Shown here: piece after piece, positions 1 through 64,000 of the stretch
How the letters are laid out: each line of letters starts with the position of its first letter
Numbering within the stretch: the first letter of the stretch is position 1
NCBI GenBank assembly: GCA_044892505.1
Contig: CM097884.1
Location: 27,838,001-27,902,000 of the forward strand
From: Schmidtea nova
Lineage: Eukaryota
Reading direction: 5' to 3'
Length of the DNA stretch: 64,000 nucleotides
The notes under the pieces: generated by a model
What the model was told of the DNA's origin: nothing
What the model saw: only the letters and a program-made list of their open reading frames with translations
Database searches by the model: none
Made by a program: the position numbers and the translations under genes

Positions 1-708
1 TATTATCAATGATATCGGAGGTATGTTGCACATAGGGGGTTCAAATGGGAAATTCAGAAAACATCTTTCGATGATACTGTCAATGTAATGTATTATATGA
101 TATGGAGCCGGAAGGCTCGTGGCTAAATGAGAGGTTTGAAGGGAACGAGGGTCGAGAAGTATTTTCTTTAAGTTGTCCTGAATAACGGGTTAATAGATAA
201 CGGATTAATAGATAACGGGCTAATAGACTTGGCAATTTGCATTTTTAGTGGTGTTATGGATAAGATGATCTGACAATTTTATTTTTGGGGTCCCAAATAG
301 TTATCGTTTATACGGATGCTGGCTTCATGGAGGGGTTAGATCAAAAATTTCTAATAATGGCTAGGGATTCCCCATCCATGACCATACATAAAATAATTGC
401 ACTTCTCACTCGAGCGCCCTTGGTTATTTGCCTCGATAACCAAGTTGGTGATGCGCCAGGTCGTTAAACAAGGATGGGCAGGTGAGCTCTATTGCTAGAA
501 CTACTCCCCATTTATGTTTACGGGTTCCTGCTGCCGTAGAAGGACTTACTCTATTTTATTTGTCACGAGAACGCCTGATTATTCGATCTCTATTGTTATG
601 TTTCTTACAAGTCTGATTTAAATTTAATTGCTATTAATTGCACAAAATGAAACAAAAAAAATAACAACAAGAAAAAATAAAAACGAAAATTTGTTAACAT
701 CAACTCTT

Positions 709-1298
709 TTATTTTGCACAAAAGTCAAAAAAATTTCCGTTGGGAGGAAATATCTCTGCCAACAACTCCGTTTCCGAAATCTCCGTCATGTTGTCCACTT
801 GAGCCTGCAGCTGCTGGGCAAACAGCTTTCTTTGTCGTCGGCGCTTAAAACCGATCCTTTTCCGTTTCCTTTTTTTCGGCGGAGCTTTTTACGACACTGG
901 GCTCTATTGAACATGAGGTGGTTACCAAACTTAGGCCTTCTGTATCGGTACTGACTGAACAGGCCACTTTTTGTTCCCCACCCATTTCTGGTAGGTAATC
1001 GGTCGAATCTGCGATCGCAATTCTGAGTCAATGAAGGATGCCGTCACAGAATGGATGCATCGGCGCAGTTCTATCTTCGTCGCCTACCATTCGGCACGGT
1101 AATCGTCAGCAGTTTTCTGTGCTGACGATTTATCTGCTCCTTCATACGAGCAGGGGTGAACCAACTATTTCTCAAATATTGGGTTTGGGCTTCGGCTTTA
1201 GTCAGTTGTGCTTTCACCTGTGCCAACTCCTTTTCTAGAGCTCGATGAATCCTCCATACTTTATCTAACTCTCGCTGTTGGCTTGTCTCTGGATTCAT
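709..1298 (-). pseudogene. ORF-B homolog, frameshifts and stop
   Basis: MNPETSQQRELDKVWRI..SWFTPARMKEQI, then EW*ATKIELRRCIHSVTAS, then KRKRIGFKRRRQRKLFAQQL in different frames. Confidence 0.85.
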
Positions 1299-1598
1299 AC
1301 TAAAATGTAAATGCATTTTGATTAGTGAATATTTCTATTGTGATAGGCTTTATAAGATGACAAAACTGCAACTCGGGTCCATTATGAGAACGAGGGAAAA
1401 AAAACAAGAAACAAAACCAACAAAAAAGAATTTAACACAAACTCATAATTCACTTAAACAACAATTTATTAGTTTGTTATCACACCATTGTTCGGATAAG
1501 TGTTAAGTTTCGCTTCCATGTACGGGGACGATATGCAGGCCTTGGTTTATCGGAGCGTGACGAATATGAGCTAACGAAAGATTGAGCCTAGGGCGTCT

Positions 1599-2002
1599 TC
1601 AGACAAGTCGTGGTAAGATGCATAACCTCAGCCCCAGTTTGAGTAATTCGTGTGGAGAGATATATCCCCAATATATCGCCGTTGTGGGATTTTGATCGGA
1701 GTCAATAATGACTATTACGAGCGATCCAATAGTTGTAGAATGTCCTTTATCGGAAATTGGCCATCCGGGGCCTCCTCGGTATAATATTTGGTCTCGACCA
1801 TTATTCCAGATGGAGAATGGGTATTTCTTCCCCATTTCTTCCCCAATTCTCGCCTTCATTTGTACATCAATATGTTGATTGTTCTCATGACTTCGTGGGG
1901 CAAGTCTTTCAGTTTTCGCTCCTTGTTAAACGCTGTAGTGCTGGCTGCCAATGCTGAATTTCGTTGAATTGATAGAAATTGTTCCACGGCTTGTCGTTCC
2001 AT
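1599..2002 (-). pseudogene. ORF-A homolog, nonsense plus frameshift
   Basis: LKDLPHEVMRTINILMYK*RR (stop at 1856-1858), a duplicated 11-mer, then YPFSIWNNGRDQILYRGGPGWPI..IYWGYI. Confidence 0.85.
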
Positions 2003-3529
2003 CTGTATGATTCGATTAAACATTTATCACTCAATTTTAATCGTAATGATGGGTATTTCAAATTTGGAGGAAACCCAGAGAGGTTCTGCACCCTGAATAA
2101 ATCACTAATAAGATTTTTTGGCCTTGCCCCAGGTCAGAATATATATAAAAAAATATTAAAAAAATATATGGTATTCCTTATATATTTATTCAACACTGTC
2201 GCTATATACAGCGATCAGAATTATTTAAAATTAGATCTTTAGATTTACCTGCGCTATTTACAGCGATCAGGTTTACGATGAATAAAAAAATGTCTAAGTT
2301 TAATTGTCGTGTAATCGCTTCGGTTGGTTTACATGATCGATTTTAATTTCATTTATTCACCTTGAAAAAAATGTTATAACTGACAACGAAAATTTATTTG
2401 GGTGACGGTATCCTTCTCGTGGTGTGTCCGGATGCATTTACTTACCCTGGCTGACATGTACTTGCATGATTGATCAGAATCATTGTGCCGATTAAAAATT
2501 CATGTTGGTAAAAATTTTTTCGATCGACAGAATGTGTGTAAAAATTTCGATTGATTTACTAACACTAGAATGTAAAGGATTTCGTTCGATTTACTGACGA
2601 TGGAATGTGAAAAATTCAATCGATTCACTAAAATTGTCATAAAAAAATCGGATCTATGGATCATTTCGAAAATTTAAAAACTTATGCAGCCCCATCCCAT
2701 GTGCAACTCTTAATAAAAATCTAATTACCAATTTATAAAGAGGTTTTAATCAAATCTAGCTTCTCCAATTCATCGCAAAAATCATAAAACTATTCACTCA
2801 CCATTCTGTGGAATTGTGAAGTCCCACAATAACGGCTTGCTCCCTCGTAGCGTGAGCTACGGAGGAAGCATATCTATAGGCATATCAATAATAATGGTAA
2901 AATAGTGATAATAAAATAACCAAATATAAATTATATTAATCAAAAATATAAAATCATGGGAACAATAATAAAAACATAAGTTTACAATAACAACTAAAAT
3001 TTTACTTTCAATCAAATGTCTTCGGATAAAATTGCAAATTAAGAATACTCACAAACGGTATAATTGTTATGAGTCTAAAATTAGATAGAGATAAATTAAT
3101 GCTCTAAGAACAATGCTAATTTTGTGATTTTCGGATCGGTATTTATACTGATCCAGTTGGTCAGATTGACCAATCAGGATCAGACCGTCCATCAAAGTCT
3201 GTCTATCATTTTATTTTATTCTAAATAATATTTTATTTCCGATTCAGGTTTCTCACTGGGTGGTCCTGATTTTCGAAGTAATTATTCAATTAATTGCACT
3301 TTTATTTTTATTTAATTAATAATTTTCCTGTTTCAGGACCCCCGCTGCTTGCTCTTTTGTGAATTTCGAATCCTTTTCTTTGCTGGTAATTTATTTACTA
3401 CTATTTATTTATTTAATTATGTTCTTTTTCCTAGATTGTGATGTTTTTAGTAACTTAATTAATTCATTTTTTGTTTTAATTATCTCATTATTTTTATCTC
3501 TTTAGCCCACTTGGCGGGCCCAACACGGA

Positions 3530-4455
3530 CAAGGAGAGATTGGCGAGTGGATTGGAGGTGTTTGAGTGACCCTTTTCTAACGAGAGAACCAAAGCGCGCC
3601 TAAGGGATGCCTTCGTGAAGATACCAAACTTATGTGAGGAGAGTATGATGAAACAAAACCGGGGTGTCAATGAAAGGCAGTGAACAACTTAGTCCGAGGA
3701 GTGGGTGTTAGTGATCACTCAATTTATATAAATTTCTAGAAATGCAAAAAGCCTGGCCAAAGATGGAACAACTAGAAATAGGCGTCGATATGAGCAGCTG
3801 GAAGGATACAAGGCACAACAGAGGAGAGTCCTCGGTCCATTGAAGGATTTACCTTCTTCCATAATACGCACGATAGACATAAAAATGCGCAATTTGTGCC
3901 AAAAATTTTCACCAATCTGCCTATTCTCGATTTGAAAGAACACCAAGGACGAAATATGGTATCGGGGAGGCATTCGTTGGTCCATCCCAGTAGACTCCAT
4001 ATATTCTTCCCAATATGCAAACTTGCTAATCCTTATCAAGGACGGACAGCAGCGTCCATGACAACTAATCTATTGGAGCTATATTCACCAATTCGAGTTT
4101 CAGGCCCTCGGATTCGTGTTGCTTTGTCCTACACGTCCACTCAGAAGACATCAAGAAGAGAAATTAGGTAGAGTTTTGAAATCGGAACTAAGGCGATGTT
4201 CCATTCGGCTCGGGTTGCAAATTCAACAAGTTTTTGAGTGGAACTCCACGTTATGTTTTGATTAGATTTCATCGTGAATATATTGAATATATGTGTCCTT
4301 GTGTAAATATTGTTTTGTTTAGTTTAGTATGAGAAATCTTTTTAAATTAAAAGTTGCTAAGTAAAATCGATGTCCTATGGACGAGTTAAGTGAAACAACA
4401 AATTAACTATTTATAAATGAATATACCCGAATTATTTCAAAAATTTCTAAGCAAC
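3530..4455 (+). mobile_element. Older LTR remnant R1, left part (ORF-A-like, about 3790-4170); boundaries approximate
   Basis: Plus-frame LKDLPSSIIRTID..CLFSI*..DEIWYRGG. Confidence 0.65.
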
Positions 4456-5996
4456 TGTTGGGCCCACGAAATAGTCTAAAACACATAAACATGGCATGAC
4501 AATAAAAACAAATAATAAAAATAAATTTAACTAAAACTTGGAAAATCTAAACCAAAAGAATAAAAATAAATAATTAAGCTAACAATAAACAACTCACAAG
4601 TAGAGAACAATCTGAATTTTGCAGTAGAGCAGCTAGCAGGGGGCCTGAAACAGAAAATAGAAAAATATAAATAAATTAAATAAAATAAAAGTTCAAGTAA
4701 TTAAATAATTACTTGGAAAATCAGGACCACCCAATGAGAAAACGAAACGGAAATAGAAAATAAGTTAAATAAATTAAAAATGATCGACATACTTTGATGG
4801 ACGGTCTGATCCTGATTGGTCAATCTGACCAATCGGTATAAATACCGATCCGAAAATCACAAATTTAGAATCATCAGCACTAATCTTTGAGACTCATAAC
4901 GACTATACTGTTTGTGAGCCTTCATAATTTGCAATCTTATTCGAGAAAATTTGATCATCGCGAAGTAAAGTTTTATTTGTTATGAATTTATTATGAACTG
5001 TTTCTATGATTTCATTGATAATGATTGATTAATATATTTTAGTTACGATATTTTCATTTTATTTATTCAGTTTATTGTTTTAATAACCTATAGATATACT
5101 TCCTCGACTGCTAACACGGCAAGGGAGTCAGTCGTTGTCATGGAGCCCCGTAGCTTCACACGATGGTTAGAACCTTTTATTTAATTTGGATTTTCGGTTA
5201 TTTTCATGGTTGCACATTGGAGGGATCTGAGCATCAGGCGTTAAGAGATGTTGTAGGGGAGGGAGATTTTCCGTGAAGCCCATTCAGCTGCACACACAAT
5301 TGTTCAATTCTGCATGATACGTATATCAAGAAACCCCGTCATATTTCAACACACTACAGGGAAGTATGTAAAGTCACTTAGAACCAGACAGTTTATCAAA
5401 CTGTAATTCATCAGAGGGTCATTTCAGACCGATGGAGTGCGATTCATAAAATTTTAGATCTGAGAAATGACGCAGTGCAATCCACCATAGGGCAAGGCAA
5501 GTTGACTATGCAGATACGTAGCAACTACCTAGTTATAAACCGATCGATCAAATTTATCAAAATTAACTCGACACACTCCGTAAATTCCTGTACAATTCAT
5601 TACGTTAATACCACAATTAGTAACAGACCATATTATTCGTCACAATATTTAGCGGCCAATGCATCCCTATCTAATGCCATCAGTAAAAATTCGTGTAAAA
5701 CTAATAATGCATAAAAATCAGTTGATTTATCCGTCTGAAATATGTAAAATCAATTAACACCAATTTGCAATGTAAACCATAAAATCTATAATCCTGATCG
5801 CTGTAGATAGCGACAGTGTTTAATAATTATGAGGGTTTGAGCTTCTTACAAAATATTTTTTGCAGAAATAGGAAATAGAACCTCTCCAAATGGGTAAAAT
5901 AGGTAAGTTATTACCCACCCTACAATTATGCGGCTCTTAATTCGATTACCAGACTATGTTAATAAAGCTTTTAGTTTGTTCAGTTGAATAAAAATA

Positions 5997-6494
5997 ATGG
6001 AAGCGAAAAAGATCAGGAAATTTGTTGACCAACAAAGGAAATCACCCATCTCCTCAAACGCATCAAATAATGACCCATATAGGAAGCTGAAAGATTTACC
6101 ACACCCAATTCTGAGGACGATCAATACGTTGATGTATAAGTGGAGACGAGCCTTCAAGGAAAATTGCCCATTTTCGATATGGGAAAATGGCAGAGATTTG
6201 GTGATGTATCAAGGGGGCTCCGGATGGCCCATAAAAACGGATGACCCATATTCTCCAAAGTTCGGGAAATTAATAATCATCCTCCTCGGACCCGACCAAA
6301 GACCCTTCCGAACGATTTAATGGGGACATATCCCGCAAAGAGAGCTCGCAGGACTGGGATTGCAACTCTTGACCTCGCACCGGCCTCTCGGAAGAGAATA
6401 CGAACTTAGTCAGCCAGAGTTTTTGCTGAGCAATCTGCGTCGAGCACCCATAAATCAAGGGCTACACATAGCTCACGTATTTAATAACAATTAA
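5997..6494 (+). pseudogene. ORF-A homolog with in-frame TAA at 6318-6320
   Basis: LKDLPHPILRTINTLMYKWRR..CPFSIW..PFRTI*WGHIPQRELAGLGL. Confidence 0.8.
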
Positions 6495-6519
6495 CCATCC
6501 AGTAACAACTTCCTACATC

Positions 6520-6837
6520 AAGAAAGAATTAAGGTCACAAATTAGACCCGTAACTTAACAAAGTTGGGTGACTGAACAAAAACCCATGTGTCCAATTGGT
6601 ACTGACGTCGAAGGATTATCGGGAGAAACAATAGGAAACCCCCAGCAGGCTACAAATGTCGTTCCCACTAGTAATACTCACCTGAAGAGGAAGAGGATCG
6701 TACAGAAACGCAGGTGGCAAAAGAAACTCTTCGCCCAGCGACTTCAAACACAAATAGACCACTTGTCGAACTTGAATGAAATCGACTTACTGGTAGAAAT
6801 CTTCCCATCAGAAGGAAATTTCCAAGAATTTTTATAA
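6520..6837 (+). pseudogene. C-terminal half of ORF-B (N-terminal part missing)
   Basis: KELRSQIRPVT*..IGTDVEGL..HLKRKRIVQKRRWQKKLFAQRL..LLVEIFP. Confidence 0.8.
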
Positions 6838-7023
6838 CCAATAAAGTGTTGCACGAAGTGCAGTTGTCGTTGTTCATGATTTTCTCTAATTATAATGTAG
6901 TAAAGCAAACACGTAAATAATTGATAATGAGCATACCTTGGTAAATTAAATAATAAATAAGCAGCACGCACGAAATTAATTAATAAACTACGAAATAAAG
7001 CGTAAGACCTTCCAACGGCAGCG

Positions 7024-7211
7024 TGTTTAAACATCTTCAGAAGATGAATGTAATGTATATAATGAATATAATTAATATAATGAATAGTATGAATAGTATG
7101 ATTGATTTATTTTTTTTTTATATTGTGATTAGATATCACTACATTTCTTTTTTTAATACATATAAACAAAAAACATAATAAAAAATACAGTAACTAGAAG
7201 AGTTAATTACA
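7024..7211 (-). repeat. Short (188 bp) 3' LTR of the nested Gypsy element
   Basis: On the minus strand the PPT-like ttttccggggggctata is followed by TGTAATTAAC...GTTTAAACA (TG...CA). Confidence 0.65.
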
Positions 7212-8369
7212 TATAGCCCCCCGGAAAAGTGCGGTGCATGTATAAACCATTGTCCCAAACTAGCACTCTTTCTATTTATATGTTTATTTACAGATTTGTC
7301 CAAACTTGAGACAATTTTGGGGAGGTAGAGAAAAGGAGAAGAAAAAAAGAAGTTATGTGTTTTTTGGTTATTTTATGATGCGTATCAACCTTGTAGGAGT
7401 ATTTATCGGTTGTCCTATTGTTCTTTCACGTACCCAATATGCGAAAGATGTCTTTTTGGATCTTGTATTTGATGAAGGTCTGTCTTGTTGGTTGTTTTTT
7501 AGAATCGATTTTTTGTTTGATTGTTTGTTCTTGAAGTCTTGGGTTTCAATTGATGTGTTTGGTTTGTATGTTTGTTCGGTGTTGTTTGGTATTGTTGTAA
7601 TTGTCTCAAAATCATTCGTTTGATTTTGATTTTGGATATTGTTTTGGTGAATGTAACCATCATTTGGGCTTGAACTAAAATCTTGATTGTCCATGAAATC
7701 GTGATTTCTTTCTATGAAGTGTTCAACTTCATGGTATTGTGAATTTGTTTGTTCGATGAAACCAAATGCTGGTTTTAATAGACTTAAATTTATTATCTGA
7801 TTTTGTTCATCGATGATCACATGTGCGTGGTTATCAGTGATCTTTACAGGTTTGTGTGGGCCTAGGTATCTCGGTTTTAAACCAGAATCAGATGTTGTTC
7901 TGATCCAAACGTGAGTTGCTTTTCCAAAACTTCGTGGAATATACGGTTTATATGTGGTACTTGTTGTGAATTGAGGGTCTGAGTTGATAGTGAGGAAGTG
8001 TGCTCTTGCTGTCTCTAGTTCCTCTAAGGTTGGATTGTTTCCAAAATCTATGATCTCGGAAGTTAGTGAAGTTTGTGATCCGAATAAAAGTTGAGAAGGA
8101 GTTGATCCTGTAGTTGTCGACGGAGTGTTTCTCCATCCCATTAAAACGAAAGGTAATGACTTGGTTCAACTTTTCGAGATAGAGAGTATTCTCGGAGAGG
8201 TTTTCAAAGTCCTGTAAAACCGTTCTAATAGACCATTTGTCTGCGGGTAATATGCTGTAGAGCTTAAATGTTTGATTCCTAATCTTTCAGTGAGGCGCTT
8301 AAAGATTTTGGATTCAAATTGTGCTCCACGATCTGTTATGATGTTTCTAGAAACGCCATAACGTGAAAT

Positions 8370-9473
8370 CTAATCTTGATCGATTTTGGTTGCAAAGTTT
8401 TCAGCTGTAATTGTTTTTAATGGGATTGCTTCAAACCAGCGTGTTTTTCTGTCAATCATAGTCAGTATGAGACTATATCCGTTATCCATTGGTAATGGGC
8501 CTACTAGATCGATGTGTACAACATCAAATCGATTTCCAGTTGGAAAATTCATTATTGGCGGTTTAGTGCTTTTGTTTATTTTGTTTTGTTGACAAAACAA
8601 ACATTGTGATACCCAATCTTTTATATCTTTTCTCATGGAAGGCCATACCACTCTGGTTCTCGGGAATTCATATGTTGATGAAGAACCTGGGTGGTGTAAG
8701 TCATGGATTGCTGAAAAAGCTAGTTTACGTAATGGAACTGCGAGTATAGGTCTCATGCAGCCTGGAATTGAAATGTCATAGTCGACGTCATCGAGGTTGA
8801 GGTACCCAGATGAGAAAACGGATATGTCTTCTTCGGTTGGCTTGTGTCTCTTGAGTTCGACGACTGAAAGGAGTGCCTGGTGAGTTATTGCGCAGGAACA
8901 TTTAGAAATACAATCTGCAACAACGTTTTCTCTGCACGCTATATATGTGATCGTGCAGCTGTATTCAGCAATATATGAAATTTGTCTCTGTTGTCGAGGA
9001 GATGGGTCTCTCATTGTTATGGCATGTACCAAAGGTTTATGGTCTGTGAATACAGTAAAGTTTCGTCCTTCCAAAATATGTGAAAAATGTTTAATGGAAA
9101 GATAAACTGCTAAGAGTTCGCGGTCGAAAGTTGAGTACTTCTGTTGTGCCGCGTTCAGTTTTTGTGAATGGAATTCTAAAGGTTCAGGAATTCTTTGATT
9201 GATTTGGTGTAAAACCGCTCCGATTGCTGTGTTCGATGCGTCCGTCGTTAAAGTGATCGGAAGATCTGGTTTTATGTATACCAGTGTTTGTATTTTTAAT
9301 AATGACTCTTTAGCTCTAGTAAAAGAGTGTAGAGCTTCATTGTTCCATTTAACTAGTTCATTTTTCTTTCCATTCGACAAATTTGTCATGGGTGCTAGGA
9401 TTTCTGAGATCGTAGGTATGAATTTGTGGCAGTAATTTGTGGTAACAAGAAACCTTCGGAGTTGTGTCACCAT
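8370..9473 (-). pseudogene. pol: Gypsy pol fragment: RT connection, RNase H, integrase N-terminus
   Basis: LTTDASNTAIGAVL, YSTFDRELLAVY, TDHKPL, HDLHH..CLFC, HIDLVGPL; ends at a premature stop. Confidence 0.9.
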
Positions 9474-9551
9474 TTTGGGTAGTTCAAAATTTTTGTTTGC
9501 AATCTAGCCTTTCTTGAAAAGGTCTAATTCCATCGCTTCTAATCAAGTGTC

Positions 9552-10115
9552 CTAAAAACGGGCTTCTTCTTGAAAGAACGAACATTTTTTATGGTTCATT
9601 TGTAGATTATTGGAATGCAGTGCGTTAAAAACTAAATTAAGGTGTTTTTCGTGTTCAATGTCATTTTCGGACCCTATTAAGATATCGCCTACGTATGCGA
9701 CAACGAAGTTGAATTTTCCAAGTATGTTGTCGATGTGTCTCTGGAAAGTTTGTGCTGCGTTCCTTAGTCCAAAAGGCATGTAGAGATATTCATATAAACC
9801 TATTGGTGTAATTACTGCTGTTTTGCATACATCCATGGGATTCATTGGGATTTGGTGATATGCTTTCTGTAAGTCAATTGTTGAAAAGATTTTGGTGTTC
9901 GTTAAACGGCGCAAAAGTTAATTTATTAATGGCATTGGATAAAAATCATGAACAGTTACATTGTTGAGTCTCCTGTAGTCGCCACATGGTCGGTAGGTAC
10001 CGTCTTTCTTGAGTACAAAAATGTATTGGTGATGACCATGATGACTGAGATTTCCTGACAATTCCATGTTCTTTAGTTCCAAAAATTCGTTCCGAAGATA
10101 TTCCAATTTTTGCAT
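9552..10115 (-). pseudogene. pol: Gypsy reverse transcriptase fragments, frameshifted
   Basis: [39 protein letters not shown]. Confidence 0.9.
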
Positions 10116-10571
10116 TGGTGAGAGGACGTAGCTTTTCTCGAAGTGGTAATGTTGAGGTTGTGACTGTAGAATGTTGGTACACCCCAGTGTTATTTACCAA
10201 ATTATTCGACTTGGTATTTGCTTTATTGTAACGTTCTTGAAGAGTCTGTATATATGGGTGAGTATTTTTGTTTGAAAATGATTGATTTTCAGTTATTGCT
10301 TTGACGGTTTGACTGTTTGATTTTAAAATTTTGCGGTTTTTGCAATCGACTAAAAGGTTGTTGGTAGCTAAGAAATCAGAACCCGCGAAAATAAATGGGG
10401 AGTAATTCCAGCGATGGAGCTCACCTGCCCATCATTTTGCAACCATCTTGCGCATCACCAACTTGACTATATAGGGAATAGTCAAGGGCGCTCGTGTGAA
10501 ATAAAGGATAGGGCATCCCTAGCATCTATTAGGAATTCTTCGTTTTAACCCTTCCATGAACCCAGCACAAC

Positions 10572-11510
10572 AGAGAAGTCAGGACGTAGTGGATAAAGCT
10601 CAGTGGTTTCGGAAAAGTCTTGAACGGGACCTCGAACACTGGAAAGCTCAAGCAACTAAGCTTTGAATCTAGAATCAATACCTGCGGCAATCCCTATTCA
10701 CCCCAATTTAAATGAAGGATCAGATTGGGTGCACCAAACTAGCTAAGCAAGCCGTAGCCGAAGTACAATTGGAGCTGGAAGCCACTCGGATGGAACTTCG
10801 AAAATGTCTACAATCGGTCACCCGATCTTTTGTTGAGACTGAATTGAGGGCGTGCATCCGCACAATCATATTACAACATTGGTCCGATCAACAGAAAACG
10901 TTTTGTTCGGTGGGAACTGACATGAGTGATCTGGTCGGCCCAACTGGGGCGAACAAAGGTAAATGCATTGGTGCTAAAAGGCAACACAAAAAAAACTATT
11001 ATCCCAGAAATTCAAGGCTCAAATTGACCGATTGGATGATTTTACCGAATTGGAGTTGCTGACGGATGTCCTCCCGCTAAGCACAGACTCAGCGGATTTT
11101 AATATACAATAAATGCTTTGTCTCCCAATGTGGTCTTGAATTTAGCATTAAGGATATATAGCAAAAATTAAGGTTTTAATTAACGAAAGAATTTAGCAAA
11201 ATTCCTTTTGTGGGGTATTTACCAGAAATTAATTAAATCCCGAAAATTGGGAAGGCGTTAATCCTTATATACGAACAGGCGAAAAGCGTAATACCTTCTA
11301 ACGGCCGCTAGTACTTGATGAATAGTGGGTAGCAAAGAGTAGTTTTTGTAGAGGGGCTTACCTGTCCGCTAGCCTCTCACCACCGTACACAGTTCCAACA
11401 TAGTTACCTGGGGAATGACCATGGGTGTACGAGTGGAATAGATAGATATTTATGTTAAGGCGTGGATTGCATCCATACCCTAAGTCAACAGTGAAAATAT
11501 CGATGTGTAA
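10572..11510 (+). mobile_element. Older LTR remnant R1, right part (ORF-B-like and LTR 3' region); boundaries approximate
   Basis: MKDQIG..ELEATRMELRKCLQSVTRSFVETELRACIR; continues the left part across the solo LTR 2 TSD. Confidence 0.7.
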
Positions 11511-11539
11511 CAAAAACATAAAAGAAGGACAATAGATAA

Positions 11540-12769
11540 TAAAATCACCTGTTTAGACAAAACCATAGTACGTTAAAAACAGCATTAGCGGATTGCAGGT
11601 GAATTCTACGGTAAAAAGCATGATTAAATAAAATAATAAAAATATAAAAATAAATAAAAACATAAGTACTTTCCAATTACCAAAATTGGATATTGAGCCA
11701 GGATACCGGAAACCCGAAAACGTCAATTAGAATTAATACATAAACAAATCGAATCACTTAGTACATTTGGTGAATGGTCCAATTCTGATTGGTCAAGAGA
11801 ACCACCGATAACATTATAAATACCGATACCAAAGTCAGTAGAGGAGAGTTTTTCTTTTGGTTTCAAGAGCCATTTGCTGGACTTGATTAACAAAATAAGG
11901 TACCAACCGAATTTAATTGAAAAACTTTGAAAATTTACCAAAAGCAAGGAAAGACCCGTAGAAATATCTAAAGGATAATAAATAAAGTAAATAACAATTA
12001 AAGGTATTAAATCTTAATAGAATAAAACGTAAATACTTGTCAATAATTCGGAAAACCACCATGCGACACGAAACTAAAAAATGGGAAAATGGTTAAAAAT
12101 TAAATAAAAGTACTTTTTATTAAAGTAATTTCGGACATCGAACTACAAAGCAGGATATTCTAAATGTCAATTATAAGCATAAAATAAACAGACCATATTA
12201 CCAGTGACGACAATGCGGTAAGTCCAATTTGATTGTTCCAGCCGAGTGAGTAAACTCTCATACTTTGTCCCCATAAGTCAAGTGCTGGTGACCTATCGGT
12301 GTCCTGCCACAGCTTACCAGGGAGCCGACGCGACTTCATGGTTGCGCGGGTCCATTTATTAATTAAAGAAAAATTAATGTTAGGATAATCGGTAGCTCCG
12401 TTTTGGGAGTAGAGGGAGGGAGGTTGCATATTGTCATTTGGACAAATTCATTTCATATGGTAGACATATATTTCATATAGATGAATTCAGTTCATCTAGG
12501 CAATTTAGTACATATAGTCGGAATAATTTTATTTCATAGAGTCAAAAGAATGACAACGTCATTCATATAGTCAAACAATTTCATTACATATGGTAAAAAT
12601 GAATTATGAAAATAAAGTACATATAGGTGAAATTAGGCGAAAATTTTCTGTAAAGCCCGTCATAGAGTCAAATGGAAATGTAAAATCAATTGTAGATAGT
12701 CGAAAATTAAATTGCGAATAATGATTTCGGCTGTACCTGCTGCCAATCGTCGGAATCGATTTAAATTTA
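11540..12769 (+). mobile_element. Older LTR remnant R2, left part with promoter block; boundaries approximate
   Basis: ctgattggtcaa at 11785 and tataaataccgat at 11815. Confidence 0.5.
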
Positions 12770-14148
12770 TGTTGGGCCCACCAAGTGGTATAAAATCGCA
12801 AAATAATATAACAATTTAAACAACAAAGGAAAATAAATAACTAACAAAAACATAGGAAAACCTGAATTAAAAATCAGAATAAAATAATAAATAATAATAA
12901 ATAAATTCCAGCAAAAGGAAAATTCAAAATTAACACTGGCACAAGCAGCAAGGGGGCCTGAAACAAACAAATTAGAAATAAAATAAAATAATAGTACAAT
13001 TAATTGATTAATTACTTCGAAAATCAGGACCACCCAGCTAGAAACCTGAACCGGAAATAAAATAATATTTACCATAAAATAAAATAATAGACAGGTTTTG
13101 ATGGACGGCCTGATCCTGATTGGTCAATCTGACCAGCCGGATCAGTATAAATACCGATCCGAAAATCACAAAGTTAGCATTATTTTACAGCATAAAATTG
13201 TTGAGACTTAGACTTTGCGTTAGAACAAATTCTATCTTAGCGAAAATTTTACGAAAACCTTATCAACAACAGTTATTATTTTCATCGGTATGGAGCAGTA
13301 AATTTTGTTTTATTTTTATTATCATATATGTACCCATGATTTCGTTGTTCATATAAATTTTAATTTCATGTTATTTTGAATCTTAATGCTTATTATTTAT
13401 AATTTTATATTTCATATGCATAGATATGCTTCCTCGGCTGCTAACGCGGCGAGGGAGTCAGAGGCGTCATCGTGGAACCTAACGGTTTCACACGGCGGTT
13501 TTACCTTTTTATGATTTGATAAAAATTCGATGATTAGAATGATGGCAGTTGGTGAATTCACGATGATAATTTTAGATTTTTGTCGTTGCACATAGGATTG
13601 GTCGGCAAAAGTGAAAGGTATTACGTTGAGGCTTACCATGCGTCAAGGAGCATCCCGAAGGTCCAAGGCACCTTCTACTCAACCCCTGTGTGAAACAAGC
13701 TAGTGATTACCCCAGGAGATAGACGAATTGATTAATAAAAAGTCAATAAAATTAAGATATGACGATGCGTATTCTAGATACGAAATAAGATCAAAGTCCG
13801 TTTTTCCAATTTTCTCGGTCACGACTAACAACATATCGTCAACTTAACCAAATTCAACTTCATCGACAAATGAAATTTGTAATTGACACACAAACCGATT
13901 CAGATCGAATTCCCGATCTCTCTAGACAGCTTCAGAATTCAATTAAAAAATATTAATTTTAAGTTATCCTGATCGCTGTAAATAGCGCAGAAATCTATCT
14001 AACGATTTATTTTTGTTTGGTGCAAGTAAAATAAATTAACCATATAAAGCTATTCCGATCGTGGTACATCACGACGGAGATACTCATCAATTCTGTTGTA
14101 AATCACCTTTAAAAAGTAAATTATAAATTATATTTTGGCATAACACAG

Positions 14149-14628
14149 ATGTCTGAGGAAACAATAACCCGAATGATAGTCAATTGTAGACGGTCGTTGG
14201 AAGCAAGGAAAACGCAAAACAAGGCCGGGAAACTAAAGGAATTACCCTCGCCAATCATGCGGACAATAAATGCGCTCATGTATAAATGACGTCGAGACTT
14301 CGGAAGGAAGTGCCCATTTTCTATTTGGGCTGATGACAACGAACTCATTCTATGTCGGGGCGGCCCTGGATGGCCAGAATCTAATCAAACCTATTCTCCG
14401 AAAGTCGGACGACTATTAATTATTTTAAGAGATGCCGACGGAAAGCCCAGACAAGTGATATATTGGGGGCATATTCCCCGAGACGAGCTTCATAAACTAG
14501 GACTCCGCGCATTCGTCCGCCCACGATCGTTCGGAAGGGAATGCAATACCACTCAATCCAATTTCTCACTAGCAAGGCTATGTCAAGCGGCAATAAATCA
14601 GGAGATTCACATTTTATTCCGAGTGTAG
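14149..14628 (+). pseudogene. ORF-A homolog, full length except one TGG>TGA at 14287
   Basis: 160 codons in one frame: LKELPSPIMRTINALMYK*RRDFGRKCPFSIW..IYWGHIPRDEL. Confidence 0.85.
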
Positions 14629-14781
14629 TGAATGAACATTAATATTGAATCAAGTTGTATTAGTAATAAAAGTTCCATCAAATCTGACTTAATTATTGGG
14701 GTTGATTTTGTATGCTGAATAAATAATTATTCTTAAATCATAATAAAAGTAGAGAATTTTCACTTCATCACGCTTGTAGAA

Positions 14782-15378
14782 ATGAGTTCGGAATCACTAC
14801 AACATCAAAATGAAATAGATAAATTATGGAGGATTCTCAGGGCTCAGGACAAAGAGTTGGCTCAAACGAAAGAACAATTGGCAAAAGCGGAGGCACAAAT
14901 AGCTTACCTGCGCAAGAGTTGGTTTGCTCCTGCGCGGATGAAGGATCAAATCGGTAAAACAGAGCGGGCTCAGATGACAGTGGAGGACTACAAAATGGAG
15001 TGGGAGGCAACCAAGATTGAGTTGCGAAAGTGCCTCCACTCAGTGACGGCCTCGTATATCGAGCGAGAGCTGAAAGCGCAAATCAGACCGGTGACCTATC
15101 AAGGATGGATCACCCAGAGAAAATCAGCGATCTCAATCGGCACTGATGTCGAAGGGCTAACCGAAACTACGGAAAAGGAATCTCAACCAGCGATTGTGAG
15201 TGCTCCCTCAATCAGTACGCACCAAAAACGCAAGCGGATCGGTCAGAAGCGAAGGAGGCAGAGGAAACTCTTCGCGCAAAGACTAAAAGATCATGTCGAC
15301 GAGTTAACTAAATTATCGGAAGGAGACCTGTTGACCGAGAGTTTTCCTCCAGAGGGGATTTTCAGCCATATGTTGTGA
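14782..15378 (+). CDS. Intact ORF-B homolog in solo LTR 3, 198 aa
   Basis: Colinear with 22523-23119: AEAQIAYLRKSWFAPARMK, EWEATKIELRKCLHSVTASYIE, HQKRKRIGQKRRRQRKLFAQ. Confidence 0.8.
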   Translation: MSSESLQHQNEIDKLWRILRAQDKELAQTKEQLAKAEAQIAYLRKSWFAPARMKDQIGKTERAQMTVEDYKMEWEATKIELRKCLHSVTASYIERELKAQIRPVTYQGWITQRKSAISIGTDVEGLTETTEKESQPAIVSAPSISTHQKRKRIGQKRRRQRKLFAQRLKDHVDELTKLSEGDLLTESFPPEGIFSHML

Positions 15379-15863
15379 AAATAATAGAATAGAATATCAT
15401 TTGTGCCGACATTTTTGTTATGTCTTAATGTATAAGTTTACTAATTAATAAAATAAATGAAACACCATAAGTGTAACCAGTTTTCTTATTTTTTCTTTAG
15501 TTATTCAACCAATTAATTCATAAATAATCTAGTGTCCGTAAATAAATAATTAAAACGTTACATAAGTGTTGTGAAAGTAAATAATAAAGACTATGAAGTA
15601 CCACAACTAAAACCATTCACGACTAAAGCGTAAGTCCTTCTAACGGCAGCAATGGACCCGTAAACATAAATGGGGAGTAGTTCTAGTAATAGAGCTCACA
15701 TGCCCATCATTGTTTAACCACCTTGCGCATCACCAACTTGGTTATCAAGGGAAATAATCAAGGACGCTCGAGTGTGAATTTACGCATATTTATGCATGGT
15801 CATGGATGGGGAATCCCTAACCCTCGTTAGAATTTTTCATCTAACCCCTCCATGAACCCAGCA

Positions 15864-17800
15864 TTTCGCATATAATCGTCATCACTGAAAATTTCAATTC
15901 CATAGTTAGAATTAACGTTCAATTCGCACCAATCGGGTCTGAATTAGGTAGAGTCATGAGCGATAGTACAAGGTTCATTCCACGATCACAATAACGATAT
16001 CAATTATTACGAAGAATTTAAGTCACAATCACAAAGATTAGGACGATGCGTGAATTTGCCTTCAGACTTACGAGGTTCGACTAGACCATAGTCGCGTAGA
16101 CCGAGCGAGCAAATTCCATATCAGAACAAACTGATTGTGTATTTCATATTTTAGAATTCGAAAACCCGATCATGATGGAATCTTATGTAAGTAATTAAAT
16201 AACGCCTACAATCACCCGATCATGAAAAAAGACAAATCTCACCCTTGAACAACAGAAAAGGGTGTTGGGCCCTCTAAAAGCCCTTCTGTCGAAGGTTCTT
16301 CAATAAGTGGATGCCGAGATGTGACGGTGGCATTGAGAGTGCCGTCAGAAATGTCCAGTCTCTATTTGGAATGGTAATACGGATAGAATCTGGTGGCACG
16401 AAGTACCAGGTGGCCCATGACTATGGAGGAGGCAAGTGCGATGGCAAATTTTCGATGGTTTGCCTATATCTCACTTGACAGGGTAGTGGATACAGCTATC
16501 TCTTGAAAATATCTTGCATCGGAAATTTGTGAAGATGAGGATCATAATCTTGGACTCTCCTCGTGCACCAAGAAAACGAATACTATGGAGTCTTATTGAT
16601 AATTCCGAGCGATCTTTCGCCAACCCTCCGCCAGAATCAAATTGCACCGAAAATAATTTTAATGACAACCTTGACAAAATACCAAATCGAGAGAAGGAAT
16701 TGCGCCTATTAGTGTTGACGTATCCCTCGGCGATCAATAAATAACCGCCATCTATGGAGGTAACACGTATTACATGCGTGATTGATTATGAACATTTTAT
16801 GCGTTTAAAGATTAATAAAAAATTCTTTTTTGTTTAGTTGATTTTTCTTTTTTTTTTACCAAAACTTAACTAATATATTGAAATTATGTGGGAACAACAG
16901 GGAATGCAATATTATTGTGGGTAATTGAATGCTCGATCGTACTAATGATAATTTTACCTTCAGAATGTCCCTTACAATAAATCAGAAAGATATAAAGATA
17001 TGCAAATGTGCCCGTCCGAACAACAACGGACCCGAAATGGAGATGGGACTATTAAAACGTCGCATATTACAATTGGAAGACACATTTTTTCTCTCCCAGT
17101 CAAATGCACGAGCAGATGAAGAAAGCAGAACGTGCTCACAGGGTGTCAATAGATGTCCAGTTGGAACTAGACGCAGTAAGAATCGAACTTAAAAATTATC
17201 AGAAGCAGATTTCCAAATCTTTCGTTAAAAAACGTTTAAAAAGACTGATACGGCCGCTGAGTAACTAGAAATGAGTGGGACCTTCAACAATGAAATTCAT
17301 CTTGCCACCCACTGAAAATGTATCGGAGCTCACCAACAGTTTTGTGATGAAAACCCGTATGGGCGGTAGAAAACGTCACCGCTATCAACAGCGAAAGTTC
17401 CCCCAACAGTTGTGAACTCAGGTGGCACAATTAAATTCGTTGTCCAAATTAGAATTACTACCAGAAATAATCCCACTATAATTGGGATAATTAATAAATA
17501 AATGTGTTGTGCGACGAACTGTGTTGACTTGTTATTATAAATTGAAAGGTGCTTTTTGCGGTCCCGTACATTATCGAAAGAGGAAAAATGTGAAAGAAAA
17601 ATTGTTCTAATAACGAGATACCAATGGATAGAACGTGTAGAATCTTCTATCGACCAAGGAACTCGTAGCGAATGCGAGTCAGGAGTAGTTGCTCTCGAAG
17701 CCTCTCACCTGTTGACCATATAGAATGCCAACATGGATAAAAAATATCCATGGGTATATGCTCGTGGGAAGTTTTGGGGGGGGGGGTGGCCAACCAAAAC
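15864..17800 (+). mobile_element. Older LTR remnant R2, right part (decayed ORF-A about 16250-16745, ORF-B about 16990-17500)
   Basis: CPVSIWNGNTDRIWW, KFVKMRIIILDS..RILW, ELDAVRIELKNYQKQISKSFV..LIRP. Confidence 0.6.
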
Positions 17801-18979
17801 TCTAGTACAGTAATGAATTAAATTCACGTGGCACACCTACGCTATAACCCCTTCGTTTTGAGAGATAAAAACGTGTATTCTAACTCGTGGAACCCGTAAT
17901 TGGACATTTGATCACTAGGAATAAAATTATATTTTTATTATTGATTTTTATTTTTGAGCAAACCCTCATGCTTCCCAAATCCAAAGTAATATGCCTGCGG
18001 TGTCAAGCCGTAGATTATGAGGAAGACATCGAAACCTCCGAGTAGCGCGGTTTCATCAGCAAAGTTAGGTACGACATTACGGCAAATTTTAAAGAGTCTA
18101 TAGAAGGGTGATATGTGAATGTTTCTATATAACGGAAGACTGTTCTTTAATTTCTTTTTGCTTCTCTTTTTAAATTTAAATTTTTTTCTTATTTATTTTT
18201 ATATTTGTTATTTAAATTTTTAATTTAAATTTCTTTATTTTCTTTTAAATCGATATTTTAAAATTACTCGTTGTTTGTATTTGTCATCTCCATTGTCAAT
18301 TACTATAGTTATTCCTTAACAATTAGAATGGACTTTTTTAAATTTCGAATGTGATAATTATATTTTATAATTTTCATAAAATATAACCATCGCAAAACAG
18401 CATAACCACAAACTGCGACCACAACAAAGGGGAACATCACATTGGGGCCTTTATTAAATCCTATCGACCAACAAAAATTAATTAAATTAAACACACTGCA
18501 GAGGGTATAACTCCTAGTAAAGGGGGATGAGGTAGCGTAAAGGATTAAAGATTTCCGGGTGACCAACGAGATCAGAATCATTTATTGCGTAAAATGTTCG
18601 CAAAGTAGGAAATGGCATGTGGAAAGTGAATAAATCGCCGACTCTCAAAGTTTTTCGAGCGAACTAAATCGGAACAACGAAGCGACATTTATCATCAGTG
18701 ACAGAGGAGGTCAAATGCCAACATGGATGAACCTCACAAATTTATGTTACTGAAACGAAAGTTGCGTCGTGAAGTCCATTGCTTTATATGTTTATTATAA
18801 TCAAACCAGACCAGATGTTTCTTTCCAACAATTTAAATTAAGAGAGTCAAATGAAATTCAACGTTGGAAATGCTAGTCGTATAACTCATTCGGCTGTCAC
18901 ATCGATTCCGAAACCTGACTTTAAATTATCAGAAGTTGTCTATCCAGAAGTCCAGTGCTTTTGGGATCCAATTAATCGT

Positions 18980-19262
18980 TGCCTTCCGAAATCCTATCTG
19001 AAGTGGAAGCCGCCATGATGAAGTAGCGCAGAGAGAAGAAAAGTAGATGCCTATTTACCATCTGGGAGAGCGGAAATGACTAGATTTGGTGGCGGGGAAG
19101 CCAACGATGGCTAGTCAACCCAGAAGAGGCCTACGATCATATGAATGCGACTTGGTTTGTGCAGATTCAAGACGAAGATAAAGAAGGGAACATAATTGTT
19201 CGTTTCGGATATATCCCGCAGGCGGAATTCGATTCTATGGGAATAGTACAATTACCTTCACC
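18980..19262 (+). pseudogene. Highly diverged ORF-A remnant
   Basis: MMK*RREKKSRCLFTIWESGND*IWWRGSQRW..FGYIPQAEF. Confidence 0.6.
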
Positions 19263-20789
19263 ATGGCCATCATGAAAACCTTTAAAAACTTTCAATTTTT
19301 CCAAAGATTATTCTCGCATAAATGTTACAAATTTTTGTGCTTCCAAATGCTGCTTGCAATTATGCAAGTGATGAATTATTTACCGAATGGCAATGTAAAT
19401 TGTTGTTCAAATACAAATCCAAAATTCCTTTGCAATTCATATTACAAAATATTCAAAAAAGGAATCATAAGAATGAAAAGACCGGTTTATTTAAAAACTA
19501 TTAAAATGAGTCTCATTGTTATTTTAGTTGTTAGCTTGATTGCCACTATGTTGTTAAGGTGTTCCACGTTTCACTTAGTGACAGATTATTGGAAAAATAA
19601 AGTTTTTAAAGGTTGCAAGTCAATTATGCTTGAATTTTGAACTGAGGAATTCTGAGAAATGTAAATTTTGCAACTTTCAGCGTAAATTGTTTTAATATAG
19701 GTAAATACAATGAACAATAAAATGTTTAAAAATTGAATATTAATATTGTATGGTAATATCTACTGTCGTATTAACATATTGTTGAAAGATTATGTTTAAT
19801 CATTATTTCTCAGAAAAGTAAAATAAGTTCCAAAATATCAAAATTGTTAGCACAATTATTTTCTGGATATTTTTTGCGGTGGTGACAAGGAATTTGTCGA
19901 AATATTTAAATTAAACGGTATTTCACTTTAATTAAATCGTTGCCATGTATATAAATACATATTTTCCCATCATATACATTTATCAAATTAATCAAATCAA
20001 AATATCAAGTAAATTACAAAAACTAAATTGATACAATTACAAAGATGTCATTATAATTATAAAGATAAAATAAATTTATCACAAAATTGTCAAAGATGAA
20101 TTGTCAGGATTTCGAAGATAGAATGTTTTTTTGTCATTGGCAAGGAATATTTGTATTTTATGACTTGTTTGGGGCTGGCTCAATGTGTATTTTCAACCTG
20201 TGTCTAATCATCCCTATGTTATAATCTTCATACAAATCAAATACTTCTACCATTTTCCCTGTATCTAACACAATTGTCAAGTTTCGAAGGATGACAATCT
20301 TAACACCTCCCATCATAGTATTGTTTTTTAAATGAATTGTGGTGACTTTCCCCAACGGGAACGCGGGGGAAATTGCACATAGGGCATCCCTTGAATAATG
20401 AATATATAGAAACGTAAAAATTTCAGTTGTCAAATACGATAATAAAGTGTTGGGCCCGCCAAATCACCTAAAAAACACAACAAAACGAACAAAAGCACGA
20501 AACAATAAAGAAATAATAAAAATAAAAATAGCAAGAAAAACAAATTAAAAATAACAATAAAACGACAAATAATAATTGACAAATTTTCAGTAAGAGGAAA
20601 TTTTGAAAATAAACCGGTAAACAACCGCAAAGGGGGGCCTGAAATCGGAAAAAATAGAATTAAATAAAATAATAGTGCAAATAATTAATTAATTACTTGG
20701 AAAATCAGGACCACCCAGCGAGAAACCGGAAAAGGAAACAAAATAATGTTTAGATTAGATTAAAATAATAAAAATACTTTGATGGACGG

Positions 20790-20834
20790 CCTGATCCTGA
20801 TTGGTCAATCCAACCAGACGGATCAGTATAAATA
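20790..20834 (+). promoter_or_regulatory. Putative LTR Pol II promoter (inverted CCAAT box plus TATA box); second copy at 47653-47697
   Basis: ATTGG at 20800-20804 and TATAAATA at 20827-20834. The block ctgattggtcaa...tataaataccgat is conserved in related LTRs (TATA at 3140-3147 minus strand, 4837, 11815, 13146) while flanks diverge. Confidence 0.6.
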
Positions 20835-21867
20835 CCGATCCAAAAATCACAGACTTAGACTTTTACTTTTCACTCAAGATCAAGACTAAACTTTGATTTG
20901 AGTAAATTTTTTGAAAAAACCGAATTTCATACAAGGAACCACATATTCAAGTACGGAAGTAATTTTTTTTATTTTTTATCTTATATGATGTACCCATGAT
21001 TTTTAGTTTAATTAAAATCTTATATGTAAACGTTATCTTATATTTTTTTTTTGATATTTTAATGCATATAGTTATACTTCCTATGCTGCTCACGCGGCGA
21101 GGGAGTCCGAGTCGTCGTTGTGGGGCCTCACGGTCTCACATGGCGGTTCAACCTTTTTATTGTTTTGGTTTTCATTTTTTGGTAGTTGAAATAATTAAAC
21201 TAAATCATTTAACTAGATATTTATCAGCGAGATTAGAGAATTTTAATGCTTATTTAGTCGAGTAAAATTTTCAGTCACGAAATATCGATAATGCGAATAC
21301 GTCCAGACAGTTTTCTGGCGATAAGTAAAAAATCATCATTTGGTTGTACAGGGGACGTAGCACAGCGGGCGGTAGAGAAGGTCTAAGGGGATACCAGGAG
21401 GGGGTAAAGTACCCGATAGGTGTCAGGTACCCGAGACAAATGGGTTGACACGCTGAGGTTAAATTTGAGGACGAGAGAGCAGGTATAACATGACAAGTTC
21501 TAAAAAATTTTCCAAGTAAATCGATCAAACTGATGAATTTCAATTAAGGTCAAGGTACGGGATATAGCAACTGCATGACAGAGATTAGTAAGACTGAAAA
21601 TCATAAATTCTAAAAATACTTTAAATTCCAATCTAATAAAACCAAAAATCTGTAATTCTAAAAATACTTTTATGCCGATCGCTGTACATAGCGCGGTAGC
21701 TCAAACTAATCTTATCCTGATCGTCGTACATGGCGCAGGGAAACAAATATCTTCTCCGACCGTGGTATATCGCGGTGATGGTTTAAAAATGAGATGGTAT
21801 TAACTAACAGGATTGAGATTAAATATAATTTACATTCAACTCTTTATTGAAAAAAATAAAATGACAG

Positions 21868-22344
21868 ATGCTGACATCATTGAACGAAAGATTAATGCGG
21901 ATTCGGAACTCAGGAAAGGAGGACAGGGCGAATGGATGGGCAAACCAGCTCAAGGAGTTGCCCCAGCCAATTCTGCGGACCATTAACGCCCAAGCGTACA
22001 AGTGGCGACAAGGGTTTGGTCGAAAGTGCCCGTTTTCCATCTGGGACGGAGGAAGCGATGAAATACTCTATCGAGGAGGACCGAACTGGCCTATTTCCCA
22101 AAGGCCGTACTCAAATAAGTTTGGCCGATTAATCGTACTGATCAAGGACACAGATGGACGGACAAGCCGTGTAATTTATTGGGGGCATATCCCTCGTCGA
22201 GAGCTATGCCAACTGGGTCTGTACGAGTTCTTACCACGAAAACCGTTCGGCAAGGAGTGCCAGAAAGGACAACCCTCGTTCTCTTGGGCTCGTCTTCGTC
22301 AGAAACCGATTAACAGCGAATTGCATAGTTTGTTTCGGAGATGA
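21868..22344 (+). CDS. LTR-encoded ORF-A, 158 aa, unknown function
   Basis: Intact and identical in both LTRs. Homologs in at least eight other loci share LKxLP..I.RTIN, CPFSIW, Y.GG..WP and IYWGHIP motifs. Confidence 0.8.
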   Translation: MLTSLNERLMRIRNSGKEDRANGWANQLKELPQPILRTINAQAYKWRQGFGRKCPFSIWDGGSDEILYRGGPNWPISQRPYSNKFGRLIVLIKDTDGRTSRVIYWGHIPRRELCQLGLYEFLPRKPFGKECQKGQPSFSWARLRQKPINSELHSLFRR

Positions 22345-22522
22345 AAACTGATTAACAAATGTTGAAATTGTGTTAAAATATTAGAGTTCATTAGTGAATT
22401 TTTTGTTTTTGAGTTTTGTTTCGCATTTTAATAGTTCATATTCGTAACCTAATAATCCTATGATCAGATTTTAATTTTCATATAATTAAATCATAGAGTA
22501 AATATCCTAAATAAATTATAGA

Positions 22523-23119
22523 ATGAACCCCGATTTGATGCAGAGAGAATTGGAAAAGATGTGGCGGATTCGGAGAGCCCAGGACAAGGAATTGGGTCTC
22601 CTCAAGGCACAATTGATCAAAGCCGAGGCACAGATTGCATACTTGCGCAAAAGCTGGTTTGCTCCGGCCAGAATGAAAGAGCAAATCAGTAAAACCGAGC
22701 GCGCCCAACAGACTGCAGCCGATTACCAAATGGAATGGGAGGCTACAAAGATAGAGCTCCGAAAATGCCTCCATTCCGTGACTGCCTCATATATTGAGAA
22801 GGAGCTCAGAGACCAAATCCGTCCGGTTACGTACCAAGCGTGGACATCAGAAAAGAAGACGGTAAATTCCATTGGCACGGATGTCGCCGATCTAATCGAA
22901 AGTCGGAATGAGACAGCTCCTGCAGCAAATTCAACCACCTCATCGGCGAATACGCACCAAAAACGCAAGCGCATTGGGCAGAAACGGCGAAGACAGAGAA
23001 AATTATTTGCCCAGCAATTACAAAGCCAAGTCGATGGTCTACATCAGATGACCGAGGAGGCATTATTGGCGGAGATTTTTCCTCCGGCGGGAGTTTTTAC
23101 CGAACTCATTAAAAATTAA
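22523..23119 (+). CDS. LTR-encoded ORF-B, 198 aa: coiled coil, WFAPARMK motif, Arg/Lys-rich stretch, Leu-rich C-terminus
   Basis: Intact in both LTRs. A same-length intact homolog at 14782-15378 shows many synonymous codon differences. AATAAA lies at the stop. Confidence 0.85.
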   Translation: MNPDLMQRELEKMWRIRRAQDKELGLLKAQLIKAEAQIAYLRKSWFAPARMKEQISKTERAQQTAADYQMEWEATKIELRKCLHSVTASYIEKELRDQIRPVTYQAWTSEKKTVNSIGTDVADLIESRNETAPAANSTTSSANTHQKRKRIGQKRRRQRKLFAQQLQSQVDGLHQMTEEALLAEIFPPAGVFTELIKN

Positions 23120-23594
23120 ATAAATTGTTGTATTGGCTTAAGAATTTCATCGTTCGTTTAAATCGATTTAATTAACTTTACCAATGATTAGATAAAGATA
23201 GAACAAAAGTATAAATTCATTTTACAAAATATCGAATAGAGATAATTAAATAATTAAGCGAGCATTCGTTGAAATACTTCTCGCAGACTGAGCAATGATA
23301 AAAATAAATTTTCTGAAAGATTCACGCGGAATACATAAGTAGATGATTAAAGCATAAGTCCTTCTAACGGCAGCGATGAACCCGTAAACATAAATGGGGA
23401 GTAGTACTAGCGATAGTGCTCACCTGCCCATCATTGTTTAACCACCCTGCGCATCACCAACTTGATTATATAGGGAAAAAATCAAGGGCGCTTGAGTGTA
23501 GAATTGCAATTTTGTGCATGATCATGGATGAGGGAATCCCTAGTCATTGTTAGAACATTTTTCATCTAACCCCTCCATGAACCCAGCATAAATT

Positions 23595-23612
23595 TGGGGG
23601 CTCAGCCGGGAT
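23595..23612 (+). other. Primer-binding site, tRNA-Pro type
   Basis: TGGGGGCTCAGCCGGGAT, 6 nt after the LTR end; 16/18 match to the canonical tRNA-Pro PBS TGGGGGCTCGTCCGGGAT. Confidence 0.85.
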
Positions 23613-23919
23613 CAACTTCGTTTTATCGGAAAAATGTAAATGTAAAATCTGCAGAGAGGTTTAAAATGCTCGGGTCAATTAATTTAATAAAAAACAGAAA
23701 GGTTATAATTAAATTTAAATTATTGTATAAAAATTAAAATAACAACACGGCAGTGAACAAAAGTGAATTTAAAAATTAAAATGCATGCATGGATAATTTG
23801 TCGGGACGACAATTTTCGGAAACACGGGGGGAGTTAAATATTAAAAGATACAAAACGAAACATATTACTACCTTAAAACGATAAAAATAACAAAGTTAAA
23901 ACGATTATTTATTCAGTAA

Positions 23920-24381
23920 ATGGAGGAAAAACTGAAAGAAATCGAAGAATTTCTCAACACAGAAAGCGAAACATTAGGAACAATTGGCAAGAAAATAAAC
24001 CGATTTAGAAAGATTAAATTTCAGGAACCCACAACACAGACTGAAGAGACGGATGAATTAATAAAGATAACAGAAAGAACAAGAAAAATCGACATAGAGA
24101 CCCGCTACAAATGGTACAGAGCACGATTAGAAAATGCAGAACTAAACATTAAGTGCAGGCAAATAGAACAACGATTAACCCCAACATACAATCGATGGAG
24201 GGCGCAGGGGGTAGAAGCAGCGAAAAAATACCGACAGTGCTATATATGTGAGGATAGCGAGATACAAATTATGTTTTTACCTTGCGGACATTTTCGTTTT
24301 TGTAAAATATGTGCCAGCAAGTGCGACCTATGTCCTATGTGCAACCTGATGATAGACGATAAAATTATTGTATATTTATAA
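23920..24381 (+). CDS. IAP-type C-terminal RING (C3HC4) protein without BIR domains, probable E3 ligase, 153 aa
   Basis: C-terminus CYICEDSEIQIMFLPCGHFRFCKICASKCDLCPMCNLMIDDKIIVYL has the spacing and terminal position of XIAP/cIAP RINGs. The N-terminal part is helical. Confidence 0.85.
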   Translation: MEEKLKEIEEFLNTESETLGTIGKKINRFRKIKFQEPTTQTEETDELIKITERTRKIDIETRYKWYRARLENAELNIKCRQIEQRLTPTYNRWRAQGVEAAKKYRQCYICEDSEIQIMFLPCGHFRFCKICASKCDLCPMCNLMIDDKIIVYL

Positions 24382-24864
24382 TAAATAAAATTTGAATGGA
24401 ATTTTATTGATTTATTGATAAGGAAATCATGGGTACAATTGTCATATATAAATAATTTTTGAGCTACTGCAAAGTAGTCCGATAAGAATCCATTGGGAGG
24501 TACCGATTGATCAACTTATTCAAGGTGTATAGAAAGGGGCCCATCGCAAATGTTGGAAAGTTTTTGTGATGTGATTGATCACCACATCCTGCATTAATGG
24601 ACCAACGCGATCTTTTTGTATATTTTGGTTGGGGAGAGAGATAGGGAAATCTTGATGGAGTAAAGCGCGCATAAGAAAAATAAATAAAAAGTTGAAGCAG
24701 ACTGATCAGGAATTAGTTAGGATAGAATAGAGAGATAAATGACATTTTTGAAAGAATAGAAAGGTGCATAATCAGCTCGCATAGAAGTAGTTATAACTCA
24801 GCTGAGAAATTTTAATCGCTAGCGAAGTAGGGAATTGTGATTAACCGGTTAAGTAAAGTTTTAT

Positions 24865-25243
24865 GAGATTTGTCCCTTGAAACAAAGGGTTAAGAGATTT
24901 GTCCCTTGAAACAAAGGGTTATGAGATTTGTCCCTTGAAACAAAGGGTTATGAGATATTTGTCCCTTGAAACAAAGGGTTAGGAGATTTGTCCCTTGAAA
25001 CAAAGGGTTAAGAGATTTGTCCCTTGAAACAAAGGGTTAAGAGATTTGTCCCTTGAAACAAAGGGTTATGAGATTTGTCCCTTGAAACAAAGGGTTATGA
25101 GATTTGTCCCTTGAAACAAAGGGTTAAGAGATTTGTCCCTTGAAACAAAGGGTTATGAGATTTGTCCCTTGAAACAAAGGGTTAGGAGATTTGTCCCTTG
25201 AAACAAAGGGTTATTAGCGGTTTGTCCCTTGAAAAAAAGGGTT
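24865..25243 (+). repeat. Tandem array, about 13 copies of a 29-bp unit GAGATTTGTCCCTTGAAACAAAGGGTTA(A/T)
   Basis: Directly visible; no unique spacers. Confidence 0.95.
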
Positions 25244-25298
25244 GAGGCCAATGAGCCATATTGAATGACCTAGCTAGGCGTTATGAGAGATTAAGTTA

Positions 25299-25700
25299 AG
25301 GCCAAGAGAGCCATTTGAGAGATTAAATTGAGGCCAAGAGAGCCATTTGAGAGATTAAATTAAGGCCAAGAGAGCCATTTGAGAGATTAAATTGAGGCCA
25401 AGAGAGCCATTTGAGAGATTAAATTAAGGCCAAGAGAGCCATTTGAGAGATTAAATTGAGGCCAAGAGAGCCATTTGAGAGATTAAATTAAGGCCAAGAG
25501 AGCCATTTGAGAGATTAAATTAAGGCCAAGAGAGCCATTTGAGAGATTAAATTGAGGCCAATAGAGCCATATGAGAGATTAAATTGAGGCCAATAGAGCC
25601 ATTTGAGAGATTAAATTGAGGCCAATAGAGCCAGGTGAGATAGTAAAATGAGGCCAATAGAGCCATGTGAGATATAAAATTGAGGCCAGAAGAGCCATAG
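25299..25700 (+). repeat. Tandem array, 13 copies of a 32-bp unit AGGCCAAGAGAGCCATTTGAGAGATTAAATT(G/A)
   Basis: AGGCC recurs every 32 nt from 25299 to 25683; the unit degenerates toward the 3' end. Confidence 0.95.
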
Positions 25701-26315
25701 TGAATTATAGAGATATCCGGATAAATAGTAACAGAGGGAATATAGACCCTTAGTATAATCGTCGACGAGATTGAGAGTAATGCGCACCAGTAGTTAAGAA
25801 AATGCGAGTAAAGCTGATTATGCAACCTTAAGTAAAGCATGCAAGGAGAATAGTAAAAAATTTTTTTTGGCTGACCGGAACAACCGGCAGAATAAGTAAA
25901 AACGATTGCTAGCAGGGAATAATGAATAGAAATGATAAAATAATGATAAACGAGTCAGAAAGACTCAGGGAATTAGAGCGCTCGAGCGACCAATAAATTG
26001 GGAAACTGTGGGAAAAGTAATCAATTTGATAAAACATAGATAATTATTACGACGTAAATAGATAATTGTGACCAGTCTATAGATAATTTAAATAGACTAA
26101 AAATAAAGGGGAATCTGGGAATTGGGAAATAATGAAAACCCAGTAATAAGTAATCCCGAAAGAAAGGGAATAAAAGCGCGACGATAACAATAATGTATCG
26201 TTGAGGACCTTTGTATTTTAGATATACCAATCAATCAAATCAATCAATCAAGCAAGAAGAATCAGAAAACGATAAGAGATAGAACAGGAAAATTGAGTAT
26301 ACAAAAGTAATCCCC

Positions 26316-29300
26316 TTGAGAAAAGGAGCAAAGAGTGTCGTAGTAAAGCCAACGGAAAAGAAAGTCGGTAGCAACAGTAATAAAAAAGACAAAAATAGTA
26401 CTACAACAAAATCAACAAAAAAGCAGAAAGCCGGCAAAGATAACCCACAAGGGAGTAAATCGAGGAAAATAATAAGAGATAAATCGATTACCGAGAACGA
26501 TAAATTGTCAATAATAAGCAACAGCTCAAGTAACAAAGAAAACCAAGCCGAACCCAAAGAGAACCAAGCAAGTGAACTAGAGAGCGACGAAACTAACAAC
26601 GATAATATCGAAGAAATAGAACACGAGATAGAACAAGAAGGAGAAATCGACGAAACTAACAACGATAATATCGAAGAAGTAGAAAACGAGGTAGAACCAG
26701 AGATAGAAATCAACGCGAGTGATAACGAAAGTATAATATCAGATAACGAAGGAATAAGAGAAACAGAAAGCGATTCAAGCTCGAGTAAAACGGAAGACGA
26801 ACATAACAACGAACTAGAAACAAGAGGAAACGAAAGTAAAATAACTCAAGACAGCGGAATTGAAATGGGCGAACCAAGAGAAGAAATAAAGGATAAATTT
26901 TCAGGAGAACCGTTTAACGGAGATGCGAGTAAATTAGAAACCTTTTTAAAAGAATTTGGCATATTCGTGGAAGTATGCAAGTGGAAAGCGGAAACAACAG
27001 TAAGCAGAATTCAGTTATATTTGAAAGATAGTGCATTGGACCTATATTTGGAAGCGAAAAATGGTACCAATCCACCTACAAGCTGGACAGCGATAAAGGA
27101 TTTTTTCCAACAAACATTTGGAATAAATAAAGTGCTAAGCGAGGCATTCATAGAATTTTCAAAGAGGAAACAAAAGATGAATGAATCTAATGCGGTATAC
27201 GCGAGTGAACTGAAAAAATTAGCAAAATCGGTATTCAAGGATGGAGGTCCAATAAACGAGGAGTTAATGGCAGCCATCTTCATAGGAGGACTAAGAAGAC
27301 CCGACATAAGAGCGCAAGTAGGATGTCAAGGATGCAAAACCATAGATCAAGCATTAGAAACAGCTAACCGATTTGAATTGCATATGATAGGAAGCGAAGG
27401 CAGAATTTATTTAGCCATGGACACAGCGCAAACCGAACCAGAAGTAAATCTCAACAATCACATTCCAAATTCGCAACAATTAAACCGACCACCCCCTCAA
27501 CGAAGGAATGAAGGAAATAAAGTGCAGAACTTTGAAAATCAAAACAATTACAACCCTCAAAGACAAACAAAACAATGTAAAACATGCGGGAAATTGGGAC
27601 ACTGGCAACAAGAATGCTATCAAAATTTGAATTGCGGAAAATGTGGAGTTAAAGGACATTCGGAGAGTAGATGTTCTACAATAATCTGTTTTAATTGCGG
27701 ACGACCTGGTCACTATTCAAGAAATTGCGGACAAAAAAGTAATCAACGAGGAAACTGGCAGAGTAATGGGAACCGACCAAATTACGGAAATCAAGCAAAT
27801 ACCGTAAACCGACCAGACTATGGGAACCAACAAAACAACAATAACAATAATCAGAACAAAACCACCCCCAAAGAAATTCATTTGATGCAAGAAGTTCAAA
27901 GGTTGACGGAACTGATAAACAATACGACGAGAGGAAATCCGCAAACCAATCAACAGCAAATTAGCATGATGAGAAAAATAGAAAGCGAAAACGAACGATT
28001 GAATCGAGAAAGTCAAGCACGACACGCTCAGGAATGGGCAAGAATACAAAGAGAGGATGAACAAAAACAGCAAGAAAGAGAACGACAACCTCTAAGAATT
28101 AACATGCTAAGAGCAACAAACCAAACAGACACTCGCGAGAAAGAAACCACACTGGAAATGAATTCGATAGACCCGAACCCAGCCGACAACGAAAGTCGAA
28201 AAGAAATAGTACAAAAAGATGAAGAAGTAGAAAAAGAAATAAAAAAGGAAGGGGAAACTGAGATAAACCAAGAAGAGAGAAGAAAAATTTGGAAAAAAGG
28301 AATGATGGTAATCATGCCCAACGACCATATGTTTCGATTCCAATATAACGCAAAAGAAAAGGTGGAAATACTGTTCAATAAAGTAAACCAGATGATTCCA
28401 GGAGTGACAAAACTGCCCAGAGAAGCGTTCTTACAAATAGGAGATGCACCATCAGTAAAATTGAAATTACCGGATATATGGGAAAACGTGGGAGTAACAG
28501 AGACAAAAAGAAATGTGATGAGAATTAAAGAAATAGAATCAGAAGAAATTCCACCACCAATACGTCACGAAACCCGAATCCGGCGAATATTTGAAGGAAA
28601 AATGATAAGAAGACGTTTAAAAGAGATAGACGAGTTGGGAAAGAAAATGGAAAAAGTCGAAGTAATAGAAGACAAGAGTGAACCAACACCAGAAATTGAC
28701 AAAAACGAACCAGAACCAACGGAGAATATACAAGGAGAAACGAACCAAATAGCACATATTAATATGCTAAGAAATACCACCAGAGAGTTTTCCGATGAGG
28801 AAGAAGATAGTGACATCAGCAGCCTAGCAGGAGACATATTAAACGAATCCGAAGACGAAAATAAAGAGAGAGAAGTAATAAAGACCTCAGAACCTACACA
28901 GATAAAAGTAGATGAAATCCAGAAATTATTAGATAACTCGCTAGAGGTAATATATAACGAAGAGTTCATGGACAAGAAACAATATCGGAAATTCATGAAA
29001 GCATTATTACAAATGAACTACAAAGAATGGTTACAAGATCGGGAAATAGACATGTTAAATCGATACGTAGGGAAATTAATAGAGGAACCACTCCTCAATT
29101 ACACCATCTCAATAATAATAAATACATCTACACCAAGAATCTGGATCAAAACTCCATTTACAGACGATATCTACAGATGGGTAGAGGATAGACTAGGGAG
29201 CTCATATAAAAACAAATTCATCTATTCGCAGAATAGACTCGTAAAGAGAAGAACGCACTTAGTGGAAACAGGTATATGGCCAGGAGAAATAACTCTGTTA

Positions 29301-32300
29301 TCAATATGCGATGAAAAGGAAGAAGAGAACCTACAAGAAGTTGCAAGGGAGGCAAACACGTGCTTCGAAAGGAGAATAAAACCTCGGTTAGAATACGAGA
29401 AAGAACGAGTCTTACGAAAGAATCTAAATTCCCTGATAGAACAAATCATACCACAAGTCAAAAAACATAGAAAAGAGTTAATGAGAAGCGAATACGAGAA
29501 ACTGAAACGATGTATTGAGTGCATACGTGACACAAGTCACACGAGATGGTCACAAATCTCACACGACAAATTAATCGCAAAAATGGGAAAAACAATGTTC
29601 AGACAAGGAAAAATAACAGATCTAAAAATTTCGGTAGAATTACCTAATGAGGACACCAAAGAAATCGAAGTGGTAGCGGATTGCACCATTAGGGAATTAA
29701 TAAATGTCATCAACGAGACACTAGTGCAAAGAGAACCAGAAGACGAATGGGAAGACGACATAATCATACAATACAACGAACATGTATTATGGGATCACGA
29801 TGAGAGACGACTATATAAAATCGGTATATGGGATAATCACCAAACCATCCACGTTAGCAGAATGGACGATACACCAAGAGAAACTGCTAAAGACGAGAAA
29901 AAAGAACGGGAACGACGGAAAGAAGTTGTGCGTAAATTACAACAAATAGTAGAAATTTATCGAAATTGGCGAATTTGGCCAGAGTGGGAAAATGTATTAG
30001 AAAAACTCAATCTCAACAGACGAATACGAACACCCGTAGAAAAACAATGGAACGAGAAAGGAAAATGTTGGGAACCAAAAGAAGGGGAATATGAAGAGGA
30101 ATATAAAAGAGGAATTGAAGATGACTGCGAACCAGAGATAGGAAGAGTTTGCATGGTAACAAGGAAAGCTACGCCAATAGACCTAGATGGACCAGAAACC
30201 GCGGCTATGTGGCTAGAAAGGGAAAAGCAAAAAACGGAAGAATTTGTCGAAATATTAAAAACTAATGCGCACGGTAAGAGAAAAGTAATAAAGGGTCTCG
30301 CAGATTTTTTCGTGGTAAATGGGGAAGATATAACATGCTTGCGTAAAGTAGCAAAAGCAATCGCGGAATATAAAAGAGTTAACGAGTGGTGTCCGGAACA
30401 ACTAGACCACGTAATTAGGAAATGGAGAAATCAAGAATTCTCGCAGGAAATTCCACAGAAAGTACATTTAAGAATAATATACCCAAACAAGGATAAGGAA
30501 GAGTTGTGGGTAGGAATAGCAGAAAAAATTCGAGATATTAAAAAGAAATTGAGATACGAACCACCATTCCATTTACAACACCAAGGACGATCATTAGATA
30601 ACAGTTTGGAAATCGGAATAACACCAGCACAATTAGACCTCATGAATACCTTGACAGTAGAAGCAATAGCGGGTCAACCATTGAAACGTAAAGAAGAAAA
30701 CCATAAACCACACGGAAGTATAAGCACGCCGAGCCCGATCAAATCAGCACTAACACCAGGGACAAGTTCGAGACGATCTGAGACAACACCCAGAGGAAAT
30801 AGAGAAAGGACTCCACCACAACCATATGACGTGGACGAAATATTTACAGACAGCGACGATATGATAGAAGAATTAACCGAATTAACAAAGGAAAAAGACG
30901 ACAATATTTTTGAAAGAATACAAGAATTACCTACGACAATACAAGTAACCAACACCGGAGAAACAGAAGTCGAACAGGAAATAATAGTAGAAGAAGTCAA
31001 CGATTTAACAGAAGATGAAACCAGAGGAGCGTATGCCGAAAATGTACAATTAACCCAGGAAATGGAAAGATGGTTAGAAGAAAGAGCTAACGAACCAAGA
31101 GATGTCACGGAAGAAACAGGACGGGCAACAAGGTTTGTGGAAACAGGTACAGGAATGGATAGACGACCTCGAGGTAGACCCAAGACAGATCCAGCAACAG
31201 TAGTTATCAGAAATAAGGATGAAAAGAGACAAGATCAATGGGAATTATGTTTAAAGAAATTAAACAAAATCGCGGAGATAAAAGAAAAAGAAACAACACC
31301 AATATGTCAAGGGGAGGAATGGATATCAAAAACAATAATGGAGATATTGGCAATAATTGATCCGGAATTGAGAAAATACTGGCGCTTAACTGAGATAAGC
31401 GAAAAGGCGAAGTCATTACACAGCGCAATCGCACCCATCTTACCGGAATTCATAAAAGAAAAGACGAAATCAAATCACTTAGACTGGCAAGGAACCACTA
31501 TGTTAATAAAGAAACTGACAGAAGGAGCGGAAACAGATAACAAATACGTAATAGCTATTGCATACACGATCTACAATCTGTTGACACTGAGTAGAGGTCG
31601 ACCAAAACCCACTGCATTAGAGAGACATATAAAAAATACCGCAAAGATTATAGCTAGAGAAATAGAACCCTACGTCATTAACAAAGGAGGATGGGAAACA
31701 TTTATAAAAACTAACCAGAAGAAAACGCAAGCCAAGAATATGAAAAAGAAATTCGAAAAAATATTGGAAGAGTTAGCAAAAGAACAAGCAGGAACGGGAA
31801 ACGTGAAGTCATCAATGAATTTGAGTTCTATAATAATGATGATGTTGATATGGATGATTAGCACCGATAGCGCAACAGCATTCGAAGTGTTTGATTGCGA
31901 CCAAATGAAGTTAGGAGAAAAGTATTCATTGAGAGGTACGGAGCAATGCAAAGATGCGACTCCAGTAGAGTTGCAAAAGATTAAAAAGGAACAATGGTAC
32001 CACGTGTATCAAGAAGCAGAACTCATAAAGACAATGGTGAATGAATGTAAGGTGCAGAAGACGAGATTCGCATTCTACTGCGGGAGAGGACACTATTCAG
32101 CAATTGTCATGCCAGGAACGGAAAGAGAACCAATCGTGTTACAAGGAGAAGACTGCGAAGCACTGTTTAAACATGGAGAAGTAACAACAAGAGATAAAAT
32201 CAAGATAAGAGGAAAGCCAGGAATGATGATGCAACAGACGTACTATGTAGCAGGACGGATTACGGGAGGAGAAGGATATTGTCAAGGAGAAACCTACCCG

Positions 32301-35300
32301 ATATTCGGAGTACCCGCAACCAACTTAGTGGTGATGGATACGTATATAGTCGAATTGAAAAGCTATGAAGCATTCTTTGAACCAACAACGGGAGAAATGA
32401 AAACGTTATCCATGTGTAAAATCGACAGGAGCATGTGTCAAACGGGAATGTCAACATTAGTGTACAAACCAAAGGTAAACGAATGTCAGTTACAACTGCT
32501 ACAAGGAGCAAAGTTCGACGAAATCCAAGGAAAAACGTTCCAGGAAGAAGACGATGACGACAAAGATAGAGCAAAGCATCTCAAGGAAGCTTTAGAGAAT
32601 AAAAGACAACTGAAACCAGATCATAGAGAAAAACGAATAGAGATGAGAGCCACACCAACAGTATTGATAACCACAAATCAAGATGTGGGAATGAGATTCA
32701 TAAAAGGGAAAGCAACCCTTAAGTGTAGTACAACGGTATACGAAACGAATTATCCAGGAATATATGTGTCAAAACAAGAAGTGCCAAATGCGAAACCCAA
32801 AATCGACACAATGGATATCAAACTACACCTATATGTGAATAATAAAATGGATTTCCTATTCCATAGAGGACAAGCCTCATTACAAAAAGTGTATTACGAT
32901 CTGATAAACAATGATTGCATACTGAATCGAGAAATATTAAAGACAAAGTTGGCCGTAGCGATTACGAATCCAGATAGCGCGATGCCATTATTACCACTGA
33001 GAGAAGGACATTTCGGAAGAGTGGTTGGAGAAGCAATGTATGTATACATTTGCGAAAAGACACACGCGTCGCTAGCAGCAACAACGCAGTTGAAACCTGG
33101 AACCTGTACAAATGAGTTAGAAATCGATTACAAAGGAAAAGTACGATACGTTCAACCGGTGACGAGAATCATCAATCCACCAGGGTTTGAACCAAATCCA
33201 TTCAACTGTAGTAATGCGTACGGACCACTTTATCAAAAACCAGATGGTAAATGGGTTATGTTCCCAGGAAGATCCGAAGTGATAGCACCAAGAGAATTCG
33301 AGCTAATGCAGTTGTCAAAGGATAGGCAATTCAGCGACGTAGATGTCTCAAACAATGGAATATATAGCCCAAAAGATTTAGAAGCAGCAAGGCAGAATAT
33401 ATTATTCCCAGCGAGAAGAGAAGCATTACTGTCAAATATCGTAACGATAACAGGAGGAACGGATTATCGAGAAGGACCAAATTATGAACTATTGTTGTCA
33501 CCAGCACATTTCAAGAAAGCCACCGAAAATATGATGAAAGCAATGTGGGGAAGATTCTTGATATTCGGACAAATGATGGCTGGAATACTAGGGGTAATAT
33601 TAATAATCCAAATCGTCAGAGTGATAATAACGCAAATGCTCGCGTGTTTTGACATCTACAAGAGAGAAAAGAAAGTGAATTGGAAAATGGTAGTAGGGTT
33701 TTTACCATTCCTTGCGAAAACAATGGTGTTACACGGTCACTCAAAAGATATCCACCGAATAAAAAGACTCCTGAAGATATTAGCAAAAATGAAGGGAACA
33801 GACGAGGAAGTAGGACGCAAATTTAAAAAGATAATGAATGACGAACAAGCAAGACAACAGCTCAAGAGAGAAAGAAAAGGTTTATGGGAGAGGATGAAAG
33901 GATATAAAACCCAAAATGATTCAAGTGACGACGACGATGACGATGACGACTATAAGGGAGGACAAGTGTATAAGAACCAAGCACCACAATACATCGAAAA
34001 GAATCCAGCCGACGCATGGAAATGTTACGCACCTCCACCAACCCTGTATCAAGAACCACTACAAGGAGGAAAAAATAGCACGATGCAAATGATGCCAATG
34101 ACAAATGTATACCCCATGATACCAGAAGATTATAAAATGAGAAGATGTAGAAGCGTAGATCCACAAGGAGATACACACACGATCGCAGTAATGTCATCAA
34201 ACACAGGTCCAGTATTAACCACGACAATAGAGATTAACGGAAGGGAAATCGAAGCAATGATCGACACGGGAGCAAACATTTCCGCCATCGACATCAAATG
34301 GATACCACAAGAGCAAAGACGAGAAATAGAAAGGACAAACGTCCATGTAATTGCATGTAGCAAAGAAGTTGTAGAAGTAGCAGGAAGATGGTGGGTAAAA
34401 ATACGCCATTTAAACACGGAAATCGATACGTACGTAGCTGTCATACCAGCATTAAGCGTACCTTGCATTATCGGAACAGATTTGATGCCAGCACTATTTA
34501 ATGAGATTGTAATCGACCTCGGAACAATGAGACTAAAAGATCGCACAGGACAAATATGCGCAATAGAAGCCAAAGTGACAAGTTCAAAGCAAATGATAAT
34601 ACCCGCAAGAAAGGAGAAAATATGTTACGTAAAAATAGATCCGACAATCCAAGGGGATATGATTTTCGAACCAAGTAAGAGATTCGAGAAAAGAAAAGCG
34701 TTGCCAATGGCAAGAGGACTAGTTAACATAAACGATGATGGAGAAATCCCAATAAACGTAGTAAACTTCGATGAAGAGGACAAAATAATATACGAAAACG
34801 AAAGATTAGGTAAATTAACCCCAATGATGGACATCGAACTACCAATAGAAGGGGCAGAGAAAGATAAAGAGCCAACCTGGAATATTGATAGTGAATTATT
34901 AAATGAGGATCAAAGGAAGCAGCTAGAAAAACTCCTGATAGAGTATAAGGATATATTTGCAGCATCCGATTTAGATCTAGGAACATGTGATGTCACACTA
35001 CATACAATACCATTAACAGATGAAACACCAATTGCATTAAGGCCGTACAAATTAGCGGAAGCACAGAAAGCAGTAGCAGAAGCAGAAGTGAAGAAAATGT
35101 TGGATGCAGAAGTAATCGAACCAAGTTGTTCACCCTGGCAATTTCCAGTGGTAATGGTAAAGAAGAAAGATGGAACACAGAGATTCTGTATAGATTATCG
35201 AAGATTGAATACAGTGACAAAAAGGGATACTTACCCATTACCAGACATTAATGAAATGCTATTAACATTACAAGGAGCAGCATATTTTACATCGTTAGAT

Positions 35301-38300
35301 CTGAAAAGCGGATATTGGCAAATAAAAATGAAGGAAGAAGATAAAGAGAAAACTGCCTTTACCATCGGTAGAGATTTATATCAATTTCGAAAAATGCCAT
35401 TTGGATTAACGAACGCACCAGCATCATTTCAGAGATGCATGAATTTCGTCACCCACGGAATAAAGCAGTGCATGGTCTACATCGACGACTTATTGATTTA
35501 CTCTAGTACATTCGAACAACACATACAGGATATTCGAGATGTATTCGTTAGACTTAGACAATGGAAGTTAAAACTCAAGCCATCCAAGTGTGACTGGGCG
35601 AAAGAGAAAGTAACATTTTTAGGACATATAGTGTCAGCAAAAGGAAAAGAACCGGATCCTAGAAATATCGACAAGGTAAAAGAATGTCCAGTACCAAAAA
35701 CAATAACCCAGATACAAGAGTTTCTTGGGTTGTGTGGATACTACAGAAAGTTTATAAAAGATTACGCCGGAATAGCAAAACCTATACAGGAACTGGTAAA
35801 GAAAGATGTATCATTCATATGGGGAGATGAACAACAAACAGCCTTTGAAACGTTGAGAGATAAATTGATAACCGCACCCATATTGGTACACCCAGACTTT
35901 AAGAAGCCATTCCTACTTGCAACAGATGCAAGCGGATATGCAGCAGGAGCCGTATTAGGACAATACGACGACGAAGGAAAGGAACGCGTAATCGGATATT
36001 ATAGCCGGACATTCAAAAAGCATGAGAAAAATTACTCAGTAACAGAACGGGAAGCACTAGCAATTATATTAGCTATTAAACACTTTAAATATTTACTATG
36101 GGGTCACATCATCTGCATAACAACAGATCACCAACCGCTTGTATGGTTAGGACAGCACAAGGAAACATCCAGTAGATTAATGCGATGGGCAATGCAGTTA
36201 CAGGAGTACTCACCGGACATAAAATTTAAATCAGGAAGAGCGAATGCGAATGCAGATTGTATGTCAAGACTGACATTTCCAGAACTAACCGATCCTGATG
36301 TACAACGAATTTGTGTATTAATAGCGGAGGATTTAGATTTTAGTGAGTTAAAGAAAGATCAACAAGAAGACAAAGAATTAGGACAAATCATAGAGTTCCT
36401 AACATCTCGAAATATGGAAGTATTCAAGGATAATAAGGAACTAAAGGAACATATAGGAAAATATCAACATCGCTACATAATAAATAAAGGATGGTTGTTA
36501 ATACAAGACGGAGAAAAGAGATTGATGTGTTTACCGGAAAACAGAAGGAAAGAGATAATGATCCAGTACCATGATGGGAAATTAGGAGGTCATATGTCCG
36601 AGAAGAAGACAATAAACCGTATGAGACAAAAATATTATTGGCGAACAATGGAAGAAGATATAAAGGAATGGATTAAAAATTGTCTAACTTGTGCAACCAG
36701 AAAGGATAGTGGGAGGAAATGGAAAAACCCGCTACAACCAATGCCGATACCAGCAGAGCCAATGACAACTATAGCAATGGACGTAATAGGACCATTACCG
36801 GAAAGTCTAAACGGAAATATTTATATATTGGTAATAACGGATTATCTGACGAAATTCCCGGAAGCATTTGCCATGCAAGACCAAAAAGCAAAAACCGTAG
36901 CAAAAATTCTAGTGGAAGAAATATGTTGCAGATACGGAACTCCAAAACAAATACTCACAGACCAAGGAACTAATTTTATGAGTGAGTTATTAAACGAGGT
37001 GACAAACTATTTCAGAATAGCAAAATTGAGAACTTCACCATATCACCCGCAAACGAATGGACAAACGGAGCGATTCAACGGCACATTGATTAGAATGTTA
37101 TCAAACTACGTCAGCAAACACCAAACTGACTGGGACGAATACATAAAATTATGTTTAATGGCATACCGAATGTCGATACATGCAGCAACAAAACTAAGCC
37201 CATTTCAACTTATGTATGGAAGAGAATGCAACATGCCCATAGATTTAGAGTATCAGCCACCATTATCGCAATATATGGAAGATGACGACTACGTAACCAA
37301 ATTCAAAGAAAGAATGCAGGAGATATGGAAAACGGCAGAACTCAACATTAAATTTTATCAGGAAAGTTATAAGGATTTACACGACCAGAAGAAAAATGTT
37401 AAAGCGAACGACCTAAAACCAGGAGATTGGGTGATAATAGAAACTCCCGAAATAATACCAGGAACTGTTAAGAAACTCCAAAGACCTGGAAGAGGACCTT
37501 ATGAAATTATATACAAAAAGGACAACAATGTCAAAGTTAAGCTAATAAATCGACCGTTAATACGACCCATATATGTAAACACCTGCAGATGTAAGAAGGT
37601 GCCTAAAACGATAACTACAACACCAGAAAATCGAATAATAACTAGATCACAAACAGCCAGGATAAATATGCTCAGAGCTAACGCAACTGAAGACGACAAA
37701 GCAGAAATAAGGCAAAAGGAAATCAGAAATAAAGAAATCATATTGAAGGCGAGAGAGATAATGGGAAGATGGCATGTTAGAGACGAAGCAGGCATATCAA
37801 GGGATATTAGACATATAATTAGCCGTTACGCACAAGGATTACCAACCGAACCAATTATTTCTGAATTATTGGAAAAAATCCCTGAAATACTCTTATTGAA
37901 AGATGTAGGAGGACAACCAGCCTTACATAATGCGATAGAGTGTAAAAACATGGAAAGAGCAAAAGAATTCCTAAAAATCGCAAAAGAAACAAACCAAAAC
38001 TTGGACGTAGGGAATCGGGAACGAGAAACTCCATTAATGACAGCCGCAATCCACCAAGCAGATAAAGAAATGATAGATCTATTGATAAAAGCTCATTTCA
38101 GTTGGACAGAACGAGATAGAGAAGACAAAACAGTACTAAATCACGTAATATGGAGTTCTCACCAACCAATGCTGAAATACATAATAGCTAACTGCACTTG
38201 GGAGATAGACGAATTGGTTAAAAGAGACATTATCAAAGAGGCAATCAAAATTGGTAAATGCAACACGATCCGTAAGTTAATCAAATGGAAACGACCAGAA

Positions 38301-41300
38301 GAGGATACATGGGTCTTAGACATAAACGAAGTATACAGCGAAGGACAAAACGCGCTGTTAAGATATCTTCTGAAATTTACTTGTGATCAGAAGACATTAC
38401 TAACCTTATTAGACAGAGGAAACATAAACATCACAAAGAATGAAGAAGAATACAAATTCGATAAAGAGAAGGAAGCCTTATTCAATAAGATTAGGAAATG
38501 GTGTGCGAAACCACTTGATAAACTAATAACATACAAAGACATAAACAATTTTAACGAGAAATACCAGACGATAGTAAGCGAATATGAGGAATTAGTAAAA
38601 ATCTTAAACCATCCCGAAAAATGCAAACAGGTTTTAGAGAAAAGAGAAAGAGAAAGTAACAAGAAACTCACACCACTCTTCAAAGCTGAAGCACCATACC
38701 AAGCTAGACTAGATGCGATACAAGAAAAAGCAAAAGAATTGTTACCGGAATTCGAGAATAGTAAACATGCACTGGAAATACTCGGCGCATTAGTTGAAAA
38801 AGTACACGCATACGCAAAAGGAACATACAATGGTAACGACATAGTAATAATAAAAAAGGAGATGCCAGTAACATTCCTATTACCAAAAGACGGAATAATG
38901 CCCATACATAGAGCTCTACGAAATGGCAAAGATAGGAAAGTAATGGAAATTGCAAGAGTAATGCTAAATTGCGGAAGCAATATGAATATGATAGACGAGA
39001 AAGGAGATACACTTATGGTATTTGCAGCAAGGGCCAAAACGAAAACAAAGGTATTAGAAGAACTATACAAAGCAGGTGCAGGACTTACAGGAAAGACAGA
39101 TAAAGATAATTCGATATTGGATGTAGCATTATTAACACACAATTGGGAAATGGTCAATTTCATTAAAACCGTCCCAAATCAGGAAGAAATAGATCACCTA
39201 ACTGATACAGTCAAGAAACCCAGTGTACTAGCAATGATGAACAACGTCGAACTAACAGAATCAATACTTACGTGGATAAATCCTAATACTAACGAACCAG
39301 CATTCAGGATTAATAAGTTTACAGAACATAACCAAAACTGGTGTATAAGAAGTGCCTTAATAACGTATAAATGGCCAGAGATATTGAAGATGTTTATGGA
39401 AAGAAAAGATCTAAAAATCACAACCAGCCCGAAAGAGGAAAAATACACAGGCAAATGGAAAGAATTGATGAAGACATACATCAACAATTGGATCAAGGCC
39501 AAAAAGGAAATCTTGGAACATAAATCCACTAACAAAGTAATACCGGAGCAGGTAGAAACACAAGAATTTGAGGCAAGTAATCTAACGACATTGGCATATG
39601 CAAAATTGATAGAAGAAATCAATGTCGAGGACGACATTTTCGACGAGCCAGGGGGAGATGACAATACAGATAGTGACGACGGTAACAACTCAGAAAATTC
39701 AAACGATCACGAACCACCCGATAAAGAGGAAAACGAGAGAAAAGACAAGAAACGAGACAAGGAAGAAAAGAAAAGTGAAGACGAAAAACAAAGAGATGAA
39801 GATGGAGAACAAGGAAAAAACGACCAAGGAGATAAAAATGACACCCAAAGAACAAGTTATAAATCAACCATAAAACCATTCTTCAAACCAGAATTACTAT
39901 TATTAACAGTGATTTTAACGTTAATTAACCCAAGTCAAGGAATGACATGTGAAGAAAGGGCAATAATACAAATAAAAAACGCAAAAGGAATCGAACGAGT
40001 ATGTTGGTCAAAAAAGGACAAAATCACGGAACAAAATAGCCCGATGGATTGCAGAATCTCAAAACACGAGCAAGAGATCATAGAGATCAACGACCTAGAT
40101 CTAGATACCTGGTACAAAATATGCACCGTTAGGAAACAAAAGCATCCAAGATCACACAACACAATCGCATGTGCAAAATACCAAACACCTAAAGCAGCCA
40201 TGACAATACAACAGTCACCCAAAGGAGATTACATCATCGGAAAATGTGGAAGAACAGAGACACAGGGAACAGAAAACAAAAAACCCCAGGTAATAGATAA
40301 GCAAACAACACCAACCCTACGAATTACAATAAAGAGGCCCGAAGCAAGAGTTGCCACAAACGAAACCGAAAGAGTGTCTTACCAAATGGAAGTATTATGC
40401 TTAGCACTCATACTAATAATAATAAAACGATTAGAGGAAGGAATAGAAATTGAAACTATGACAATAACAGAAGTGGAAGATACACAGAACACTAACATAA
40501 AATGTTGGGCGAGGAATGACGAAGAAATCGGCGTAAACGAAATAAGGAAAAGTCGAAAGCCAACAACAAACAAAGTAATTAAAGTATCCGAAGTAAGAGC
40601 AGACAAGATGTACAAACTATGCCTACTTGAGAAAGAGAGGAACAAGAAAGGTACCACAAAATGTAAAACATTCCAACCTGGAGAGGTAATAAAGTTCCGA
40701 AGGAGAACGAGGAAGAGAAATAAACAAATCAAGCGGAAAGTAAACATAACATTAGAAGTAAAAGAGATAGAACCAAATGTGAAAGGAGTATGCTGGAGGA
40801 AGTACGAAAAGGAAGTAAATAAAAGAACGACACCACAATGTCAAACAAACACAGGAACAACGACGATTCAAATAAAAGGTTTAGAAAGTAAACAAACCTA
40901 CGAAATATGTTTGGTAAAGAAAAATGATCAGATAACGATAAACGACCTAGAATGCGGAATATACACCACTTCATCCGGAACAAGAACTAAAACGTTAACA
41001 CGGAAAAATAAAAGGAAACAACGAAACAAAGGAAAACCGAAGTACACCACTACCTTTAAAAACAATAAACAACCAATAAGCCAGGAAGTTACGACAAAAC
41101 CAGAGAGAAAGACATCAGCAACTCTAACATTATGGAAAATAGAGAATAAAACATTGGAGATATGTTGGATAATAGTCCAGAAAAATATAAGAAGACAATC
41201 AAGAGAGTGCAGAAAAACAAATAAAGAAATCAAGATCGAAAAACTACAATTTATTAGCGAGTACGTCGTATGCGCAATAGAAAAAATGGACAAACTAGGA

Positions 41301-42551
41301 AACCAACAAGAAAGATGCGAAACCTACTATACACCAGCGAACGCAACATCAAAAGAAATAACAAGGAAACTCGAATTCAGGGAACTAAGCCAAACGAATG
41401 AACAAATGGACGCAGAAAAAACAATAACCGACCCTCAAGCAAAATGGACACCTGAAGAAGTTATCAAAGAAGTCAAAAGAAAGCAAGAGGAACGAGAACA
41501 ATTAATGAGAAAACTAAAGGGACAATACGGAATAATGTTCAACCAAAGCGAATCTATACAAACAGACGAGAATAAAGAAATTAAAGAACTAATTGGCTTA
41601 GGAATATTAACAGCGACCATACCAGTAATAATCGCGTTATCAGCTATATGGATACGCAAGATAAACCCAAAGAAATCGGTAACCCAATGGACAAATAGAG
41701 ATAGTACAAGCCATGAAGTGGAAATGCTAGAAGAAAAAGCACGAGAAGAACCAAAAGAGAAAGAAGCAAAAAGCGGAAAACTAGGAATAAACAACAAAGA
41801 CAAGGAAACGAAAGAGACTAAAGGAGAAGAGAAAAAATATGAAAGGCGAACCAGAAGCCTACCGCAGAGTTCAAAATGGTTGGGTCTAACAATAATACTA
41901 ACATTAATCAATAGGGAAGAAGCAACAAACCTACAAGCAGGGATAAAAATAGTAAATGTCCAGGAGGTCGAGAAAATATGCTGGAATAAAGAGGATGAAC
42001 CAATTGGGAAAGATAACCCACTAAAATGTATAATCAGAAAATCCGACCAGGATATAGTACGAATAGAAGGGATGGACAGAGGAATCATGCATCGGATATG
42101 CATAATAGGAAAGGAAAAGAAGTCGGGGCTACCTAAGACAGTCGTATGTCAAAAATACGAAACGCCTAGACTCGAATGGTATAGAGTAAAACCAACAAAG
42201 AAAGAAATCAAAAACACCATAGATCAACCAGCAACTCAGATAAGAAACACAACGGATAAACCAGGAGAAGGAGAGAAAAGCACCAATAAAACGAGAGAAA
42301 GAATATCACCCCAACAAGAGTGCGTATGCATAGCATTAATACTAGCAATGTCCAAACGTATCGATAAAGGAATAATAATAGAACAAATGGCCATAACAAT
42401 AAGGAAAACAAGTAGCAACAAACTATGCTGGGGAACATACAACGAACCAAGGAAGGAATACCAAGTTCAGACAAGCGACGAATCACAAACAAACAAGGAA
42501 ATCGAAATACAAGAAATACAAATGAATGAAGAAGGAAGTATATGTATCTAA
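26316..42551 (+). CDS. gag-pol: Giant Gag-accessory-Env-Pol-accessory polyprotein (5,411 aa from TTG; first in-frame ATG at 26865)
   Basis: Single uninterrupted frame containing CCHC knuckles, DTG protease, YIDD RT, TDAS RNase H, and HHCC plus DDE integrase motifs. Confidence 0.95.
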   Translation: MRKGAKSVVVKPTEKKVGSNSNKKDKNSTTTKSTKKQKAGKDNPQGSKSRKIIRDKSITENDKLSIISNSSSNKENQAEPKENQASELESDETNNDNIEEIEHEIEQEGEIDETNNDNIEEVENEVEPEIEINASDNESIISDNEGIRETESDSSSSKTEDEHNNELETRGNESKITQDSGIEMGEPREEIKDKFSGEPFNGDASKLETFLKEFGIFVEVCKWKAETTVSRIQLYLKDSALDLYLEAKNGTNPPTSWTAIKDFFQQTFGINKVLSEAFIEFSKRKQKMNESNAVYASELKKLAKSVFKDGGPINEELMAAIFIGGLRRPDIRAQVGCQGCKTIDQALETANRFELHMIGSEGRIYLAMDTAQTEPEVNLNNHIPNSQQLNRPPPQRRNEGNKVQNFENQNNYNPQRQTKQCKTCGKLGHWQQECYQNLNCGKCGVKGHSESRCSTIICFNCGRPGHYSRNCGQKSNQRGNWQSNGNRPNYGNQANTVNRPDYGNQQNNNNNNQNKTTPKEIHLMQEVQRLTELINNTTRGNPQTNQQQISMMRKIESENERLNRESQARHAQEWARIQREDEQKQQERERQPLRINMLRATNQTDTREKETTLEMNSIDPNPADNESRKEIVQKDEEVEKEIKKEGETEINQEERRKIWKKGMMVIMPNDHMFRFQYNAKEKVEILFNKVNQMIPGVTKLPREAFLQIGDAPSVKLKLPDIWENVGVTETKRNVMRIKEIESEEIPPPIRHETRIRRIFEGKMIRRRLKEIDELGKKMEKVEVIEDKSEPTPEIDKNEPEPTENIQGETNQIAHINMLRNTTREFSDEEEDSDISSLAGDILNESEDENKEREVIKTSEPTQIKVDEIQKLLDNSLEVIYNEEFMDKKQYRKFMKALLQMNYKEWLQDREIDMLNRYVGKLIEEPLLNYTISIIINTSTPRIWIKTPFTDDIYRWVEDRLGSSYKNKFIYSQNRLVKRRTHLVETGIWPGEITLLSICDEKEEENLQEVAREANTCFERRIKPRLEYEKERVLRKNLNSLIEQIIPQVKKHRKELMRSEYEKLKRCIECIRDTSHTRWSQISHDKLIAKMGKTMFRQGKITDLKISVELPNEDTKEIEVVADCTIRELINVINETLVQREPEDEWEDDIIIQYNEHVLWDHDERRLYKIGIWDNHQTIHVSRMDDTPRETAKDEKKERERRKEVVRKLQQIVEIYRNWRIWPEWENVLEKLNLNRRIRTPVEKQWNEKGKCWEPKEGEYEEEYKRGIEDDCEPEIGRVCMVTRKATPIDLDGPETAAMWLEREKQKTEEFVEILKTNAHGKRKVIKGLADFFVVNGEDITCLRKVAKAIAEYKRVNEWCPEQLDHVIRKWRNQEFSQEIPQKVHLRIIYPNKDKEELWVGIAEKIRDIKKKLRYEPPFHLQHQGRSLDNSLEIGITPAQLDLMNTLTVEAIAGQPLKRKEENHKPHGSISTPSPIKSALTPGTSSRRSETTPRGNRERTPPQPYDVDEIFTDSDDMIEELTELTKEKDDNIFERIQELPTTIQVTNTGETEVEQEIIVEEVNDLTEDETRGAYAENVQLTQEMERWLEERANEPRDVTEETGRATRFVETGTGMDRRPRGRPKTDPATVVIRNKDEKRQDQWELCLKKLNKIAEIKEKETTPICQGEEWISKTIMEILAIIDPELRKYWRLTEISEKAKSLHSAIAPILPEFIKEKTKSNHLDWQGTTMLIKKLTEGAETDNKYVIAIAYTIYNLLTLSRGRPKPTALERHIKNTAKIIAREIEPYVINKGGWETFIKTNQKKTQAKNMKKKFEKILEELAKEQAGTGNVKSSMNLSSIIMMMLIWMISTDSATAFEVFDCDQMKLGEKYSLRGTEQCKDATPVELQKIKKEQWYHVYQEAELIKTMVNECKVQKTRFAFYCGRGHYSAIVMPGTEREPIVLQGEDCEALFKHGEVTTRDKIKIRGKPGMMMQQTYYVAGRITGGEGYCQGETYPIFGVPATNLVVMDTYIVELKSYEAFFEPTTGEMKTLSMCKIDRSMCQTGMSTLVYKPKVNECQLQLLQGAKFDEIQGKTFQEEDDDDKDRAKHLKEALENKRQLKPDHREKRIEMRATPTVLITTNQDVGMRFIKGKATLKCSTTVYETNYPGIYVSKQEVPNAKPKIDTMDIKLHLYVNNKMDFLFHRGQASLQKVYYDLINNDCILNREILKTKLAVAITNPDSAMPLLPLREGHFGRVVGEAMYVYICEKTHASLAATTQLKPGTCTNELEIDYKGKVRYVQPVTRIINPPGFEPNPFNCSNAYGPLYQKPDGKWVMFPGRSEVIAPREFELMQLSKDRQFSDVDVSNNGIYSPKDLEAARQNILFPARREALLSNIVTITGGTDYREGPNYELLLSPAHFKKATENMMKAMWGRFLIFGQMMAGILGVILIIQIVRVIITQMLACFDIYKREKKVNWKMVVGFLPFLAKTMVLHGHSKDIHRIKRLLKILAKMKGTDEEVGRKFKKIMNDEQARQQLKRERKGLWERMKGYKTQNDSSDDDDDDDDYKGGQVYKNQAPQYIEKNPADAWKCYAPPPTLYQEPLQGGKNSTMQMMPMTNVYPMIPEDYKMRRCRSVDPQGDTHTIAVMSSNTGPVLTTTIEINGREIEAMIDTGANISAIDIKWIPQEQRREIERTNVHVIACSKEVVEVAGRWWVKIRHLNTEIDTYVAVIPALSVPCIIGTDLMPALFNEIVIDLGTMRLKDRTGQICAIEAKVTSSKQMIIPARKEKICYVKIDPTIQGDMIFEPSKRFEKRKALPMARGLVNINDDGEIPINVVNFDEEDKIIYENERLGKLTPMMDIELPIEGAEKDKEPTWNIDSELLNEDQRKQLEKLLIEYKDIFAASDLDLGTCDVTLHTIPLTDETPIALRPYKLAEAQKAVAEAEVKKMLDAEVIEPSCSPWQFPVVMVKKKDGTQRFCIDYRRLNTVTKRDTYPLPDINEMLLTLQGAAYFTSLDLKSGYWQIKMKEEDKEKTAFTIGRDLYQFRKMPFGLTNAPASFQRCMNFVTHGIKQCMVYIDDLLIYSSTFEQHIQDIRDVFVRLRQWKLKLKPSKCDWAKEKVTFLGHIVSAKGKEPDPRNIDKVKECPVPKTITQIQEFLGLCGYYRKFIKDYAGIAKPIQELVKKDVSFIWGDEQQTAFETLRDKLITAPILVHPDFKKPFLLATDASGYAAGAVLGQYDDEGKERVIGYYSRTFKKHEKNYSVTEREALAIILAIKHFKYLLWGHIICITTDHQPLVWLGQHKETSSRLMRWAMQLQEYSPDIKFKSGRANANADCMSRLTFPELTDPDVQRICVLIAEDLDFSELKKDQQEDKELGQIIEFLTSRNMEVFKDNKELKEHIGKYQHRYIINKGWLLIQDGEKRLMCLPENRRKEIMIQYHDGKLGGHMSEKKTINRMRQKYYWRTMEEDIKEWIKNCLTCATRKDSGRKWKNPLQPMPIPAEPMTTIAMDVIGPLPESLNGNIYILVITDYLTKFPEAFAMQDQKAKTVAKILVEEICCRYGTPKQILTDQGTNFMSELLNEVTNYFRIAKLRTSPYHPQTNGQTERFNGTLIRMLSNYVSKHQTDWDEYIKLCLMAYRMSIHAATKLSPFQLMYGRECNMPIDLEYQPPLSQYMEDDDYVTKFKERMQEIWKTAELNIKFYQESYKDLHDQKKNVKANDLKPGDWVIIETPEIIPGTVKKLQRPGRGPYEIIYKKDNNVKVKLINRPLIRPIYVNTCRCKKVPKTITTTPENRIITRSQTARINMLRANATEDDKAEIRQKEIRNKEIILKAREIMGRWHVRDEAGISRDIRHIISRYAQGLPTEPIISELLEKIPEILLLKDVGGQPALHNAIECKNMERAKEFLKIAKETNQNLDVGNRERETPLMTAAIHQADKEMIDLLIKAHFSWTERDREDKTVLNHVIWSSHQPMLKYIIANCTWEIDELVKRDIIKEAIKIGKCNTIRKLIKWKRPEEDTWVLDINEVYSEGQNALLRYLLKFTCDQKTLLTLLDRGNINITKNEEEYKFDKEKEALFNKIRKWCAKPLDKLITYKDINNFNEKYQTIVSEYEELVKILNHPEKCKQVLEKRERESNKKLTPLFKAEAPYQARLDAIQEKAKELLPEFENSKHALEILGALVEKVHAYAKGTYNGNDIVIIKKEMPVTFLLPKDGIMPIHRALRNGKDRKVMEIARVMLNCGSNMNMIDEKGDTLMVFAARAKTKTKVLEELYKAGAGLTGKTDKDNSILDVALLTHNWEMVNFIKTVPNQEEIDHLTDTVKKPSVLAMMNNVELTESILTWINPNTNEPAFRINKFTEHNQNWCIRSALITYKWPEILKMFMERKDLKITTSPKEEKYTGKWKELMKTYINNWIKAKKEILEHKSTNKVIPEQVETQEFEASNLTTLAYAKLIEEINVEDDIFDEPGGDDNTDSDDGNNSENSNDHEPPDKEENERKDKKRDKEEKKSEDEKQRDEDGEQGKNDQGDKNDTQRTSYKSTIKPFFKPELLLLTVILTLINPSQGMTCEERAIIQIKNAKGIERVCWSKKDKITEQNSPMDCRISKHEQEIIEINDLDLDTWYKICTVRKQKHPRSHNTIACAKYQTPKAAMTIQQSPKGDYIIGKCGRTETQGTENKKPQVIDKQTTPTLRITIKRPEARVATNETERVSYQMEVLCLALILIIIKRLEEGIEIETMTITEVEDTQNTNIKCWARNDEEIGVNEIRKSRKPTTNKVIKVSEVRADKMYKLCLLEKERNKKGTTKCKTFQPGEVIKFRRRTRKRNKQIKRKVNITLEVKEIEPNVKGVCWRKYEKEVNKRTTPQCQTNTGTTTIQIKGLESKQTYEICLVKKNDQITINDLECGIYTTSSGTRTKTLTRKNKRKQRNKGKPKYTTTFKNNKQPISQEVTTKPERKTSATLTLWKIENKTLEICWIIVQKNIRRQSRECRKTNKEIKIEKLQFISEYVVCAIEKMDKLGNQQERCETYYTPANATSKEITRKLEFRELSQTNEQMDAEKTITDPQAKWTPEEVIKEVKRKQEEREQLMRKLKGQYGIMFNQSESIQTDENKEIKELIGLGILTATIPVIIALSAIWIRKINPKKSVTQWTNRDSTSHEVEMLEEKAREEPKEKEAKSGKLGINNKDKETKETKGEEKKYERRTRSLPQSSKWLGLTIILTLINREEATNLQAGIKIVNVQEVEKICWNKEDEPIGKDNPLKCIIRKSDQDIVRIEGMDRGIMHRICIIGKEKKSGLPKTVVCQKYETPRLEWYRVKPTKKEIKNTIDQPATQIRNTTDKPGEGEKSTNKTRERISPQQECVCIALILAMSKRIDKGIIIEQMAITIRKTSSNKLCWGTYNEPRKEYQVQTSDESQTNKEIEIQEIQMNEEGSICI
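26865..27728 (+). other. gag: Gag capsid-like domain and nucleocapsid with three CCHC zinc knuckles
   Basis: PFNGDASKLETFL capsid-type start. Knuckles CKTCGKLGHWQQEC, CGKCGVKGHSESRC and CFNCGRPGHYSRNC at 27576-27728. Confidence 0.9.
29091..30672 (+). other. Three ubiquitin-like segments, each preceded by a helical domain
   Basis: Best copy is LKISVELPNEDTKEIEVVADCTIRELINVI...IIQYNEHVL...GIWDNHQTIHV (about 29610-29860), which follows the ubiquitin hydrophobic pattern. Weaker copies at about 29091-29310 and 30457-30672. Confidence 0.45.
31240..31710 (+). other. Bcl-2-like helical domain in the polyprotein
   Basis: BH2-like IEPYVINKGGWETFI (GGW at 31686-31694; compare Bcl-2 LHTWIQDNGGWDAFV), preceded by a BH1-position hydrophobic helix (YVIAIAYTIYNLL). 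BH1 NWGR is not conserved. Confidence 0.6.
31815..33650 (+). other. env: Envelope-like glycoprotein (chuvirus G-like, class III fusion type) with internal signal peptide and TM anchor
   Basis: Signal-like MNLSSIIMMMLIWMISTDSATA then FEVFDC at 31881. Cys framework DC..YSL..C / ECK..FYCG..H / CILNREILKTKLAVA..PD..GHFGRVVGEAMYVYIC / CTNEL...YVQPVTRII / C...PLYQ..GKW. TM from 33555. Confidence 0.75.
34200..34560 (+). other. Retropepsin aspartic protease
   Basis: AMIDTGANISAI (catalytic D at 34263) and CIIGTDLM. Confidence 0.95.
35000..35650 (+). other. Reverse transcriptase
   Basis: RFCIDYRRLN, LDLKSGYWQI, MPFGLTNAPASFQR, YIDD at 35478-35489; catalytic motif intact. Confidence 0.97.
35900..36270 (+). 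other. RNase H
   Basis: LATDASGYAAGAVL, YSVTEREALAI, TDHQPL, NANADCMSR. Confidence 0.95.
36540..37660 (+). other. Integrase (HHCC, DDE core, GPY/F)
   Basis: YHDGKLGGH..CLTC, IAMDVIGPL, TDQGTNF, NGQTERFN, GRGPY. Confidence 0.95.
37890..39165 (+). other. Two ankyrin-repeat clusters (about 37890-38190 and 38880-39165)
   Basis: DVGGQPALHNAI, NRERETPLMTAAI, DREDKTVLNHVI; KDGIMPIHRAL, DEKGDTLMVFAA, DKDNSILDVAL. Confidence 0.85.
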
Positions 42552-43331
42552 GAGAGAGGAATCCAAGAGGGAATAGAGCATTGCAAGACATTCCAAAAAG
42601 GAGAGATACTGAAATTCGATGAAGAAGAATTAACAAAGACAGAAAGAACTCTGACATTAACAGGACTCGATCAGACAGTTAAAGGAATATGTTGGACAAA
42701 GCATAACCCAGAAGGGGAAGAAGACAACCTAACCCACTGTAAAGAAATAAAGAATAAAGAAAAAGTCGAATTAAAGAAAATGGAAGTAAATAGGACATAC
42801 GCGATATGTACCTTCACCAGAAAAGGTTCAGAAAAACCAGAATGCGGATTATATCAGATCTCAGAGAAACTACAACAACAGATCGAACCAGGAAACGTGG
42901 AAAACCGAACAAAAGAAAATAACTTCAAACAACTACTAAACCGCCATTGGTCTACACAAGAAGTAATGAACAAAGTTAAGAGTCAAATACAGAAAGAGAA
43001 GAAGCCAGAGGCTCAAACCCAAAATGAGATTAAAGCGAATCAGAATAAAATCAAAGCAACAAACCGTGGAAAAACAGTAATAGGATTAATCAGCATAGGA
43101 ATATTAATAGCATATGGGATAATGACGACAAGCATGATAATATATTGGAGATACAAAAAGAGAAACAAAGCGACAGCCATACAATGGCCAGATATCAAAA
43201 TCATGAAACTAGGAATAGAAATACCAGAGGAGATACAGAAAGAATTTCAAAGAAGAACGAAAGGTAAAGAATTCTGGAAACAAATAGAAGATGAAGAACG
43301 ATACGAAGAAAAGACGATAATGATGGTATAG
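39891..43331 (+). other. Seven Cys-containing FN3-like repeats with signal-like and TM segments, in two duplicated cassettes
   Basis: C-W motifs at 40002, 40503, 40791, 41163, 41979, 42426 and 42690, each followed by I.I..L...T.Y.IC-type strands. TM helices near 41589-41660 and 43077-43150. Confidence 0.6.
42552..43331 (+). CDS. In-frame continuation of the polyprotein after the TAA at 42549-42551 (ORF-finder start 42780)
   Basis: Same frame as 26316, no further stops. ERGIQEGIEHCKTFQKGEILKF..VKGICWTK aligns with the upstream repeat KKGTTKCKTFQPGEVIKF..VKGVCWRK. Confidence 0.8.
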   Translation, partial: ERGIQEGIEHCKTFQKGEILKFDEEELTKTERTLTLTGLDQTVKGICWTKHNPEGEEDNLTHCKEIKNKEKVELKKMEVNRTYAICTFTRKGSEKPECGLYQISEKLQQQIEPGNVENRTKENNFKQLLNRHWSTQEVMNKVKSQIQKEKKPEAQTQNEIKANQNKIKATNRGKTVIGLISIGILIAYGIMTTSMIIYWRYKKRNKATAIQWPDIKIMKLGIEIPEEIQKEFQRRTKGKEFWKQIEDEERYEEKTIMMV

Positions 43332-43461
43332 GGGCGGATTATGACTGTAAATAATAGTGTAAATAACAAAGCATTACCGTAATAGTATGGGTATCGATAT
43401 TATAAAAAAAAAATTGTAAAAAGCTAGAAAAACAAAGTAAATGATGTATATAATTTAGAAA

Positions 43462-43818
43462 ATGACCGAACAGGACGAAACAACTGAAATAACTATGGCT
43501 ATGAGATGGAAGGCACAATGTGATTTATTAGTACGAACAGTCAACTCATTACAGAACCAATTAGCGGAAAGACAAATGTTATTATCAGAAAGTTATAACA
43601 ATTGTTTCGAACAATTACACAGAATAGAGGAACAACAAAGAGCGATAACTGAACTCACCAGAGAAAATCAAACGATAAGCAACACCAATCAAAGACAAGC
43701 AATAGAAATAAACCATTTAACACGAGGAGAAAGAGAAGGATCCGAAGAAGGATGGATGAGTTGGGTAATAAATAGATTAAACAACGAAGCGGAACCAGAT
43801 TCAACGAATGAGCCATAG
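43462..43818 (+). CDS. Accessory coiled-coil protein, 118 aa
   Basis: ATG-started ORF with heptad pattern, same A-rich codon style as the element, bounded by the shared spacer motifs. Confidence 0.65.
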   Translation: MTEQDETTEITMAMRWKAQCDLLVRTVNSLQNQLAERQMLLSESYNNCFEQLHRIEEQQRAITELTRENQTISNTNQRQAIEINHLTRGEREGSEEGWMSWVINRLNNEAEPDSTNEP

Positions 43819-43911
43819 ATAAATAAAGCGGAAAACTGTAAATATGTAAAAATAAAAACAAGAAAAATCCAAAAATAAATGACAAGTCGAATGTATATAT
43901 TATTGTAGAAA

Positions 43912-45288
43912 ATGGACAGAGAAGAACGAATAATCGAAATTTTGAGATTAGAAAACAGAAAATGGAGCAAGAGGCTCACATGCGGAAAATGTAACAATTT
44001 ATTACGAGAACCCAAACAAACGATATGTGGATGTAGAATATGTACAAAATGTATACAAGAATTAGATGCAACAGGAATAACAACATGCCCAGAATGTAAG
44101 GAAGGAAGAATAGTGTTGGACGAAATCAGAACGGACAAAGCAACCCAAAGAGAAATTATGAGCACCACAACGGAGTGCGTAAATACACCTTGTACATGGC
44201 AAGGACAAATAAGTAATCTAGAAAATCATATGGAAAAGTGCGAGGAGAAAGGAGCCGAATGCGAGAAGTGCCAACAAACAATAATTCTAAAGAAGAGAGA
44301 ACAACACAAGGACGAATGTAAAGAAGAAGAAATCGCATGCGAGTATTGTGAAACTCGAGAAACAAGGGGAAAAATCGAAGAAGAACATTTGAATATAACA
44401 GAGGAGAAAGTATGCGGACAATATGTAAGTAACTGTCCAAACAATTGCGAAATAACAGAAGAAGTAAAGTTACATGAACATTGGAAAGTATGTACCGAAA
44501 GACCAAGAGAATGTCCATATAACAAACAGGGATGCAAAGAAAAGCGGACGCGGCAATCAATGAAACAACACCTAGAAGAAGCAGCACTAACGCATGTAGA
44601 AATGACAAACGAAACGACAAAAGAAACGGAACAGACAATCCAGAAATTAGAAAAAGAAGTAGAATCACATAAGATAATGATGAGTTTACTACTAGAAACA
44701 AGAGAGCAGTTTGAACTAACTCGCGAAAGAATGGAAAAGAAAATAATAGCCATAGAAGAATTAGGAAAAGGAATGAAAATACAATATAATCAGTTAATAC
44801 GAGAAATTGACGAAAGAAGGGACTTACCAATTGCACCTTACCTATGGAAAGTAACAGATTTCAGAGACAAACTAGCAGAAGCCAGAAATATGACGAAAAC
44901 AGCAGTAATAAGCCCACCATTTTATTTATGGAAAAACGGGGTTAAAATAAGATTGAAAGTATACCCAAATGGAGACGGAAGAGGACAAGGAACACACGTG
45001 TCAATATTTTTCTCGCTATGTAAAGGAGAATACGATGACCTAATAGAATGGCCCTTGAAAGTAGGAGTCATTATAAGAATCAAAAGTATGGGAAAACCAG
45101 TAGAAAAGTTCTTTGAAACAGACAAACATACGAGTACGAGCGAAAAACCAACGACAGAATGCGGACTAGCAGCAGGAGAACCAATGTTTATAAGGAAAGA
45201 AAACCTATGGGAGCGACTATATGCAGACACGCTATACATAGAGATGGAGAGGCATGAGAAAACAGACAGAAAAGGATGGTTGGCGTAA
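43912..45288 (+). CDS. Full-length TRAF-family protein (RING, TRAF zinc fingers, coiled coil, MATH/TRAF-C), 458 aa, intronless
   Basis: CGKCNNLLREPKQTICGCRICTKC RING; CTWQG..LENHMEKC fingers; YLWKVTDF..SPPFY..YPNGDGRGQGTHVSIFF..GEYDDLIEWP MATH signature. Confidence 0.93.
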   Translation: MDREERIIEILRLENRKWSKRLTCGKCNNLLREPKQTICGCRICTKCIQELDATGITTCPECKEGRIVLDEIRTDKATQREIMSTTTECVNTPCTWQGQISNLENHMEKCEEKGAECEKCQQTIILKKREQHKDECKEEEIACEYCETRETRGKIEEEHLNITEEKVCGQYVSNCPNNCEITEEVKLHEHWKVCTERPRECPYNKQGCKEKRTRQSMKQHLEEAALTHVEMTNETTKETEQTIQKLEKEVESHKIMMSLLLETREQFELTRERMEKKIIAIEELGKGMKIQYNQLIREIDERRDLPIAPYLWKVTDFRDKLAEARNMTKTAVISPPFYLWKNGVKIRLKVYPNGDGRGQGTHVSIFFSLCKGEYDDLIEWPLKVGVIIRIKSMGKPVEKFFETDKHTSTSEKPTTECGLAAGEPMFIRKENLWERLYADTLYIEMERHEKTDRKGWLA

Positions 45289-45401
45289 TGAAGGAAGTAA
45301 CCATGTAAATAAAATGTATAGAAACAATATGAATTAACAAATAATCAAAAACAATAAAAATAAAAAATGATTAAATATTCTTTTTATCTGTAATTATAGA
45401 A

Positions 45402-46463
45402 ATGGGAAATATAGAAGTAACCTTACAAGAAGTAACAGTACATCAAGACGAAATGATCAGAAATCACATGGAGCGGATTGGGATATGGATTCATGCCTAT
45501 TATCGAAAACAAGAGGAATTGGAAAGACAAACCGAAGCACTAAGAGAAGCCGAGAAAACGAATCAAAGAAGTAGAGAAAAAATAGAAGAAGTCTACAAAC
45601 TGCTAAGACAACAAAACGAATACTACAAAGAGATGATGAAAGAGCGACGAGAGGATAGGGATAGACAACAAATAAAAACAGACCATAAGATTCAGTCAAT
45701 CACAGAACAAGCAAGATATTGGAAGAAAGAGGCAAAAGACTCTTACAAGGAAGCAAGGGAGATAATAGAACGAACAGCGTACAGCGATGATTGGAAACTG
45801 TTTAAAGAGATCGATGAATTAAAAGAGGAATTAGGACAAAAGATCAGTCAAGAAACGTCAAATAAAGTATGGAGTAAGAAAAGACAACAATTTATCAGAG
45901 AACAAGCCAAGAAAATAAAAGAATTAACTTATCAAGTACGAAGAATGGGAGAAGATTTAGCCAATCAAGAACAATTAAAAGGTATGCTGACCGGAATGTG
46001 GAATCACAAGGAAGAAAACATGAAAAGAGACATAAATGGATATCAAGGAGTGATCACCCAGAAGAAAATAGAATTAAAAAGAACTAAAGAAAGACTGGAA
46101 GAAACGAGGCAGAGTTATGAAGAGAACATAACAAATTTGACAAAAGAAAACGAAGAACTGAGAAAGAAGTTGGCAGAAAAACCAACACCAATAAAAGAAA
46201 CAAGTATCACAGCAGCAGTGACCGAAATGATGGAGAAGGAAGAGAGAGAGAAAAAATTGGCAGAACTAGAAAAACAAATTGAAACCCTAACAGAACAAGC
46301 GAACTATCTGGAATACTTATTAGATGAAGAGATCCAGATATCCCACACATACCGAGAAGAAGTCGAAATGTGGAGGAGCACGGTAATATGGATGCCACTC
46401 CCCATAAATCAGGTGGAACCTCAAGACGAAGGTTTTCACGAACCCAACGAAACCCTTGTATAA
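45402..46463 (+). CDS. Accessory long coiled-coil protein, 353 aa
   Basis: Long ATG-started ORF, Glu/Lys/Arg-rich heptads throughout; no recognised domain. Confidence 0.75.
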   Translation: MGNIEVTLQEVTVHQDEMIRNHMERIGIWIHAYYRKQEELERQTEALREAEKTNQRSREKIEEVYKLLRQQNEYYKEMMKERREDRDRQQIKTDHKIQSITEQARYWKKEAKDSYKEAREIIERTAYSDDWKLFKEIDELKEELGQKISQETSNKVWSKKRQQFIREQAKKIKELTYQVRRMGEDLANQEQLKGMLTGMWNHKEENMKRDINGYQGVITQKKIELKRTKERLEETRQSYEENITNLTKENEELRKKLAEKPTPIKETSITAAVTEMMEKEEREKKLAELEKQIETLTEQANYLEYLLDEEIQISHTYREEVEMWRSTVIWMPLPINQVEPQDEGFHEPNETLV

Positions 46464-46538
46464 ATGTGCAGAAACCCAGTGTAAATAAATTATGTAAAAT
46501 AAAAAGTGTCAAGCTGTATTGACCAATGTATAAAAGAG

Positions 46539-47108
46539 ATGAGAAAGCTCGCAATAGCAACACTCCTATGGTTAACAACCATTACCCTACAGAGAGAAGA
46601 TTTACAACTAACCGAAACCCAATTACGAGTGCTACCCGACAAAATCTACCAGAAAGTAGACAGACTAATCGAAGAAGTAATTAGAGAAATCAACGAATTC
46701 CGACAGAAATACCCCCACAATCAAGATCGTCAAATCCAACAAATCTTCGATAACCAACAACTGAAACTAGAAGAAACCCGAAAAATCCTGAAAGAAGGTA
46801 GAGAACCCATAAAAAGCCTATCCCAAGCTGAAATAGAATATCAAGAGAAATGGATCATAGCAATCATCATAATCCTAGCAGTCAGCACAACTATCATCGC
46901 AATCACAATCCTGCTTGCCTCGTATAGAATAAAAATCCTAAAACAAAAGCAGAAAATCTACAACCAAACCTCCAGACGAGATAACCGAGCTCAAAGACGA
47001 ATAAGGAGCCATCTCAACCACATTCAAACCCACTACGAGCTACAAATAATCAACGAGAGGACCCGAACTCAACCCCAAGCGAGCCAGACGATCGAACAAA
47101 TTGTATAA
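46539..47108 (+). CDS. Accessory predicted type I membrane protein (ATG at 46539; ORF-finder GTG start at 46506)
   Basis: Signal-like MRKLAIATLLWLTTITL, helical ectodomain, TM WIIAIIIILAVSTTIIAITILLASY, basic tail. Confidence 0.7.
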   Translation: MRKLAIATLLWLTTITLQREDLQLTETQLRVLPDKIYQKVDRLIEEVIREINEFRQKYPHNQDRQIQQIFDNQQLKLEETRKILKEGREPIKSLSQAEIEYQEKWIIAIIIILAVSTTIIAITILLASYRIKILKQKQKIYNQTSRRDNRAQRRIRSHLNHIQTHYELQIINERTRTQPQASQTIEQIV

Positions 47109-47280
47109 ACATTATGATAACTTATCGAACTATTGTGACAAATCATTACATTTTGACTATTTAATGACAAACTTTATGATATGTATAAATTCGATCACCT
47201 TATGTGATTTTTCTTTGCATGTATAACTTTATAAAACTTTTTATGGATGATGAATATAAGTATTTATGTATAATTAATTG

Positions 47281-47310
47281 CGGGACGCAATTTTAGGGGT
47301 CCCCGGGTGA
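47281..47310 (+). other. Polypurine-tract position, non-canonical G-rich sequence
   Basis: cgggacgcaattttaggggtccccgggtga lies directly before the TG of the 3' LTR. Confidence 0.5.
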
Positions 47311-48730
47311 TGTTGGGCCCGCCAAATCACCTAAAAAACACAACAAAACGAACAAAAGCACGAAACAATAAAGAAATAATAAAAATAAAAATAGCAAGAA
47401 AAACAAATTAAAAATAACAATAAAACGACAAATAATAATTGACAAATTTTCAGTAAGAGGAAATTTTGAAAATAAACCGGTAAACAACCGCAAAGGGGGG
47501 CCTGAAATCGGAAAAAATAGAATTAAATAAAATAATAGTGCAAATAATTAATTAATTACTTGGAAAATCAGGACCACCCAGCGAGAAACCGGAAAAGGAA
47601 ACAAAATAATGTTTAGATTAGATTAAAATAATAAAAATACTTTGATGGACGGCCTGATCCTGATTGGTCAATCCAACCAGACGGATCAGTATAAATACCG
47701 ATCCAAAAATCACAGACTTAGACTTTTACTTTTCACTCAAGATCAAGACTAAACTTTGATTTGAGTAAATTTTTTGAAAAAACCGAATTTCATACAAGGA
47801 ACCACATATTCAAGTACGGAAGTAATTTTTTTTATTTTTTATCTTATATGATGTACCCATGATTTTTAGTTTAATTAAAATCTTATATGTAAACGTTATC
47901 TTATATTTTTTTTTTGATATTTTAATGCATATAGTTATACTTCCTATGCTGCTCACGCGGCGAGGGAGTCCGAGTCGTCGTTGTGGGGCCTCACGGTCTC
48001 ACATGGCGGTTCAACCTTTTTATTGTTTTGGTTTTCATTTTTTGGTAGTTGAAATAATTAAACTAAATCATTTAACTAGATATTTATCAGCGAGATTAGA
48101 GAATTTTAATGCTTATTTAGTCGAGTAAAATTTTCAGTCACGAAATATCGATAATGCGAATACGTCCAGACAGTTTTCTGGCGATAAGTAAAAAATCATC
48201 ATTTGGTTGTACAGGGGACGTAGCACAGCGGGCGGTAGAGAAGGTCTAAGGGGATACCAGGAGGGGGTAAAGTACCCGATAGGTGTCAGGTACCCGAGAC
48301 AAATGGGTTGACACGCTGAGGTTAAATTTGAGGACGAGAGAGCAGGTATAACATGACAAGTTCTATAAAATTTTCCAAGTAAATCGATCAAACTGATGAA
48401 TTTCAATTAAGGTCAAGGTACGGGATATAGCAACTGCATGACAGAGATTAGTAAGACTGAAAATCATAAATTCTAAAAATACTTTAAATTCCAATCTAAT
48501 AAAACCAAAAATCTGTAATTCTAAAAATACTTTTATGCCGATCGCTGTACATAGCGCGGTAGCTCAAACTAATCTTATCCTGATCGTCGTACATGGCGCA
48601 GGGAAACAAATATCTTCTCCGACCGTGGTATATCGCGGTGATGGTTTAAAAATGAGATGGTATTAACTAACAGGATTGAGATTAAATATAATTTACATTC
48701 AACTCTTTATTGAATAAAATAAAATGACAG

Positions 48731-49207
48731 ATGCTGACATCATTGAACGAAAGATTAATGCGGATTCGGAACTCAGGAAAGGAGGACAGGGCGAATGGAT
48801 GGGCAAACCAGCTCAAGGAGTTGCCCCAGCCAATTCTGCGGACCATTAACGCCCAAGCGTACAAGTGGCGACAAGGGTTTGGTCGAAAGTGCCCGTTTTC
48901 CATCTGGGACGGAGGAAGCGATGAAATACTCTATCGAGGAGGACCGAACTGGCCTATTTCCCAAAGGCCGTACTCAAATAAGTTTGGCCGATTAATCGTA
49001 CTGATCAAGGACACAGATGGACGGACAAGCCGTGTAATTTATTGGGGGCATATCCCTCGTCGAGAGCTATGCCAACTGGGTCTGTACGAGTTCTTACCAC
49101 GAAAACCGTTCGGCAAGGAGTGCCAGAAAGGACAACCCTCGTTCTCTTGGGCTCGTCTTCGTCAGAAACCGATTAACAGCGAATTGCATAGTTTGTTTCG
49201 GAGATGA
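48731..49207 (+). CDS. ORF-A copy in 3' LTR
   Basis: Same translation as 21868-22344. Confidence 0.8.
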   Translation: MLTSLNERLMRIRNSGKEDRANGWANQLKELPQPILRTINAQAYKWRQGFGRKCPFSIWDGGSDEILYRGGPNWPISQRPYSNKFGRLIVLIKDTDGRTSRVIYWGHIPRRELCQLGLYEFLPRKPFGKECQKGQPSFSWARLRQKPINSELHSLFRR

Positions 49208-49385
49208 AAACTGATTAACAAATGTTGAAATTGTGTTAAAATATTAGAGTTCATTAGTGAATTTTTTGTTTTTGAGTTTTGTTTCGCATTTTAATAGTTC
49301 ATATTCGTAACCTAATAATCCTATGATCAGATTTTAATTTTCATATAATTAAATCATAGAGTAAATATCCTAAATAAATTATAGA

Positions 49386-49982
49386 ATGAACCCCGATTTG
49401 ATGCAGAGAGAATTTGAAAAGATGTGGCGGATTCGGAGAGCCCAGGACAAGGAATTGGGTCTCCTCAAGGCACAATTGATCAAAGCCGAGGCACAGATTG
49501 CATACTTGCGCAAAAGCTGGTTTGCTCCGGCCAGAATGAAAGAGCAAATCAGTAAAACCGAGCGCGCCCAACAGACTGCAGCCGATTACCAAATGGAATG
49601 GGAGGCTACAAAGATAGAGCTCCGAAAATGCCTCCATTCCGTGACTGCCTCATATATTGAGAAGGAGCTCAGAGACCAAATCCGTCCGGTTACGTACCAA
49701 GCGTGGACATCAGAAAAGAAGACGGTAAATTCCATTGGCACGGATGTCGCCGATCTAATCGAAAGTCGGAATGAGACAGCTCCTGCAGCAAATTCAACCA
49801 CCTCATCGGCGAATACGCACCAAAAACGCAAGCGCATTGGGCAGAAACGGCGAAGACAGAGAAAATTATTTGCCCAGCAATTACAAAGCCAAGTCGATGG
49901 TCTACATCAGATGACCGAGGAGGCATTATTGGCGGAGATTTTTCCTCCGGCGGGAGTTTTTACCGAACTCATTAAAAATTAA
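49386..49982 (+). CDS. ORF-B copy in 3' LTR
   Basis: Same as 22523-23119 except one L/F change. Confidence 0.85.
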   Translation: MNPDLMQREFEKMWRIRRAQDKELGLLKAQLIKAEAQIAYLRKSWFAPARMKEQISKTERAQQTAADYQMEWEATKIELRKCLHSVTASYIEKELRDQIRPVTYQAWTSEKKTVNSIGTDVADLIESRNETAPAANSTTSSANTHQKRKRIGQKRRRQRKLFAQQLQSQVDGLHQMTEEALLAEIFPPAGVFTELIKN

Positions 49983-50455
49983 ATAAATTGTTGTATTGGC
50001 TTAAGAATTTCATCGTTCGTTTAAATCGATTTAATTAACTTTACCAATGATTAGATAAAGATAGAACAAAAGTATAAATTCATTTTACAAAATATCGAAT
50101 AGAGATAATTAAATAATTAAGCGAGCATTCGTTGAAATACTTCTCGCAGACTGAGCAATGATAAAAATAAATTTTCTGAAAGATTCACGCGGAATACATA
50201 AGTAGATGATTAAAGCATAAGTCCTTCTAACGGCAGCGATGAACCCGTAAACATAAATGGGGAGTAGTACTAGCGATAGTGCTCACCTGCCCATCATTGT
50301 TTAACCACCCTGCGCATCACCAACTTGATTATATAGGGAAAAAATCAAGGGCGCTTGAGTGTAGAATTGCAATTTTGTGCATGATCATGGATGAGGGAAT
50401 CCCTAGTCATTGTTAGAACATTTTTCATCTAACCCCTCCATGAACCCAGCAAAAG

Positions 50456-53053
50456 ATATATTTTGTTGAGTAATTTTCATTTAATTATTATATTATTCGG
50501 GTAATCCATAATATTATTTTTGTTCTAAAATCACTAAGGAGAGCCTCGTCGGTTACCCACCACGAGGTTAACGGTCTCTTGGTCGCAACTCTTTCTGGGG
50601 TTGCGTCGATGTGGTGACATGCGCCAACATTAAAGGGGAGCGGAAGAAATTTGCACCAAGGATATTTTTATAAAGTGTTTTCATAAAATTGGTAGTTATA
50701 TTTTCGTGACGCATTTCATATATTGTTATAGTTATATTAAAACCCTAGGATAGTTTGGAATTATAATAAAATATAGAGGGTTCTCTAAATCTATCATTCC
50801 AAACCATAGGACAGCTCATAAAAATTTCCCGAATATATTTGAAAGCAGGGGGTATCGTATGATGACGCGTATTAATACCTCATAATTTAGTTTTCAAAAA
50901 TCTCACATTGACTTATAGTCCGACAATATGGGTGAACGGGGTATTGAATTTCCTCCCAAAAATCACGATAATCGGCGAAAGGATGATATGCCACGCCCTG
51001 TAAGTCACTGAAATCCAATCACGACTGAGCATAAATGATTGCGAATAAATTATGTCGGTAAAACTAACATAGAAAAACAAATATGCAAGTGAATTGTACT
51101 ACCCAGAAATGTGGATTAATCTAATCCCATTAAGCATAGCCAAAGGTCAAATCTTTGAAGCATCGCGAATAGATTGTTTACGTAAATTACGAACATCATT
51201 TGTATAGACAAATAAGCCGACATCCATTGATGAAGCAAGCATGCATAGATAGTAGTGAGTGTTCAGGTAGACCGACTTGCCGATACCGGTTGGTTATATC
51301 GTGACCATTGGGATATAAATATTTATATGAAGAATCAATGCAATTATACTATTTCAGTTAATCTATAGACAATTTACATCATTTAGAATTGGTAGCTTAA
51401 GCAAAGAGCGATCCAAAAGAACACTCGAAGTTATGTTCCAAGACTTCTACGTATGTAAGGACCCGTCAGAGCATTCCGATCAAGAATCCAGTCTCCTCCC
51501 AATTAAAGCTCTCCCTCGAGAAGTTAGCCTAGAAGTAAATGTCCATATGTGGTGTTGGCGAAAGGATTTCAAGCATCGTTCGCCTTTCAGGATTTCGGAC
51601 AACAACTCACTCAATTAAATCTCCTGGCCATCCACTGAGTCAGATACAGGATCAAAACTCTTTCCAATGTGGTTCGTAGTTATAAAAGACGAAGCCACTC
51701 TTCCCCGATGGATTATATGCTTCGATTCCATTCCGCTCACATACCTCAACCAATTAGGGTTCGTGCTCCTCGGAAATCCACGAGATCTCAGAACTGGGGA
51801 AGCAAAGAACTTCTCCAAATAACCAAATGCATTCGATGAAAAATAACGCCTAAGATCTACCTGGGGCTCAAAGATCGTGATCAGAGAGGTCTTCATCTTC
51901 AAGTAATCCTTATGCTGGCAGCCAGATGCCTCAATTTATGGCACAGATGGGATCAGGCTCGAGGCCGCTACCAATCATAAGAATTTATGCGAAGATCCAA
52001 AAACTATCAAATCTAACTTTATGTTGTGATAAACGTTGAAATTGGTGAAGTTATGAATTAAATCATTTCGTTGTTTGTTTTTCTTTTATACATTTTAAAT
52101 TTAAGTTAATTAATTTGGTGATCAAATGAGAAGGAGAAAAAGTACATGAAAGCGCACACGTAGACCTATACGAGAACGGCGGGTCAGGGCGCTAAATCAT
52201 TTTCGATTTATATGAACTAGTAAAATTATTTATTTTGAAATCGGGAATGGATGCCAACTTGACCCCTACGACTAAGATCCTTAGATTGCTCAGAACCCTC
52301 AGAAAGGAGAATTTCGAACTAAAAGGCGCCATCGCGAGACGAACCTATGAGATTGATAACAATTCCAATGGATCGAACGTCTTCAACAAACCTTGGAGGA
52401 ACAGTCGATCGAGCTCACGGCTTCTAAATGCGAATTAGTAATTGCAGGCTCAGATTCGCCCCATGACGCTGGAACGATGGTCCAGTCCGCCAACGTCCAC
52501 GAAAGAAACTCAGGCGGAAGAACTAACGAACTCTAACGTGATGGAAGTCGCTAATTAAAGTACTCTACCCACGACTTCCTCATCCAATTCAAAGGTTAGA
52601 AAACGAAACCGGGTGGAAGCAAAGCTATAAAGGGAACCACGAACTTTCACCGAAAAACTTAATATTCAAGTTGATTGACTCAACGAGTTAAGTGAGATTC
52701 AATTATTGAACGTTATTGATATTAATGTATTGCAAAATACAAAATTGAAGGTTGTGTATCGTCTTATTTTATTTAGAATAATAGTATAAAGAAATTACTG
52801 ATTGGAGTCAAACTGTAAAGATTTTGGGACCGGGAATATAGTGAAATCATCGGTCTTCTATCGACCGTGAAACCGAGTATGTGAAAAAGGAAAGTAGTGG
52901 TCACATACACCGTATCATACAGTACAAACGTGGGATTTGGCTAGGGACATTCTACGGGTTTCATAGCGGAGAAAATAAACATTTTTTATGTTGGTGGAGC
53001 TAACCCTATTAAAACATTGTAACTCAAATGGAAAATTATCACCAAACACCAGC
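50456..53053 (+). mobile_element. Older LTR remnant R4 (ORF-A-like about 51433-51900, ORF-B-like about 52235-52720)
   Basis: IKALPREVSLEVNVHMWCWRKDFKHRSPFRI; IELTASKCEL..FTEKLNIQVD*LNELSEIQLL; ends caccagca. Confidence 0.6.
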
Positions 53054-53099
53054 AAACTTAATGTGGAATATATTTTTAATAGCATTCGGCACCGTATTT

Positions 53100-55704
53100 G
53101 AACCCCATGGGAGCCCAATCAACCCTATAACCACTCGATTTACCCACTATTTGATGCGCTAGATGTACAATCATGGGTACCCAATTTTCATTTATATAAA
53201 TCGATTAACAAAATAAAGGGATAATAAAGGCAACCCGGTTGCGTTGGGAACCAGAATTAAAAGCCAAACAGTGCGTCTCGATTATCTTCGTAGAGTACTG
53301 TGAATATGCCCTTCATGAAATACTGGAGTTTAATTTTTTTCATAAATGGTGTGAAGTAGATTCATCTAGACAATCAACCAAATCATAATGTGTAACGTCG
53401 AATAAATTGATAAGTATTGCCATTCAAACGGATTCGTATTAAGTAAACTTGAAAATTTCGCAAACAAGCGACTAATATCGAGGGGTCGCATAGATTTGCT
53501 GGACCTAGTGTATTTTCAATACAAACTTCCGATATAGAAGGATTATCGCGCAATAGACTGAGGTATCCGGGCGTAATTTTTAGTATTTAATGGTTAAACT
53601 AGCAACAATTCATATACACCCAATCGATCAGAACCTGATATGATCATACGAAAGATCTCATCAGACTTAGTATAAACCTTTAAACTGATTAATGCATCAA
53701 AACGATATTGGCTGAACGTATGGTATCACGTAAATCACTGGTTTCCGTTATTTACCTTGTCAGGGCGAATAAATATATACTGATTTGTTAAAATTTGTCA
53801 AATTAAGTTAATTCGGAACTATCATCGAGTCAAAATTGTTCATTCACAAAGAAATTCTCAATCAGCGCCCACGAGTGGGTCTCCCTTGACAATTCAACGC
53901 TCACGTTTGGAGCGTGGCAGTCGACAACGGTTTCTAGAGCCCTTGAAGCTGCTCCCAATGAAGGTCCAACGGGACGTAAACATTCAGATACGACGATGGC
54001 GCTCAGAATTTCAGTGAAGAACTTTGTTCAATCTTTGGGACAACGAAAGTTGAGACGAGATATGGTGGCAAGGCGGAGACCCCACTGGCCGATCTCCTCC
54101 ACCGAGCAAGTCATCCACGTCCAATGCAACTGGTTTGCACTCCTCTGAGACGATTCGAACCTCCCGAAATGTATCATATATTTTGACTCGATTGTGGTCA
54201 GCGAACTCAATCAGTTGGTGTTTATCTTATTAGGACCCCCCGCTGCACCAAGACTGGTCGGGAACTGGTATTCAAAAACCTCCTGTTCCGCTTTGAAACA
54301 AACCCGTAATCCAGTTGGTAGACGAATATCACGATCAAAGAAATTTTCACGTTCAAGTCTCAGATGTGCGGTCTCCGACACTCGCGTATCCTCTCCTCCA
54401 GGATTATTTAGTCCAACCAGCCAATTTCTACCAAGAATTCCTGATTTAGCTAAAGTGATTGACTAGTACGAATAACGATCTAACAGTTGTCGTTTGTTTT
54501 TTCGATAATATTATAATTTGGCGTATAATTGTTTTATTTCATTTTATATCTAACGCTTAAAAAACTAAATTCATAAATCGAGGAGAATAATAAACATCAG
54601 TCCCTTAAACGTAGATCAAGAATTTTGCCAAGACTTCCCAATTAGATACCCAAGTTGAACAAATAAGTCCATATTAGTAGTAGGTGCCTATCTATTAGCA
54701 CGATACTTCTCAGCAAATTAACACTGGTAAGGGTAGGGAAATCAAAGGGCCAACACCCAGTGCAGTGACTTACATTTTTAAGTGTCTAATGTTTTTTTAT
54801 ATAAAAAGCGATTAAAACCTCCACTAGCAAATCAGTCGAATTTCTTCAAGTGATCCGACATTTACAACAAGAGAACAAAAACCTCAAATGATAATTGCAG
54901 GACAAGCAAACGAGAAAGCAACTCTCAGAATAATTTATTTCTCGCCGGCTGACATGAAAGCCAGTTATTAAAAGATTCAGCGACTACGGAGGGCGATCAA
55001 AGACCAGTCCTTAGAACTCACGGCAACGAAATGCAAATTAAAAGCTTGTCTGCATTTAGTTTAACGTGATTATGTAAATGAGCAACTGCGAGCTCAGATC
55101 CGTCCAATTACATTCGACAAATAGATCACCAAAGTACTGATGGCAAGAGAGACACAAACTGACTGCTCTGAGGTTATTGAAACGATAGAGGTCAGACGAA
55201 CAGAGACAATGCCAACTATTAATTCAGTAGGTAACAAAAGGAAGAGACAAAACGGATGGGAGTTAAGCGCCGTAAGGAACGAGGGGCTTATGCGGACCAA
55301 CTTGGAATAAAAATTGACTGGCTCAGCGGACGGACCGAAGAACAGTTAATAGAAAATATTAATCCCACTGTTTTTAATAAATAAATGTGGTGTTCGACTT
55401 TGTTTAAGTTGTATCATAATATTAACTTAGATGGCGTCTTATAAAGGGGGTGAGGGAATATAATAAGAGAGTTAAGTCTTCCATCGATCAATGAACTCAA
55501 GCGTACGAAAGTGGATAGTAGTGATCACCCAGGTCGCTCACCTGCTCACTTGGTATGCACCGTATGGTACAGCATCAACGTGGAATAAGCCTAGGGAAAT
55601 TTCACGGGTACCATAGCGGGGTAAATTCATTTTTATGTTGGTGAAGTTCGCTCTAACCACACACCGAGAAACACTCAATTCATACTCCTACCAATACACC
55701 AACA
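53100..55704 (+). mobile_element. Older LTR remnant R5 (ORF-A-like about 53900-54200, ORF-B-like about 54880-55380); left boundary approximate
   Basis: LKLLPMKVQRDVNIQIRRWR..DEIWWQGG; FSPADMK..ELTATKCKLKACLH..QLRAQIRPIT; ends caccaaca. Its 3' region resembles 52870-53053. Confidence 0.6.
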
Positions 55705-58304
55705 TAGAGATAGAAATTGTAAAATTAGTTATTTTAAAAATATTTTGTGAGTTATTTCATAATTTAAGAGTATAAAACTTTATTTTCCTTTTGTTATGTA
55801 CTATTTAAAGCAAATGTGTATTTTCAATTTTATATTTACGAGTATTTTCAAGGAATTGGAATACAAATGATAAAGTCGCTTCGACCCTTATGCGATTTTG
55901 TTTTTGTCTTGTTTTTCGGTCAGACTTTCTTTTGTTATCATTCTTGTACGTGAATTATTGACTAATAACTTTATGTTTCAATTCAGTGTTCTTTTATAAA
56001 TAATACAACTTTGCAACGTGAACGTGATTGTTTATATTATTTGTCGCTAGGCACAAGAGGATATACAAAATAATTTGGATTTCCATTATTTGGGTTTTAT
56101 GTAACTAATTATGAAACGCTAAAAAATTAAAAATGAACGTTTTAAAAAGATTTTTTTACATTTGTCGAGGTCTTTAAACTAAAATTATTTTTAATGAAAA
56201 TTAAATGTTAATTGAATAGAAAAGACAAGTAAAATGGCGATCAAGCTAGAAATTCACGGAAAAGAAAATTAAGATGGAAATAGAGTTGGGTAAGGGTACA
56301 GCCAGATACGAAAAACAAAATCTACAAATCCGAGAAAAAATTAATGTGTAGTTAATTTATCGAAATGGAATCTGAAAAATGGGACAGGTATAGGTTGGTT
56401 AGTGATGAACAAGATGGTGAGTGTGACTTTTTCAGAAAATGTTGGGGAGGGGTAAAAAAATACTTAAATGTTTAAAAATAGAAAATCGTTAATTAATTAA
56501 TTAATTGTGTAATAGAAAACCCGAGTTAATTGGAAGCCCGGGGCCTATGGAGAACCCGAGCGGTGAAGAAAACCCGAGCTCGATAAACAAAGAAGAACAA
56601 ACAAATTAGATTTCAGGAGGCCATTATCTTGGCAGTAAGATTAATTGGGATAAGCGGAAAATTGGTCATTATCAAGGAGCAAAATAAGGACGAAATTAAT
56701 CAATGTTACTGCTCAAACAATAATAAAGGAACCGATTGTCCAAGCAATGTCAGATAGAAGCAATTTGGCCCAAAAACTCATTAATCAAACTGATCATCCG
56801 CAGATTAAGTTAAGTATATAAGGCGATTCAAATCGGCATTTTAAGCCTCAGGTAGGGACACGAAAAAAACGAGATTAGTTAAAAAAGGAAGGACAAAAAG
56901 TAATAGGAATCGTAAAGAAACGAATAGGAAAATTAAATAACAAGGGTAAAGAGGAGTAAATTTGAGTTGAACTGGAAGAATCGAATATAGAAGAGCAAGA
57001 GTGGGAATCAAAAGAAAAATAAAGGCGATTGTATTTTTATAAATTGCACAAAATCCGGGCATTCCGCAGGGCAACTCGATCGAACGGGTAAACGTTGAAC
57101 AGTGAAGGAATTGTGAATTTTAAACAAGTTGTACAGATCATTTTAAACAAATATACGTTGGGAGACTTATTTGTTATTGATTACTGAACGCGAGTAGTCA
57201 GAATTACCGACGACAAATAATTGAATTTAGATAAAACCCAACACATTTTTAAGTTTAATATTTGCATTTATTTATTTAATATTTGTATACAAGAGGCACA
57301 TAAACATGAAATACAAATTCTCATAAAGGTATTGAAAACAAAATATCTGCTTGGACACTTTCTCCGAGAGAAAAATTCACAGTTAGCAAAATGCAAGATA
57401 CGTAGTAAAATAATTAAATGTGAGGGTGAGTATCAAGCTCCCTGTATACTCTTTTAAGAACAACTCAATATCAATATCATCAAACTAGGATCTAGAGATG
57501 TTGATCAGTCAACAAATCTAACATCGCATTCAAGTTCAAAAGATATATATTCTTCTTCCAAAACGAAAGTTACAGAATATTTTCCAATAAACATGATTTA
57601 TCTTTGACAACAGTTCTGTCGCGTATGACGACAAAAAAGATGGTGTTGCTTTTATTGCATTTTGTGAAACGGACGATCTAAGAACGTTATTAGTGTCAAA
57701 AGGATTTAGAGATATTTCCAAATCTTTTGACACAATCAATAAACTCTTTTAAATTATGGTCAAAATATTTGCGATCTAATAAAAACAGGGTTGTGGATGT
57801 AGTTTAATTTTCGGCGAGTGCGCGTCAATATGAAACTGCTGCTATTTAAATTTTATTATTCATACCTATGATGGAAGCTGAAAGTTTCTAACAATTTTTA
57901 AAGTTATTATTTGCAAAATAATGAAAATCAGAAATTGAAAATTTGCAATGGATTTTAAATTAAAAATGGAAAATTGAAAAAAATATTTTAAATTGAAAAT
58001 TTTAAAATAAAAAAGATGGTAAATTTGTTTAACATAACAAATGCAAACAAGTTTTTTTAGTTTTTCATTAATATTTTATTGAATAAATTTTATGAATTTG
58101 TTTAGTGATTCCAAATTCAATTGTCAAGGTTTCGAAGAATTACAATCCTAACAATACCAAAAGATAATTTTGAAATCTTCGATTAATTTGCATTGTAGGA
58201 ATTTTGCCATTTAGAAAATGTATTCTTGTCCTCGAAGAAAAACTTTAAAAATTTGGTATTTGTCTATCAAGTTACATTGTTTATATAACTACCGATGGGG
58301 TATC

Positions 58305-58740
58305 AGTAGTAGGATGTGTCCCCGTCAGATCAGTTACCCCCCCCCCCCTCAAATTTTTTAAAGTTACATAACACCGGACACTTGACCATTACATCACTCG
58401 TACGTGACCAGCGCACTTGTGCAAAGACACACTTATGGCACGTGTTTCCAATGGCAACTACTACTTTTAGAATTTTTTATATTATCCGCACGTGCCCGGC
58501 ACACTTATTGACCATTACATCATCCGCGCGTGTCCGCCATGCTTATTGACCAGCACACTTATGGGTAGTAACCGGCACACTTAGTGACCAACACACCATC
58601 AGGTAATCACTACCCGCCAACCGCCAACCGCCAACAACCAACCGCCAACAACCAACCGCCAACTGCCCACCGCCGACCACCAACCGCCATCCGCCATCCG
58701 CCATCCGCCATCCGCCAACCGCCCACTGCGCTCAACTGCG
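58305..58740. repeat. Repeat-rich block (gcacactta and gaccattacatca motifs, then CCGCCA(A/T) heptamers); possible Polinton terminus
   Basis: Starts AGTAGT at 58305; heptamer run at about 58613-58725; lies 1 kb from a PolB remnant. Confidence 0.4.
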
Positions 58741-59118
58741 ATCCATTAAATTATCGAAAATCTATATTAGTATTATAATTATATAGTTTTCAAGTTATAT
58801 AAATGCAAGATTTCTCATCAGGATTCAGATTCGTAATGCTTTCATGAAGTCCATAAAAGTTTTAAGATATAACATATATTTTTATTCTTAATTCATGCCA
58901 TTATTTAGAAAATATGTAATCAACTATCTTAATGGTAAAAAAATAATCCGGAATGGTCTTTATATAAAAATATACAAGTTTATACAATCTGTTTACTAAC
59001 TACTTTATCAGTAGTATTTGATAATTTTATTTAAATTAATCAAATTTATTTTTTAATTACTTTATCTTTATTTCTATATTAGTCAATTATGGTCCGATTT
59101 TTATGAAAACTTGTATAC

Positions 59119-59460
59119 ATATCAAATTCAATATGCTGAATCCGAATTTATTACAAAAAATAGGGAAAAAAATTAGTCCAAAGTGGGAGTTGAACCTGGG
59201 CCTCTCACATATAAAAAAATTTTAAATGATTTTTCTCGACTAATACTTGTCAGATTTGAACCAAAATTTCTATTTATATCAAATTCAATACGCTGAATCC
59301 GAATTTGTTACAAAAAATAGAAAAAAAAAATTAGTCCAAAGTGGGAGTTGAACCTGGGCCTCTCACATATAAAACAATTTTAATTGATTTTCTCGACTAA
59401 TACTTGTGAGATTTTAACCAAAATTTCTATTTATATCAAATTCAATACGCTGAATCCGAT
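59119..59460. repeat. 157-bp tandem repeat, about 2.2 copies
   Basis: atatcaaattcaat recurs at 59119, 59276 and 59433. Confidence 0.9.
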
Positions 59461-59507
59461 TCCTTAACAAAATTTTCATAAAAACGGCCAAAGAAAAAAT
59501 TATTCAA

Positions 59508-59575
59508 CCTTGAGAGTTAAAACTGGGGTCTCACAATTAGAAATTCATAGCCTTTCCAACTAAGCTACATTCCAC
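59508..59575 (-). other. Degenerate tRNA-derived sequence (SINE head or tRNA pseudogene)
   Basis: Minus strand gtagcttagttggaaaggc (A-box-like) and ccagttttaactctc (decayed B-box); related ggcccaggttcaactccc in the 157-bp units. Confidence 0.35.
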
Positions 59576-59771
59576 ACTTTTAATAAACAAAATTTTAACA
59601 TATATTTGATTTTTCTAATCTTTACATAGGTTTAATAATAATAATAATAATAATAATACTTTACACAAATAAAACTTGACACAAAATAAAAAAAAAGACA
59701 TTTTCAAATAACAAAATTTATTTCAATAACAATTTTCATTCTGGAAATATCGACATTAAGAACTAGTCATC

Positions 59772-60100
59772 TCAGTCGTTCAATGTATTGACTCCTAAAT
59801 AATGCCCGAATGCAAAACTTTCATTTTTACCCACCCACTGACGCTTATCATCGTTGTTACTTAAAGCAATTTTAGTATTCTTAAAAGTATACAATTGATG
59901 ATTTTGCTTCCCAATTCGAGTTTGAGGAACAGAAAAGATTTGATTATTATTGTAGCAATCAAGATAAGAAAGATGTTTTATCTCAGTTCCTTCTAAATAT
60001 ACTCCCTTCGCTTTATTACTTTCAGATTCACCCAAAAGACTGTAGCACTTCGGACTTAAGAAAACCCATTCATTGGATCCAAGTCCAAATTTGCCAATGA
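59772..60100 (-). pseudogene. polB: C-terminal remnant of a Polinton/Maverick protein-primed DNA polymerase B
   Basis: VIGKF..FLSPKCYSL..KAKGV..HQLYT..KIALSNNDDKR..FGHY matches the Polinton PolB C-terminus; in-frame stop just upstream. Confidence 0.8.
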
Positions 60101-62226
60101 CTAGTCAGGATTTCTTGAATACAACGGATGTTCAGGAATAACCTATATAGTTTTAATAATAACAATAGTAATATTAATACTTGAAACCAATCAAAATGAA
60201 ACTTGACACATAAAAAAGTCAAATTTCTTTTTTAAAAAACTTGATTTACAAATTTTTTTTCCATTCTTCATCCATACCAGATTTGGTAAAACAATATGAT
60301 ATAAGTAACTGAATTTGTAGTGATTAGTTGACAACTAGTTAAAAAGTTTCAAAATCTATATATATTGCACAAAACCCTTATTAGCGCAATAATTAACAAG
60401 TTTTGAAGCTAAAGCATGAAAATCAATCCAAATTAGTTAAGTTATCAAAATATTTTAAATATTTCTGTTATTATATATTTATTATAGAAAAGACATGTTA
60501 GTTGATATCAGTTGATAATAGTTAAAAATTAACTAATAATACGTGGTAATCATTATTTTTACAAGTTCTCAATGAAAGTAGTAAACAATGATTTAATTAT
60601 AATTGTAAAAATACTAAGAGAAATTCCTAAGAAAAGTGACTCTCAAAAGTAATTTAAATATCATCTTCAAAAATTTATTAACAAAAATTTAGTTTCAAAA
60701 ATTTATTCACAGAATTTAGATTCAAAAAATTATTCACAAATTTTAGTTTTAAATTTATCCACAGTATTTAGATTAAAATCTATTTTTTACCCAGTTTTTG
60801 TTCACTAACCAGTTAGTAACCCATTAATTGTTGATAAAATATATACTAATTTGATTTATATTTAAAGTTAATTTCGTAATATTTTAAATTAATATATATC
60901 ATTTGAATACAATTTTAAAAATTACTTTGACTTAAATTAACTTTTGAAACTTAGAATAAATTTTAGTAAACAAATCTAAATTTTTTCAATTAAAATTGAT
61001 TTTTTTTTTCCAAATTGAATTTTGTCGGGAAAATATAGTTAGTTACACAATCAATTTTATACTAATTAATTAAAACTTATTTAAAATTGATGTCTTGAAG
61101 ATTGGCTACATTAATGAGTTCCAAAATCATTTCAAAATGATACCAGGATATTTATGAATTTATTTGCAATTATTTATTTTACTAAAAGCAAAAATTATTA
61201 TCATTTATTTGAAAATATGCGGATTTTTAAATTGAAACTTAAATAAAATTTTAATTGTTGGCTAATTAAAAGTAATTTTTATAGGTTTAAAATTAATCTA
61301 AAATTAAAATAATAATCGATTGATCAATGTACAAAATTTTATATTACTTAGTCAGCAACTTTAACAATTGAATAATCTTTTAAATAAATTAGACAACTGA
61401 ATTTTTAAATAAGACGAAAAGAAAAAGAATAATAGAAATTTCTATATGCTTTAATTTCAAAATTGTAATGCTTAATTTTCAAATATTTTGGTTAATAAAG
61501 TATTTATTTTGAACCAAAACTAGTAGTTAGAATACTAAAGTTTACTTTATTATAACATTTAAAACGAAAAACAAATCAATTTACTCATTATCAATTAGTT
61601 ACTAATTATTAATAAATTCGATAATAATTTAATATACGTTAAAAGGAATTTAAATAGATCTTTTTAAGAATTGATTTCATTAGATTTCAAAAATTTTTAG
61701 AATAAATTTTAAAATATTTTTAATAAAAAAACTAAATGCAATATACTCGATTGATTGACAACCATTGACAACAAACTCATTTGTGTAATAAGATGTTTTG
61801 TTAGCGTATTTATTATCACTAGGTTATGAAACCATTAATGAATACTGTTTTTATGTATTGATTGAAAAAAAAAACATGTAATAAAAACTAAAATCAACCA
61901 ATTAAATTATCCAAATTCGCTCCAGTGTGTACATTATTTGTATAACATGTGGTATTTTTATACTGATATTTTCCTATCGATTTGAATACAATTACTATAC
62001 ATTGCTACAAAAATCACTAAATTTCGGTATTAAACTGATATAACTCAAATTGAGGCTCCCTTTTAAAATTACTTGCACCTTTTTAATTGATATTCATCAT
62101 AAAACCTATTTAATTATCGATTTAACCGTTATAATGTATTATACCTCCATATTTCTTAGTATTCTCAAAAGTATAACACAATTTATCACGTAATTATATA
62201 AAATCAGTATTGATAAATTTTAAATA

Positions 62227-62681
62227 AAATAGCTACAAACTTCTTAGTTCAATAAAACTTACTCAAATATGTCGTTAACTTTGAAATAACTCTTAAGAAA
62301 CCGCATAAAATCACCAAATTAAACGTGAAAATTTTATCAAATCTTATTACTCTTGATATTATTAATATCTTTACTAAATTATCACATGATCCATCATTGA
62401 AAATTACATTATTATTCTGCTAAATTAAAATACCAGTAAATTAATTAAATTGTTAATAAAAATTGTTAATAACAAAACACAATTTATGAAATAGCTACAA
62501 ACTTCTTAGTTCAATAAAACTTACTCAAATATGTCATTAATTCTGAAATAACACTTAAGAAACTGCATAAAATCCCCAATTAAAACGTGAAAATTTTATC
62601 AAATCTTATTAATCTTGATATTATTAATATCTTTACTAAATTATCACATGATCCATCATTGAAAATTACATTATTATTCTG
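62227..62681. repeat. 193-bp direct repeat (62227-62419 and 62489-62681)
   Basis: Near-identical copies at offset 262. Confidence 0.9.
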
Positions 62682-63737
62682 GTATATATTAAAAAATCAT
62701 TAAATTAATTGTTAATAAAAAGCTATGTAGTCATATATATTTTAAAATCCCATAAAAATGACCAAATATCATTCAAATCATGACAAAAAGCTATTTTGTC
62801 ATATATAATTTAAAATAACATTAAAATCACAACAAATCATTCAAAACTCAATATTCAAGTCATTATAACTGATACTGACTATGCTTAGTGGCTTTGAGTT
62901 TCAAATTTTACCATAAAGTAATCAATAAATAATCCTAAAATTTGATATAATCTGAATTAAAAGTTTCGACCATTTAATTAACAAAGAATATTGAATTAAC
63001 ACAAAATTATTTACGTTAAGACATTTCAAATTATCAACATTACTTGATATAAATCCTTAACTTCATTGAATTTCCATAAAATCAATTAATTACATAAATT
63101 ACCTGTTAAAATTTATTTTACATCTAAATTCTTTCAATTATCTTCATAAATTTTTCCTAATTCACTTAAAAATTGTAATGAAATTACTTTGGAAGTTATT
63201 TGAATTTTTATTAGTTTGCTATAAAATTATTATAATCACTGTAATAATCGAAAATATTTATAATCACTGTAATAATCTAAATTTTAGTCATAACCTTTGA
63301 TTAAATTGACATTAATTTCAATCTTAAATATATTTTAAATTTAATGAAATCAATAATTTGCATAAAATATTAATTGAGAGAAAATAAGTTGGAAATTTTA
63401 AAAAGAAATTTGAAATACAATCAATGTGTATTTCTAAAATATTAATTATCTTTGAATTTAATTAGAATAAATTGTATTTAATTTTAGCAAATATTTAGTT
63501 TATTTCGAAAAAAGTATTTGAATTATTGCCAAATAAAAAGTCATGGTAACTAAATATAATTATAATATTATGATTTTAATTTAGAATTAATTAATTTGCA
63601 TGATGATTTCTGAATTTAATTTTAATGTAGAATTAAATACTGGTCATTTATATTTTGTGAAGAAATTCCTATTACTAATTTTAAAAAATCAAAGTTATTT
63701 TAAAAAGTTTCAAATAATACACATTAAAATCTATATA

Positions 63738-64000
63738 AATAGTATATAAGTGAATATACAATATGAATCTTTTACAGGTAAAAACCATCACAAAAGAGGT
63801 TCTGCTACCAAAGGTTCTGCTAGAAAGGTTCTGCTACGTGATAAATTTAATGAAAATGTATCAATAATAGTATATAAGTGAATATACAATATGAATCTTT
63901 TACAGGTAAAAACCATCACAAAAGAGGTTCTGCTACCAAAGGTTCTGTTAGAAAGGTTCTGATACTAAGGATATATTAGAAAAGTTCTGATACTGAATAT
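63738..64000. repeat. 128-bp tandem duplication with internal aaggttctgcta subrepeats
   Basis: Copies start at 63738 and 63866; runs to the window edge. Confidence 0.85.

Follow-up and report, generated by a model that had tools for sequence, protein, structure and literature searches.

The usual view of LTRs is that they are control DNA without coding function; their solo remnants count as dead ends or as promoters on loan. Protein genes in or overlapping the LTR are known from MMTV (sag), HIV (nef) and the foamy viruses (bel), which express them through splicing or an additional promoter. These genes lie in or overlap U3, 5' of the main start, and usually occur singly. The closest described elements are Burro and GYPSM1, which are ~30 kb long and have a single huge polyprotein with gag, three CCHC knuckles and a mononegavirus-type env in frame ahead of PR-RT-RH-IN, together with ankyrins, TRAF/MATH and RING modules, accessory ORFs and leader tandem repeats (PMC6431247, available part of the text). 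The same part of that text mentions no LTR-internal gene. Burro elements are plentiful in planarians, and one is reported, second-hand, to aid stem cells (PMC13465017, in excerpt).

Here we describe an element that shares all of these Burro features, found in a 64-kb stretch of Schmidtea nova DNA (64,000 nucleotides of contig CM097884.1, hereafter the window). Beyond what that part of the text describes, it has two LTR-internal genes, ORF-A and ORF-B. Unlike sag, nef and bel, to which no sequence similarity was found, both lie wholly inside the LTR, 3' of its sole TATA box and with a poly(A) signal behind them. The LTR itself bears two protein genes under long-term selection, along with apparent splice and poly(A) signals.

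A giant element and its LTR relatives

The full-length Burro-like Ty3/gypsy element occupies 20448..50451 (+; 30,004 bp) between target-site duplications (TSDs) AAAG/AAAG. Its TG...CA LTRs of 3141 bp, at 20448..23588 and 47311..50451 (both +), differ at 3 of 3141 positions, with one more difference just beyond the LTR end. A primer-binding site at 23595..23612 (+), which we take to resemble tRNA-Pro, and a purine-rich tract directly upstream of the 3' LTR, common to all 3' LTRs examined, are further Ty3/gypsy features, as is the PR-RT-RH-IN order of the polyprotein (residues 2647, 2959, 3180 and 3418-3589). The polyprotein frame at 26283..42551 (+) encodes gag, three CCHC knuckles, a mononegavirus-type fusion protein, PR, RT, RNase H, IN and ankyrins. 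Its 5,422 codons and the 30,004 bp of the element compare with about 5,000 aa and about 30 kb for Burro-like elements. The env domain (PF24664, E 2.7e-70) lies in frame between gag and PR, with gag and the three knuckles upstream. MATH/TRAF, RING and ankyrin modules are all present; an internal accessory ORF with a RING finger at 23920..24381 and a TRAF-like ORF (RING, zf-TRAF, MATH) at 43912..45288 (both +) each have AG just 5' of the ATG. Compared with the elements in the available part of PMC6431247, MATH/TRAF is here a downstream accessory ORF. BIR and BCL2-like motifs are also published for Burro-like elements; here neither BIR nor Bcl-2 gave a Pfam match, and a candidate stretch had no match in the PDB.

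ORF-A (21868..22344, second copy 48731-49207, +) encodes 158 aa and has AG directly 5' of its ATG. ORF-B (22523..23119, second copy 49386-49982, +) encodes 198 aa with long helices and an arginine-rich motif at residues 147-160. The first-pass annotation had counted 10 ORF-A and 9 ORF-B loci in the window, and tblastn and profile searches recovered the same numbers, the profile search giving 0 matches in both a shuffled and a reversed window. The A-then-B order also holds, with nine pairs, each on one strand, and one orphan ORF-A relic at 18976..19269 (+) with no adjoining ORF-B found. The promoter block (CCAAT/TATA), thought to mark every unit, was found in 6 of the 10.

LTR termini could be established for five of the ten units, namely the two LTRs of the full element and three solos. 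The solo at 317..3525 (-; TSD CGGA/CGGA) has both ORFs broken. The one at 4456..10567 (+; TSD CAAC/CAAC) holds an inserted fragment of another gypsy, has stops in both ORFs and lacks the first 83 codons of ORF-B; it sits in the start of an older ORF-B. The family-2 solo at 12770..15863 (+; TSD TTTA/TTTC) has one stop in ORF-A (14149-14628) and an open ORF-B (14782-15378). The remaining five units, including the orphan, are old relics without recognisable termini. Two of these are split by younger solos: 3810..11076 (+; A 3810-4223, B 10556-11076) by the 4456 solo, and 11779..17475 (+; promoter block 11779, A 16211-16417, B 17050-17475) by the 12770 solo. In those at 51433..52717 (+; A 51433-51807, B 52360-52717) and 53907..55372 (+; A 53907-54238, B 54897-55372, with AATAAA 3' of B) no promoter block is recognised either.

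Both genes are under purifying selection

Synonymous codon differences in the WFAPARMK stretch between the ORF-B copies at 14782 and 22523 had been taken as a sign of purifying selection. These differences are as first reported, and the whole pair has 101 synonymous differences on 129 sites at a dN of 0.24. Codon alignment of about 100 genomic copies confirms purifying selection on both genes, with omega of 0.11-0.35. Within families 1 and 2, NG86 omega is 0.225 and 0.27 for ORF-A and 0.11 and 0.15 for ORF-B, versus 1.04-2.6 in same-strand shifted frames. Codon models give 0.353 (95 sequences) and 0.224 (97 sequences), and changes shared among copies give 0.14-0.39. The copies are mutually related, so that the counts given here overstate independence; family-2 frameshift counts were unreliable and were left out. 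As a test of neutrality, the differences between paired LTRs are too few: of 26, 17 are non-synonymous or stop changes (p=0.37 against 0.74).

A third LTR family has the same layout and shares the promoter and end blocks, with start, stop and gene order retained at a protein identity of 24-33%. Among 60 older or third-family loci, all 38 that hold both genes have A then B on one strand. A chance origin of the ORFs, or one as shadows of constraint on the RNA, is extremely improbable. No homologues or folds were found outside this genome, which would suit such an origin, but the sense frame alone has an omega far below 1, apart from its in-register antisense shadow, where omega is always higher, and start, stop and order are kept down to 24-33% identity. 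This origin is refuted because the selection signal is frame-specific. ORF-A and ORF-B are almost certainly protein-coding genes that purifying selection preserves, in each of three LTR families, while the element replicates, and their order is always promoter-A-B-AATAAA.

Signals for spliced expression

The placement of the genes 3' of the promoter, proposed at first pass, is upheld by a conserved TATA box that behaves like a true start, with an ATG-free leader, and by a conserved poly(A) hexamer behind ORF-B. The promoter block P1 (20780..20858, +; inverted CCAAT 20800, TATA 20827) is the end of a 5' block in which 60 family-1 LTRs are about 98% identical. In 123 copies, the 100 nt that follow TATA contain 4 ATGs where about 200 are expected, and eight representatives are merely 47-63% alike across this leader. 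Counted from the putative start, 19 ATGs precede ORF-A and 29 precede ORF-B. A YAG lies at most 6 nt from the ATG in 24/28 ORF-A and 17/22 ORF-B representatives, versus 14% of 3,623 other LTR ATGs, and AG occupies the ATG-adjacent position in 5/6 internal small ORFs as well. The predicted first exon, 20855..20958 (+), is an ATG-free leader followed by a donor-like GT at 20959 (alternative 20951), which is conserved in 59/60 family-1 and 17/25 family-2 LTRs. At the other end, the hexamer AATAAA (pA1, 23119..23124, +) follows the ORF-B stop directly, and ATTAAA (pA2, 23346..23351, +) lies just 5' of the conserved end block (23348..23588, +; U5 or R-U5), which is about 98% identical in family 1. 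A hexamer is found 3' of ORF-B in 76/81 and 24/37 copies and inside the end block in 0/118.

Together the TATA box, ATG-free leader, YAG at the ATGs and AATAAA point to expression by splicing. Several candidates for more direct traces were also considered. The GTAAGT with which the end block opens was rejected as a major splice donor (0/60 family-1, 19/25 family-2 LTRs), and L176 was rejected as a spliced copy: part of its interior is deleted, and neither the predicted leader donor nor the ORF-A acceptor forms a junction there. No GT..AG joint occurs among the joints listed (15 of 81) from four contig sets of unknown kind, and a search for a polyadenylated retrocopy behind pA1 found none.

P1 probably starts an ATG-free first exon of ~100 nt that is spliced to acceptors at each ATG, and is probably the main promoter. 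The leader would be joined to acceptors directly before the ORF-A and ORF-B ATGs, in the fashion of complex retroviruses, and the accessory ORFs of the internal region probably use it too. Such a shared leader would make P1 the main element promoter, with both genes inside an R of about 2.3-2.5 kb. The short mRNAs for A and B would stop at the hexamer behind ORF-B, while longer RNAs would read past pA1. A position in U5 is unlikely because hexamers follow both genes and are missing from the last 240 nt. On balance, and by a small degree, we favour this long-R spliced scheme, with ORF-A and ORF-B as accessory genes of a Burro-like giant gypsy that happen to sit in its LTR.

The long-R scheme requires two hexamers in the 5' LTR to be read through, and fewer read-through events are needed if P1, A, B and pA1 are a gene cassette of their own, nested within a 2.9-kb U3. 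Genomic RNA would then begin at a TATA-less start near 23350, just 3' of the second hexamer, leaving a short R and a poly(A) signal in U3, as is the case in avian leukosis virus and MMTV. ORF-A and ORF-B would be sag-like U3 genes with a promoter of their own. We consider this arrangement less likely than the long-R scheme but a serious rival, since the leader, hexamer and linkage results point both ways on whether the genes lie 5' of the genomic-RNA start. Conservation jumps from 0.86 to 0.98 at 23348, and a hexamer lies just 5' of the end block in 73/81 and 19/37 copies. The low point of linkage in family 1 coincides with the same boundary: linkage is weakest for the end block (excess r2 0.01-0.04), and the 5' block shows a link with 23120-23230 (0.13). 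Either a long U3 or an early strand transfer within a long R could give this pattern, and family 2 has no linkage drop at the end block, in a mapping whose positive control had no power. Before the end block TATA occurs in only 7/118 and CCAAT in only 6/118 copies, but since a TATA box is found in just 5% of planarian promoters (PMC10558129, in excerpt), its absence near 23350 means little. Further points against a long U3 are that the region 5' of the end block does not align between families, and that the end block has several conserved ATGs and lacks GTAAGT in 60/60 family-1 LTRs, which would make it a poor leader for the internal AG-ATG ORFs. A planarian Initiator (PMC10558129, in excerpt) at 23430-23438 was rejected, being a partial match, missing in family 3 and located behind both hexamers.

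Hairpins and possible roles of the proteins

Two conserved RNA structures are predicted 5' of ORF-A. The first is a GC-rich double hairpin at 21075..21150 (+), in which 7/24 pairs are changed on both sides among four window copies. The second is an array of bulged hairpins at 21674..21780 (+), each with a 4-bp stem, 2-nt bulge, 4-bp stem and GUAnAU loop. This pattern has 356 matches in 118 copies, every one at most 330 nt 5' of ORF-A, with 0 in antisense and 0 in 30 window shuffles. The inner stem covaries, with 87% paired versus 69 +/- 1.6% with partners shuffled, in 97 instances picked by a sequence anchor only. Rfam gave no match.

The first-pass annotation had recognised no domain in either protein, and profile and structure searches likewise gave neither a homologue nor a fold. 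No homologue was found in a 5.8-billion protein set or in viral and metagenome contigs, although few flatworm proteins are included in such collections and empty searches therefore do not show novelty. Repeat masking would conceal both genes from annotation. PDB, Pfam and PHROGs had no match above cut-off, and the Atlas nothing at 0.9 or above. P0001 (E 1.3e-4) was judged spurious, being a 1,163-aa repeat protein matched in six short stretches. The ORF-A model (pLDDT 44.5) had a best structural Z of 3.5 and no match among viral structures. The ORF-B model consists of long helices (pLDDT 76, pTM 0.29), and its structural search gave no match. A bZIP protein has invariant Asn and Arg in its basic region and a leucine zipper after it; ORF-B was rejected as one, as 0/21 members had a bZIP Pfam match at E 0.1 and the Asn is missing from the basic region in all 17 family-1 and family-2 proteins.

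Both proteins are basic, with pI of 10.5 for ORF-A and 9.7 for ORF-B. As in Rev- or Tat-like proteins, the ORF-B motif is strongly basic, with 6-10 K/R and no acidic residue (D/E) in 21/21 proteins. No match to Rev, Rex or Tat was found in Pfam, the PDB or the viral structure library; these protein types are not known to be homologous among themselves. One tentative reading is that ORF-A and ORF-B are nuclear regulators of element RNA, ORF-B being an arginine-rich, Rev/Tat-like coiled-coil oligomer with the hairpins as its likely target. Lying 5' of the ORF-A acceptor, the hairpins would be present only in unspliced RNA. The pattern was found in 0/20 of the loci L251-L270, family 3 among them, where ORF-B retains its basic motif, so the hairpins may be the RNA target in part of the elements only, or a different target may be used in these loci.

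Basic motifs serve equally as nuclear-localisation or DNA-binding signals. It is also conceivable, if doubtful, that the proteins, instead of regulating element RNA, are counter-silencing or host-modulating factors which bind DNA or chromatin or antagonise the piRNA pathway, or that spliced-leader trans-splicing, which is reported in flatworms, releases the ORFs in place of cis-splicing. The high pI of both proteins and the many host-modulating modules on the element (RING, TRAF, ankyrin) suit counter-silencing, as does the piRNA control of Burro (PMC8532177 and PMC10558129, in excerpt), but no DNA-binding or silencing family was matched. A spliced leader would yield an identical AG-ATG signature, whereas an ATG-free leader with a donor-like site is what cis-splicing predicts.

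Solo LTRs probably decay passively

Solo formation drops the replication genes and retains ORF-A and ORF-B. The suggestion that solos are self-contained units stands insofar as young solos have the complete anatomy; that they persist as maintained genes finds no support. There are about 1,018 LTR ends, of which roughly a third may be solos. Hundreds of these might act in trans as a source of A and B, from which the element family or the host would profit, with selection continuing after insertion, and a Burro1-encoded IAP protein is said, second-hand, to help host stem cells (PMC13465017, in excerpt). Young solos, with promoter, acceptors and hexamer, are mostly intact (A 29/33, B 32/33), though in a sample picked by best match to ORF-B. 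Private changes in ORF-B give omega of 0.44 in family-1 solos (p=0.003) and 0.62 in family 2 (p=0.002), which is below neutrality. Weak selection after insertion may act, but the sample is biased: these loci were likewise picked for their resemblance to ORF-B, and changes that predate insertion are counted among them. For ORF-A, private omega is 0.96 (33 family-1 solos) and 1.30 (25 family-2 LTRs). Family-2 copies have stops in 19/37 A and 21/39 B, and private stops number 11 versus 5.4 expected. Among the window units, both frames are open only in the two LTRs of the full element; ORF-A is open in 0/3 solos, ORF-B in 1/3 (the 12770 solo), and both together in none. Continued maintenance of solos is thus improbable. 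Neutral private changes in ORF-A and stops in about half of the older copies indicate that solos last as DNA and not as maintained genes, and selection acts mainly during element replication. Solos would arise by ordinary LTR-LTR recombination and may be transcribed while young, later decaying without maintenance.

Comparison with known systems

A literature search returned no account of ORFs inside Burro LTRs, although the primary Burro descriptions may already show them. The Cassandra, Helenus and Ajax TRIMs also have LTRs with a gene-like unit of their own, but these units are 5S- or tRNA-derived Pol III sequences in non-autonomous elements, with no selected protein genes (PMC10886601, in excerpt). 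The system offers a test of splicing and RNA-export control in a 30-kb retroelement and of solo action in trans. In its fullest form, which we regard as a long shot, the LTR would be a spliced two-gene unit with an R of ~2.5 kb, a Rev/Tat-like regulator and its hairpin target, with young solos setting the regulator level in trans. If true, control of the complex-retrovirus kind was invented independently in an invertebrate gypsy lineage, and hundreds of young intact solos are transcribed, tuning the regulator for the whole family. Compared with Rev/Rex-RRE and Tat-TAR, ORF-B is a predicted long coiled coil with no sequence or fold match to them, its RNA binding is putative and the hairpin array is not found in family 3. 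What they all share is a small, basic protein that carries an arginine-rich motif, bulged RNA hairpins within its own transcription unit and, as predicted here, one leader feeding many splice acceptors.

LTRs as two-gene units

LTRs of the Burro-like Ty3/gypsy lineage in S. nova form two-gene units in themselves, under selection in three families, an arrangement that is real and unusual. The genes are ORF-A (158 aa, 21868-22344) and ORF-B (198 aa, 22523-23119), and tblastn and profile searches found 10 ORF-A and nine ORF-B loci in the window, with no profile matches in shuffled or reversed control sequence. This bears out the count of the first-pass annotation, and the codon differences it quoted between the 14782 and 22523 copies are also correct. 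It had further placed a CCAAT/TATA block in every unit, which holds for 6/10 units, the block not being recognisable in the rest.

Three units are TSD-bounded solo LTRs (317-3525, 4456-10567, and 12770-15863), and five are older relics whose termini can no longer be recognised, two of which are interrupted by solos. Both frames are open only in the two LTRs of the full-length element; in the 12770 solo ORF-B is open and ORF-A has one stop. Nesting is dense, with at least ten same-lineage LTR units in 56 kb (317-20447 and 50452-55700), the younger inside the older. The 4456 solo holds a decayed reverse-strand fragment of a different gypsy element (7371-10431; RT, RNase H, integrase). In the AT-rich right end of the window, a 110-aa reverse-strand frame (59775-60104) has no Pfam match; by eye, we take it to resemble the tail of a Polinton-type DNA polymerase.

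The full-length element

Self-comparison of the window returned one 3.1-kb near-identical repeat pair and several diverged copies. The pair (20448-23588 and 47311-50451) has TG...CA ends and forms the LTRs of a 30,004-bp element with TSD AAAG, a PBS, and a purine-rich tract. A 5,422-codon frame between the LTRs encodes gag, three zinc knuckles, a mononegavirus-type fusion domain (PF24664, E 2.7e-70), PR, RT, RNase H, IN, and ankyrins, with separate RING and TRAF-like ORFs on either side. The element is of an already known kind and agrees with the published account of planarian Burro elements (PMC6431247).

The first 194 codons of the polyprotein frame (26283-26864) contain no ATG in the window copy, and the internal leader carries two tandem arrays at 24861-25698 (29 nt x 13 and 32 nt x 13). 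A stretch ahead of env, at 31281-31721, lies where Burro's BCL2-like motif is described and has no match in Pfam or PDB; judged by eye, its end resembles the BCL2 BH2 motif. Past the integrase (37600-42551) the polyprotein runs on for ~1,700 residues that include ankyrins and several repeated hydrophobic-ended modules, the latter lacking a Pfam match.

Copies and families across the genome

A genome search with ORF-B gave 9,773 first-look candidates, of which 150 were scored. From these, 80 loci (40 unpaired and 20 pairs) were fetched for family 1, that of the full-length element, and family 2 was represented by 40 of the 150 loci obtained by using ORF-B of the 12770 solo as query. The unpaired family-1 loci comprise 33 solos, four 5' LTRs, and three 3' LTRs, and the solos have a perfect 4-bp TSD in 32 cases and one mismatch in the other. 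Family 2 yielded 22 solos, two 3' LTRs, and 16 loci without a recognisable end. Allowing ≤1 mismatch, pattern counts give 1,018 LTR ends and 343 LTR-PBS junctions; solos may make up one third of LTR ends, a rough figure as the two counts used different patterns.

Searches with old relics as query added 60 loci, 38 of which hold both genes, always with ORF-A before ORF-B on the same strand. These loci include a third LTR family, with 24-33% protein identity, which has the promoter block (20780-20858) and the conserved 3' end block (23348-23588) in common with the others. Among the search matches, a very young family (G000:C1, many pairs ~25 kb apart) has identical ORF-A matches in paired LTRs and is ~31% identical to the 18976 relic. 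In family-1 LTRs, the stretch leading up to ORF-A (21300-21870) and the ORF-A N-terminus also exist in alternative forms that align poorly, each keeping YAG-ATG and hairpins, which suggests frequent recombination between subfamilies.

Selection before and after insertion

Purifying selection, which the first reading had proposed, is confirmed by pairwise omega values of 0.225 (family 1) and 0.27 (family 2) for ORF-A and 0.11 and 0.15 for ORF-B, against 1.04-2.6 in same-strand shifted frames. The in-register antisense frame gave 0.18-0.39, higher than sense in all cases. A codon model put omega at 0.353 and 0.224. Between-family dS is saturated.

Phases of selection were separated by splitting changes into those private to one insertion and those shared. 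Shared changes have an omega of 0.14-0.39. For ORF-A, private changes reach 0.96 in the 33 family-1 solos and 1.30 in 25 family-2 LTRs, the latter with 11 private stops against 5.4 expected. Family-2 copies contain stops in 19/37 ORF-A and 21/39 ORF-B; young solos are mostly intact (29/33 and 32/33). This neutral decay weakens the proposal that solos persist as working units. Private omega for ORF-B is 0.44 and 0.62, significantly below 1. As loci were selected by ORF-B similarity and private changes also contain late pre-insertion ones, we read these values as bias, though weak continued selection on ORF-B after insertion could conceivably produce them.

Predicted expression signals and position within the LTR

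Family-1 LTRs share two blocks of ~98% identity, 20448-20858 and 23348-23588, the first stopping 30 nt past the TATA box. The following 100 nt are nearly devoid of ATG (four seen vs ~200 expected in 123 copies); eight representatives are just 47-63% alike there, and triplets with those letters in another order are frequent. A donor-like GT follows this putative leader in 59/60 family-1 and 17/25 family-2 copies. Farther downstream there are 19 ATGs ahead of ORF-A and 29 ahead of ORF-B, and both would therefore be poorly translated from unspliced RNA. YAG lies ≤6 nt from the start in 24/28 ORF-A and 17/22 ORF-B representatives (background 14%), and AG occupies the corresponding place in five of six internal small ORFs (23920, 43462, 43912, 45402, and 46539), the sixth coming after a stop in the apparent polyprotein tail. 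For three of the five (119, ~350, and ~190 aa), no Pfam match reached the cut-off. The common AG-ATG starts suggest that the entire element shares a single mode of splicing. A poly(A) hexamer lies directly 3' of the ORF-B stop in 76/81 and 24/37 copies and 4/5 older window units, with a second just ahead of the end block (73/81 and 19/37) and none inside that block in the copies examined. Judging from these sequence signals, both genes are probably expressed by splicing.

If a single promoter and a single ATG-free leader feed many acceptors, both genes would lie inside an R of ~2.3-2.5 kb, the simplest reading and the one we favour as probable. Less probably, the genes would form a cassette within a long U3, and a second start lacking a TATA box would lie near 23350. 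A linkage test showed a dip at the 23350 boundary in family 1 and no dip in family 2, and its positive control had no power.

RNA hairpins and a possible role for the proteins

Hairpin structures are an addition to the first-pass annotation. In a GC-rich double hairpin (21075-21150), 7/24 pairs are changed on both sides among four window copies. Upstream of ORF-A lies an array of two to four bulged hairpins, with 356 matches in 118 copies and none elsewhere, antisense, or in shuffles; it was not found in 20/20 loci (L251-L270), including family 3. With instances picked solely through a sequence anchor, pairing in the inner stem is 87% vs 69% with partners shuffled, and C-G, U-A, and G-C interchange at the same positions. 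G-U cells outnumber C-A cells (28 vs 10), which favours sense RNA.

Searches of protein, Pfam, PDB, and viral collections, in which flatworm proteins are few, found no homologue, family, or fold for either protein. ORF-A is basic, with a core of ~90 residues containing invariant Trp, Cys, Phe, and Gly, and its structure model is unreliable. The ORF-B model has long helices, a variable linker, and a helix bearing an arginine-rich motif retained in 21/21 proteins. Together, the basic motif, putatively intronic hairpins, and a predicted many-acceptor 30-kb RNA hint at control by the LTR-encoded proteins analogous to that of retroviral RNA by Rev and Tat, a tentative idea that we consider rather less than even in likelihood.

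Comparison with known systems

Retroviruses offer known cases of genes that overlap the LTR. In the text of papers other than the primary Burro descriptions, literature searches brought up no mention of protein-coding genes within Burro LTRs, and these genes may have been noticed before. TRIM LTRs carry Pol III units (PMC10886601), whereas the LTRs described here carry protein genes.

Follow-up and report, generated by a model that had tools for sequence, protein, structure and literature searches.

A predicted Env signal peptide adjoins a divergent Bcl-2-like fold in the polyprotein of a giant planarian LTR retrotransposon and may tether it at the endoplasmic reticulum

The window analyzed in this study is a stretch of 64,000 nucleotides from Schmidtea nova (GenBank assembly GCA_044892505.1, contig CM097884.1, positions 27,838,001 to 27,902,000 of the forward strand), and the features described below lie on its plus strand unless noted otherwise. 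It contains an LTR retrotransposon of 30,004 bp (20448-50451) that has TG...CA ends and is bordered on both sides by the 4-bp target-site duplication AAAG. The 5' LTR (20448..23588) and the 3' LTR (47311..50451) are each 3,141 bp long, with 3 differences between them. A sequence resembling a primer-binding site, which we take to be tRNA-Pro-like, was seen at 23595..23612, and the 5' leader between the LTR and the open reading frame contains tandem arrays of 29 bp x13 and 32 bp x13 (24861-25698). Elsewhere in the window, several older, diverged LTR copies in both orientations form a nest of related insertions (344-15837), and remnants of RT-RNaseH/integrase are found on the minus strand (8370-9503).

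A single polyprotein frame of 5,422 aa (26283..42551; first Met at aa195, nt 26865) runs in the order Gag-side region, Bcl-2 fold, Env, protease-RT-RNase H-integrase (PR-RT-RH-IN), ankyrin repeats, and FN3-like membrane modules. The Gag-side region carries CCHC zinc knuckles (27576..27728; PF00098, E 7.7e-9) and, judging from its position, would also include a capsid domain, for which no Pfam match was found in that region. The region that separates Gag from the Bcl-2 fold (29600-30800) appears, by eye and from weak ESM Atlas leads, to hold one or two stretches resembling ubiquitin or SUMO; for aa1289-1506 the leads all scored below 0.9 and several were ubiquitin-like. A sequence comparison of aa1101-1206 with the PDB gave no match. 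A ubiquitin/SUMO-like domain has been reported for the planarian Burro elements in the accessible portion of PMC6431247. The motif RPRGRPK (31164..31184), presumably AT-hook-like, directly precedes the Bcl-2 fold and is present too in relatives with and without that fold. Downstream of it, the Env ectodomain (31881..33572) is a Monjiviricetes-type fusion glycoprotein with 14 Cys (PF24664, E 1.1e-70), followed by a stop-transfer transmembrane helix (aa2431-2449; 33573..33629; KD19 2.55), the Pfam-supported protease, RT, RNase H, and integrase (34221..37106), and the ankyrin repeats (37923..38192; PF12796, E 3.3e-14).

Past the ankyrin region (39870-43331), two related FN3-like modules were observed (local alignment score 324), each with a signal-peptide-like helix before it (aa4538-4553 and aa5199-5216) and a TM-like helix after it; the polyprotein seems to rely on internal signal peptides as a general principle, and these modules may represent surface decoy or receptor-like proteins. 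In the window copy the frame stops at 42549-42551 and continues in the same frame for 259 aa beyond; other copies have open frames of ~5,640-5,740 aa. An intronless accessory TRAF-like ORF (43909..45288) with RING, zf-TRAF, and MATH (E 6.8e-21) domains according to Pfam is followed on its 3' side by a 362-aa coiled-coil ORF and then a 201-aa ORF with two hydrophobic segments. A genome-wide comparison, in which 144 of 2,235 candidates were scored, gave at least 144 matches to the element family with protein identities of 94-100%; 10 further subfamilies with the same Bcl-2/Env junction were also identified.

The domain preceding this junction (aa ~1671-1813; 31293..31721) is, with near certainty according to profiles and a predicted structure, a divergent Bcl-2 fold. 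Because the window sequence alone is too divergent, the assignment rests on relatives and structure prediction: by itself, the window domain had no Bcl-2 match in Pfam and no usable match in the ESM Atlas, reached Bcl-xL at E 1.8 among PDB sequences, and gave a pLDDT of 45 in single-sequence AF2. A search of 1.84 billion representatives returned 44 matches, seven of them with a GGW 49-79 aa before the Env cut site described below; word-based homologue searches returned no homologue beyond one already known. A 10-sequence profile (A1) had Bcl-xL as its best PDB match (E 3.4e-7), and PF00452, at a threshold of E<=1, was listed in 14 of the 15 members of a second alignment (A2; best 3.4e-8), with the window copy as the sole exception. 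The best of five AF2 models built with A2 reached a pLDDT of 70.6 (70.6 to 49.1). Foldseek gave no match for the domain model at E<=0.001 (best 5.2e-3), and 49 of the 49 PDB rows listed were Bcl-2-family entries, while the top matches in a viral structure library were mostly viral Bcl-2 homologues. Among 48,161 chains compared by VIA-align, Bfl-1 ranked first (Z 12.8, rmsd 2.9, 137/150 aligned), ranks 1-35 were all Bcl-2 folds, and the first unrelated row scored Z 5.4. The initial annotation had proposed a Bcl-2-like domain here, with a comparison of predicted structure against Bcl-2 folds as a check, and both the profile match to Bcl-xL and the model's best match to Bfl-1 bear out the fold.

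The canonical motifs of the family are unevenly kept. The BH2 motif GGW (PYVINKGGW; aa1802-1804; 31686..31694) has a GW that is invariant in alignments A1 and A2, and the BH1 motif NWGR is replaced in the window copy by TDNK (31533..31544). Across 17 aligned lineages, the NWGR position retains Gly in 0/17 and Trp in 0/17, and Lys or Arg stands at the Arg position in 11/17. A sister element outside this 17-lineage count (L031:1411-3195, minus strand) keeps GINWDRVV in its Bcl-2 domain, the sequence nearest to canonical NWGR that was seen; in this copy, a stop interrupts the linker ahead of the helix. The Gly and Arg of NWGR matter for Bcl-2-family interactions (accessible text of PMC9027176), but Bcl-xL G138A still binds BAD (as given in the available part of 10.64898/2026.06.23.733989), and BH3 binding is therefore doubtful yet possible; judged from the motif, an anti-apoptotic action of the domain through BH3 binding would be unlikely. 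About a dozen apparently host Bcl-2-like loci were also observed in the genome (L021-L029, L032, L040, L042, L046, L049), several of them without NWGR, and L026 has the best host-locus score against the element profile (E 4e-7), making it a lead for the donor lineage. The Bak-like locus L021 contains an LxxxADxF segment.

The Bcl-2 domain is under purifying selection. Among 60 copies (the window copy, the 19 highest-ranked ones, and 40 taken further down the list of 144), variants common to at least three copies gave a pN/pS of 0.04 for the Bcl-2 domain (61 synonymous, 10 replacement), 0.03 for the signal peptide (6 synonymous, 1 replacement), 0.15 for the linker (9 synonymous, 6 replacement), and 0.05 for Env (39 synonymous, 7 replacement), values that are biased down because the copies, intact and mostly without stops, were chosen from a ranking by protein similarity. 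In comparisons of sister subfamilies, the domain has changed more quickly than Env (dN 0.18-0.68 vs 0.02-0.42); of eight pairs, five were computable, with a domain omega of 0.2-0.5 in four and of 1.55 in the pair with L063, in which the start of the Bcl-2 domain is replaced by a simple repeat.

At the junction itself, the coordinates agree with the initial annotation, which had described a hydrophobic helix with an A-x-A site and FEVFDC about 40 aa after GGW: MNLSS begins exactly 40 residues on (aa1845, nt 31815), and the SATA/F boundary falls at nt 31880/31881 (aa1866/1867). The segment from 31815 to 31880 is, as judged by the small-residue (-3,-1) rule, hydropathy, and conservation, very likely an internal Env signal peptide with a predicted signal-peptidase cut at SATA/F, after nt 31880, and is also the candidate tether of the Bcl-2-bearing precursor. 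It fits the format of cleaved signal peptides, an h-region of ~7-15 hydrophobic residues (here 31827-31859) and a polar c-region, with a 13-residue hydrophobic run followed by STDSATA, and SIIMMMLIWMI is the first 11-residue stretch in the frame with a Kyte-Doolittle mean >2.2 (best upstream value 1.87). In the 18 Bcl-2-bearing lineages, the spacing from GGW to the cut is 45-79 aa, and exactly one hydrophobic segment lies between BH2 and the cut in 18/18.

To score the cut site, 47 sequences were aligned on the conserved xxAYDC start, comprising the window, 36 of the 44 matches (the other eight begin at or past the cut site), and the 10 subfamilies of the same genome. The (-3,-1) rule holds in 44 of these 47 homologues, against a background of 11%, and in only 2-27 of 47 when the cut site is moved by 1-3 residues; in the 60 copies, Ala occupies position -1 in 60 and position -3 in 59. 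Ten Bcl-2-less sequences share the h-region and xxAYDC, among them P0009, an MRP-L47 fused to Env that is probably a gene-calling chimera, and a stand-alone glycoprotein (P0038; 719 aa, PF24664 E 9e-185) carries both at its N-terminus. PF24664 matches in relatives begin within the helix. MNLSS was considered as a conserved separate Env start and rejected: Met is present upstream of the helix in only 10 of 18 lineages, and the helix would therefore normally be read internally, with no separate Env start. The first Met and the signal are separated by >1,600 residues, which is far for co-translational targeting. Topology parity is consistent with a signal role, with no hydrophobic segment upstream of the helix and one strong helix at the end of Env before PR; the Gag side would be cytosolic, Env with its 14 Cys luminal, and PR/RT/IN again cytosolic. 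Two contig sets covered all 30 bins with no dominant joint at the Bcl-2/Env junction among the joints listed, a result that has no bearing on expression or splicing.

The order in which helix and domain were acquired was addressed with an Env tree of 19 rows (LG+G4, rooted on P0038, with P0009 and short fragments left out), which has a long outgroup branch and an unresolved middle. Four Bcl-2-less rows branch first, and 9/9 Bcl-2 rows fall in one starred clade (96/95) together with five Bcl-2-less rows; a Bcl-2-only clade was rejected (p-AU 0.0076). An earlier tree from a shorter alignment (200 columns) was mostly unresolved. Additionally, three relatives (P0003, P0004, P0006) have retained GRPRK upstream, together with the helix, and are missing the Bcl-2 fold. 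From these sequences, the helix is taken to be the ancestral Env signal peptide, older than the Bcl-2 gain and outlasting Bcl-2 loss, and the simplest reading would be one Bcl-2 gain before an existing signal peptide with losses afterwards. Given the Env tree, the 18 lineages would represent one retained event rather than 18 independent ones. An origin of the helix as the leftover of a host Bcl-2 tail is disfavoured, since relatives without Bcl-2, stand-alone ones included, have this helix in front of Env as well. A further polyprotein of the same family (P0011; Gypsy-type, Env-PR-RT-IN) is filed in NCBI under a Flavobacteriaceae MAG, a record that is probably a mis-binned eukaryotic contig.

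Since there is one reading frame, the Bcl-2 fold is made together with Gag and Env, and the co-synthesis in each round that the initial annotation had proposed is thus forced. Its proposal that one cut would release a Bcl-2 protein fared differently, because the upstream product begins at Gag (first Met aa195) and a single cut at SATA/F would leave the Bcl-2 fold on a ~1,670-aa Gag-side precursor and not free. A pattern of RINML / ICAI / ICVL / VCMV recurs at domain borders (27876-37676) and, as a motif defined post hoc, suggests protease trimming of the polyprotein. The nearest protease-like site found, and the last candidate retropepsin site before the Bcl-2 fold, is RVCMV at aa1289 (30144..30158), ~380 aa upstream of the fold; in most sister families no such motif was seen ahead of Bcl-2, nor was a protease-like site found by motif in the window linker.

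Combined, these results favor, at a probability of roughly 0.7, a model in which an ancestral Env signal peptide secondarily tethers a captured Bcl-2 fold at the ER within a Gag-Env-Pol polyprotein, where it would act as a modulator of host stress, death, or immunity. Under this model, the element acquired a Bcl-2-fold domain from a host, probably on a single occasion, immediately before the signal peptide; the domain brought no transmembrane tail with it, and some lineages have since lost it. Synthesis of the first ~1,850 residues would take place in the cytosol, the helix would open ER translocation at aa1849, signal peptidase would cut at SATA/F (aa1866/1867), and the C-terminal helix of Env (aa2431-2449) would bring PR/RT/IN back to the cytosol. 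Cleavage would leave the Bcl-2 fold as the final folded domain of the Gag-side product, with the signal-peptide remnant holding it to the ER on the cytosolic side in the manner of HCV core or flavivirus capsid, and the protease of the element would probably trim it from Gag to a product of ~575 aa or smaller. Its likely role would be the dampening of host stress, death, or innate signalling at the membrane of particle assembly, through a non-canonical surface and beside the TRAF and ankyrin cargo of the element.

The initial annotation had gone further, assigning a single helix to both the Env signal and the tail anchor of an anti-apoptotic Bcl-2 protein. The part of that claim that stands is the signal peptide (44/47), together with the position of the helix as the sole possible Bcl-2 tether (18/18); it is probable that the Bcl-2-bearing product is tethered to the ER at least transiently. 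Adaptation as an anchor was not detected: four measures of helix length and hydrophobicity were alike in 18 Bcl-2-bearing and 10 Bcl-2-less sequences (p 0.45-0.55), and because hydrophobicity is equal with and without Bcl-2 and the helix appears older than the Bcl-2 capture, it is not evidently adapted to that role. A lasting, functionally used anchor is somewhat less likely than not. Mitochondrial tail anchors carry basic residues after the helix. The host Bcl-2-like tails end in RK, whereas the last eight residues of the helix (ISTDSATA) contain 0 Lys/Arg in the window and 0-2 in relatives, such that a basic mitochondrial-type tail is absent after the window helix, which would in any case be C-terminal only upon cleavage at SATA/F. 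With NWGR lost to TDNK and no such basic tail, the label 'anti-apoptotic' is unsupported. The flavivirus-style precedent invoked for the helix holds in that an anchor there doubles as a signal, but the analogous anchor in Flaviviridae is later removed by a second cleavage, according to the accessible portions of PMC7601889 and PMC5402940, and the tether may therefore be transient.

A stronger form of the anchor reading, in which the remnant is lasting and selection has shaped it as the membrane anchor of an anti-apoptotic, BH3-binding Bcl-2 protein, one for each Gag/Env, is considered unlikely, although several observations fit it. Adjacency is retained in 18/18 lineages at ~20% identity with a second helix absent, the GGW-to-helix distance (23-57 aa) brackets that of the host Bcl-2-like genes of the genome, and the median helix KD19 of 1.9 in Bcl-2-bearing lineages matches the values for host Bcl-2-like tails taken from exons before splicing (1.75, 1.71, and 1.86, with a fourth at 1.0). 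The Lys or Arg at the BH1 Arg position in most aligned lineages and the NWDR of L031 also agree with it, as does the report, cited in the available text of PMC13465017, that Burro1 shields stem cells from apoptosis via an IAP domain. On the other hand, the unshifted helix measures, the weakness of the window helix (KD19 1.46 vs 2.55 for the Env TM) with its uncharged end, and the absence of the NWGR Gly and Trp from every aligned lineage (tempered by the BAD binding of G138A Bcl-xL) argue against it, and adjacency may stem from one capture rather than repeated selection. A speculative extension, held slightly less probable still, is that the Env signal peptide has been made the permanent anchor of the captured Bcl-2, with each Gag-Env-Pol translation placing one pro-survival fold on the ER, and perhaps in budding particles that carry it into the next cell, and with producer stem cells thereby spared death from ER stress; such an arrangement would have been kept across at least 18 lineages at ~20% identity.

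A tether that is transient or irrelevant, with the linker or remnant cut and the Bcl-2 fold working in soluble form or in the nucleus as an immune modulator like poxvirus N1/A46/A52 alongside TRAF and ankyrin partners, also appears unlikely. The loss of NWGR, the poxvirus folds among the structural matches (N1L Z 7.5, A52 7.0, A46 6.4), the TRAF and ankyrin cargo, and the AT-hook-like motif directly upstream are all compatible with such a modulator, and in the Flaviviridae precedents a second cleavage regularly follows (PMC7601889, accessible part); however, cellular and herpesviral pro-survival proteins score higher (Z 11-12.8) than poxviral immunomodulators, the motif search found no protease-like site in the window linker, and the linker is still conserved. 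That the helix is an uncleaved signal-anchor, or the domain a structural (matrix-like) Gag/Env spacer without a signalling role, is improbable: the window domain is the most divergent of the 15 and alone lacks a Pfam Bcl-2 match, it is placed between Gag and the membrane helix, and it outpaces Env between sister subfamilies, but the (-3,-1) pattern is kept, Bcl-2-less relatives manage without the domain, and the BH2 GW is invariant.

The preferred reading, that of an Env signal peptide secondarily tethering the Bcl-2 fold, provides a precise and testable processing model for the junction, with predicted ER entry at aa1849, a cut at aa1866/1867, and return to the cytosol at aa2431-2449, and it would place the action of the Bcl-2 fold at the ER and not obviously at mitochondria. 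If the anchor proves lasting and functional, a viral signal peptide would have replaced the tail of a captured host death regulator. Burro-like elements are abundant, and one of them reportedly aids stem-cell survival by another domain (accessible text of PMC13465017).

Bfl-1, Bcl-xL, KsBcl-2, A179L, and BHRF1 resemble the domain in a predicted helical fold over ~135 residues, a BH2 GGW, and a hydrophobic segment after BH2. Cellular and viral Bcl-2 proteins are encoded by stand-alone genes and are inserted post-translationally. Here, in contrast, identity to them is 10-16%, NWGR is lost, and the segment is internal, with 3,500 residues after it and no basic tail.

The closest known systems are Burro and GYPSM1, giant Gypsy-like LTR retrotransposons of planarians in which, according to the available part of PMC6431247, a BCL2-like motif and then an in-frame Env lie between Gag and protease; the BCL2-then-Env order is thus already published for Burro. 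Those elements are ~30 kb long with one huge polyprotein (Gag-BCL2-Env-PR-RT-RH-IN-ankyrin), MATH/TRAF cargo, and an Env that matches mononegavirus fusion glycoproteins, as described in the same portion of PMC6431247, and the present element, at 30,004 bp and with one giant ORF in the order Gag-BCL2-Env-PR-RT-RH-IN-ankyrin, is Burro-like. It differs in that its TRAF cargo is encoded by an accessory ORF on the 3' side and its ankyrin region is followed by FN3-like membrane modules; a scan of 13 segments, short ORFs and LTRs aside, showed none of the BIR/IAP cargo of Burro1. The accessible text of PMC6431247 does not take up the BCL2/Env junction in terms of a signal peptide, an anchor, or cleavage, and a shared anchor/signal role was not found in the searchable literature, although Lee et al. 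2026 (Dev Cell; on the IAP function of Burro1), Grohme et al. 2018, or their supplements may cover the junction. Anakin and other LTR elements with a chuvirus-type glycoprotein likewise represent the capture of a Monjiviricetes-type glycoprotein by an LTR retrotransposon; the available portions of those reports (PMC7642597; PMC12440569) make no mention of a Bcl-2 domain, and here the glycoprotein lies in-frame between Gag and protease. In HCV core/E1 and flavivirus anchor-C/prM, the C-terminal helix of the upstream protein is the signal of the next glycoprotein (PMC7601889; PMC5402940, accessible parts), and the signal peptidase cut leaves the upstream protein ER-anchored, an outcome that for the present element is predicted from sequence. 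The difference is that here the Bcl-2 fold adjoins the helix at the end of a ~1,670-aa Gag-side retroelement precursor. Overall, the predicted design is, by analogy, the HCV core and flavivirus anchor-C scheme applied to a retroelement Bcl-2 fold.

Follow-up and report, generated by a model that had tools for sequence, protein, structure and literature searches.

What a glycoprotein gene of chuvirus type is doing in the middle of a retroelement, in frame between gag and pol, is the question raised by this Schmidtea nova locus. The whole 64,000-nucleotide stretch analysed here is referred to as the window; all coordinates are window positions, and all features lie on the + strand. The best explanation, to which we assign a probability of about 0.75 taken jointly with the mechanism proposed below, is that the locus is a giant Ty3/gypsy retrotransposon of Burro-like type, young and structurally complete, with an env module inside its polyprotein.

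Structure of the element

The element measures 30,004 bp in total, with an internal part of 23,722 bp. Its 5' LTR (20448..23588; 3,141 bp) starts with TG and ends with CA, and its 3' LTR (47311..50451) has the same length; a 4-bp target-site duplication is present on both flanks. The LTR pair differs at 3 of 3,141 sites (99.9% identity), and on the basis of this identity and the target-site duplication the element is recently inserted. Many near-identical copies are found in contigs from four public sequencing runs of one study, covering all 30 bins of the stretch. Among the 40 of 1,971 variant places listed, third codon positions hold 19 of the 33 that fall within the ORF (p 0.004), an excess counted as probable constraint among copies. 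Summed depth over env is about twice that of its flanks, in a measure that cannot rank genes and was given no weight. ARAGORN detects no tRNA in the window, and the usual TGG primer-binding motif is absent at the start of the bases that follow the 5' LTR.

A single polyprotein ORF (26283..42551) occupies most of the internal part. It is stop-free for 5,422 codons from stop to stop, and its first ATG, at 26865, gives a protein of 5,228 aa; the chance of such a run at this base composition is about 1e-170, and the longest open runs in the remaining two + frames across 31000-35000 are only 64 and 57 codons. The domain order is gag, Bcl-2-like domain, env, protease-RT-RNase H-integrase and ankyrin. 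Gag (27015..27728) comprises a capsid-type domain (Retrotrans_gag, E 6e-5) and three CCHC knuckles (zf-CCHC, E 1.5e-7), counted by reading motifs where Pfam scored two stretches. A possible ubiquitin-like domain follows at 29565..29867, with a weak Pfam match (Ubiquitin_4, E 0.099) here and a similarly weak one (E 0.03) in a related protein, P0020.

Directly before the env signal, a putative Bcl-2-like helical domain (31308..31724) ends in a BH2-type GGW motif. The predicted model of this region is of low confidence (pLDDT 54), but the Foldseek matches listed for it are all Bcl-2 family members (best E 8e-3), as are its best 14 VIA matches (Z 6.2-7.3). A profile search gives Bcl-xL at E 0.014, ranked under two designed coiled coils, and single-sequence PDB and atlas searches with the region are blank or low. 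The assignment thus draws on a low-confidence model and a weak profile match that agree with each other.

The leader upstream of the main ORF contains a 153-aa accessory ORF (23920..24381) with a C-terminal IAP-type RING finger (zf-C3HC4_3, E 3e-11; best PDB matches the XIAP/cIAP RING, E 9e-10) and two tandem-repeat arrays with 29-nt and 32-nt units (24826..25763). Pfam finds no BIR domain in the main ORF, the four downstream ORFs, the LTR ORFs or the leader ORF.

Pol (34221..37049) consists, by Pfam, of an aspartic protease (RVP, 34221-34493), RT, RNase H, an H2C2 finger and an integrase core (RVT_1, RT_RNaseH, H2C2 and rve), and DUF5641 is not found in it. The closest solved structure is the Ty3 RT (E 3e-89), which, with the PR-RT-RH-IN order, bears out the assignment of the element to a Gypsy lineage in an earlier sequence-only reading. 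The stretch 34560-34790 has no Pfam match and is conserved in relatives. Downstream of Pol are ankyrin repeats (best-scoring stretch 37923..38192; Ank_2, E 8e-13) and two cassettes (39882..43331), each with a signal, a candidate FN3-like domain and a TM segment, which are 31% identical to each other (E 6e-38); the FN3 label serves as a lead only (atlas score 0.78; Pfam E 0.04). In the second cassette a stop (42549-42551) interrupts the frame, which stays open beyond it to 43331. Beyond these lie a TRAF-like ORF (43909..45288) with RING, TRAF zinc fingers and MATH (MATH_2, E 7e-21; zf-TRAF, E 7e-8) and two more accessory ORFs (45375..47108), one coiled-coil-like (362 aa) and one with hydrophobic segments (201 aa), to which Pfam assigns no family.

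The env module

The sequence-only reading placed a signal peptide, an ectodomain of about 560 aa and a TM helix upstream of the protease in the same ORF, and all three are there, at 31815-33629, in frame within 26283-42551; its interval, 31815-34200, corresponds exactly to signal, ectodomain, TM helix and tail. The internal signal sequence (31815..31880; residues 1845-1866) starts at Met 31815 and has an h-region that is conserved in relatives; cleavage would fall just before 31881. The ectodomain (31881..33542) has 554 residues, 14 conserved cysteines and one N-glycan sequon. It was called Cys-rich; since 14 cysteines are only 2.5% of its residues, the term holds for the conserved skeleton and not for the content. 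Every family member that covers them retains all 14; among stand-alone glycoproteins they are present in 59-61 of up to 61 sequences.

A single transmembrane helix (33573..33629) is followed by a probably cytosolic tail of about 190 aa (33630..34202) that links env to the protease and has a likely protease-site motif at its end, which may act in protease cleavage. A second hydrophobic stretch in this tail (33678-33734) was considered as a second TM helix and rejected; it scores as non-spanning in all 15 proteins scored, out of 19 (in two, no motif located env, and two more ended before the TM helix). Hydrophobic segments were called with a simple window and a hydrophobicity scale in place of SignalP or DeepTMHMM, on a set in which several relatives are N-terminally incomplete.

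The chuvirus likeness proposed for env is well founded. Its match to PF24664 (Monjiviricetes_fusion; E 5.8e-73) scores 246 bits against a curated cut-off of 27, and it is 24% identical to the glycoprotein of Tacheng tick virus 4 over 612 columns. A single-sequence search of the PDB with env returns nothing meaningful (two PEX1 matches, E above 0.6), and with a 79-sequence env profile herpesvirus gB accounts for 35 of 36 PDB matches (best E 0.0026). Structure comparison with viral fusogens, suggested in the same reading as a check, used a predicted ectodomain model with a pLDDT of 87.7. Its best Foldseek matches are glycoproteins of chu-like viruses in BFVD (E 2e-36, TM up to 0.72) and gB in the PDB (E 1e-13); VIA gives gB at Z 9.5 (rmsd 7.4, 406 aligned) and, lower, rabies G, thogoto Gp, Chandipura G and GP64. 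The model has the long central helix and beta fusion domain of a gB-like fold. By profile and model, env is a class III fusogen in fold class, with predicted fusion activity. At the tips of the predicted fusion loops hydrophobicity is only modest, and a real chuvirus glycoprotein (P0037) has the same motif in its loop.

Relatives and the origin of env

Env lies upstream of RT-RH in one chain in 10 other full proteins, and a metagenome locus (L002) has gag, env and pol within one 3,703-codon ORF. Identity to this env across the 10 relatives is 26-41%. In an env tree, the polyprotein envs (17 of 17) occupy one side of a well-supported branch; this tree is unrooted, was made by a quick method and holds 57 of 125 qualifying sequences picked by search rank, so the split between polyprotein and stand-alone glycoproteins partly reflects that choice.

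The sequence-only reading inferred an independent capture of env by a Gypsy lineage and proposed a comparison of glycoprotein and RT trees. For 11 relatives, the trees of Env and Pol agree in large part, so env has long belonged to this lineage and was not captured by the present element. The putative capture is independent only in one sense: in the unrooted tree, the env group stands apart from the chuvirus, insect and BEL/Pao-linked copies sampled. The env is old and has diverged together with Pol.

Proposed membrane topology and expression

In the mechanism that the arrangement suggests, translation of the element yields a single polyprotein. Its N-terminal part, with Gag and cargo, would be made in the cytosol; the internal signal sequence would then start translocation into the ER, where the class III ectodomain would fold through disulphide bonding. 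Because the single TM helix would stop transfer, the protease, RT, RNase H and integrase would emerge in the cytosol. Host signal peptidase would release the Env N-terminus, and the element protease would cut the cytosolic parts. Particles wrapped in membrane could carry Env trimers on their surface and, through them, fuse with a further cell of the same animal. The element could thereby pass from cell to cell, stem or germ cells being possible targets. The threading of the polyprotein through the ER, as envisaged in the sequence-only reading, is indirectly supported by the internal signal and by the number of hydrophobic segments before Pol, which is even in all eight polyproteins checked. 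No frameshift is needed with a single ORF, and none was detected. The 1:1:1 ratio of Gag, Env and Pol also proposed there would hold for a single ORF only in the absence of both splicing and premature drop-off. Cell-to-cell or horizontal spread was suggested there too; the inheritance argued for in PMC13524379 is mostly vertical.

It may be, on the other hand, that expression is conventional, with most Env coming from a message that is spliced or started internally, a Gag-rich product made by splicing, drop-off or frameshift, so that output is not 1:1:1, and the giant precursor a minor route. Retroelement particles usually need excess Gag, which counts for such a scheme, and in this copy Met 31815 opens the signal, so a subgenomic env message is possible; however, only 2 of 17 relatives carry a Met among the 10 residues that precede the h-region. 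An in-phase slippery heptamer is present at 31796, 29 codons ahead of mature env, but no structure lies downstream of it (z +0.8), the related loci L001 and L002 lack a counterpart at that position, and slippery sites are fewer than chance (14 observed, 42 expected). A programmed -1 frameshift before env, lacking structure and conservation, was therefore rejected. Nor is there a pyrimidine-rich acceptor in the 500 nt before the signal, and conventional expression is judged unlikely. Among the 15 of 79 joints listed, none skips env with GT..AG ends; these joints come from contigs and are uninformative on splicing.

A further explanation is that Env has a job other than entry: it would anchor Pol and the Bcl-2-like domain to membranes or serve as their assembly platform, fuse cells with each other, or block a receptor. 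Transposition would then take place within cells. The modest hydrophobicity of the fusion loops fits this, as do the load of apoptosis and ubiquitin cargo (Bcl-2-like, IAP RING, TRAF and ankyrin) and the co-divergence of Env with Pol, together with the mostly vertical inheritance found in PMC13524379. However, a five-domain fusogen with its full Cys skeleton has been kept at 26-41% identity, beyond what an anchor needs, and the loop motif is shared with P0037, so we regard a non-entry role as decidedly improbable. Much the least probable explanation, at very long odds, is that a piece of a chuvirus glycoprotein gene recently entered this copy as an endogenous viral element and happens to be in frame, or that the assembly is faulty here. 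Insertions of chuvirus glycoproteins are frequent in and beside retrotransposons (PMC7642597, PMC10084718), but this env is closer to the envs of other polyproteins (35-41% identity) than to any chuvirus protein found (~24-26%). That difference, the env tree, the L002 ORF and the same order in relatives refute this explanation, and the many near-identical copies in the four public runs also stand against it.

Returning to the polyprotein mechanism, signal cleavage would leave Pol on the Env tail and not on Gag, a consequence that was not found in the published accounts examined; PMC13524379 describes the entry mechanism of gB-type elements as unknown. A tentative extension, which taken as a whole we would not bet on, is that Burro-type elements are infectious enveloped giant flatworm retroviruses with a flavivirus-like plan. 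The polyprotein would cross the ER several times, and signal peptidase would split Gag from Env-Pol, so that Pol would ride into particles on the Env cytoplasmic tail instead of as a Gag-Pol fusion. What is left of the env signal would anchor the Bcl-2-like domain by its tail, and cleavage of the same chain would also release signal-FN3-TM surface proteins. If true, this would be a new form of retrovirus-like particle assembly and a route for spread between stem cells.

Relation to known elements

The arrangement is real and unusual, yet the novelty implied for it in the sequence-only reading does not stand, as the architecture was described in 2019 (PMC6431247) and the gB-type class in flatworms in 2026 (PMC13524379). 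Planarian Burro elements carry env in frame between gag and pol (PMC6431247). The present element shares with Burro and GYPSM1 (Grohme et al. 2018, Jurka 2007, as described in PMC6431247) a length above 30 kb, long LTRs and one ORF of about 5,000 aa, and its total, internal and ORF lengths (30,004 bp, 23,722 bp and 5,228 aa) agree with the Burro description of more than 30 kb, up to 25 kb and an ORF1 of about 5,000 aa. Further shared features are a Gag with CCHC knuckles, an in-frame env flanked by a BCL2-like domain and the protease, ankyrin, MATH/TRAF and tandem repeats (PMC6431247). The Burro definition also includes a Ubiquitin/SUMO-like domain before BCL2 and a dUTPase-like domain between PR and RT (PMC6431247); for these, the present element shows the weak Ubiquitin_4 match and the conserved stretch 34560-34790 with no Pfam match. 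In Schmidtea, BURRO1 RNA rises on knock-down of the piRNA pathway (PMC8532177). Unlike in Burro, TRAF is here a separate downstream ORF, FN3-like membrane cassettes follow the integrase, and the leader ORF has only the IAP-type RING, whereas the named Burro elements list BIR. Since no BIR was matched, the element is filed as Burro-like, a likeness judged on described architecture, and kept apart from the named elements Burro-1 to -4 of Schmidtea mediterranea. The same account links Burro env to gypsy Env (F-like) and records matches to fusion glycoproteins of arthropod and fish mononegaviruses (PMC6431247), whereas the present data place this env in class III.

Elements with a GAG-ENV-POL order and gB-type ENV have been catalogued in flatworms, nematodes and bryozoans (Chary and Hayashi, PMC13524379). 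Those of Platyhelminthes group C1a, termed errantiviruses with HSV/gB-type ENV, share with this element a Ty3/gypsy Pol, a gB-type env, the gag-env-pol order and many copies, and the uninterrupted gag, gB-type env and pol in order between LTRs that operationally define an errantivirus are found here. Compared by eye, the published domain I-II of Schmidtea elements 5 and 6 resembles this env in motifs and cysteine spacing. That study treats three ORF modules, and its main text does not use the words polyprotein, frameshift, splic- or single ORF; it lists no LTRs for the Schmidtea elements and does not mention Burro. As a discovery the present element is modest; it is useful as a clean and very young case in which the gag-env-pol frame is uninterrupted, and it joins the Burro literature (env tied to gypsy Env and mononegavirus proteins) to that on gB-type GAG-ENV-POL elements. 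It also makes testable how a retroelement assembles when a membrane protein separates its Gag from its Pol, and whether retroelement envs of gB type can fuse membranes unaided.

Other comparisons are more distant. The nematode metaviruses of Sacco et al. (2022, as cited in PMC13524379), whose title refers to RNA-virus glycoprotein capture by a metavirus, also have env before pol. Jingchuvirales (chuvirus) glycoproteins share the PF24664 family, the Cys skeleton and ~24-26% identity, but chuvirus G is a stand-alone gene product of ~650-700 aa (as in L004, with the order L-G-third ORF), whereas env here is inside a retroelement polyprotein. The Anakin BEL/Pao elements of mosquitoes (PMC7642597) are likewise LTR elements with a chuvirus-like glycoprotein, but they belong to a different superfamily; a BEL/Pao-type Pol was not found here, Ty3 being closest and DUF5641 absent. 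The one BEL/Pao-linked protein in the env tree (P0065, DUF5641 then G) groups with the stand-alone glycoproteins and not with the group of this env.

Organization of the element and its locus

The element spans 20448-50451 (30,004 bp), as delimited by its LTR pair and target-site duplication. The LTRs (3,141 bp) have TG..CA ends and differ at three sites between the 5' and 3' copies; because of this, and because a 4-bp target-site duplication is present around the element, the insertion is considered very young. One ORF of 5,422 codons on the + strand (26283-42551) encodes the polyprotein. Gag is upstream of env and in frame with it, followed by the env signal-like segment (31815-31880), a 554-aa ectodomain (31881-33542), a transmembrane (TM) helix (33573-33629), and then a tail, about 190 aa long and stop-free up to the protease at 34221. 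RT, RNase H and integrase are downstream. The in-frame env module upstream of the protease, described in the sequence-only reading, is thus confirmed. The solved structure nearest to the RT is that of yeast Ty3 (E 3e-89).

About half of the sampled words are present in four public runs from one study, and thousands of contigs from these runs cover 30/30 bins of 26000-45900 with many variants, as expected for a multi-copy family. A strong A-over-T skew (0.27-0.55) marks the coding strand over 26283-47108.

Both LTRs carry a 159-codon and a 202-codon ORF (21865-22344 and 22511-23119; copies at 48728-49207 and 49374-49982), for which no family match was found. A related frame is kept in an older LTR copy (14737-15378). 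Older copies of the same LTR family, 70-88% identical and on both strands, occur at 316-552, 3093-3525, 4456-5136, 10379-10570 and 12770-15864, and a broken gypsy pol fragment is at 7368-9503 on the - strand; related insertions are nested at this locus. A canonical TGG primer-binding site was not found directly after the 5' LTR (23589-23610). In PMC13524379, the published Schmidtea elements likewise have no assigned tRNA type, and no listed LTRs.

Cargo domains

The domain before env has a weak Bcl-2 profile match, and its low-confidence model finds Bcl-2 proteins as best matches in two structure searches; on this basis it may be Bcl-2-like. In five proteins a GGW-type motif precedes env by 51-88 residues; it is visible in 7/7 proteins of a separate alignment, but is absent from other relatives. 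The remnant of a cleaved env signal would follow the Bcl-2-like domain at approximately tail-anchor distance. A leader ORF (23920-24381, + strand) encodes a XIAP/cIAP-type RING finger with no BIR. This ORF, the Bcl-2-like domain and a TRAF ORF resemble an apoptosis and ubiquitin toolkit.

Behind the integrase and ankyrin regions, two related signal - FN3-like - TM cassettes, 31% identical, occur in the polyprotein frame (39882-43331, + strand). A stop at 42549-42551 interrupts the second, beyond which the frame stays open to 43331. Hydrophobic signal/TM pairs after the integrase are also present in the related proteins P0003, P0004 and P0154 and in the related loci L001 and L002. The cassettes look like captured cell-surface proteins, and they do not appear in the Burro description in section 7 of PMC6431247.

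Class and age of the envelope protein

Pfam assigns env to Monjiviricetes_fusion (E 5.8e-73). Among 1.84 billion representatives there are 945 matches at E <= 0.001, headed by long polyproteins, with stand-alone proteins some 650 aa long next; of 20 matches looked up, two are named chuvirus glycoproteins and another two belong to clusters of insect genome proteins. A 79-sequence env profile returns herpesvirus gB in 35/36 PDB rows (best E 0.0026), aligned over the central helix. The AlphaFold model (pLDDT 87.7) best matches chu-like virus glycoproteins among viral models (E 2e-36) and gB among solved structures (Foldseek E 1e-13). By VIA, the model matches gB with Z 9.5 and rmsd 7.4 over 406 residues, while rhabdovirus G, thogotovirus Gp and GP64 score lower. 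All 14 env cysteines are common to polyprotein relatives and stand-alone glycoproteins. The env is a chuvirus/gB-type class III fusogen, for which fusion is predicted; the sequence-only reading had the class right.

That reading also proposed an independent env capture by a Gypsy lineage; the trees support neither a recent capture nor either direction of transfer between viruses and retroelements. An unrooted tree was built from 57 of the 125 envs that qualified. In it, all 17 polyprotein-type rows (grouped by the analyst) are on one side of a branch with SH-aLRT 98, apart from chuvirus, insect and BEL/Pao-linked proteins; choosing the sequences by search rank weakens this test. For 11 elements, the env tree and the Pol tree have the same starred close groups and the same deepest split, and the pairwise identities in the two regions are correlated (Spearman 0.88, 55 non-independent pairs). 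Between these trees, the window element and the related protein P0014 swap places, and because the env branch concerned is starred (95/98), some discordance remains. Env has thus long been part of this lineage. For P0003 and P0004, env distance is about 0.05 changes per site vs about 0.19 for RT-RNase H, a hint of possible env exchange between close elements.

Relationship to known elements

In planarian Burro elements (>30 kb; ORF1 of 4,873-5,140 aa), which carry BCL2-like, ankyrin, MATH/TRAF and BIR motifs, env sits between BCL2 and protease and matches mononegavirus fusion glycoproteins; the paper presents it as the first env known to lie in frame between gag and pol (Arkhipova and Yushenova 2019, PMC6431247). 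In flatworms, nematodes and bryozoans, the elements are reported to have only gB-type env in GAG-ENV-POL order, with an ancient origin argued (Chary and Hayashi 2026, PMC13524379). That study includes six Schmidtea elements with 1-215 copies, of which elements 5 and 6 resemble the window env by eye. The window element is grouped here with these gB-type Ty3/gypsy elements and called Burro-like, a resemblance that suggests a flatworm host; as far as these sources describe it, the arrangement is already known in kind, and its supposed novelty falls to the Burro precedent. Chuvirus glycoproteins in BEL/Pao elements and insect genomes have also been described (Dezordi 2020, PMC7642597; 2023, PMC10084718). 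BURRO1 is expressed and piRNA-controlled (PMC8532177); PMC11410931 and PMC13238120 mention Burro in passing. Whereas Burro elements carry BIR, Pfam found none in the main, downstream, LTR or leader ORFs here. Because of this, and because the comparison is by description alone, the element is not placed in the named Burro-1 to -4.

The same order recurs in relatives. PF24664 and protease domains occur in 6/6 matches of a longer-protein search (35-38% identity), three of which also have RT and integrase; env is upstream of these domains wherever positions were mapped. Env precedes RT-RNase H in one chain in 10 proteins besides that of the window element. At the DNA level, L002 has one 3,703-codon ORF (gag, knuckle, env, RT, RH, IN) and L001 one of 3,426 codons (Bcl-2-like stretch, env, pol).

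Topology and processing

An open frame of 148-1,868 residues precedes env in all 17 family members, and only two, the window element among them, have a Met in the 10 residues ahead of the signal's hydrophobic core; the signal is thus internal. Internal signals occur in flavivirus and alphavirus polyproteins. Hydrophobic segments were scored by a simple window on a hydrophobicity scale. After the ectodomain, the first hydrophobic stretch scores as a TM helix and the second does not in 15/15 proteins scored. The number of strong segments before Pol is even in 8/8 long polyproteins, as required for Pol to come back to the cytosol: two in six, and four in P0154 and L001, with the extra pair between env and pol.

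The absence of a frameshift between gag, env and pol, also claimed in the sequence-only reading, is supported. A slippery-site scan of the polyprotein ORF found no programmed frameshift; sites are scarce (14 vs 42 in codon shuffles) and in-phase heptamers are depleted. One slippery site just before the env signal was rejected as a frameshift, having neither structure nor conservation. An I-x-(M/V/A)-hydrophobic motif, picked by eye, recurs nine times. Several of the copies fall at domain borders, among them those immediately on either side of the protease and ahead of the integrase region; all nine are read as putative protease sites.

In the favoured reading (probability roughly 0.75), the element makes one precursor that threads through the ER, and Env serves to bring particles into other cells. 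Signal cleavage would separate Gag from Env-Pol and leave Pol on the Env tail. This last consequence is not described in the papers covered, and keyword searches outside the subscription journals turned up none centred on how such polyproteins are processed or sit in the membrane. Assembly via an Env-Pol precursor is conceivable, but less likely than not.

Other features of the relatives

Extra aspartic-protease-like domains occur in P0154 (six Pfam stretches), P0007 (four) and P0017; the window element has one. Downstream ORFs of L001 (10617-12104) and L002 (12085-13470) encode an RNase T-type (DEDD) exonuclease domain, and P0016 has an apparently similar stretch before env, judged by eye. 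The P0009 env-pol polyprotein is filed under a bacterial genome bin (Flavobacteriaceae), probably because host DNA contaminates the bin. The viral contig L004 (11.3 kb) encodes, in chuvirus-like order, a polymerase of Mononegavirales type, a glycoprotein of the PF24664 family and a third ORF.

Follow-up and report, generated by a model that had tools for sequence, protein, structure and literature searches.

A two-part spacer, with a Pumilio-type motif at its start and an acceptor-like end, is suggested between the extra genes of a giant animal retrotransposon

Why should one 8-nt word, TGTAAATA, recur at nearly the same distance behind four successive stops in the genome of the planarian Schmidtea nova? 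The window analysed here is the whole 64,000-nucleotide stretch of contig CM097884.1 (positions 27,838,001 to 27,902,000), and a first-pass annotation had placed TGTAAATA on its + strand at 43346, 43358, 43837, 45304 and 46480 and TGTATATA at 43445 and 43892, all of which we found to be correct. The offsets of +15, +19, +16 and +17 were also right as positions after the stop, which means 14, 18, 15 and 16 intervening nucleotides, and a further copy lies at +27 in spacer 1. The description of the array as four consecutive genes did not hold for the first of them, since the ORF that closes at 43331 makes up the C-terminal part of a 5,488-codon polyprotein frame, lying behind an in-frame stop that interrupts this frame at 42549-42551.

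The four-spacer array forms the accessory region on the 3' side of a giant LTR retrotransposon, a 30,004-bp Burro-like element of the gypsy type (20448..50451, + strand) with TG...CA ends and a 4-bp target duplication, AAAG. The retrotransposon is young, and its LTRs of 3,141 bp each enclose an internal region of 23,722 nt. Its features, all on the + strand, are as follows.

20448..23588, +, 5' LTR, 3,141 bp, 3 mismatches to the 3' LTR
20827-20834, +, CCAAT/TATA-like promoter in the 5' LTR, TATAAATA
21868-22344 and 22523-23119, +, the two ORFs of the 5' LTR
23920..24381, +, RING accessory ORF (zf-C3HC4_3, E 3.4e-11), CAG 3 nt ahead of the ATG, AATAAA at the stop
26865..43331, +, polyprotein frame Gag(CCHC)-Env-PR-RT-RNaseH-IN-ankyrin, three hydrophobic segments
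43462..43818, +, accessory ORF of 118 aa, no Pfam family above the cut-off
43912..45288, +, TRAF-like accessory ORF of 458 aa with RING, TRAF zinc fingers and MATH (MATH_2, E 6.8e-21)
45402..46463, +, accessory ORF of 353 aa, no Pfam family above the cut-off
46539..47108, +, last accessory ORF, 189 aa, one hydrophobic segment
47311..50451, +, 3' LTR

The single polyprotein frame holds zf-CCHC, a Monjiviricetes fusion domain (E 2e-71), PR, RT, RH and IN, with env between gag and pol, and its ankyrin repeats matched Ank_2 at E 4.5e-12. The nearest Pol relatives stand at 44-49% (records such as P0061, P0071 and P0106), named Pol matches are mostly at 29-44% and have ordinary layouts, and the Env search gave 2 matches. 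The TRAF ORF matched proteins at 24-36% across many animals. Neither paralogues of the accessory ORFs nor orthologous spacers were present elsewhere in the window, and the accessory ORFs had no match in Env-Pol relatives (20 selected from 133 proteins). The Rfam scan gave 0 matches at the gathering score, and 0 tRNA genes were found. The first-pass annotation had overlooked both the retrotransposon context and the acceptor-like half of the spacers.

The four spacers total 411 nt (75-130 nt each, 78% A+T) and are laid out as follows.

43332..43461, +, spacer 1, 130 nt: TGTAAATA at 43346 and 43358, TGAT at 43442, TGTATATA at 43445, acceptor-like TAG ending at 43458, no AATAAA
43819..43911, +, spacer 2, 93 nt: TGTAAATA at 43837, TGTAAA at 43845, TGAC at 43880, TGTATATA at 43892, acceptor-like TAG ending at 43908
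45289..45401, +, spacer 3, 113 nt: TGTAAATA at 45304 overlapping AATAAA, TGTATA at 45315, TGAT at 45368, acceptor-like TAG ending at 45399
46464..46538, +, spacer 4, 75 nt: TGTAAATA at 46480 overlapping AATAAA, TGTAAA at 46493, TGAC at 46520, TGTATA at 46527, weaker acceptor AAG ending at 46536

TGTAAATA was the sole 8-mer common to all four spacers, and no 9-mer was common to them, so the shared word is exactly 8 nt long. An 8-mer shared by four spacers with offsets within 4 nt appeared in 1 of 5000 dinucleotide shuffles, and all five + strand copies of the internal region fall within the spacers. There TGTANATA was seen 7 times (0.4 expected) and TGTA 15 times (6.0 expected), counts that none of 5000 shuffles reached, and 7 of the 15 TGTA continue to the full UGUANAUA, which the composition of the spacers would give with p=3e-5; all these figures belong to patterns picked after the sequence had been seen. 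The motif is anchored to the stop (range 4 nt) and not to the start (range 57 nt), and a second UGUA(A/U)A follows at +27 to +30; two UGUA lie 8-13 nt apart in every spacer. Perfect sites are 7 sense and 0 antisense in the spacers, against 0 and 3 in the 16.5 kb of the polyprotein frame. The earlier suggestion of an operon-like array with a shared signal was supported, the signal being on the sense strand and anchored on stops. Its tuning to stem or germ cells, also raised there, is conjectural. The background rate given with it, one 8-mer per 10 kb at about 30% GC, was off: the interval has 35% GC, the spacers 17-29% and the element flank 22%, and the iid expectation in the internal region is 1 per 18 kb per strand. 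In the window as a whole the count of TGTAAATA was not significant (10 observed, 5.8 expected, reached by 8 of 100 shuffles). The motif was absent after the element's other four stops (LTR ORF-A, ORF-B, RING and last ORF), including the similar 178-nt spacer between LTR ORFs A and B, and the last accessory ORF is followed instead by three TGTATAA at +74, +112 and +159.

Could this be chance, or a functionless relic of spacer duplication? The A+T-rich spacers, the unremarkable count in the whole window and the post hoc choice of patterns would fit such an origin, but the shuffles (1/5000 and 0/5000) speak against it, and the motif is retained in spacers whose overall similarity is not clear (z 0.7-2.2 in 6 pairs), so we consider it very improbable. 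Homology of the spacers by descent was likewise unsupported by these six comparisons. A signal read on the DNA, with forkhead-type sites or TATA-like boxes acting as internal promoters, is hardly credible either. GTAAATA is the forkhead consensus and occurs five times in the spacers, and TGTATA stands 12-20 nt ahead of three ATGs, but all five GTAAATA share one orientation and are fixed to the stop instead of the start, TGTATATA does not match forkhead, and a TATA box 12-20 nt before an ATG would put the transcription start inside the ORF. This promoter reading was rejected for its misfit of geometry.

Two readers of the motif had been proposed, and the Pumilio/PUF reading is the better of them and was supported in part, by the exact 8-nt word and by the share of TGTA that extends to UGUANAUA. 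A position at +15 after a stop is about where a terminating ribosome ceases to cover the RNA. The relevant parts of PMC5855632 list UGUAAAUA as the Pumilio site of Xenopus cyclin B1 and state that a planarian Pumilio is required in neoblasts. The predicted mean unpaired probability of the 7 perfect sites was 0.44-0.75; presentation of the spacer motifs in hairpins was considered and dropped, as they have no closing stems. Further observations count against a PUF protein: two of the 7 perfect sites lie 11-14 nt ahead of an acceptor, which means outside any spliced monocistronic mRNA, and in two of the five TGTAAATA copies the AATA half is the start of AATAAA. We give a PUF protein an even chance of being the reader.

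An element-encoded or other non-PUF RNA-binding protein might instead read GUANAU, both in the loops of LTR hairpins and in the unstructured spacers, and either export or package unspliced transcripts or protect stops that have long 3' UTRs against nonsense-mediated decay; Rev-like proteins and NMD shields are the analogies for it. The core shared with the spacer motif was found in the following feature.

21673..21776, +, three hairpins with a GUANAU loop, upstream of LTR ORF-A

Among the 188 GTANAT of the window, 11 are closed by at least 4 pairs (3.8 expected), all on the sense strand upstream of LTR ORF-A, and the closing pairs vary (TA 5, GC 2, CG 1) while the loop N takes all four bases. 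U1 or A8, which a PUF protein needs, is missing in 3 of 8 LTR hairpin copies, LTR ORF-B has an Arg/Lys-rich stretch, and the anchoring on stops would also suit such a protein. Against this, no stem closes the spacer sites, U1 and A8 are retained in 7 of them, and for ORF-B no family was identified and the ESM Atlas gave nothing reliable. We regard this protein as an improbable reader.

The other proposed reader, the polyadenylation factor CFIm, fared less well. AATAAA had been noted next to the motif in three spacers, and it does overlap the motif in two of the four and stands 6 nt behind it in a third, but neither AATAAA nor its variants were enriched in the spacers (AATAAA 8 against 5.2 expected, 622 of 5000 shuffles). 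No U/GU-rich downstream element was found, with T at +20..+60 amounting to 17-29%, compared with 39-49% after the six other true stops that were examined, and on both counts the CFIm/poly(A) reading is weak. It may be recast with the cassettes as alternative terminal exons, in which the paired UGUA would be CFIm25 upstream elements that boost a weak AAUAAA only if splicing uses the acceptor belonging to that cassette, and the PUF match would be a by-product of UGUA abutting AAUA(AA). Acceptor use and poly(A) site use are coupled. UGUA pairs are present in 4/4 spacers, AATAAA overlaps or follows in 3/4, the exception closing the genomic/polyprotein frame, and a planarian CFIm25 homologue exists (PMC5068929). 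However, 5 of the 7 perfect 8-mers do not continue into AATAAA, the clearer poly(A)-like sites of the element (ORF-B and RING) have no paired UGUA, and the same paper describes planarian poly(A) sites without upstream UGUA and found no CFIm59/68. Terminal exons of this kind are rather doubtful.

Then what is at the other end of the spacers? Each ends with TGAY followed 16-31 nt later by an AG. Only 0-3 nt separate this AG from the next ATG, an arrangement that resembles a 3' splice acceptor. Six of the 7 accessory ORFs have YAG 0-3 nt ahead of their ATG, and the seventh has AAG/GAG there; the control frequencies were 16 of 155 for the ATGs of the polyprotein and 52 of 590 for those outside the element. 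The combined TGAY and AG rule, which was set post hoc, fitted 4/4 spacers against 5/155 and 19/584 control ATGs, and it failed in 3/3 LTR and RING ORFs. In three solo LTRs, 54-61% identical, five ORF starts could be tested, and four of them have YAG 0-2 nt ahead of the ATG. The spacers have 2-4 ATGs of their own, every one upstream of the AG, which argues against scanning. The acceptors are A-rich and have no pyrimidine tract, and only 2 of the 4 fit the flatworm UUNYAG. Judged from the sequence, splicing at the spacer ends is likely. A candidate partner lies in the 5' LTR.

20951..20956, +, candidate 5' splice donor GTACGG, which would end an ATG-free leader of about 100 nt

Its GTA is invariant in 4/4 aligned LTRs and the donor match is weak in two of them. 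A cis donor outcompetes the spliced leader, as reported in the part of PMC4558846 used here, and if the acceptors are used, splicing in cis seems somewhat better founded than splicing in trans. The trans version would be an SL-type operon, in which UGUA and AAUAAA would have the upstream cistron cleaved and polyadenylated and a host spliced leader, joined to the AG in trans, would cap the next one. The spacers are co-oriented and 75-130 nt long, with AG 0-3 nt ahead of the ATG in 4/4, SL trans-splicing is described in Schmidtea, and the cited sections report operon distances peaking near 100 nt in Macrostomum (PMC8629364), a median of 99 from 3' end to acceptor in S. mansoni (PMC12582326) and SL1 taken by the subgenomic RNA of C. 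elegans Cer1 (PMC3315495). But the unenriched AATAAA, missing from spacer 1, the lack of a U-rich downstream element, the UUNYAG fit in only 2/4 acceptors and the candidate cis donor in the LTR leader make such an operon unlikely.

Beyond the anatomy and its statistics, which are shown, we propose, as a reading with slightly less than an even chance, that each spacer serves the retrotransposon as an RNA control module with two parts. Its 5' half, tied to the upstream stop, would be a miniature 3' UTR made of UGUAAAUA at +15 to +19 and the second UGUA(A/U)A, on which host Pumilio/PUF would set the stability or translation of the upstream cistron's message; PUF would also act on the full-length RNA, which bears all 7 perfect sites. 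The 3' half, tied to the next start, would be a 3' splice acceptor with a branch-like UGAY and the AG 0-3 nt before the AUG. With an acceptor before each accessory AUG, every accessory gene would be made as its own spliced mRNA, most likely with the AUG-free leader of the 5' LTR joined to its acceptor, and the unspliced RNA would serve as genome and polyprotein message. The 3' ends could lie either at the weak AAUAAA of spacers 2-4 or in the 3' LTR. A bolder and speculative extension, which we think unlikely, is that the element has built a grammar of plug-in cassettes, each with acceptor, AUG, cargo gene, stop and Pumilio pair, by which it adds captured host signalling genes as an operon. Splicing, possibly with the host spliced leader, would resolve this operon, and the stem-cell Pumilio of the host would gate it; by sensing the state of the stem cell the element would determine when TRAF and other cargo are made and whether its genomic RNA is translated or packaged.

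The module suggests a way in which a jumping gene could produce and regulate a separate message for each gene it has picked up. Apoptosis and ubiquitin-signalling genes are carried by elements of the Burro type, and a supporting role of Burro1 for planarian stem cells is reported (as cited in the relevant part of PMC13465017). If Pumilio is the reader, a conserved stem-cell regulator would be directly tied to the control of transposon cargo. The predictions are cheap and base-precise and concern four splice junctions, one donor in the leader and seven Pumilio sites.

Among known systems, the planarian Burro/GYPSM1 elements are alike in their length of about 30 kb, an ORF of about 5,000 aa with Gag, in-frame Env, PR-RT-RH-IN and ankyrin, and also in TRAF/MATH and RING cargo, accessory ORFs and tandem repeats (PMC6431247, in the sections used here), a comparison made with the published description. 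In size, Burro elements have about 30 kb, long LTRs and an internal region of up to 25 kb, and the present element has 30,004 bp, 3,141 bp and 23,722 bp. TRAF is a downstream accessory ORF here, whereas those sections place it upstream in the D. tigrina element and inside ORF1 in Burro1. A BIR domain, the IAP-like cargo of Burro1, was absent from every scanned ORF while RING is present at 23920-24381, and because no BIR was found we did not file the element as Burro1. A Bcl-2 domain before env is only suggestive: 5 of 7 phmmer rows were Bcl-xL at E 1.7-2.1, and the model (pLDDT 53) had Bcl-2 family in 25 of the 48 Foldseek matches listed, none under E 0.4. Ubiquitin/SUMO-like and dUTPase-like motifs gave no Pfam match, and the published Burro calls used the more sensitive HHpred. 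The Burro account in the same parts of PMC6431247 says nothing on expression of the accessory ORFs.

The Pumilio response element UGUANAUA (PMC5855632, in the parts covering it) shares the exact 8-mer, the sense strand, the place just 3' of stops and the pairing, whereas our candidate sites are carried by the RNA of a retroelement, keep a fixed distance to the stop and lie beside splice acceptors. Nematode and flatworm operons resolved by the spliced leader likewise have co-oriented genes about 100 nt apart and an acceptor next to the AUG (PMC12582326 and PMC8629364, as far as cited here), whereas our array lies inside an LTR element, with a weak poly(A) signal and a candidate cis donor upstream. 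HIV acceptors precede accessory AUGs, and the adenovirus late unit is comparable. Subgenomic splicing of retroviruses and Cer1 has acceptors directly ahead of accessory starts that the unspliced RNA must skip (Cer1 in the cited part of PMC3315495), but in the present element the ORFs do not overlap, they follow one cassette design 22-25 kb from the leader, and a stop-anchored motif pair stands before each.

The repeated cassette of stop, motif, acceptor and start in the Burro-like retrotransposon is real and non-random, and it occupies four spacers beside the accessory ORFs of the element.

43332-43461 (+): spacer 1, 130 nt
43819-43911 (+): spacer 2, 93 nt
45289-45401 (+): spacer 3, 113 nt
46464-46538 (+): spacer 4, 75 nt
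43462-47108 (+): four accessory ORFs 3' of the polyprotein frame, of 118 aa, 458 aa (TRAF), 353 aa and 189 aa
23920-24381 (+): 5' accessory ORF, RING
21868-22344 and 22523-23119 (+): 5' accessory ORFs, LTR ORF-A and LTR ORF-B

Five copies of TGTAAATA and two of TGTATATA were re-located in the window where the first-pass annotation had placed them, and its offsets were right, with the 8-mer starting at +15, +19, +16 and +17 after the stops at 43331, 43818, 45288 and 46463. A second TGTA starts at +27, +27, +27 and +30 after the same stops. Window-wide, the 8-mer is not in excess (10 observed vs 5.8 expected, a count reached by 8/100 shuffles), but it is clustered, as 411 nt of spacer hold 5/5 sense copies of the 23.7-kb internal region. 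To allow for post hoc word choice, the shuffle test scored any 8-mer common to four spacers, and one was found ≤4 nt around one offset in 1/5000 shuffles and regardless of position in 327/5000; no 9-mer was common to all four real spacers. The spacers also contained 7 TGTANATA (0.4 expected) and 15 TGTA (6.0 expected), neither count being reached in 5000 shuffles. In the non-coding stretch before the 3' LTR, 47109-47310 (+), TGTATAA, a variant form of the spacer motif, occurs three times and AATAAA is lacking.

The retrotransposon around the array is 30,004 bp long (20448-50451), and its far flank has 22% GC. Its LTRs of 3,141 bp differ at only 3 positions, which together with the TG...CA ends and the target duplication AAAG indicates a recent insertion. 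A single frame (26865-43331) encodes Gag zinc knuckles, a mononegavirus-type fusion protein, PR, RT, RNase H, integrase and ankyrin repeats, with an in-frame stop at 42549-42551. The motif had been assigned to four consecutive genes, but the first of these is not separate, being the part of the polyprotein frame behind that stop. The polyprotein C-terminus (~39900-43331, +) carries hydrophobic segments and repeated cysteine-bearing modules, shows a weak Fn3-like match, and resembles a captured receptor ectodomain. At the 5' side, a primer-binding-site-like stretch, which we take to be similar to a tRNA-Pro primer site, lies 6 nt past the LTR (23595-23612, +), and two adjoining tandem arrays with units of 29 nt and 32 nt occupy 24826-25763 (+). 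After an acceptor-like TTTTAG at 26221, 643 nt (26222-26864, +) contain no ATG, where base composition predicts 8.5, with the caveat that TG is depleted; the polyprotein frame is open across it but for one TAG (26280-26282). Gag may start further upstream, via splicing or a non-AUG codon.

All four spacers close with AG 0-3 nt ahead of the ATG (TAG in spacers 1-3, AAG/GAG in spacer 4), and each has TGAT or TGAC, presumably the branch point, 16-31 nt 5' of this AG. YAG stands at this place in 6/7 accessory ORFs of the element, and before 16/155 in-frame polyprotein and 52/590 outside control ATGs. The combined TGAY and AG rule, formulated post hoc on data already seen, was satisfied by 4/4 spacers vs 5/155 and 19/584 control ATGs, and by 0/3 LTR and RING starts. 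An independent check comes from three solo LTRs in the window that belong to related families and are 54-61% identical. YAG lies 0-2 nt ahead of the ATG at 4/5 of their testable ORF starts, while the remaining start is preceded by TTCAG at 13 nt. Each spacer has 2-4 ATGs of its own, every one 5' of the acceptor; these would get in the way of a scanning ribosome and would be taken out by splicing. The main rival is that these acceptors receive a spliced leader in trans; flatworm operon spacing is described as similar (PMC8629364; PMC12582326) and the LTR element Cer1 as making a subgenomic RNA with SL1 (PMC3315495), but a cis donor is reported to tend to win over the spliced leader (PMC4558846).

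Such a cis donor has a candidate in the LTR, where a CCAAT/TATA-like promoter is followed by ~100 nt free of ATG and then by a GTA invariant in 4/4 LTRs (GTACGG, 20951-20956), although weak as a donor in two of them. Between invariant ATAG and GGT, the leader also contains a GC-rich two-hairpin element with folding z-scores of -4.9, -3.9, -5.1 and -0.9. This element may serve as a further exon of the leader or form a structure of the TAR or packaging type. The two LTR ORFs are conserved in diverged solo LTRs (protein identity 30-66%); ORF-B has an Arg/Lys-rich stretch, and no family was found for it. Related solo LTRs and LTR fragments form a dense cluster around the element, and a pol-like fragment in inverted orientation splits one of these LTRs; the cluster may mark an insertion hotspot or a piRNA-cluster-like region.

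21076-21149 (+), 13418-13512 (+), 2800-2895 (-), 5086-5180 (+): two-hairpin element in four LTRs
316-3525 (-), 4456-10567 (+), 12770-15864 (+): solo LTRs
near 3774, 10556, 16274, 17059, 18979, 52442, 53943, 54918: LTR fragments
21673-21776, 48536-48639 (+): GUANAU hairpins in the element
13978, 14064, 5803 (+); 2261, 2209 (-): GUANAU hairpins in solo LTRs

The motif had been attributed to Pumilio/PUF or CFIm polyadenylation, and the Pumilio half fared better. The length common to the spacers is exactly 8 nt, TGTA is extended by NATA in 7/15 cases (p=3e-5), 5/7 of these do not continue into AATAAA, and spacer sites are on the sense strand only. In a table of PMC5855632, the Pumilio site of Xenopus cyclin B1 is given as UGUAAAUA; the same source states that planarian neoblasts require a Pumilio. 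A plain poly(A) signal is disfavoured: AATAAA does not rise above background in the spacers (8 vs 5.2 expected, 622/5000 shuffles) and is missing from spacer 1, T at +20..+60 is 17-29% vs 39-49% behind six other stops, and planarian poly(A) sites are described without upstream UGUA, with CFIm25 present (PMC5068929). Against Pumilio, two perfect sites lie immediately 5' of acceptors, and the motif is missing after four other stops of the element. Each LTR also carries 1-3 hairpins with an invariant GUANAU loop on varying stems, 85-259 nt upstream of ORF-A. Among 8 distinct copies from four LTR families, N is all four bases and the closing pair is U-A in 5, G-C in 2 and C-G in 1, counts that are circular because the hairpins were partly found by demanding a stem. 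Such stems occur at 11/188 GTANAT (3.8 expected), 11/11 in the LTR hairpin segment on the sense strand, and Rfam gave no match. The array is a candidate export, packaging or protein-binding element. These loops indicate that the GUANAU core serves the family as a signal in RNA. The form it takes there, however, is one that a PUF protein should not bind, and a reader other than PUF is therefore possible.

Most likely, the 5' LTR would drive a single transcript whose unspliced form would be genome and polyprotein message, and joining of the AUG-free leader to alternative acceptors would place each accessory ORF first on its own mRNA. The stop-anchored Pumilio pair would then be a minimal 3' UTR regulating the message that terminates there, with 3' ends made by cleavage in spacers 2-4 or all in the 3' LTR. 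We give this full mechanism, read from sequence features, slightly less than an even chance. Background analogies used in weighing this mechanism and its rivals are HIV acceptors, the adenovirus late unit, terminal-exon coupling, NMD shields, the forkhead consensus and the ribosome shadow of 15 nt.

In the literature searched, at the level of titles and the openings of abstracts, neither this spacer design nor Pumilio sites on the accessory genes of a retrotransposon were found described, nor did the excerpts of PMC8532177, PMC11410931, PMC13465017 and PMC10954484 mention the spacer design; Grohme 2018, Lee 2026 or supplements may map such transcripts. Taken singly, Burro-like elements, Pumilio sites and subgenomic splicing are already known. 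The closest Pol relatives are at 44-49%, and Env-before-Pol order is also found in these proteins. In the scanned ORFs, a BIR domain was absent and a Bcl-2 match was suggestive only, so we call the element Burro-like and not Burro1; its layout matches that of the planarian Burro elements as described in PMC6431247.

Follow-up and report, generated by a model that had tools for sequence, protein, structure and literature searches.

Burro/GYPSM1 elements of dugesiid planarians are about 30 kb long and carry long LTRs, an ORF1 of around 5,000 amino acids, three CCHC knuckles and a mononegavirus-like fusion protein encoded in frame between gag and pol, together with a dUTPase-like stretch, ankyrin repeats, tandem repeats, accessory ORFs and a TRAF-C cargo (PMC6431247). 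The element described here shows the same features, except that for a dUTPase-like stretch it gave weak matches at most. BCL2-like, Ubi2/SUMO-like and BIR domains were additionally reported for Burro, with an excess of apoptosis and ubiquitination domains, and according to the same source the TRAF-C cargo has been in print since 2007 (PMC6431247). As MATH_TRAF_C was already reported in Burro/GYPSM1, a TRAF cargo as such is not new. In the Burro elements of S. mediterranea, MATH_TRAF_C was located inside ORF1, and in those of D. tigrina an accessory ORF upstream contains it (PMC6431247), whereas the element of our window carries a complete RING-fingers-coil-MATH gene downstream of pol, an ORF1 without MATH and no BIR that we could find. 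This full-length TRAF gene downstream of pol is the variant relative to the known TRAF cargo; part of the difference may be one of annotation, since the available text of PMC6431247 is silent on whether the D. tigrina ORF is full length. In a literature search, no paper was found to describe an LTR element with a full-length TRAF; Grohme 2018 may already do so.

Three further systems invite comparison. GAG-ENV-POL errantiviruses with a gB-type envelope, known from Nematoda, Bryozoa and Platyhelminthes, share the position of the envelope between gag and pol (PMC13524379); the main text of that paper makes no mention of TRAF, Burro or planarian in the part available, and TRAF is likewise not mentioned in the available text of PMC11410931. 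Viral TRAFs, namely the megalocytivirus protein ORF111L (PMC3352826) and TRAF-like proteins of giant viruses, are also host-derived TRAFs in a parasite genome, plausibly directed at death signaling. They differ in belonging to large DNA viruses, in which TRAF-like proteins are common, and in representing independent captures (11-28% identity). ORF111L is pro-apoptotic via TRADD and caspase 8 (PMC3352826), while the window's TRAF resides in a reverse-transcribing element and is known from its sequence. Finally, cellular TRAF2/3/5 proteins, including planarian Smed-TRAF-2A/B, have the same domain order, five fingers and, as far as modeled, trimer geometry, with the MATH domain of our protein closest to TRAF3/5/2. 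Compared with cellular TRAFs other than the named planarian ones, the window's protein shows 24-35% identity, an eight-Cys RING, a shorter coiled coil, an altered proline pocket and a mobile element as its carrier.

Results and Discussion

The Carrier Is a Young, Burro-Like Ty3/Gypsy Element

The window, i.e., the complete stretch of 64,000 nt of DNA that was analyzed, contains one complete element with the following parts.

20448..50451, + strand: whole Burro-like Ty3/Gypsy LTR element, 30,004 bp
20444..20447 and 50452-50455, no strand: left and right copies of a 4-bp target-site duplication
20448..23588, + strand: 5' LTR of 3,141 bp with TG...CA ends, containing two ORFs as well as CCAAT and TATA boxes (near 20800-20835)
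23595..23612, + strand: primer-binding-site-like 18-mer immediately inside the 5' LTR
23920..24381, + strand: accessory ORF upstream of the polyprotein, 153 aa, with an IAP-type RING at its C-terminus (XIAP and cIAP as best PDB matches, E ~1e-9)
24826..25763, + strand: two tandem arrays within the 5' untranslated region, one of 29-bp and one of 32-bp units
26283..42551, + strand: 5,422-codon open frame (polyprotein), first ATG at 26865
42552..43331, + strand: 259-codon frame right after the polyprotein stop, one transmembrane segment
43462..43818, + strand: accessory ORF, 118 aa, coiled-coil-like, with its own acceptor-like site and polyA-type signals
45402..46463, + strand: accessory ORF, 353 aa, coiled-coil-like, with its own acceptor-like site and polyA-type signals
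46539..47108, + strand: accessory ORF, 189 aa, one transmembrane segment
47311..50451, + strand: 3' LTR, 3 mismatches to the 5' LTR

Since the two LTRs of 3,141 bp differ at just three positions and are accompanied by intact TG/CA ends and a 4-bp duplication, the insertion is very young. The 18-mer inside the 5' LTR may resemble a tRNA-Pro primer-binding site. From its first ATG the polyprotein comprises 5,228 aa and contains, in this order, gag, a possible BCL2-like domain, the fusion glycoprotein, protease, a weak dUTPase-like stretch, reverse transcriptase, RNase H, integrase, ankyrin repeats and an FN3-like/transmembrane tail. Gag was recognized with an E-value of 5e-5, the three CCHC knuckles with 3e-10, the Monjiviricetes-type fusion glycoprotein (PF24664), located in the same frame upstream of the protease, with 3e-71, and the ankyrin repeats (Ank_2) after the integrase with 5e-12. 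The order PR-RT-RH-IN, the TG...CA ends of the LTRs and the target-site duplication are those of Ty3/Gypsy elements (Metaviridae). No named Burro or planarian sequence was present among the pol and TRAF matches. Judged by the architecture of the element, the host is probably a triclad flatworm. The nearest pol relatives found (48-53% identity) also possess an envelope between gag and pol. Polyproteins of this gag-env-pol type (P0050, P0055, P0056, P0058, P0060, P0063, P0066, P0079 and similar, pol 48-53% identical) contain the same fusion-protein family or ankyrin repeats, several of them with a second protease-like domain after the integrase.

Some parts of the polyprotein were less clear. 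The BCL2-like stretch lies in the expected place before env and matched Bcl-xL with an E-value of 1.8, with Bcl-xL rows appearing just at E 1-2.4 among unrelated ones; its structure model (pLDDT 48, no significant fold match) did not confirm the domain. Between protease and reverse transcriptase, 4 of 6 weak PDB rows (E 0.5-1) belonged to the dUTPase superfamily. The FN3-like tail showed a weak likeness together with a transmembrane stretch, and the 259-codon frame behind it is homologous to its repeats (E 2e-14). The in-frame stop between these two frames (42549-43331) may reflect stop read-through or a break in the window's copy. Ubiquitin-like repeats in the N-terminal region, suspected by eye, found no support from Pfam, PDB or self-BLAST and were dropped. 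Pfam scans of the polyprotein and the accessory ORFs revealed no BIR domain; the upstream ORF at 23920-24381, with its IAP-type RING in the absence of a BIR, is a candidate natural partner for the TRAF protein. The two LTR-internal ORFs, at 21862-22344 and 22523-23119 in the 5' LTR and present again in the 3' LTR, have no Pfam match and do not show the A-rich codon style of the element; the second one has homologues in related LTRs, e.g., at 14737-15378.

Outside the element, a second, broken Ty3/Gypsy element with pieces of reverse transcriptase, RNase H and integrase was observed at 7368-10431 on the minus strand. A short minus-strand frame at 59772-60104 resembles by eye a fragment of a family B DNA polymerase, with no Pfam match. 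Neither a host gene nor a tRNA gene was seen in the 64,000 nt of the window, and a plasmid search, of little informative value here, was negative.

A Complete TRAF Gene Is Located Between the LTRs

Downstream of pol, flanked by four further frames, an ATG-to-stop frame of 458 codons runs through positions 43912-45288 with no interruption, between both LTRs of one single element.

43912..45288, + strand: full-length TRAF ORF, 458 aa, no introns (domain, PDB and model evidence)
43981..44097, + strand: RING domain with eight Cys ligands (C41 in place of the His of vertebrate TRAFs)
44176..44595, + strand: five TRAF-type zinc fingers, C89-H228
44584..44811, + strand: coiled coil (TRAF-N), helix 225-300 in the model
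44839..45255, + strand: MATH/TRAF-C domain, receptor-binding surface partly retained, proline pocket changed

Using Pfam, the MATH domain (MATH_2, residues 310-445, E 7e-21) was found above the cut-off, zf-TRAF at residues 166-220 with an E-value of 7e-8 and the RING at residues 24-62 weakly (E 0.007). A sequence search against PDB yielded 40 matches, nearly all of them TRAFs (TRAF3/5/2/1/4/6), with best E-values of 2e-23 for MATH (TRAF3) and 5e-14 for RING plus fingers; TRAF3, TRAF5 and TRAF2 lead, and the N-terminal part matched RING-finger constructs of TRAF6, TRAF5 and TRAF2. The AlphaFold2 model, calculated from a 19-row alignment, reached a mean pLDDT of 88.6 and shows a 76-residue helix (225-300) followed by a beta-sandwich (310-448); a Foldseek search with this model placed TRAF domains on top (E 4e-16). 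The ORF is a member of the TRAF family of the TRAF2/3/5 type with RING, five fingers, coiled coil and MATH domain in order. The first-pass annotation had described it as a complete, intronless TRAF gene with all canonical domains carried by a retrotransposon, and the intact frame between paired LTRs and the agreement of Pfam, PDB and Foldseek confirm this. No second TRAF or MATH copy was detected in the window or in ORF1 by a profile of the TRAF clade described below; its other matches in the window were 15 residues at 55353-55427 (E 0.009) and a coiled-coil match.

All 28 zinc ligands are present in the ORF. The RING ligands are C24, C27, C39, C41, C44, C47, C59 and C62, and the five fingers lie between C89 and H228. 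In a 17-row alignment 27 of the 28 ligand positions were invariant or at least 90% conserved, C41 being the exception.

Codon Composition Points to Long Residence Under Selection

The fourfold-degenerate sites of the TRAF ORF (n=135) consist of A at a fraction of 0.74 and T at 0.04. This skew exceeds that of pol (0.64/0.09) and env (59/5%), and the codon usage (RSCU) correlates with that of pol at r=0.88. In the DNA on either side, A and T are almost balanced between the strands (A 0.33/T 0.31 and 0.37/0.32), and the unrelated, decayed Ty3 element in the window shows 49/26% A/T at fourfold sites. The closest full-length relative of the TRAF protein among the best 150 of 6,017 matches shares 35% identity with it, and the chance of a stop-free frame of 458 codons at the composition of the gene is ~3e-15. 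The synonymous turnover and the identity of 35%, set against an open frame with all zinc ligands in place, point to long purifying selection inside the element. These data support, as far as sequence can tell, that the TRAF gene is a long-resident gene of the element under selection. That the A-rich codon style indicates long residence had been proposed beforehand; the values for fourfold sites (74% A versus 64% in pol), the 28 retained ligands and a clade of four A-biased TRAFs described below speak for it.

The opposite view would see a neutral passenger, acquired recently, in which decay has not begun. The copy in the window is indeed young, and for this reason intactness alone says little. 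Synonymous sites that have fully arrived at the bias of the element, a nearest relative at no closer than 35% identity, a frame kept open against such odds and a full set of zinc ligands are hard to reconcile with a recent arrival, and we consider this explanation highly improbable.

The RING Is Intact and the Receptor-Binding Surface Partly Altered

The first-pass annotation had noted a Cys in place of the usual His in the RING. The exchange is present, at position 41, and is not peculiar to the copy in the window. When a RING pattern was applied to the best 150 of 6,017 library matches, the fourth ligand was His in 77, Cys in 21 and another residue in 14, with no pattern recognized in 38; 17 of the Cys-RING rows belong to the 21-row clade of the window's protein (see below) and 4 fall outside. 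With Cys common to 21 of these 150 matches, the change is a lineage trait, and an element-specific or inactivating change was ruled out. The complete set of zinc ligands is kept by it. In the alignment, Lys26 and Asn28 of the RING occupy the sites of an Ile and a Leu in TRAF6, which we take to contact the E2 enzyme. A Lys is present after the last Cys pair of the RING.

The receptor-binding residues of TRAF2, as given in PMC6125299, were mapped onto the protein via an alignment with TRAF3. Y351, F366 and F401 are retained, K349 for Arg and I388 for Leu are conservative swaps, and the serine triad reads T407-S408-T409. Of the three hot spots for Px(Q/E)E, the second and third are conservatively kept, while the hydrophobic (proline) pocket of hot spot 1 has lost 2 of its 5 residues (S410 for Phe and E423 for Cys). 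T403, S410 and G418 differ at sites that are conserved in 26-27 of 31 other rows. With such a pocket, the protein may well bind partners that differ from the canonical Px(Q/E)E receptors.

A trimer of coiled coil and MATH domain was modeled with a score of 0.73 (best of three controls 0.01), with at least 88% contact agreement between runs and a pLDDT of at least 82. Among microbial proteins, 21 of 30 with structures solved as pairs attained the mark for this score and none of 23 solved alone did so; the corresponding counts for eukaryotic proteins were 17 of 29 and 0 of 30. As TRAF trimers have already been solved, passing this mark demonstrates no more than likeness and may reflect those known structures. 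In this sense the coiled coil and the trimer interface appear retained, with a likeness to solved TRAF trimers.

The altered pocket and the three departures at T403, S410 and G418 would also fit a decay of binding or the role of a decoy, which would enter trimers of host TRAFs or block receptors and adaptors without signaling and thereby dampen innate antiviral or pro-death signals. The modeled retention of coiled coil and trimer interface agrees with such a role, as do Lys26 and Asn28 at the presumed E2 sites. However, Lys26 is shared by 7 of 18 clade members and is thus no element-specific loss, and a decoy needs coiled coil and MATH alone, while in the window's protein the RING and all five fingers have been fully preserved through a complete turnover of codons. 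Overall, we regard a decoy as an unlikely explanation, if one deserving attention.

Relatives of the Gene and Its Origin

A full-library protein search with the window's TRAF yielded 6,017 proteins at E <=0.001, the best 150 of which were listed. The tree was calculated from the window's protein, 28 of the 150 listed matches and 5 named TRAFs; 77 rows with a His RING, 36 without RING pattern and 9 odd or multidomain ones were left out. The window's protein was found in a clade of 21 rows (support 100/99), 18 of them with a Cys RING, and four more Cys rows lay outside; with the His-RING matches outside the tree, this is a limited test of monophyly. Within the clade it groups with P0136, P0153 and P0164 (97/94), and these four were the only tree rows flagged for composition. 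Their ratio of residues with A-rich codons to residues with T-rich codons ranged from 3.2 to 4.0, against at most 2.1 in 29 of 30 others, the remaining one being P0184 with 2.65. The same ratio amounted to 1.7 for pol and env, which makes it informative within the TRAF family alone and no general marker of elements. Nine residues are common to the four A-biased TRAFs and present in at most one of the 30 other rows. P0153 and P0164 gave no MATH match.

Compositional attraction was considered as a cause of the four-member clade and rejected: after four-class recoding the clade was held at 98/98, with the charged class still somewhat enriched, while the 21-row clade fell to 94/76. Judged by composition and tree position, P0136, P0153 and P0164 are probably copies from sibling elements, and the expectation that sibling elements carry the gene is thereby probably borne out. 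No TRAF or MATH match within the polyprotein was found among 120 pol relatives, a set of polyproteins in which separate ORFs are invisible.

The simplest reading of the tree would be one capture from a host TRAF, followed by inheritance in several element families. The ancestor would have been a TRAF2/3-type host gene from an invertebrate clade in which Cys had already replaced His in the RING. P0184, located in a different subclade with its intermediate ratio, could mark a second, independent capture. It had further been concluded that the gene, being intronless, was captured from mRNA. This does not follow: any spliceable intron is lost when a cargo passes through the RNA of an LTR element, whatever the route of acquisition, so the absence of introns cannot tell RNA-level from DNA-level capture. 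On general grounds, RNA-level recombination during reverse transcription is the likeliest route.

At the level of representatives of 50% identity, 4 of the 21 clade rows have an element-borne look, with P0184 as an intermediate fifth. Elements thus explain at most a part of the TRAF expansion, and most of the sequence diversity in the sampled clade looks host-type. By copy number the share of elements could exceed 4/21, because Burro elements occur in thousands of copies (PMC6431247). The suggestion of the first-pass annotation that elements carry part of the TRAF expansion in planarians is plausible. Planarians possess a greatly expanded set of TRAF/MATH transcripts with high expression (PMC6109357, PMC7586133), and this together with the nesting of the element clade among host-like TRAFs could be taken as a hint that the cargo serves the host by providing an extra TRAF dose in stem or immune cells, with the element as a vehicle, or that its copies seeded host paralogues. 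The same nesting fits capture in the direction from host to element. Moreover, the element inserted very recently and its mobility genes are intact, the TRAF gene belongs to its most A-shifted parts and no sign of domestication was seen, so that we judge a host-serving cargo very unlikely.

Putative Signals for Expression of the Gene

Two candidate signals border the TRAF ORF.

43891..43908, + strand: putative splice acceptor, a T-rich tract and a TAG separated by three bases from the TRAF ATG
45304..45313, + strand: UGUA overlapping AAUAAA, 16-25 nt past the TRAF stop, putative polyadenylation signal (also fits a Pumilio-type consensus)

Nine ORFs with a length of 100 aa or more start with ATG, and 5 of them (TRAF included) have a T-rich YAG no farther than 6 nt from this ATG, versus 10 of 514 other ATGs. 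The figure is generous, because the T threshold was chosen with the sites already in view and most of the ATGs in the null set lie in coding DNA. In the five spacers between the downstream ORFs UGUA occurred 18 times versus 3.6 in shuffles (0 of 10,000 reached 18), and AAUAAA was present in three of the five. Of 20 matches to the Pumilio-type motif UGUAHAUA in the window, 7 lie on the plus strand in four spacers (43332-46538) of 411 nt in total; on the plus strand of the 16-kb polyprotein frame there were none. The spacer matches may be upstream elements of polyadenylation or Pumilio sites.

To the left of the element, several diverged LTRs from related families lie in a cluster (near 2760-3204 on the minus strand, 4783, 11758 and 13089; compare 20800-21180). 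CCAAT and TATA boxes are conserved in 5 of 5 related LTRs, that of the element included. In 4 of these 5 the TATA box is followed by a short segment that is T-rich, resembles an intron and has a conserved TAG at its end, along with a GC-rich, exon-like block; a spliced leader is therefore suggested. We propose that the TRAF mRNA would start in the LTR with a leader that is spliced to the acceptor before the ATG and would end at the polyadenylation signal after the stop, and that the ORFs of the element might obtain separate mRNAs through alternative splicing combined with alternative polyadenylation. Flatworm spliced leaders end in AUG, and with distances from acceptor to ATG of 1, 3, 3, 3 and 2 nt, not every ORF would be in frame with such a leader, which leans weakly toward cis-splicing over spliced-leader trans-splicing. 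The latter process does occur in planarians (PMC10899757).

Proposed Function of the Element-Borne TRAF

In planarians, host TRAFs are required for cell survival (PMC7586133) and tied to innate immunity (PMC7958881). We favor, with a probability of roughly 55%, a pro-survival adaptor which acts with the IAP-type RING protein and other cargo and tilts host death and immune signaling. The gene would be an accessory gene with a long residence in a Burro-like Ty3/Gypsy element that carries an envelope. Its product would trimerize through coiled coil and MATH domain, as cellular TRAFs do, and would chiefly be an adaptor or scaffold instead of a strong stand-alone E3. Together with the IAP-type RING protein, the ankyrin repeats and the possible BCL2-like domain it might push TRAF/TAK1/caspase signaling toward survival of the carrier cell, in analogy to viral TRAF, IAP and Bcl-2 homologues, which tune the same pathway. 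A viral TRAF acting on host death signaling exists (PMC3352826). As this one characterized viral TRAF favors apoptosis and not survival (PMC3352826), the pro-survival direction is not to be assumed.

Alternatively, the protein could serve the cycle of the element itself as an E3 or scaffold, i.e., in assembly, budding or the removal of restriction factors, and not modulate signaling. An intact RING with a Lys after the last Cys pair, the design resembling an enveloped particle with membrane proteins and a second RING ORF in the same element would suit such a replication factor. LMP1-like TRAF-binding motifs in the membrane proteins of the element were sought and were not in excess, with 9 in the polyprotein against 8.1 expected and 0 in seven other frames. 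In addition, related gag-env-pol polyproteins (120 pol relatives) are without a TRAF domain. This makes a role in replication rather improbable in our opinion.

A wider version of the favored adaptor reading, which we offer tentatively and with more doubt than confidence, is that of an endogenous enveloped virus which directs a multi-gene kit (TRAF, IAP-type RING, BCL2-like, ankyrin and FN3-like membrane proteins) at one host pathway and expresses it from one LTR promoter with alternative splicing and polyadenylation. The TRAF lineage would then be old, present in several families and responsible for a measurable share of the planarian TRAF/MATH transcript expansion. If this were true, some "host" TRAF expression signals would be element transcripts.

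Significance for the Planarian TRAF Expansion

The TRAF papers examined treat the planarian expansion as a host matter in their available text. TRAF/MATH and element expansions are both reported by PMC6109357, each separately; the accessible text of PMC7586133 does not mention transposition, "retro" or Burro, and PMC8807557, which calls the significance of the TRAF expansion unresolved, does not mention transposition in the part at hand. The literature search returned no paper that ties the expansion to elements. A complete, selected, element-borne TRAF with a compositional signature allows a direct sorting of TRAF/MATH transcripts into those of the host and those of elements. The share of elements in the expansion thereby becomes directly countable, and from the clade representatives the effect looks partial. 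The intact young copy described here also provides material for the standing proposal that Burro-type elements meddle with apoptosis.
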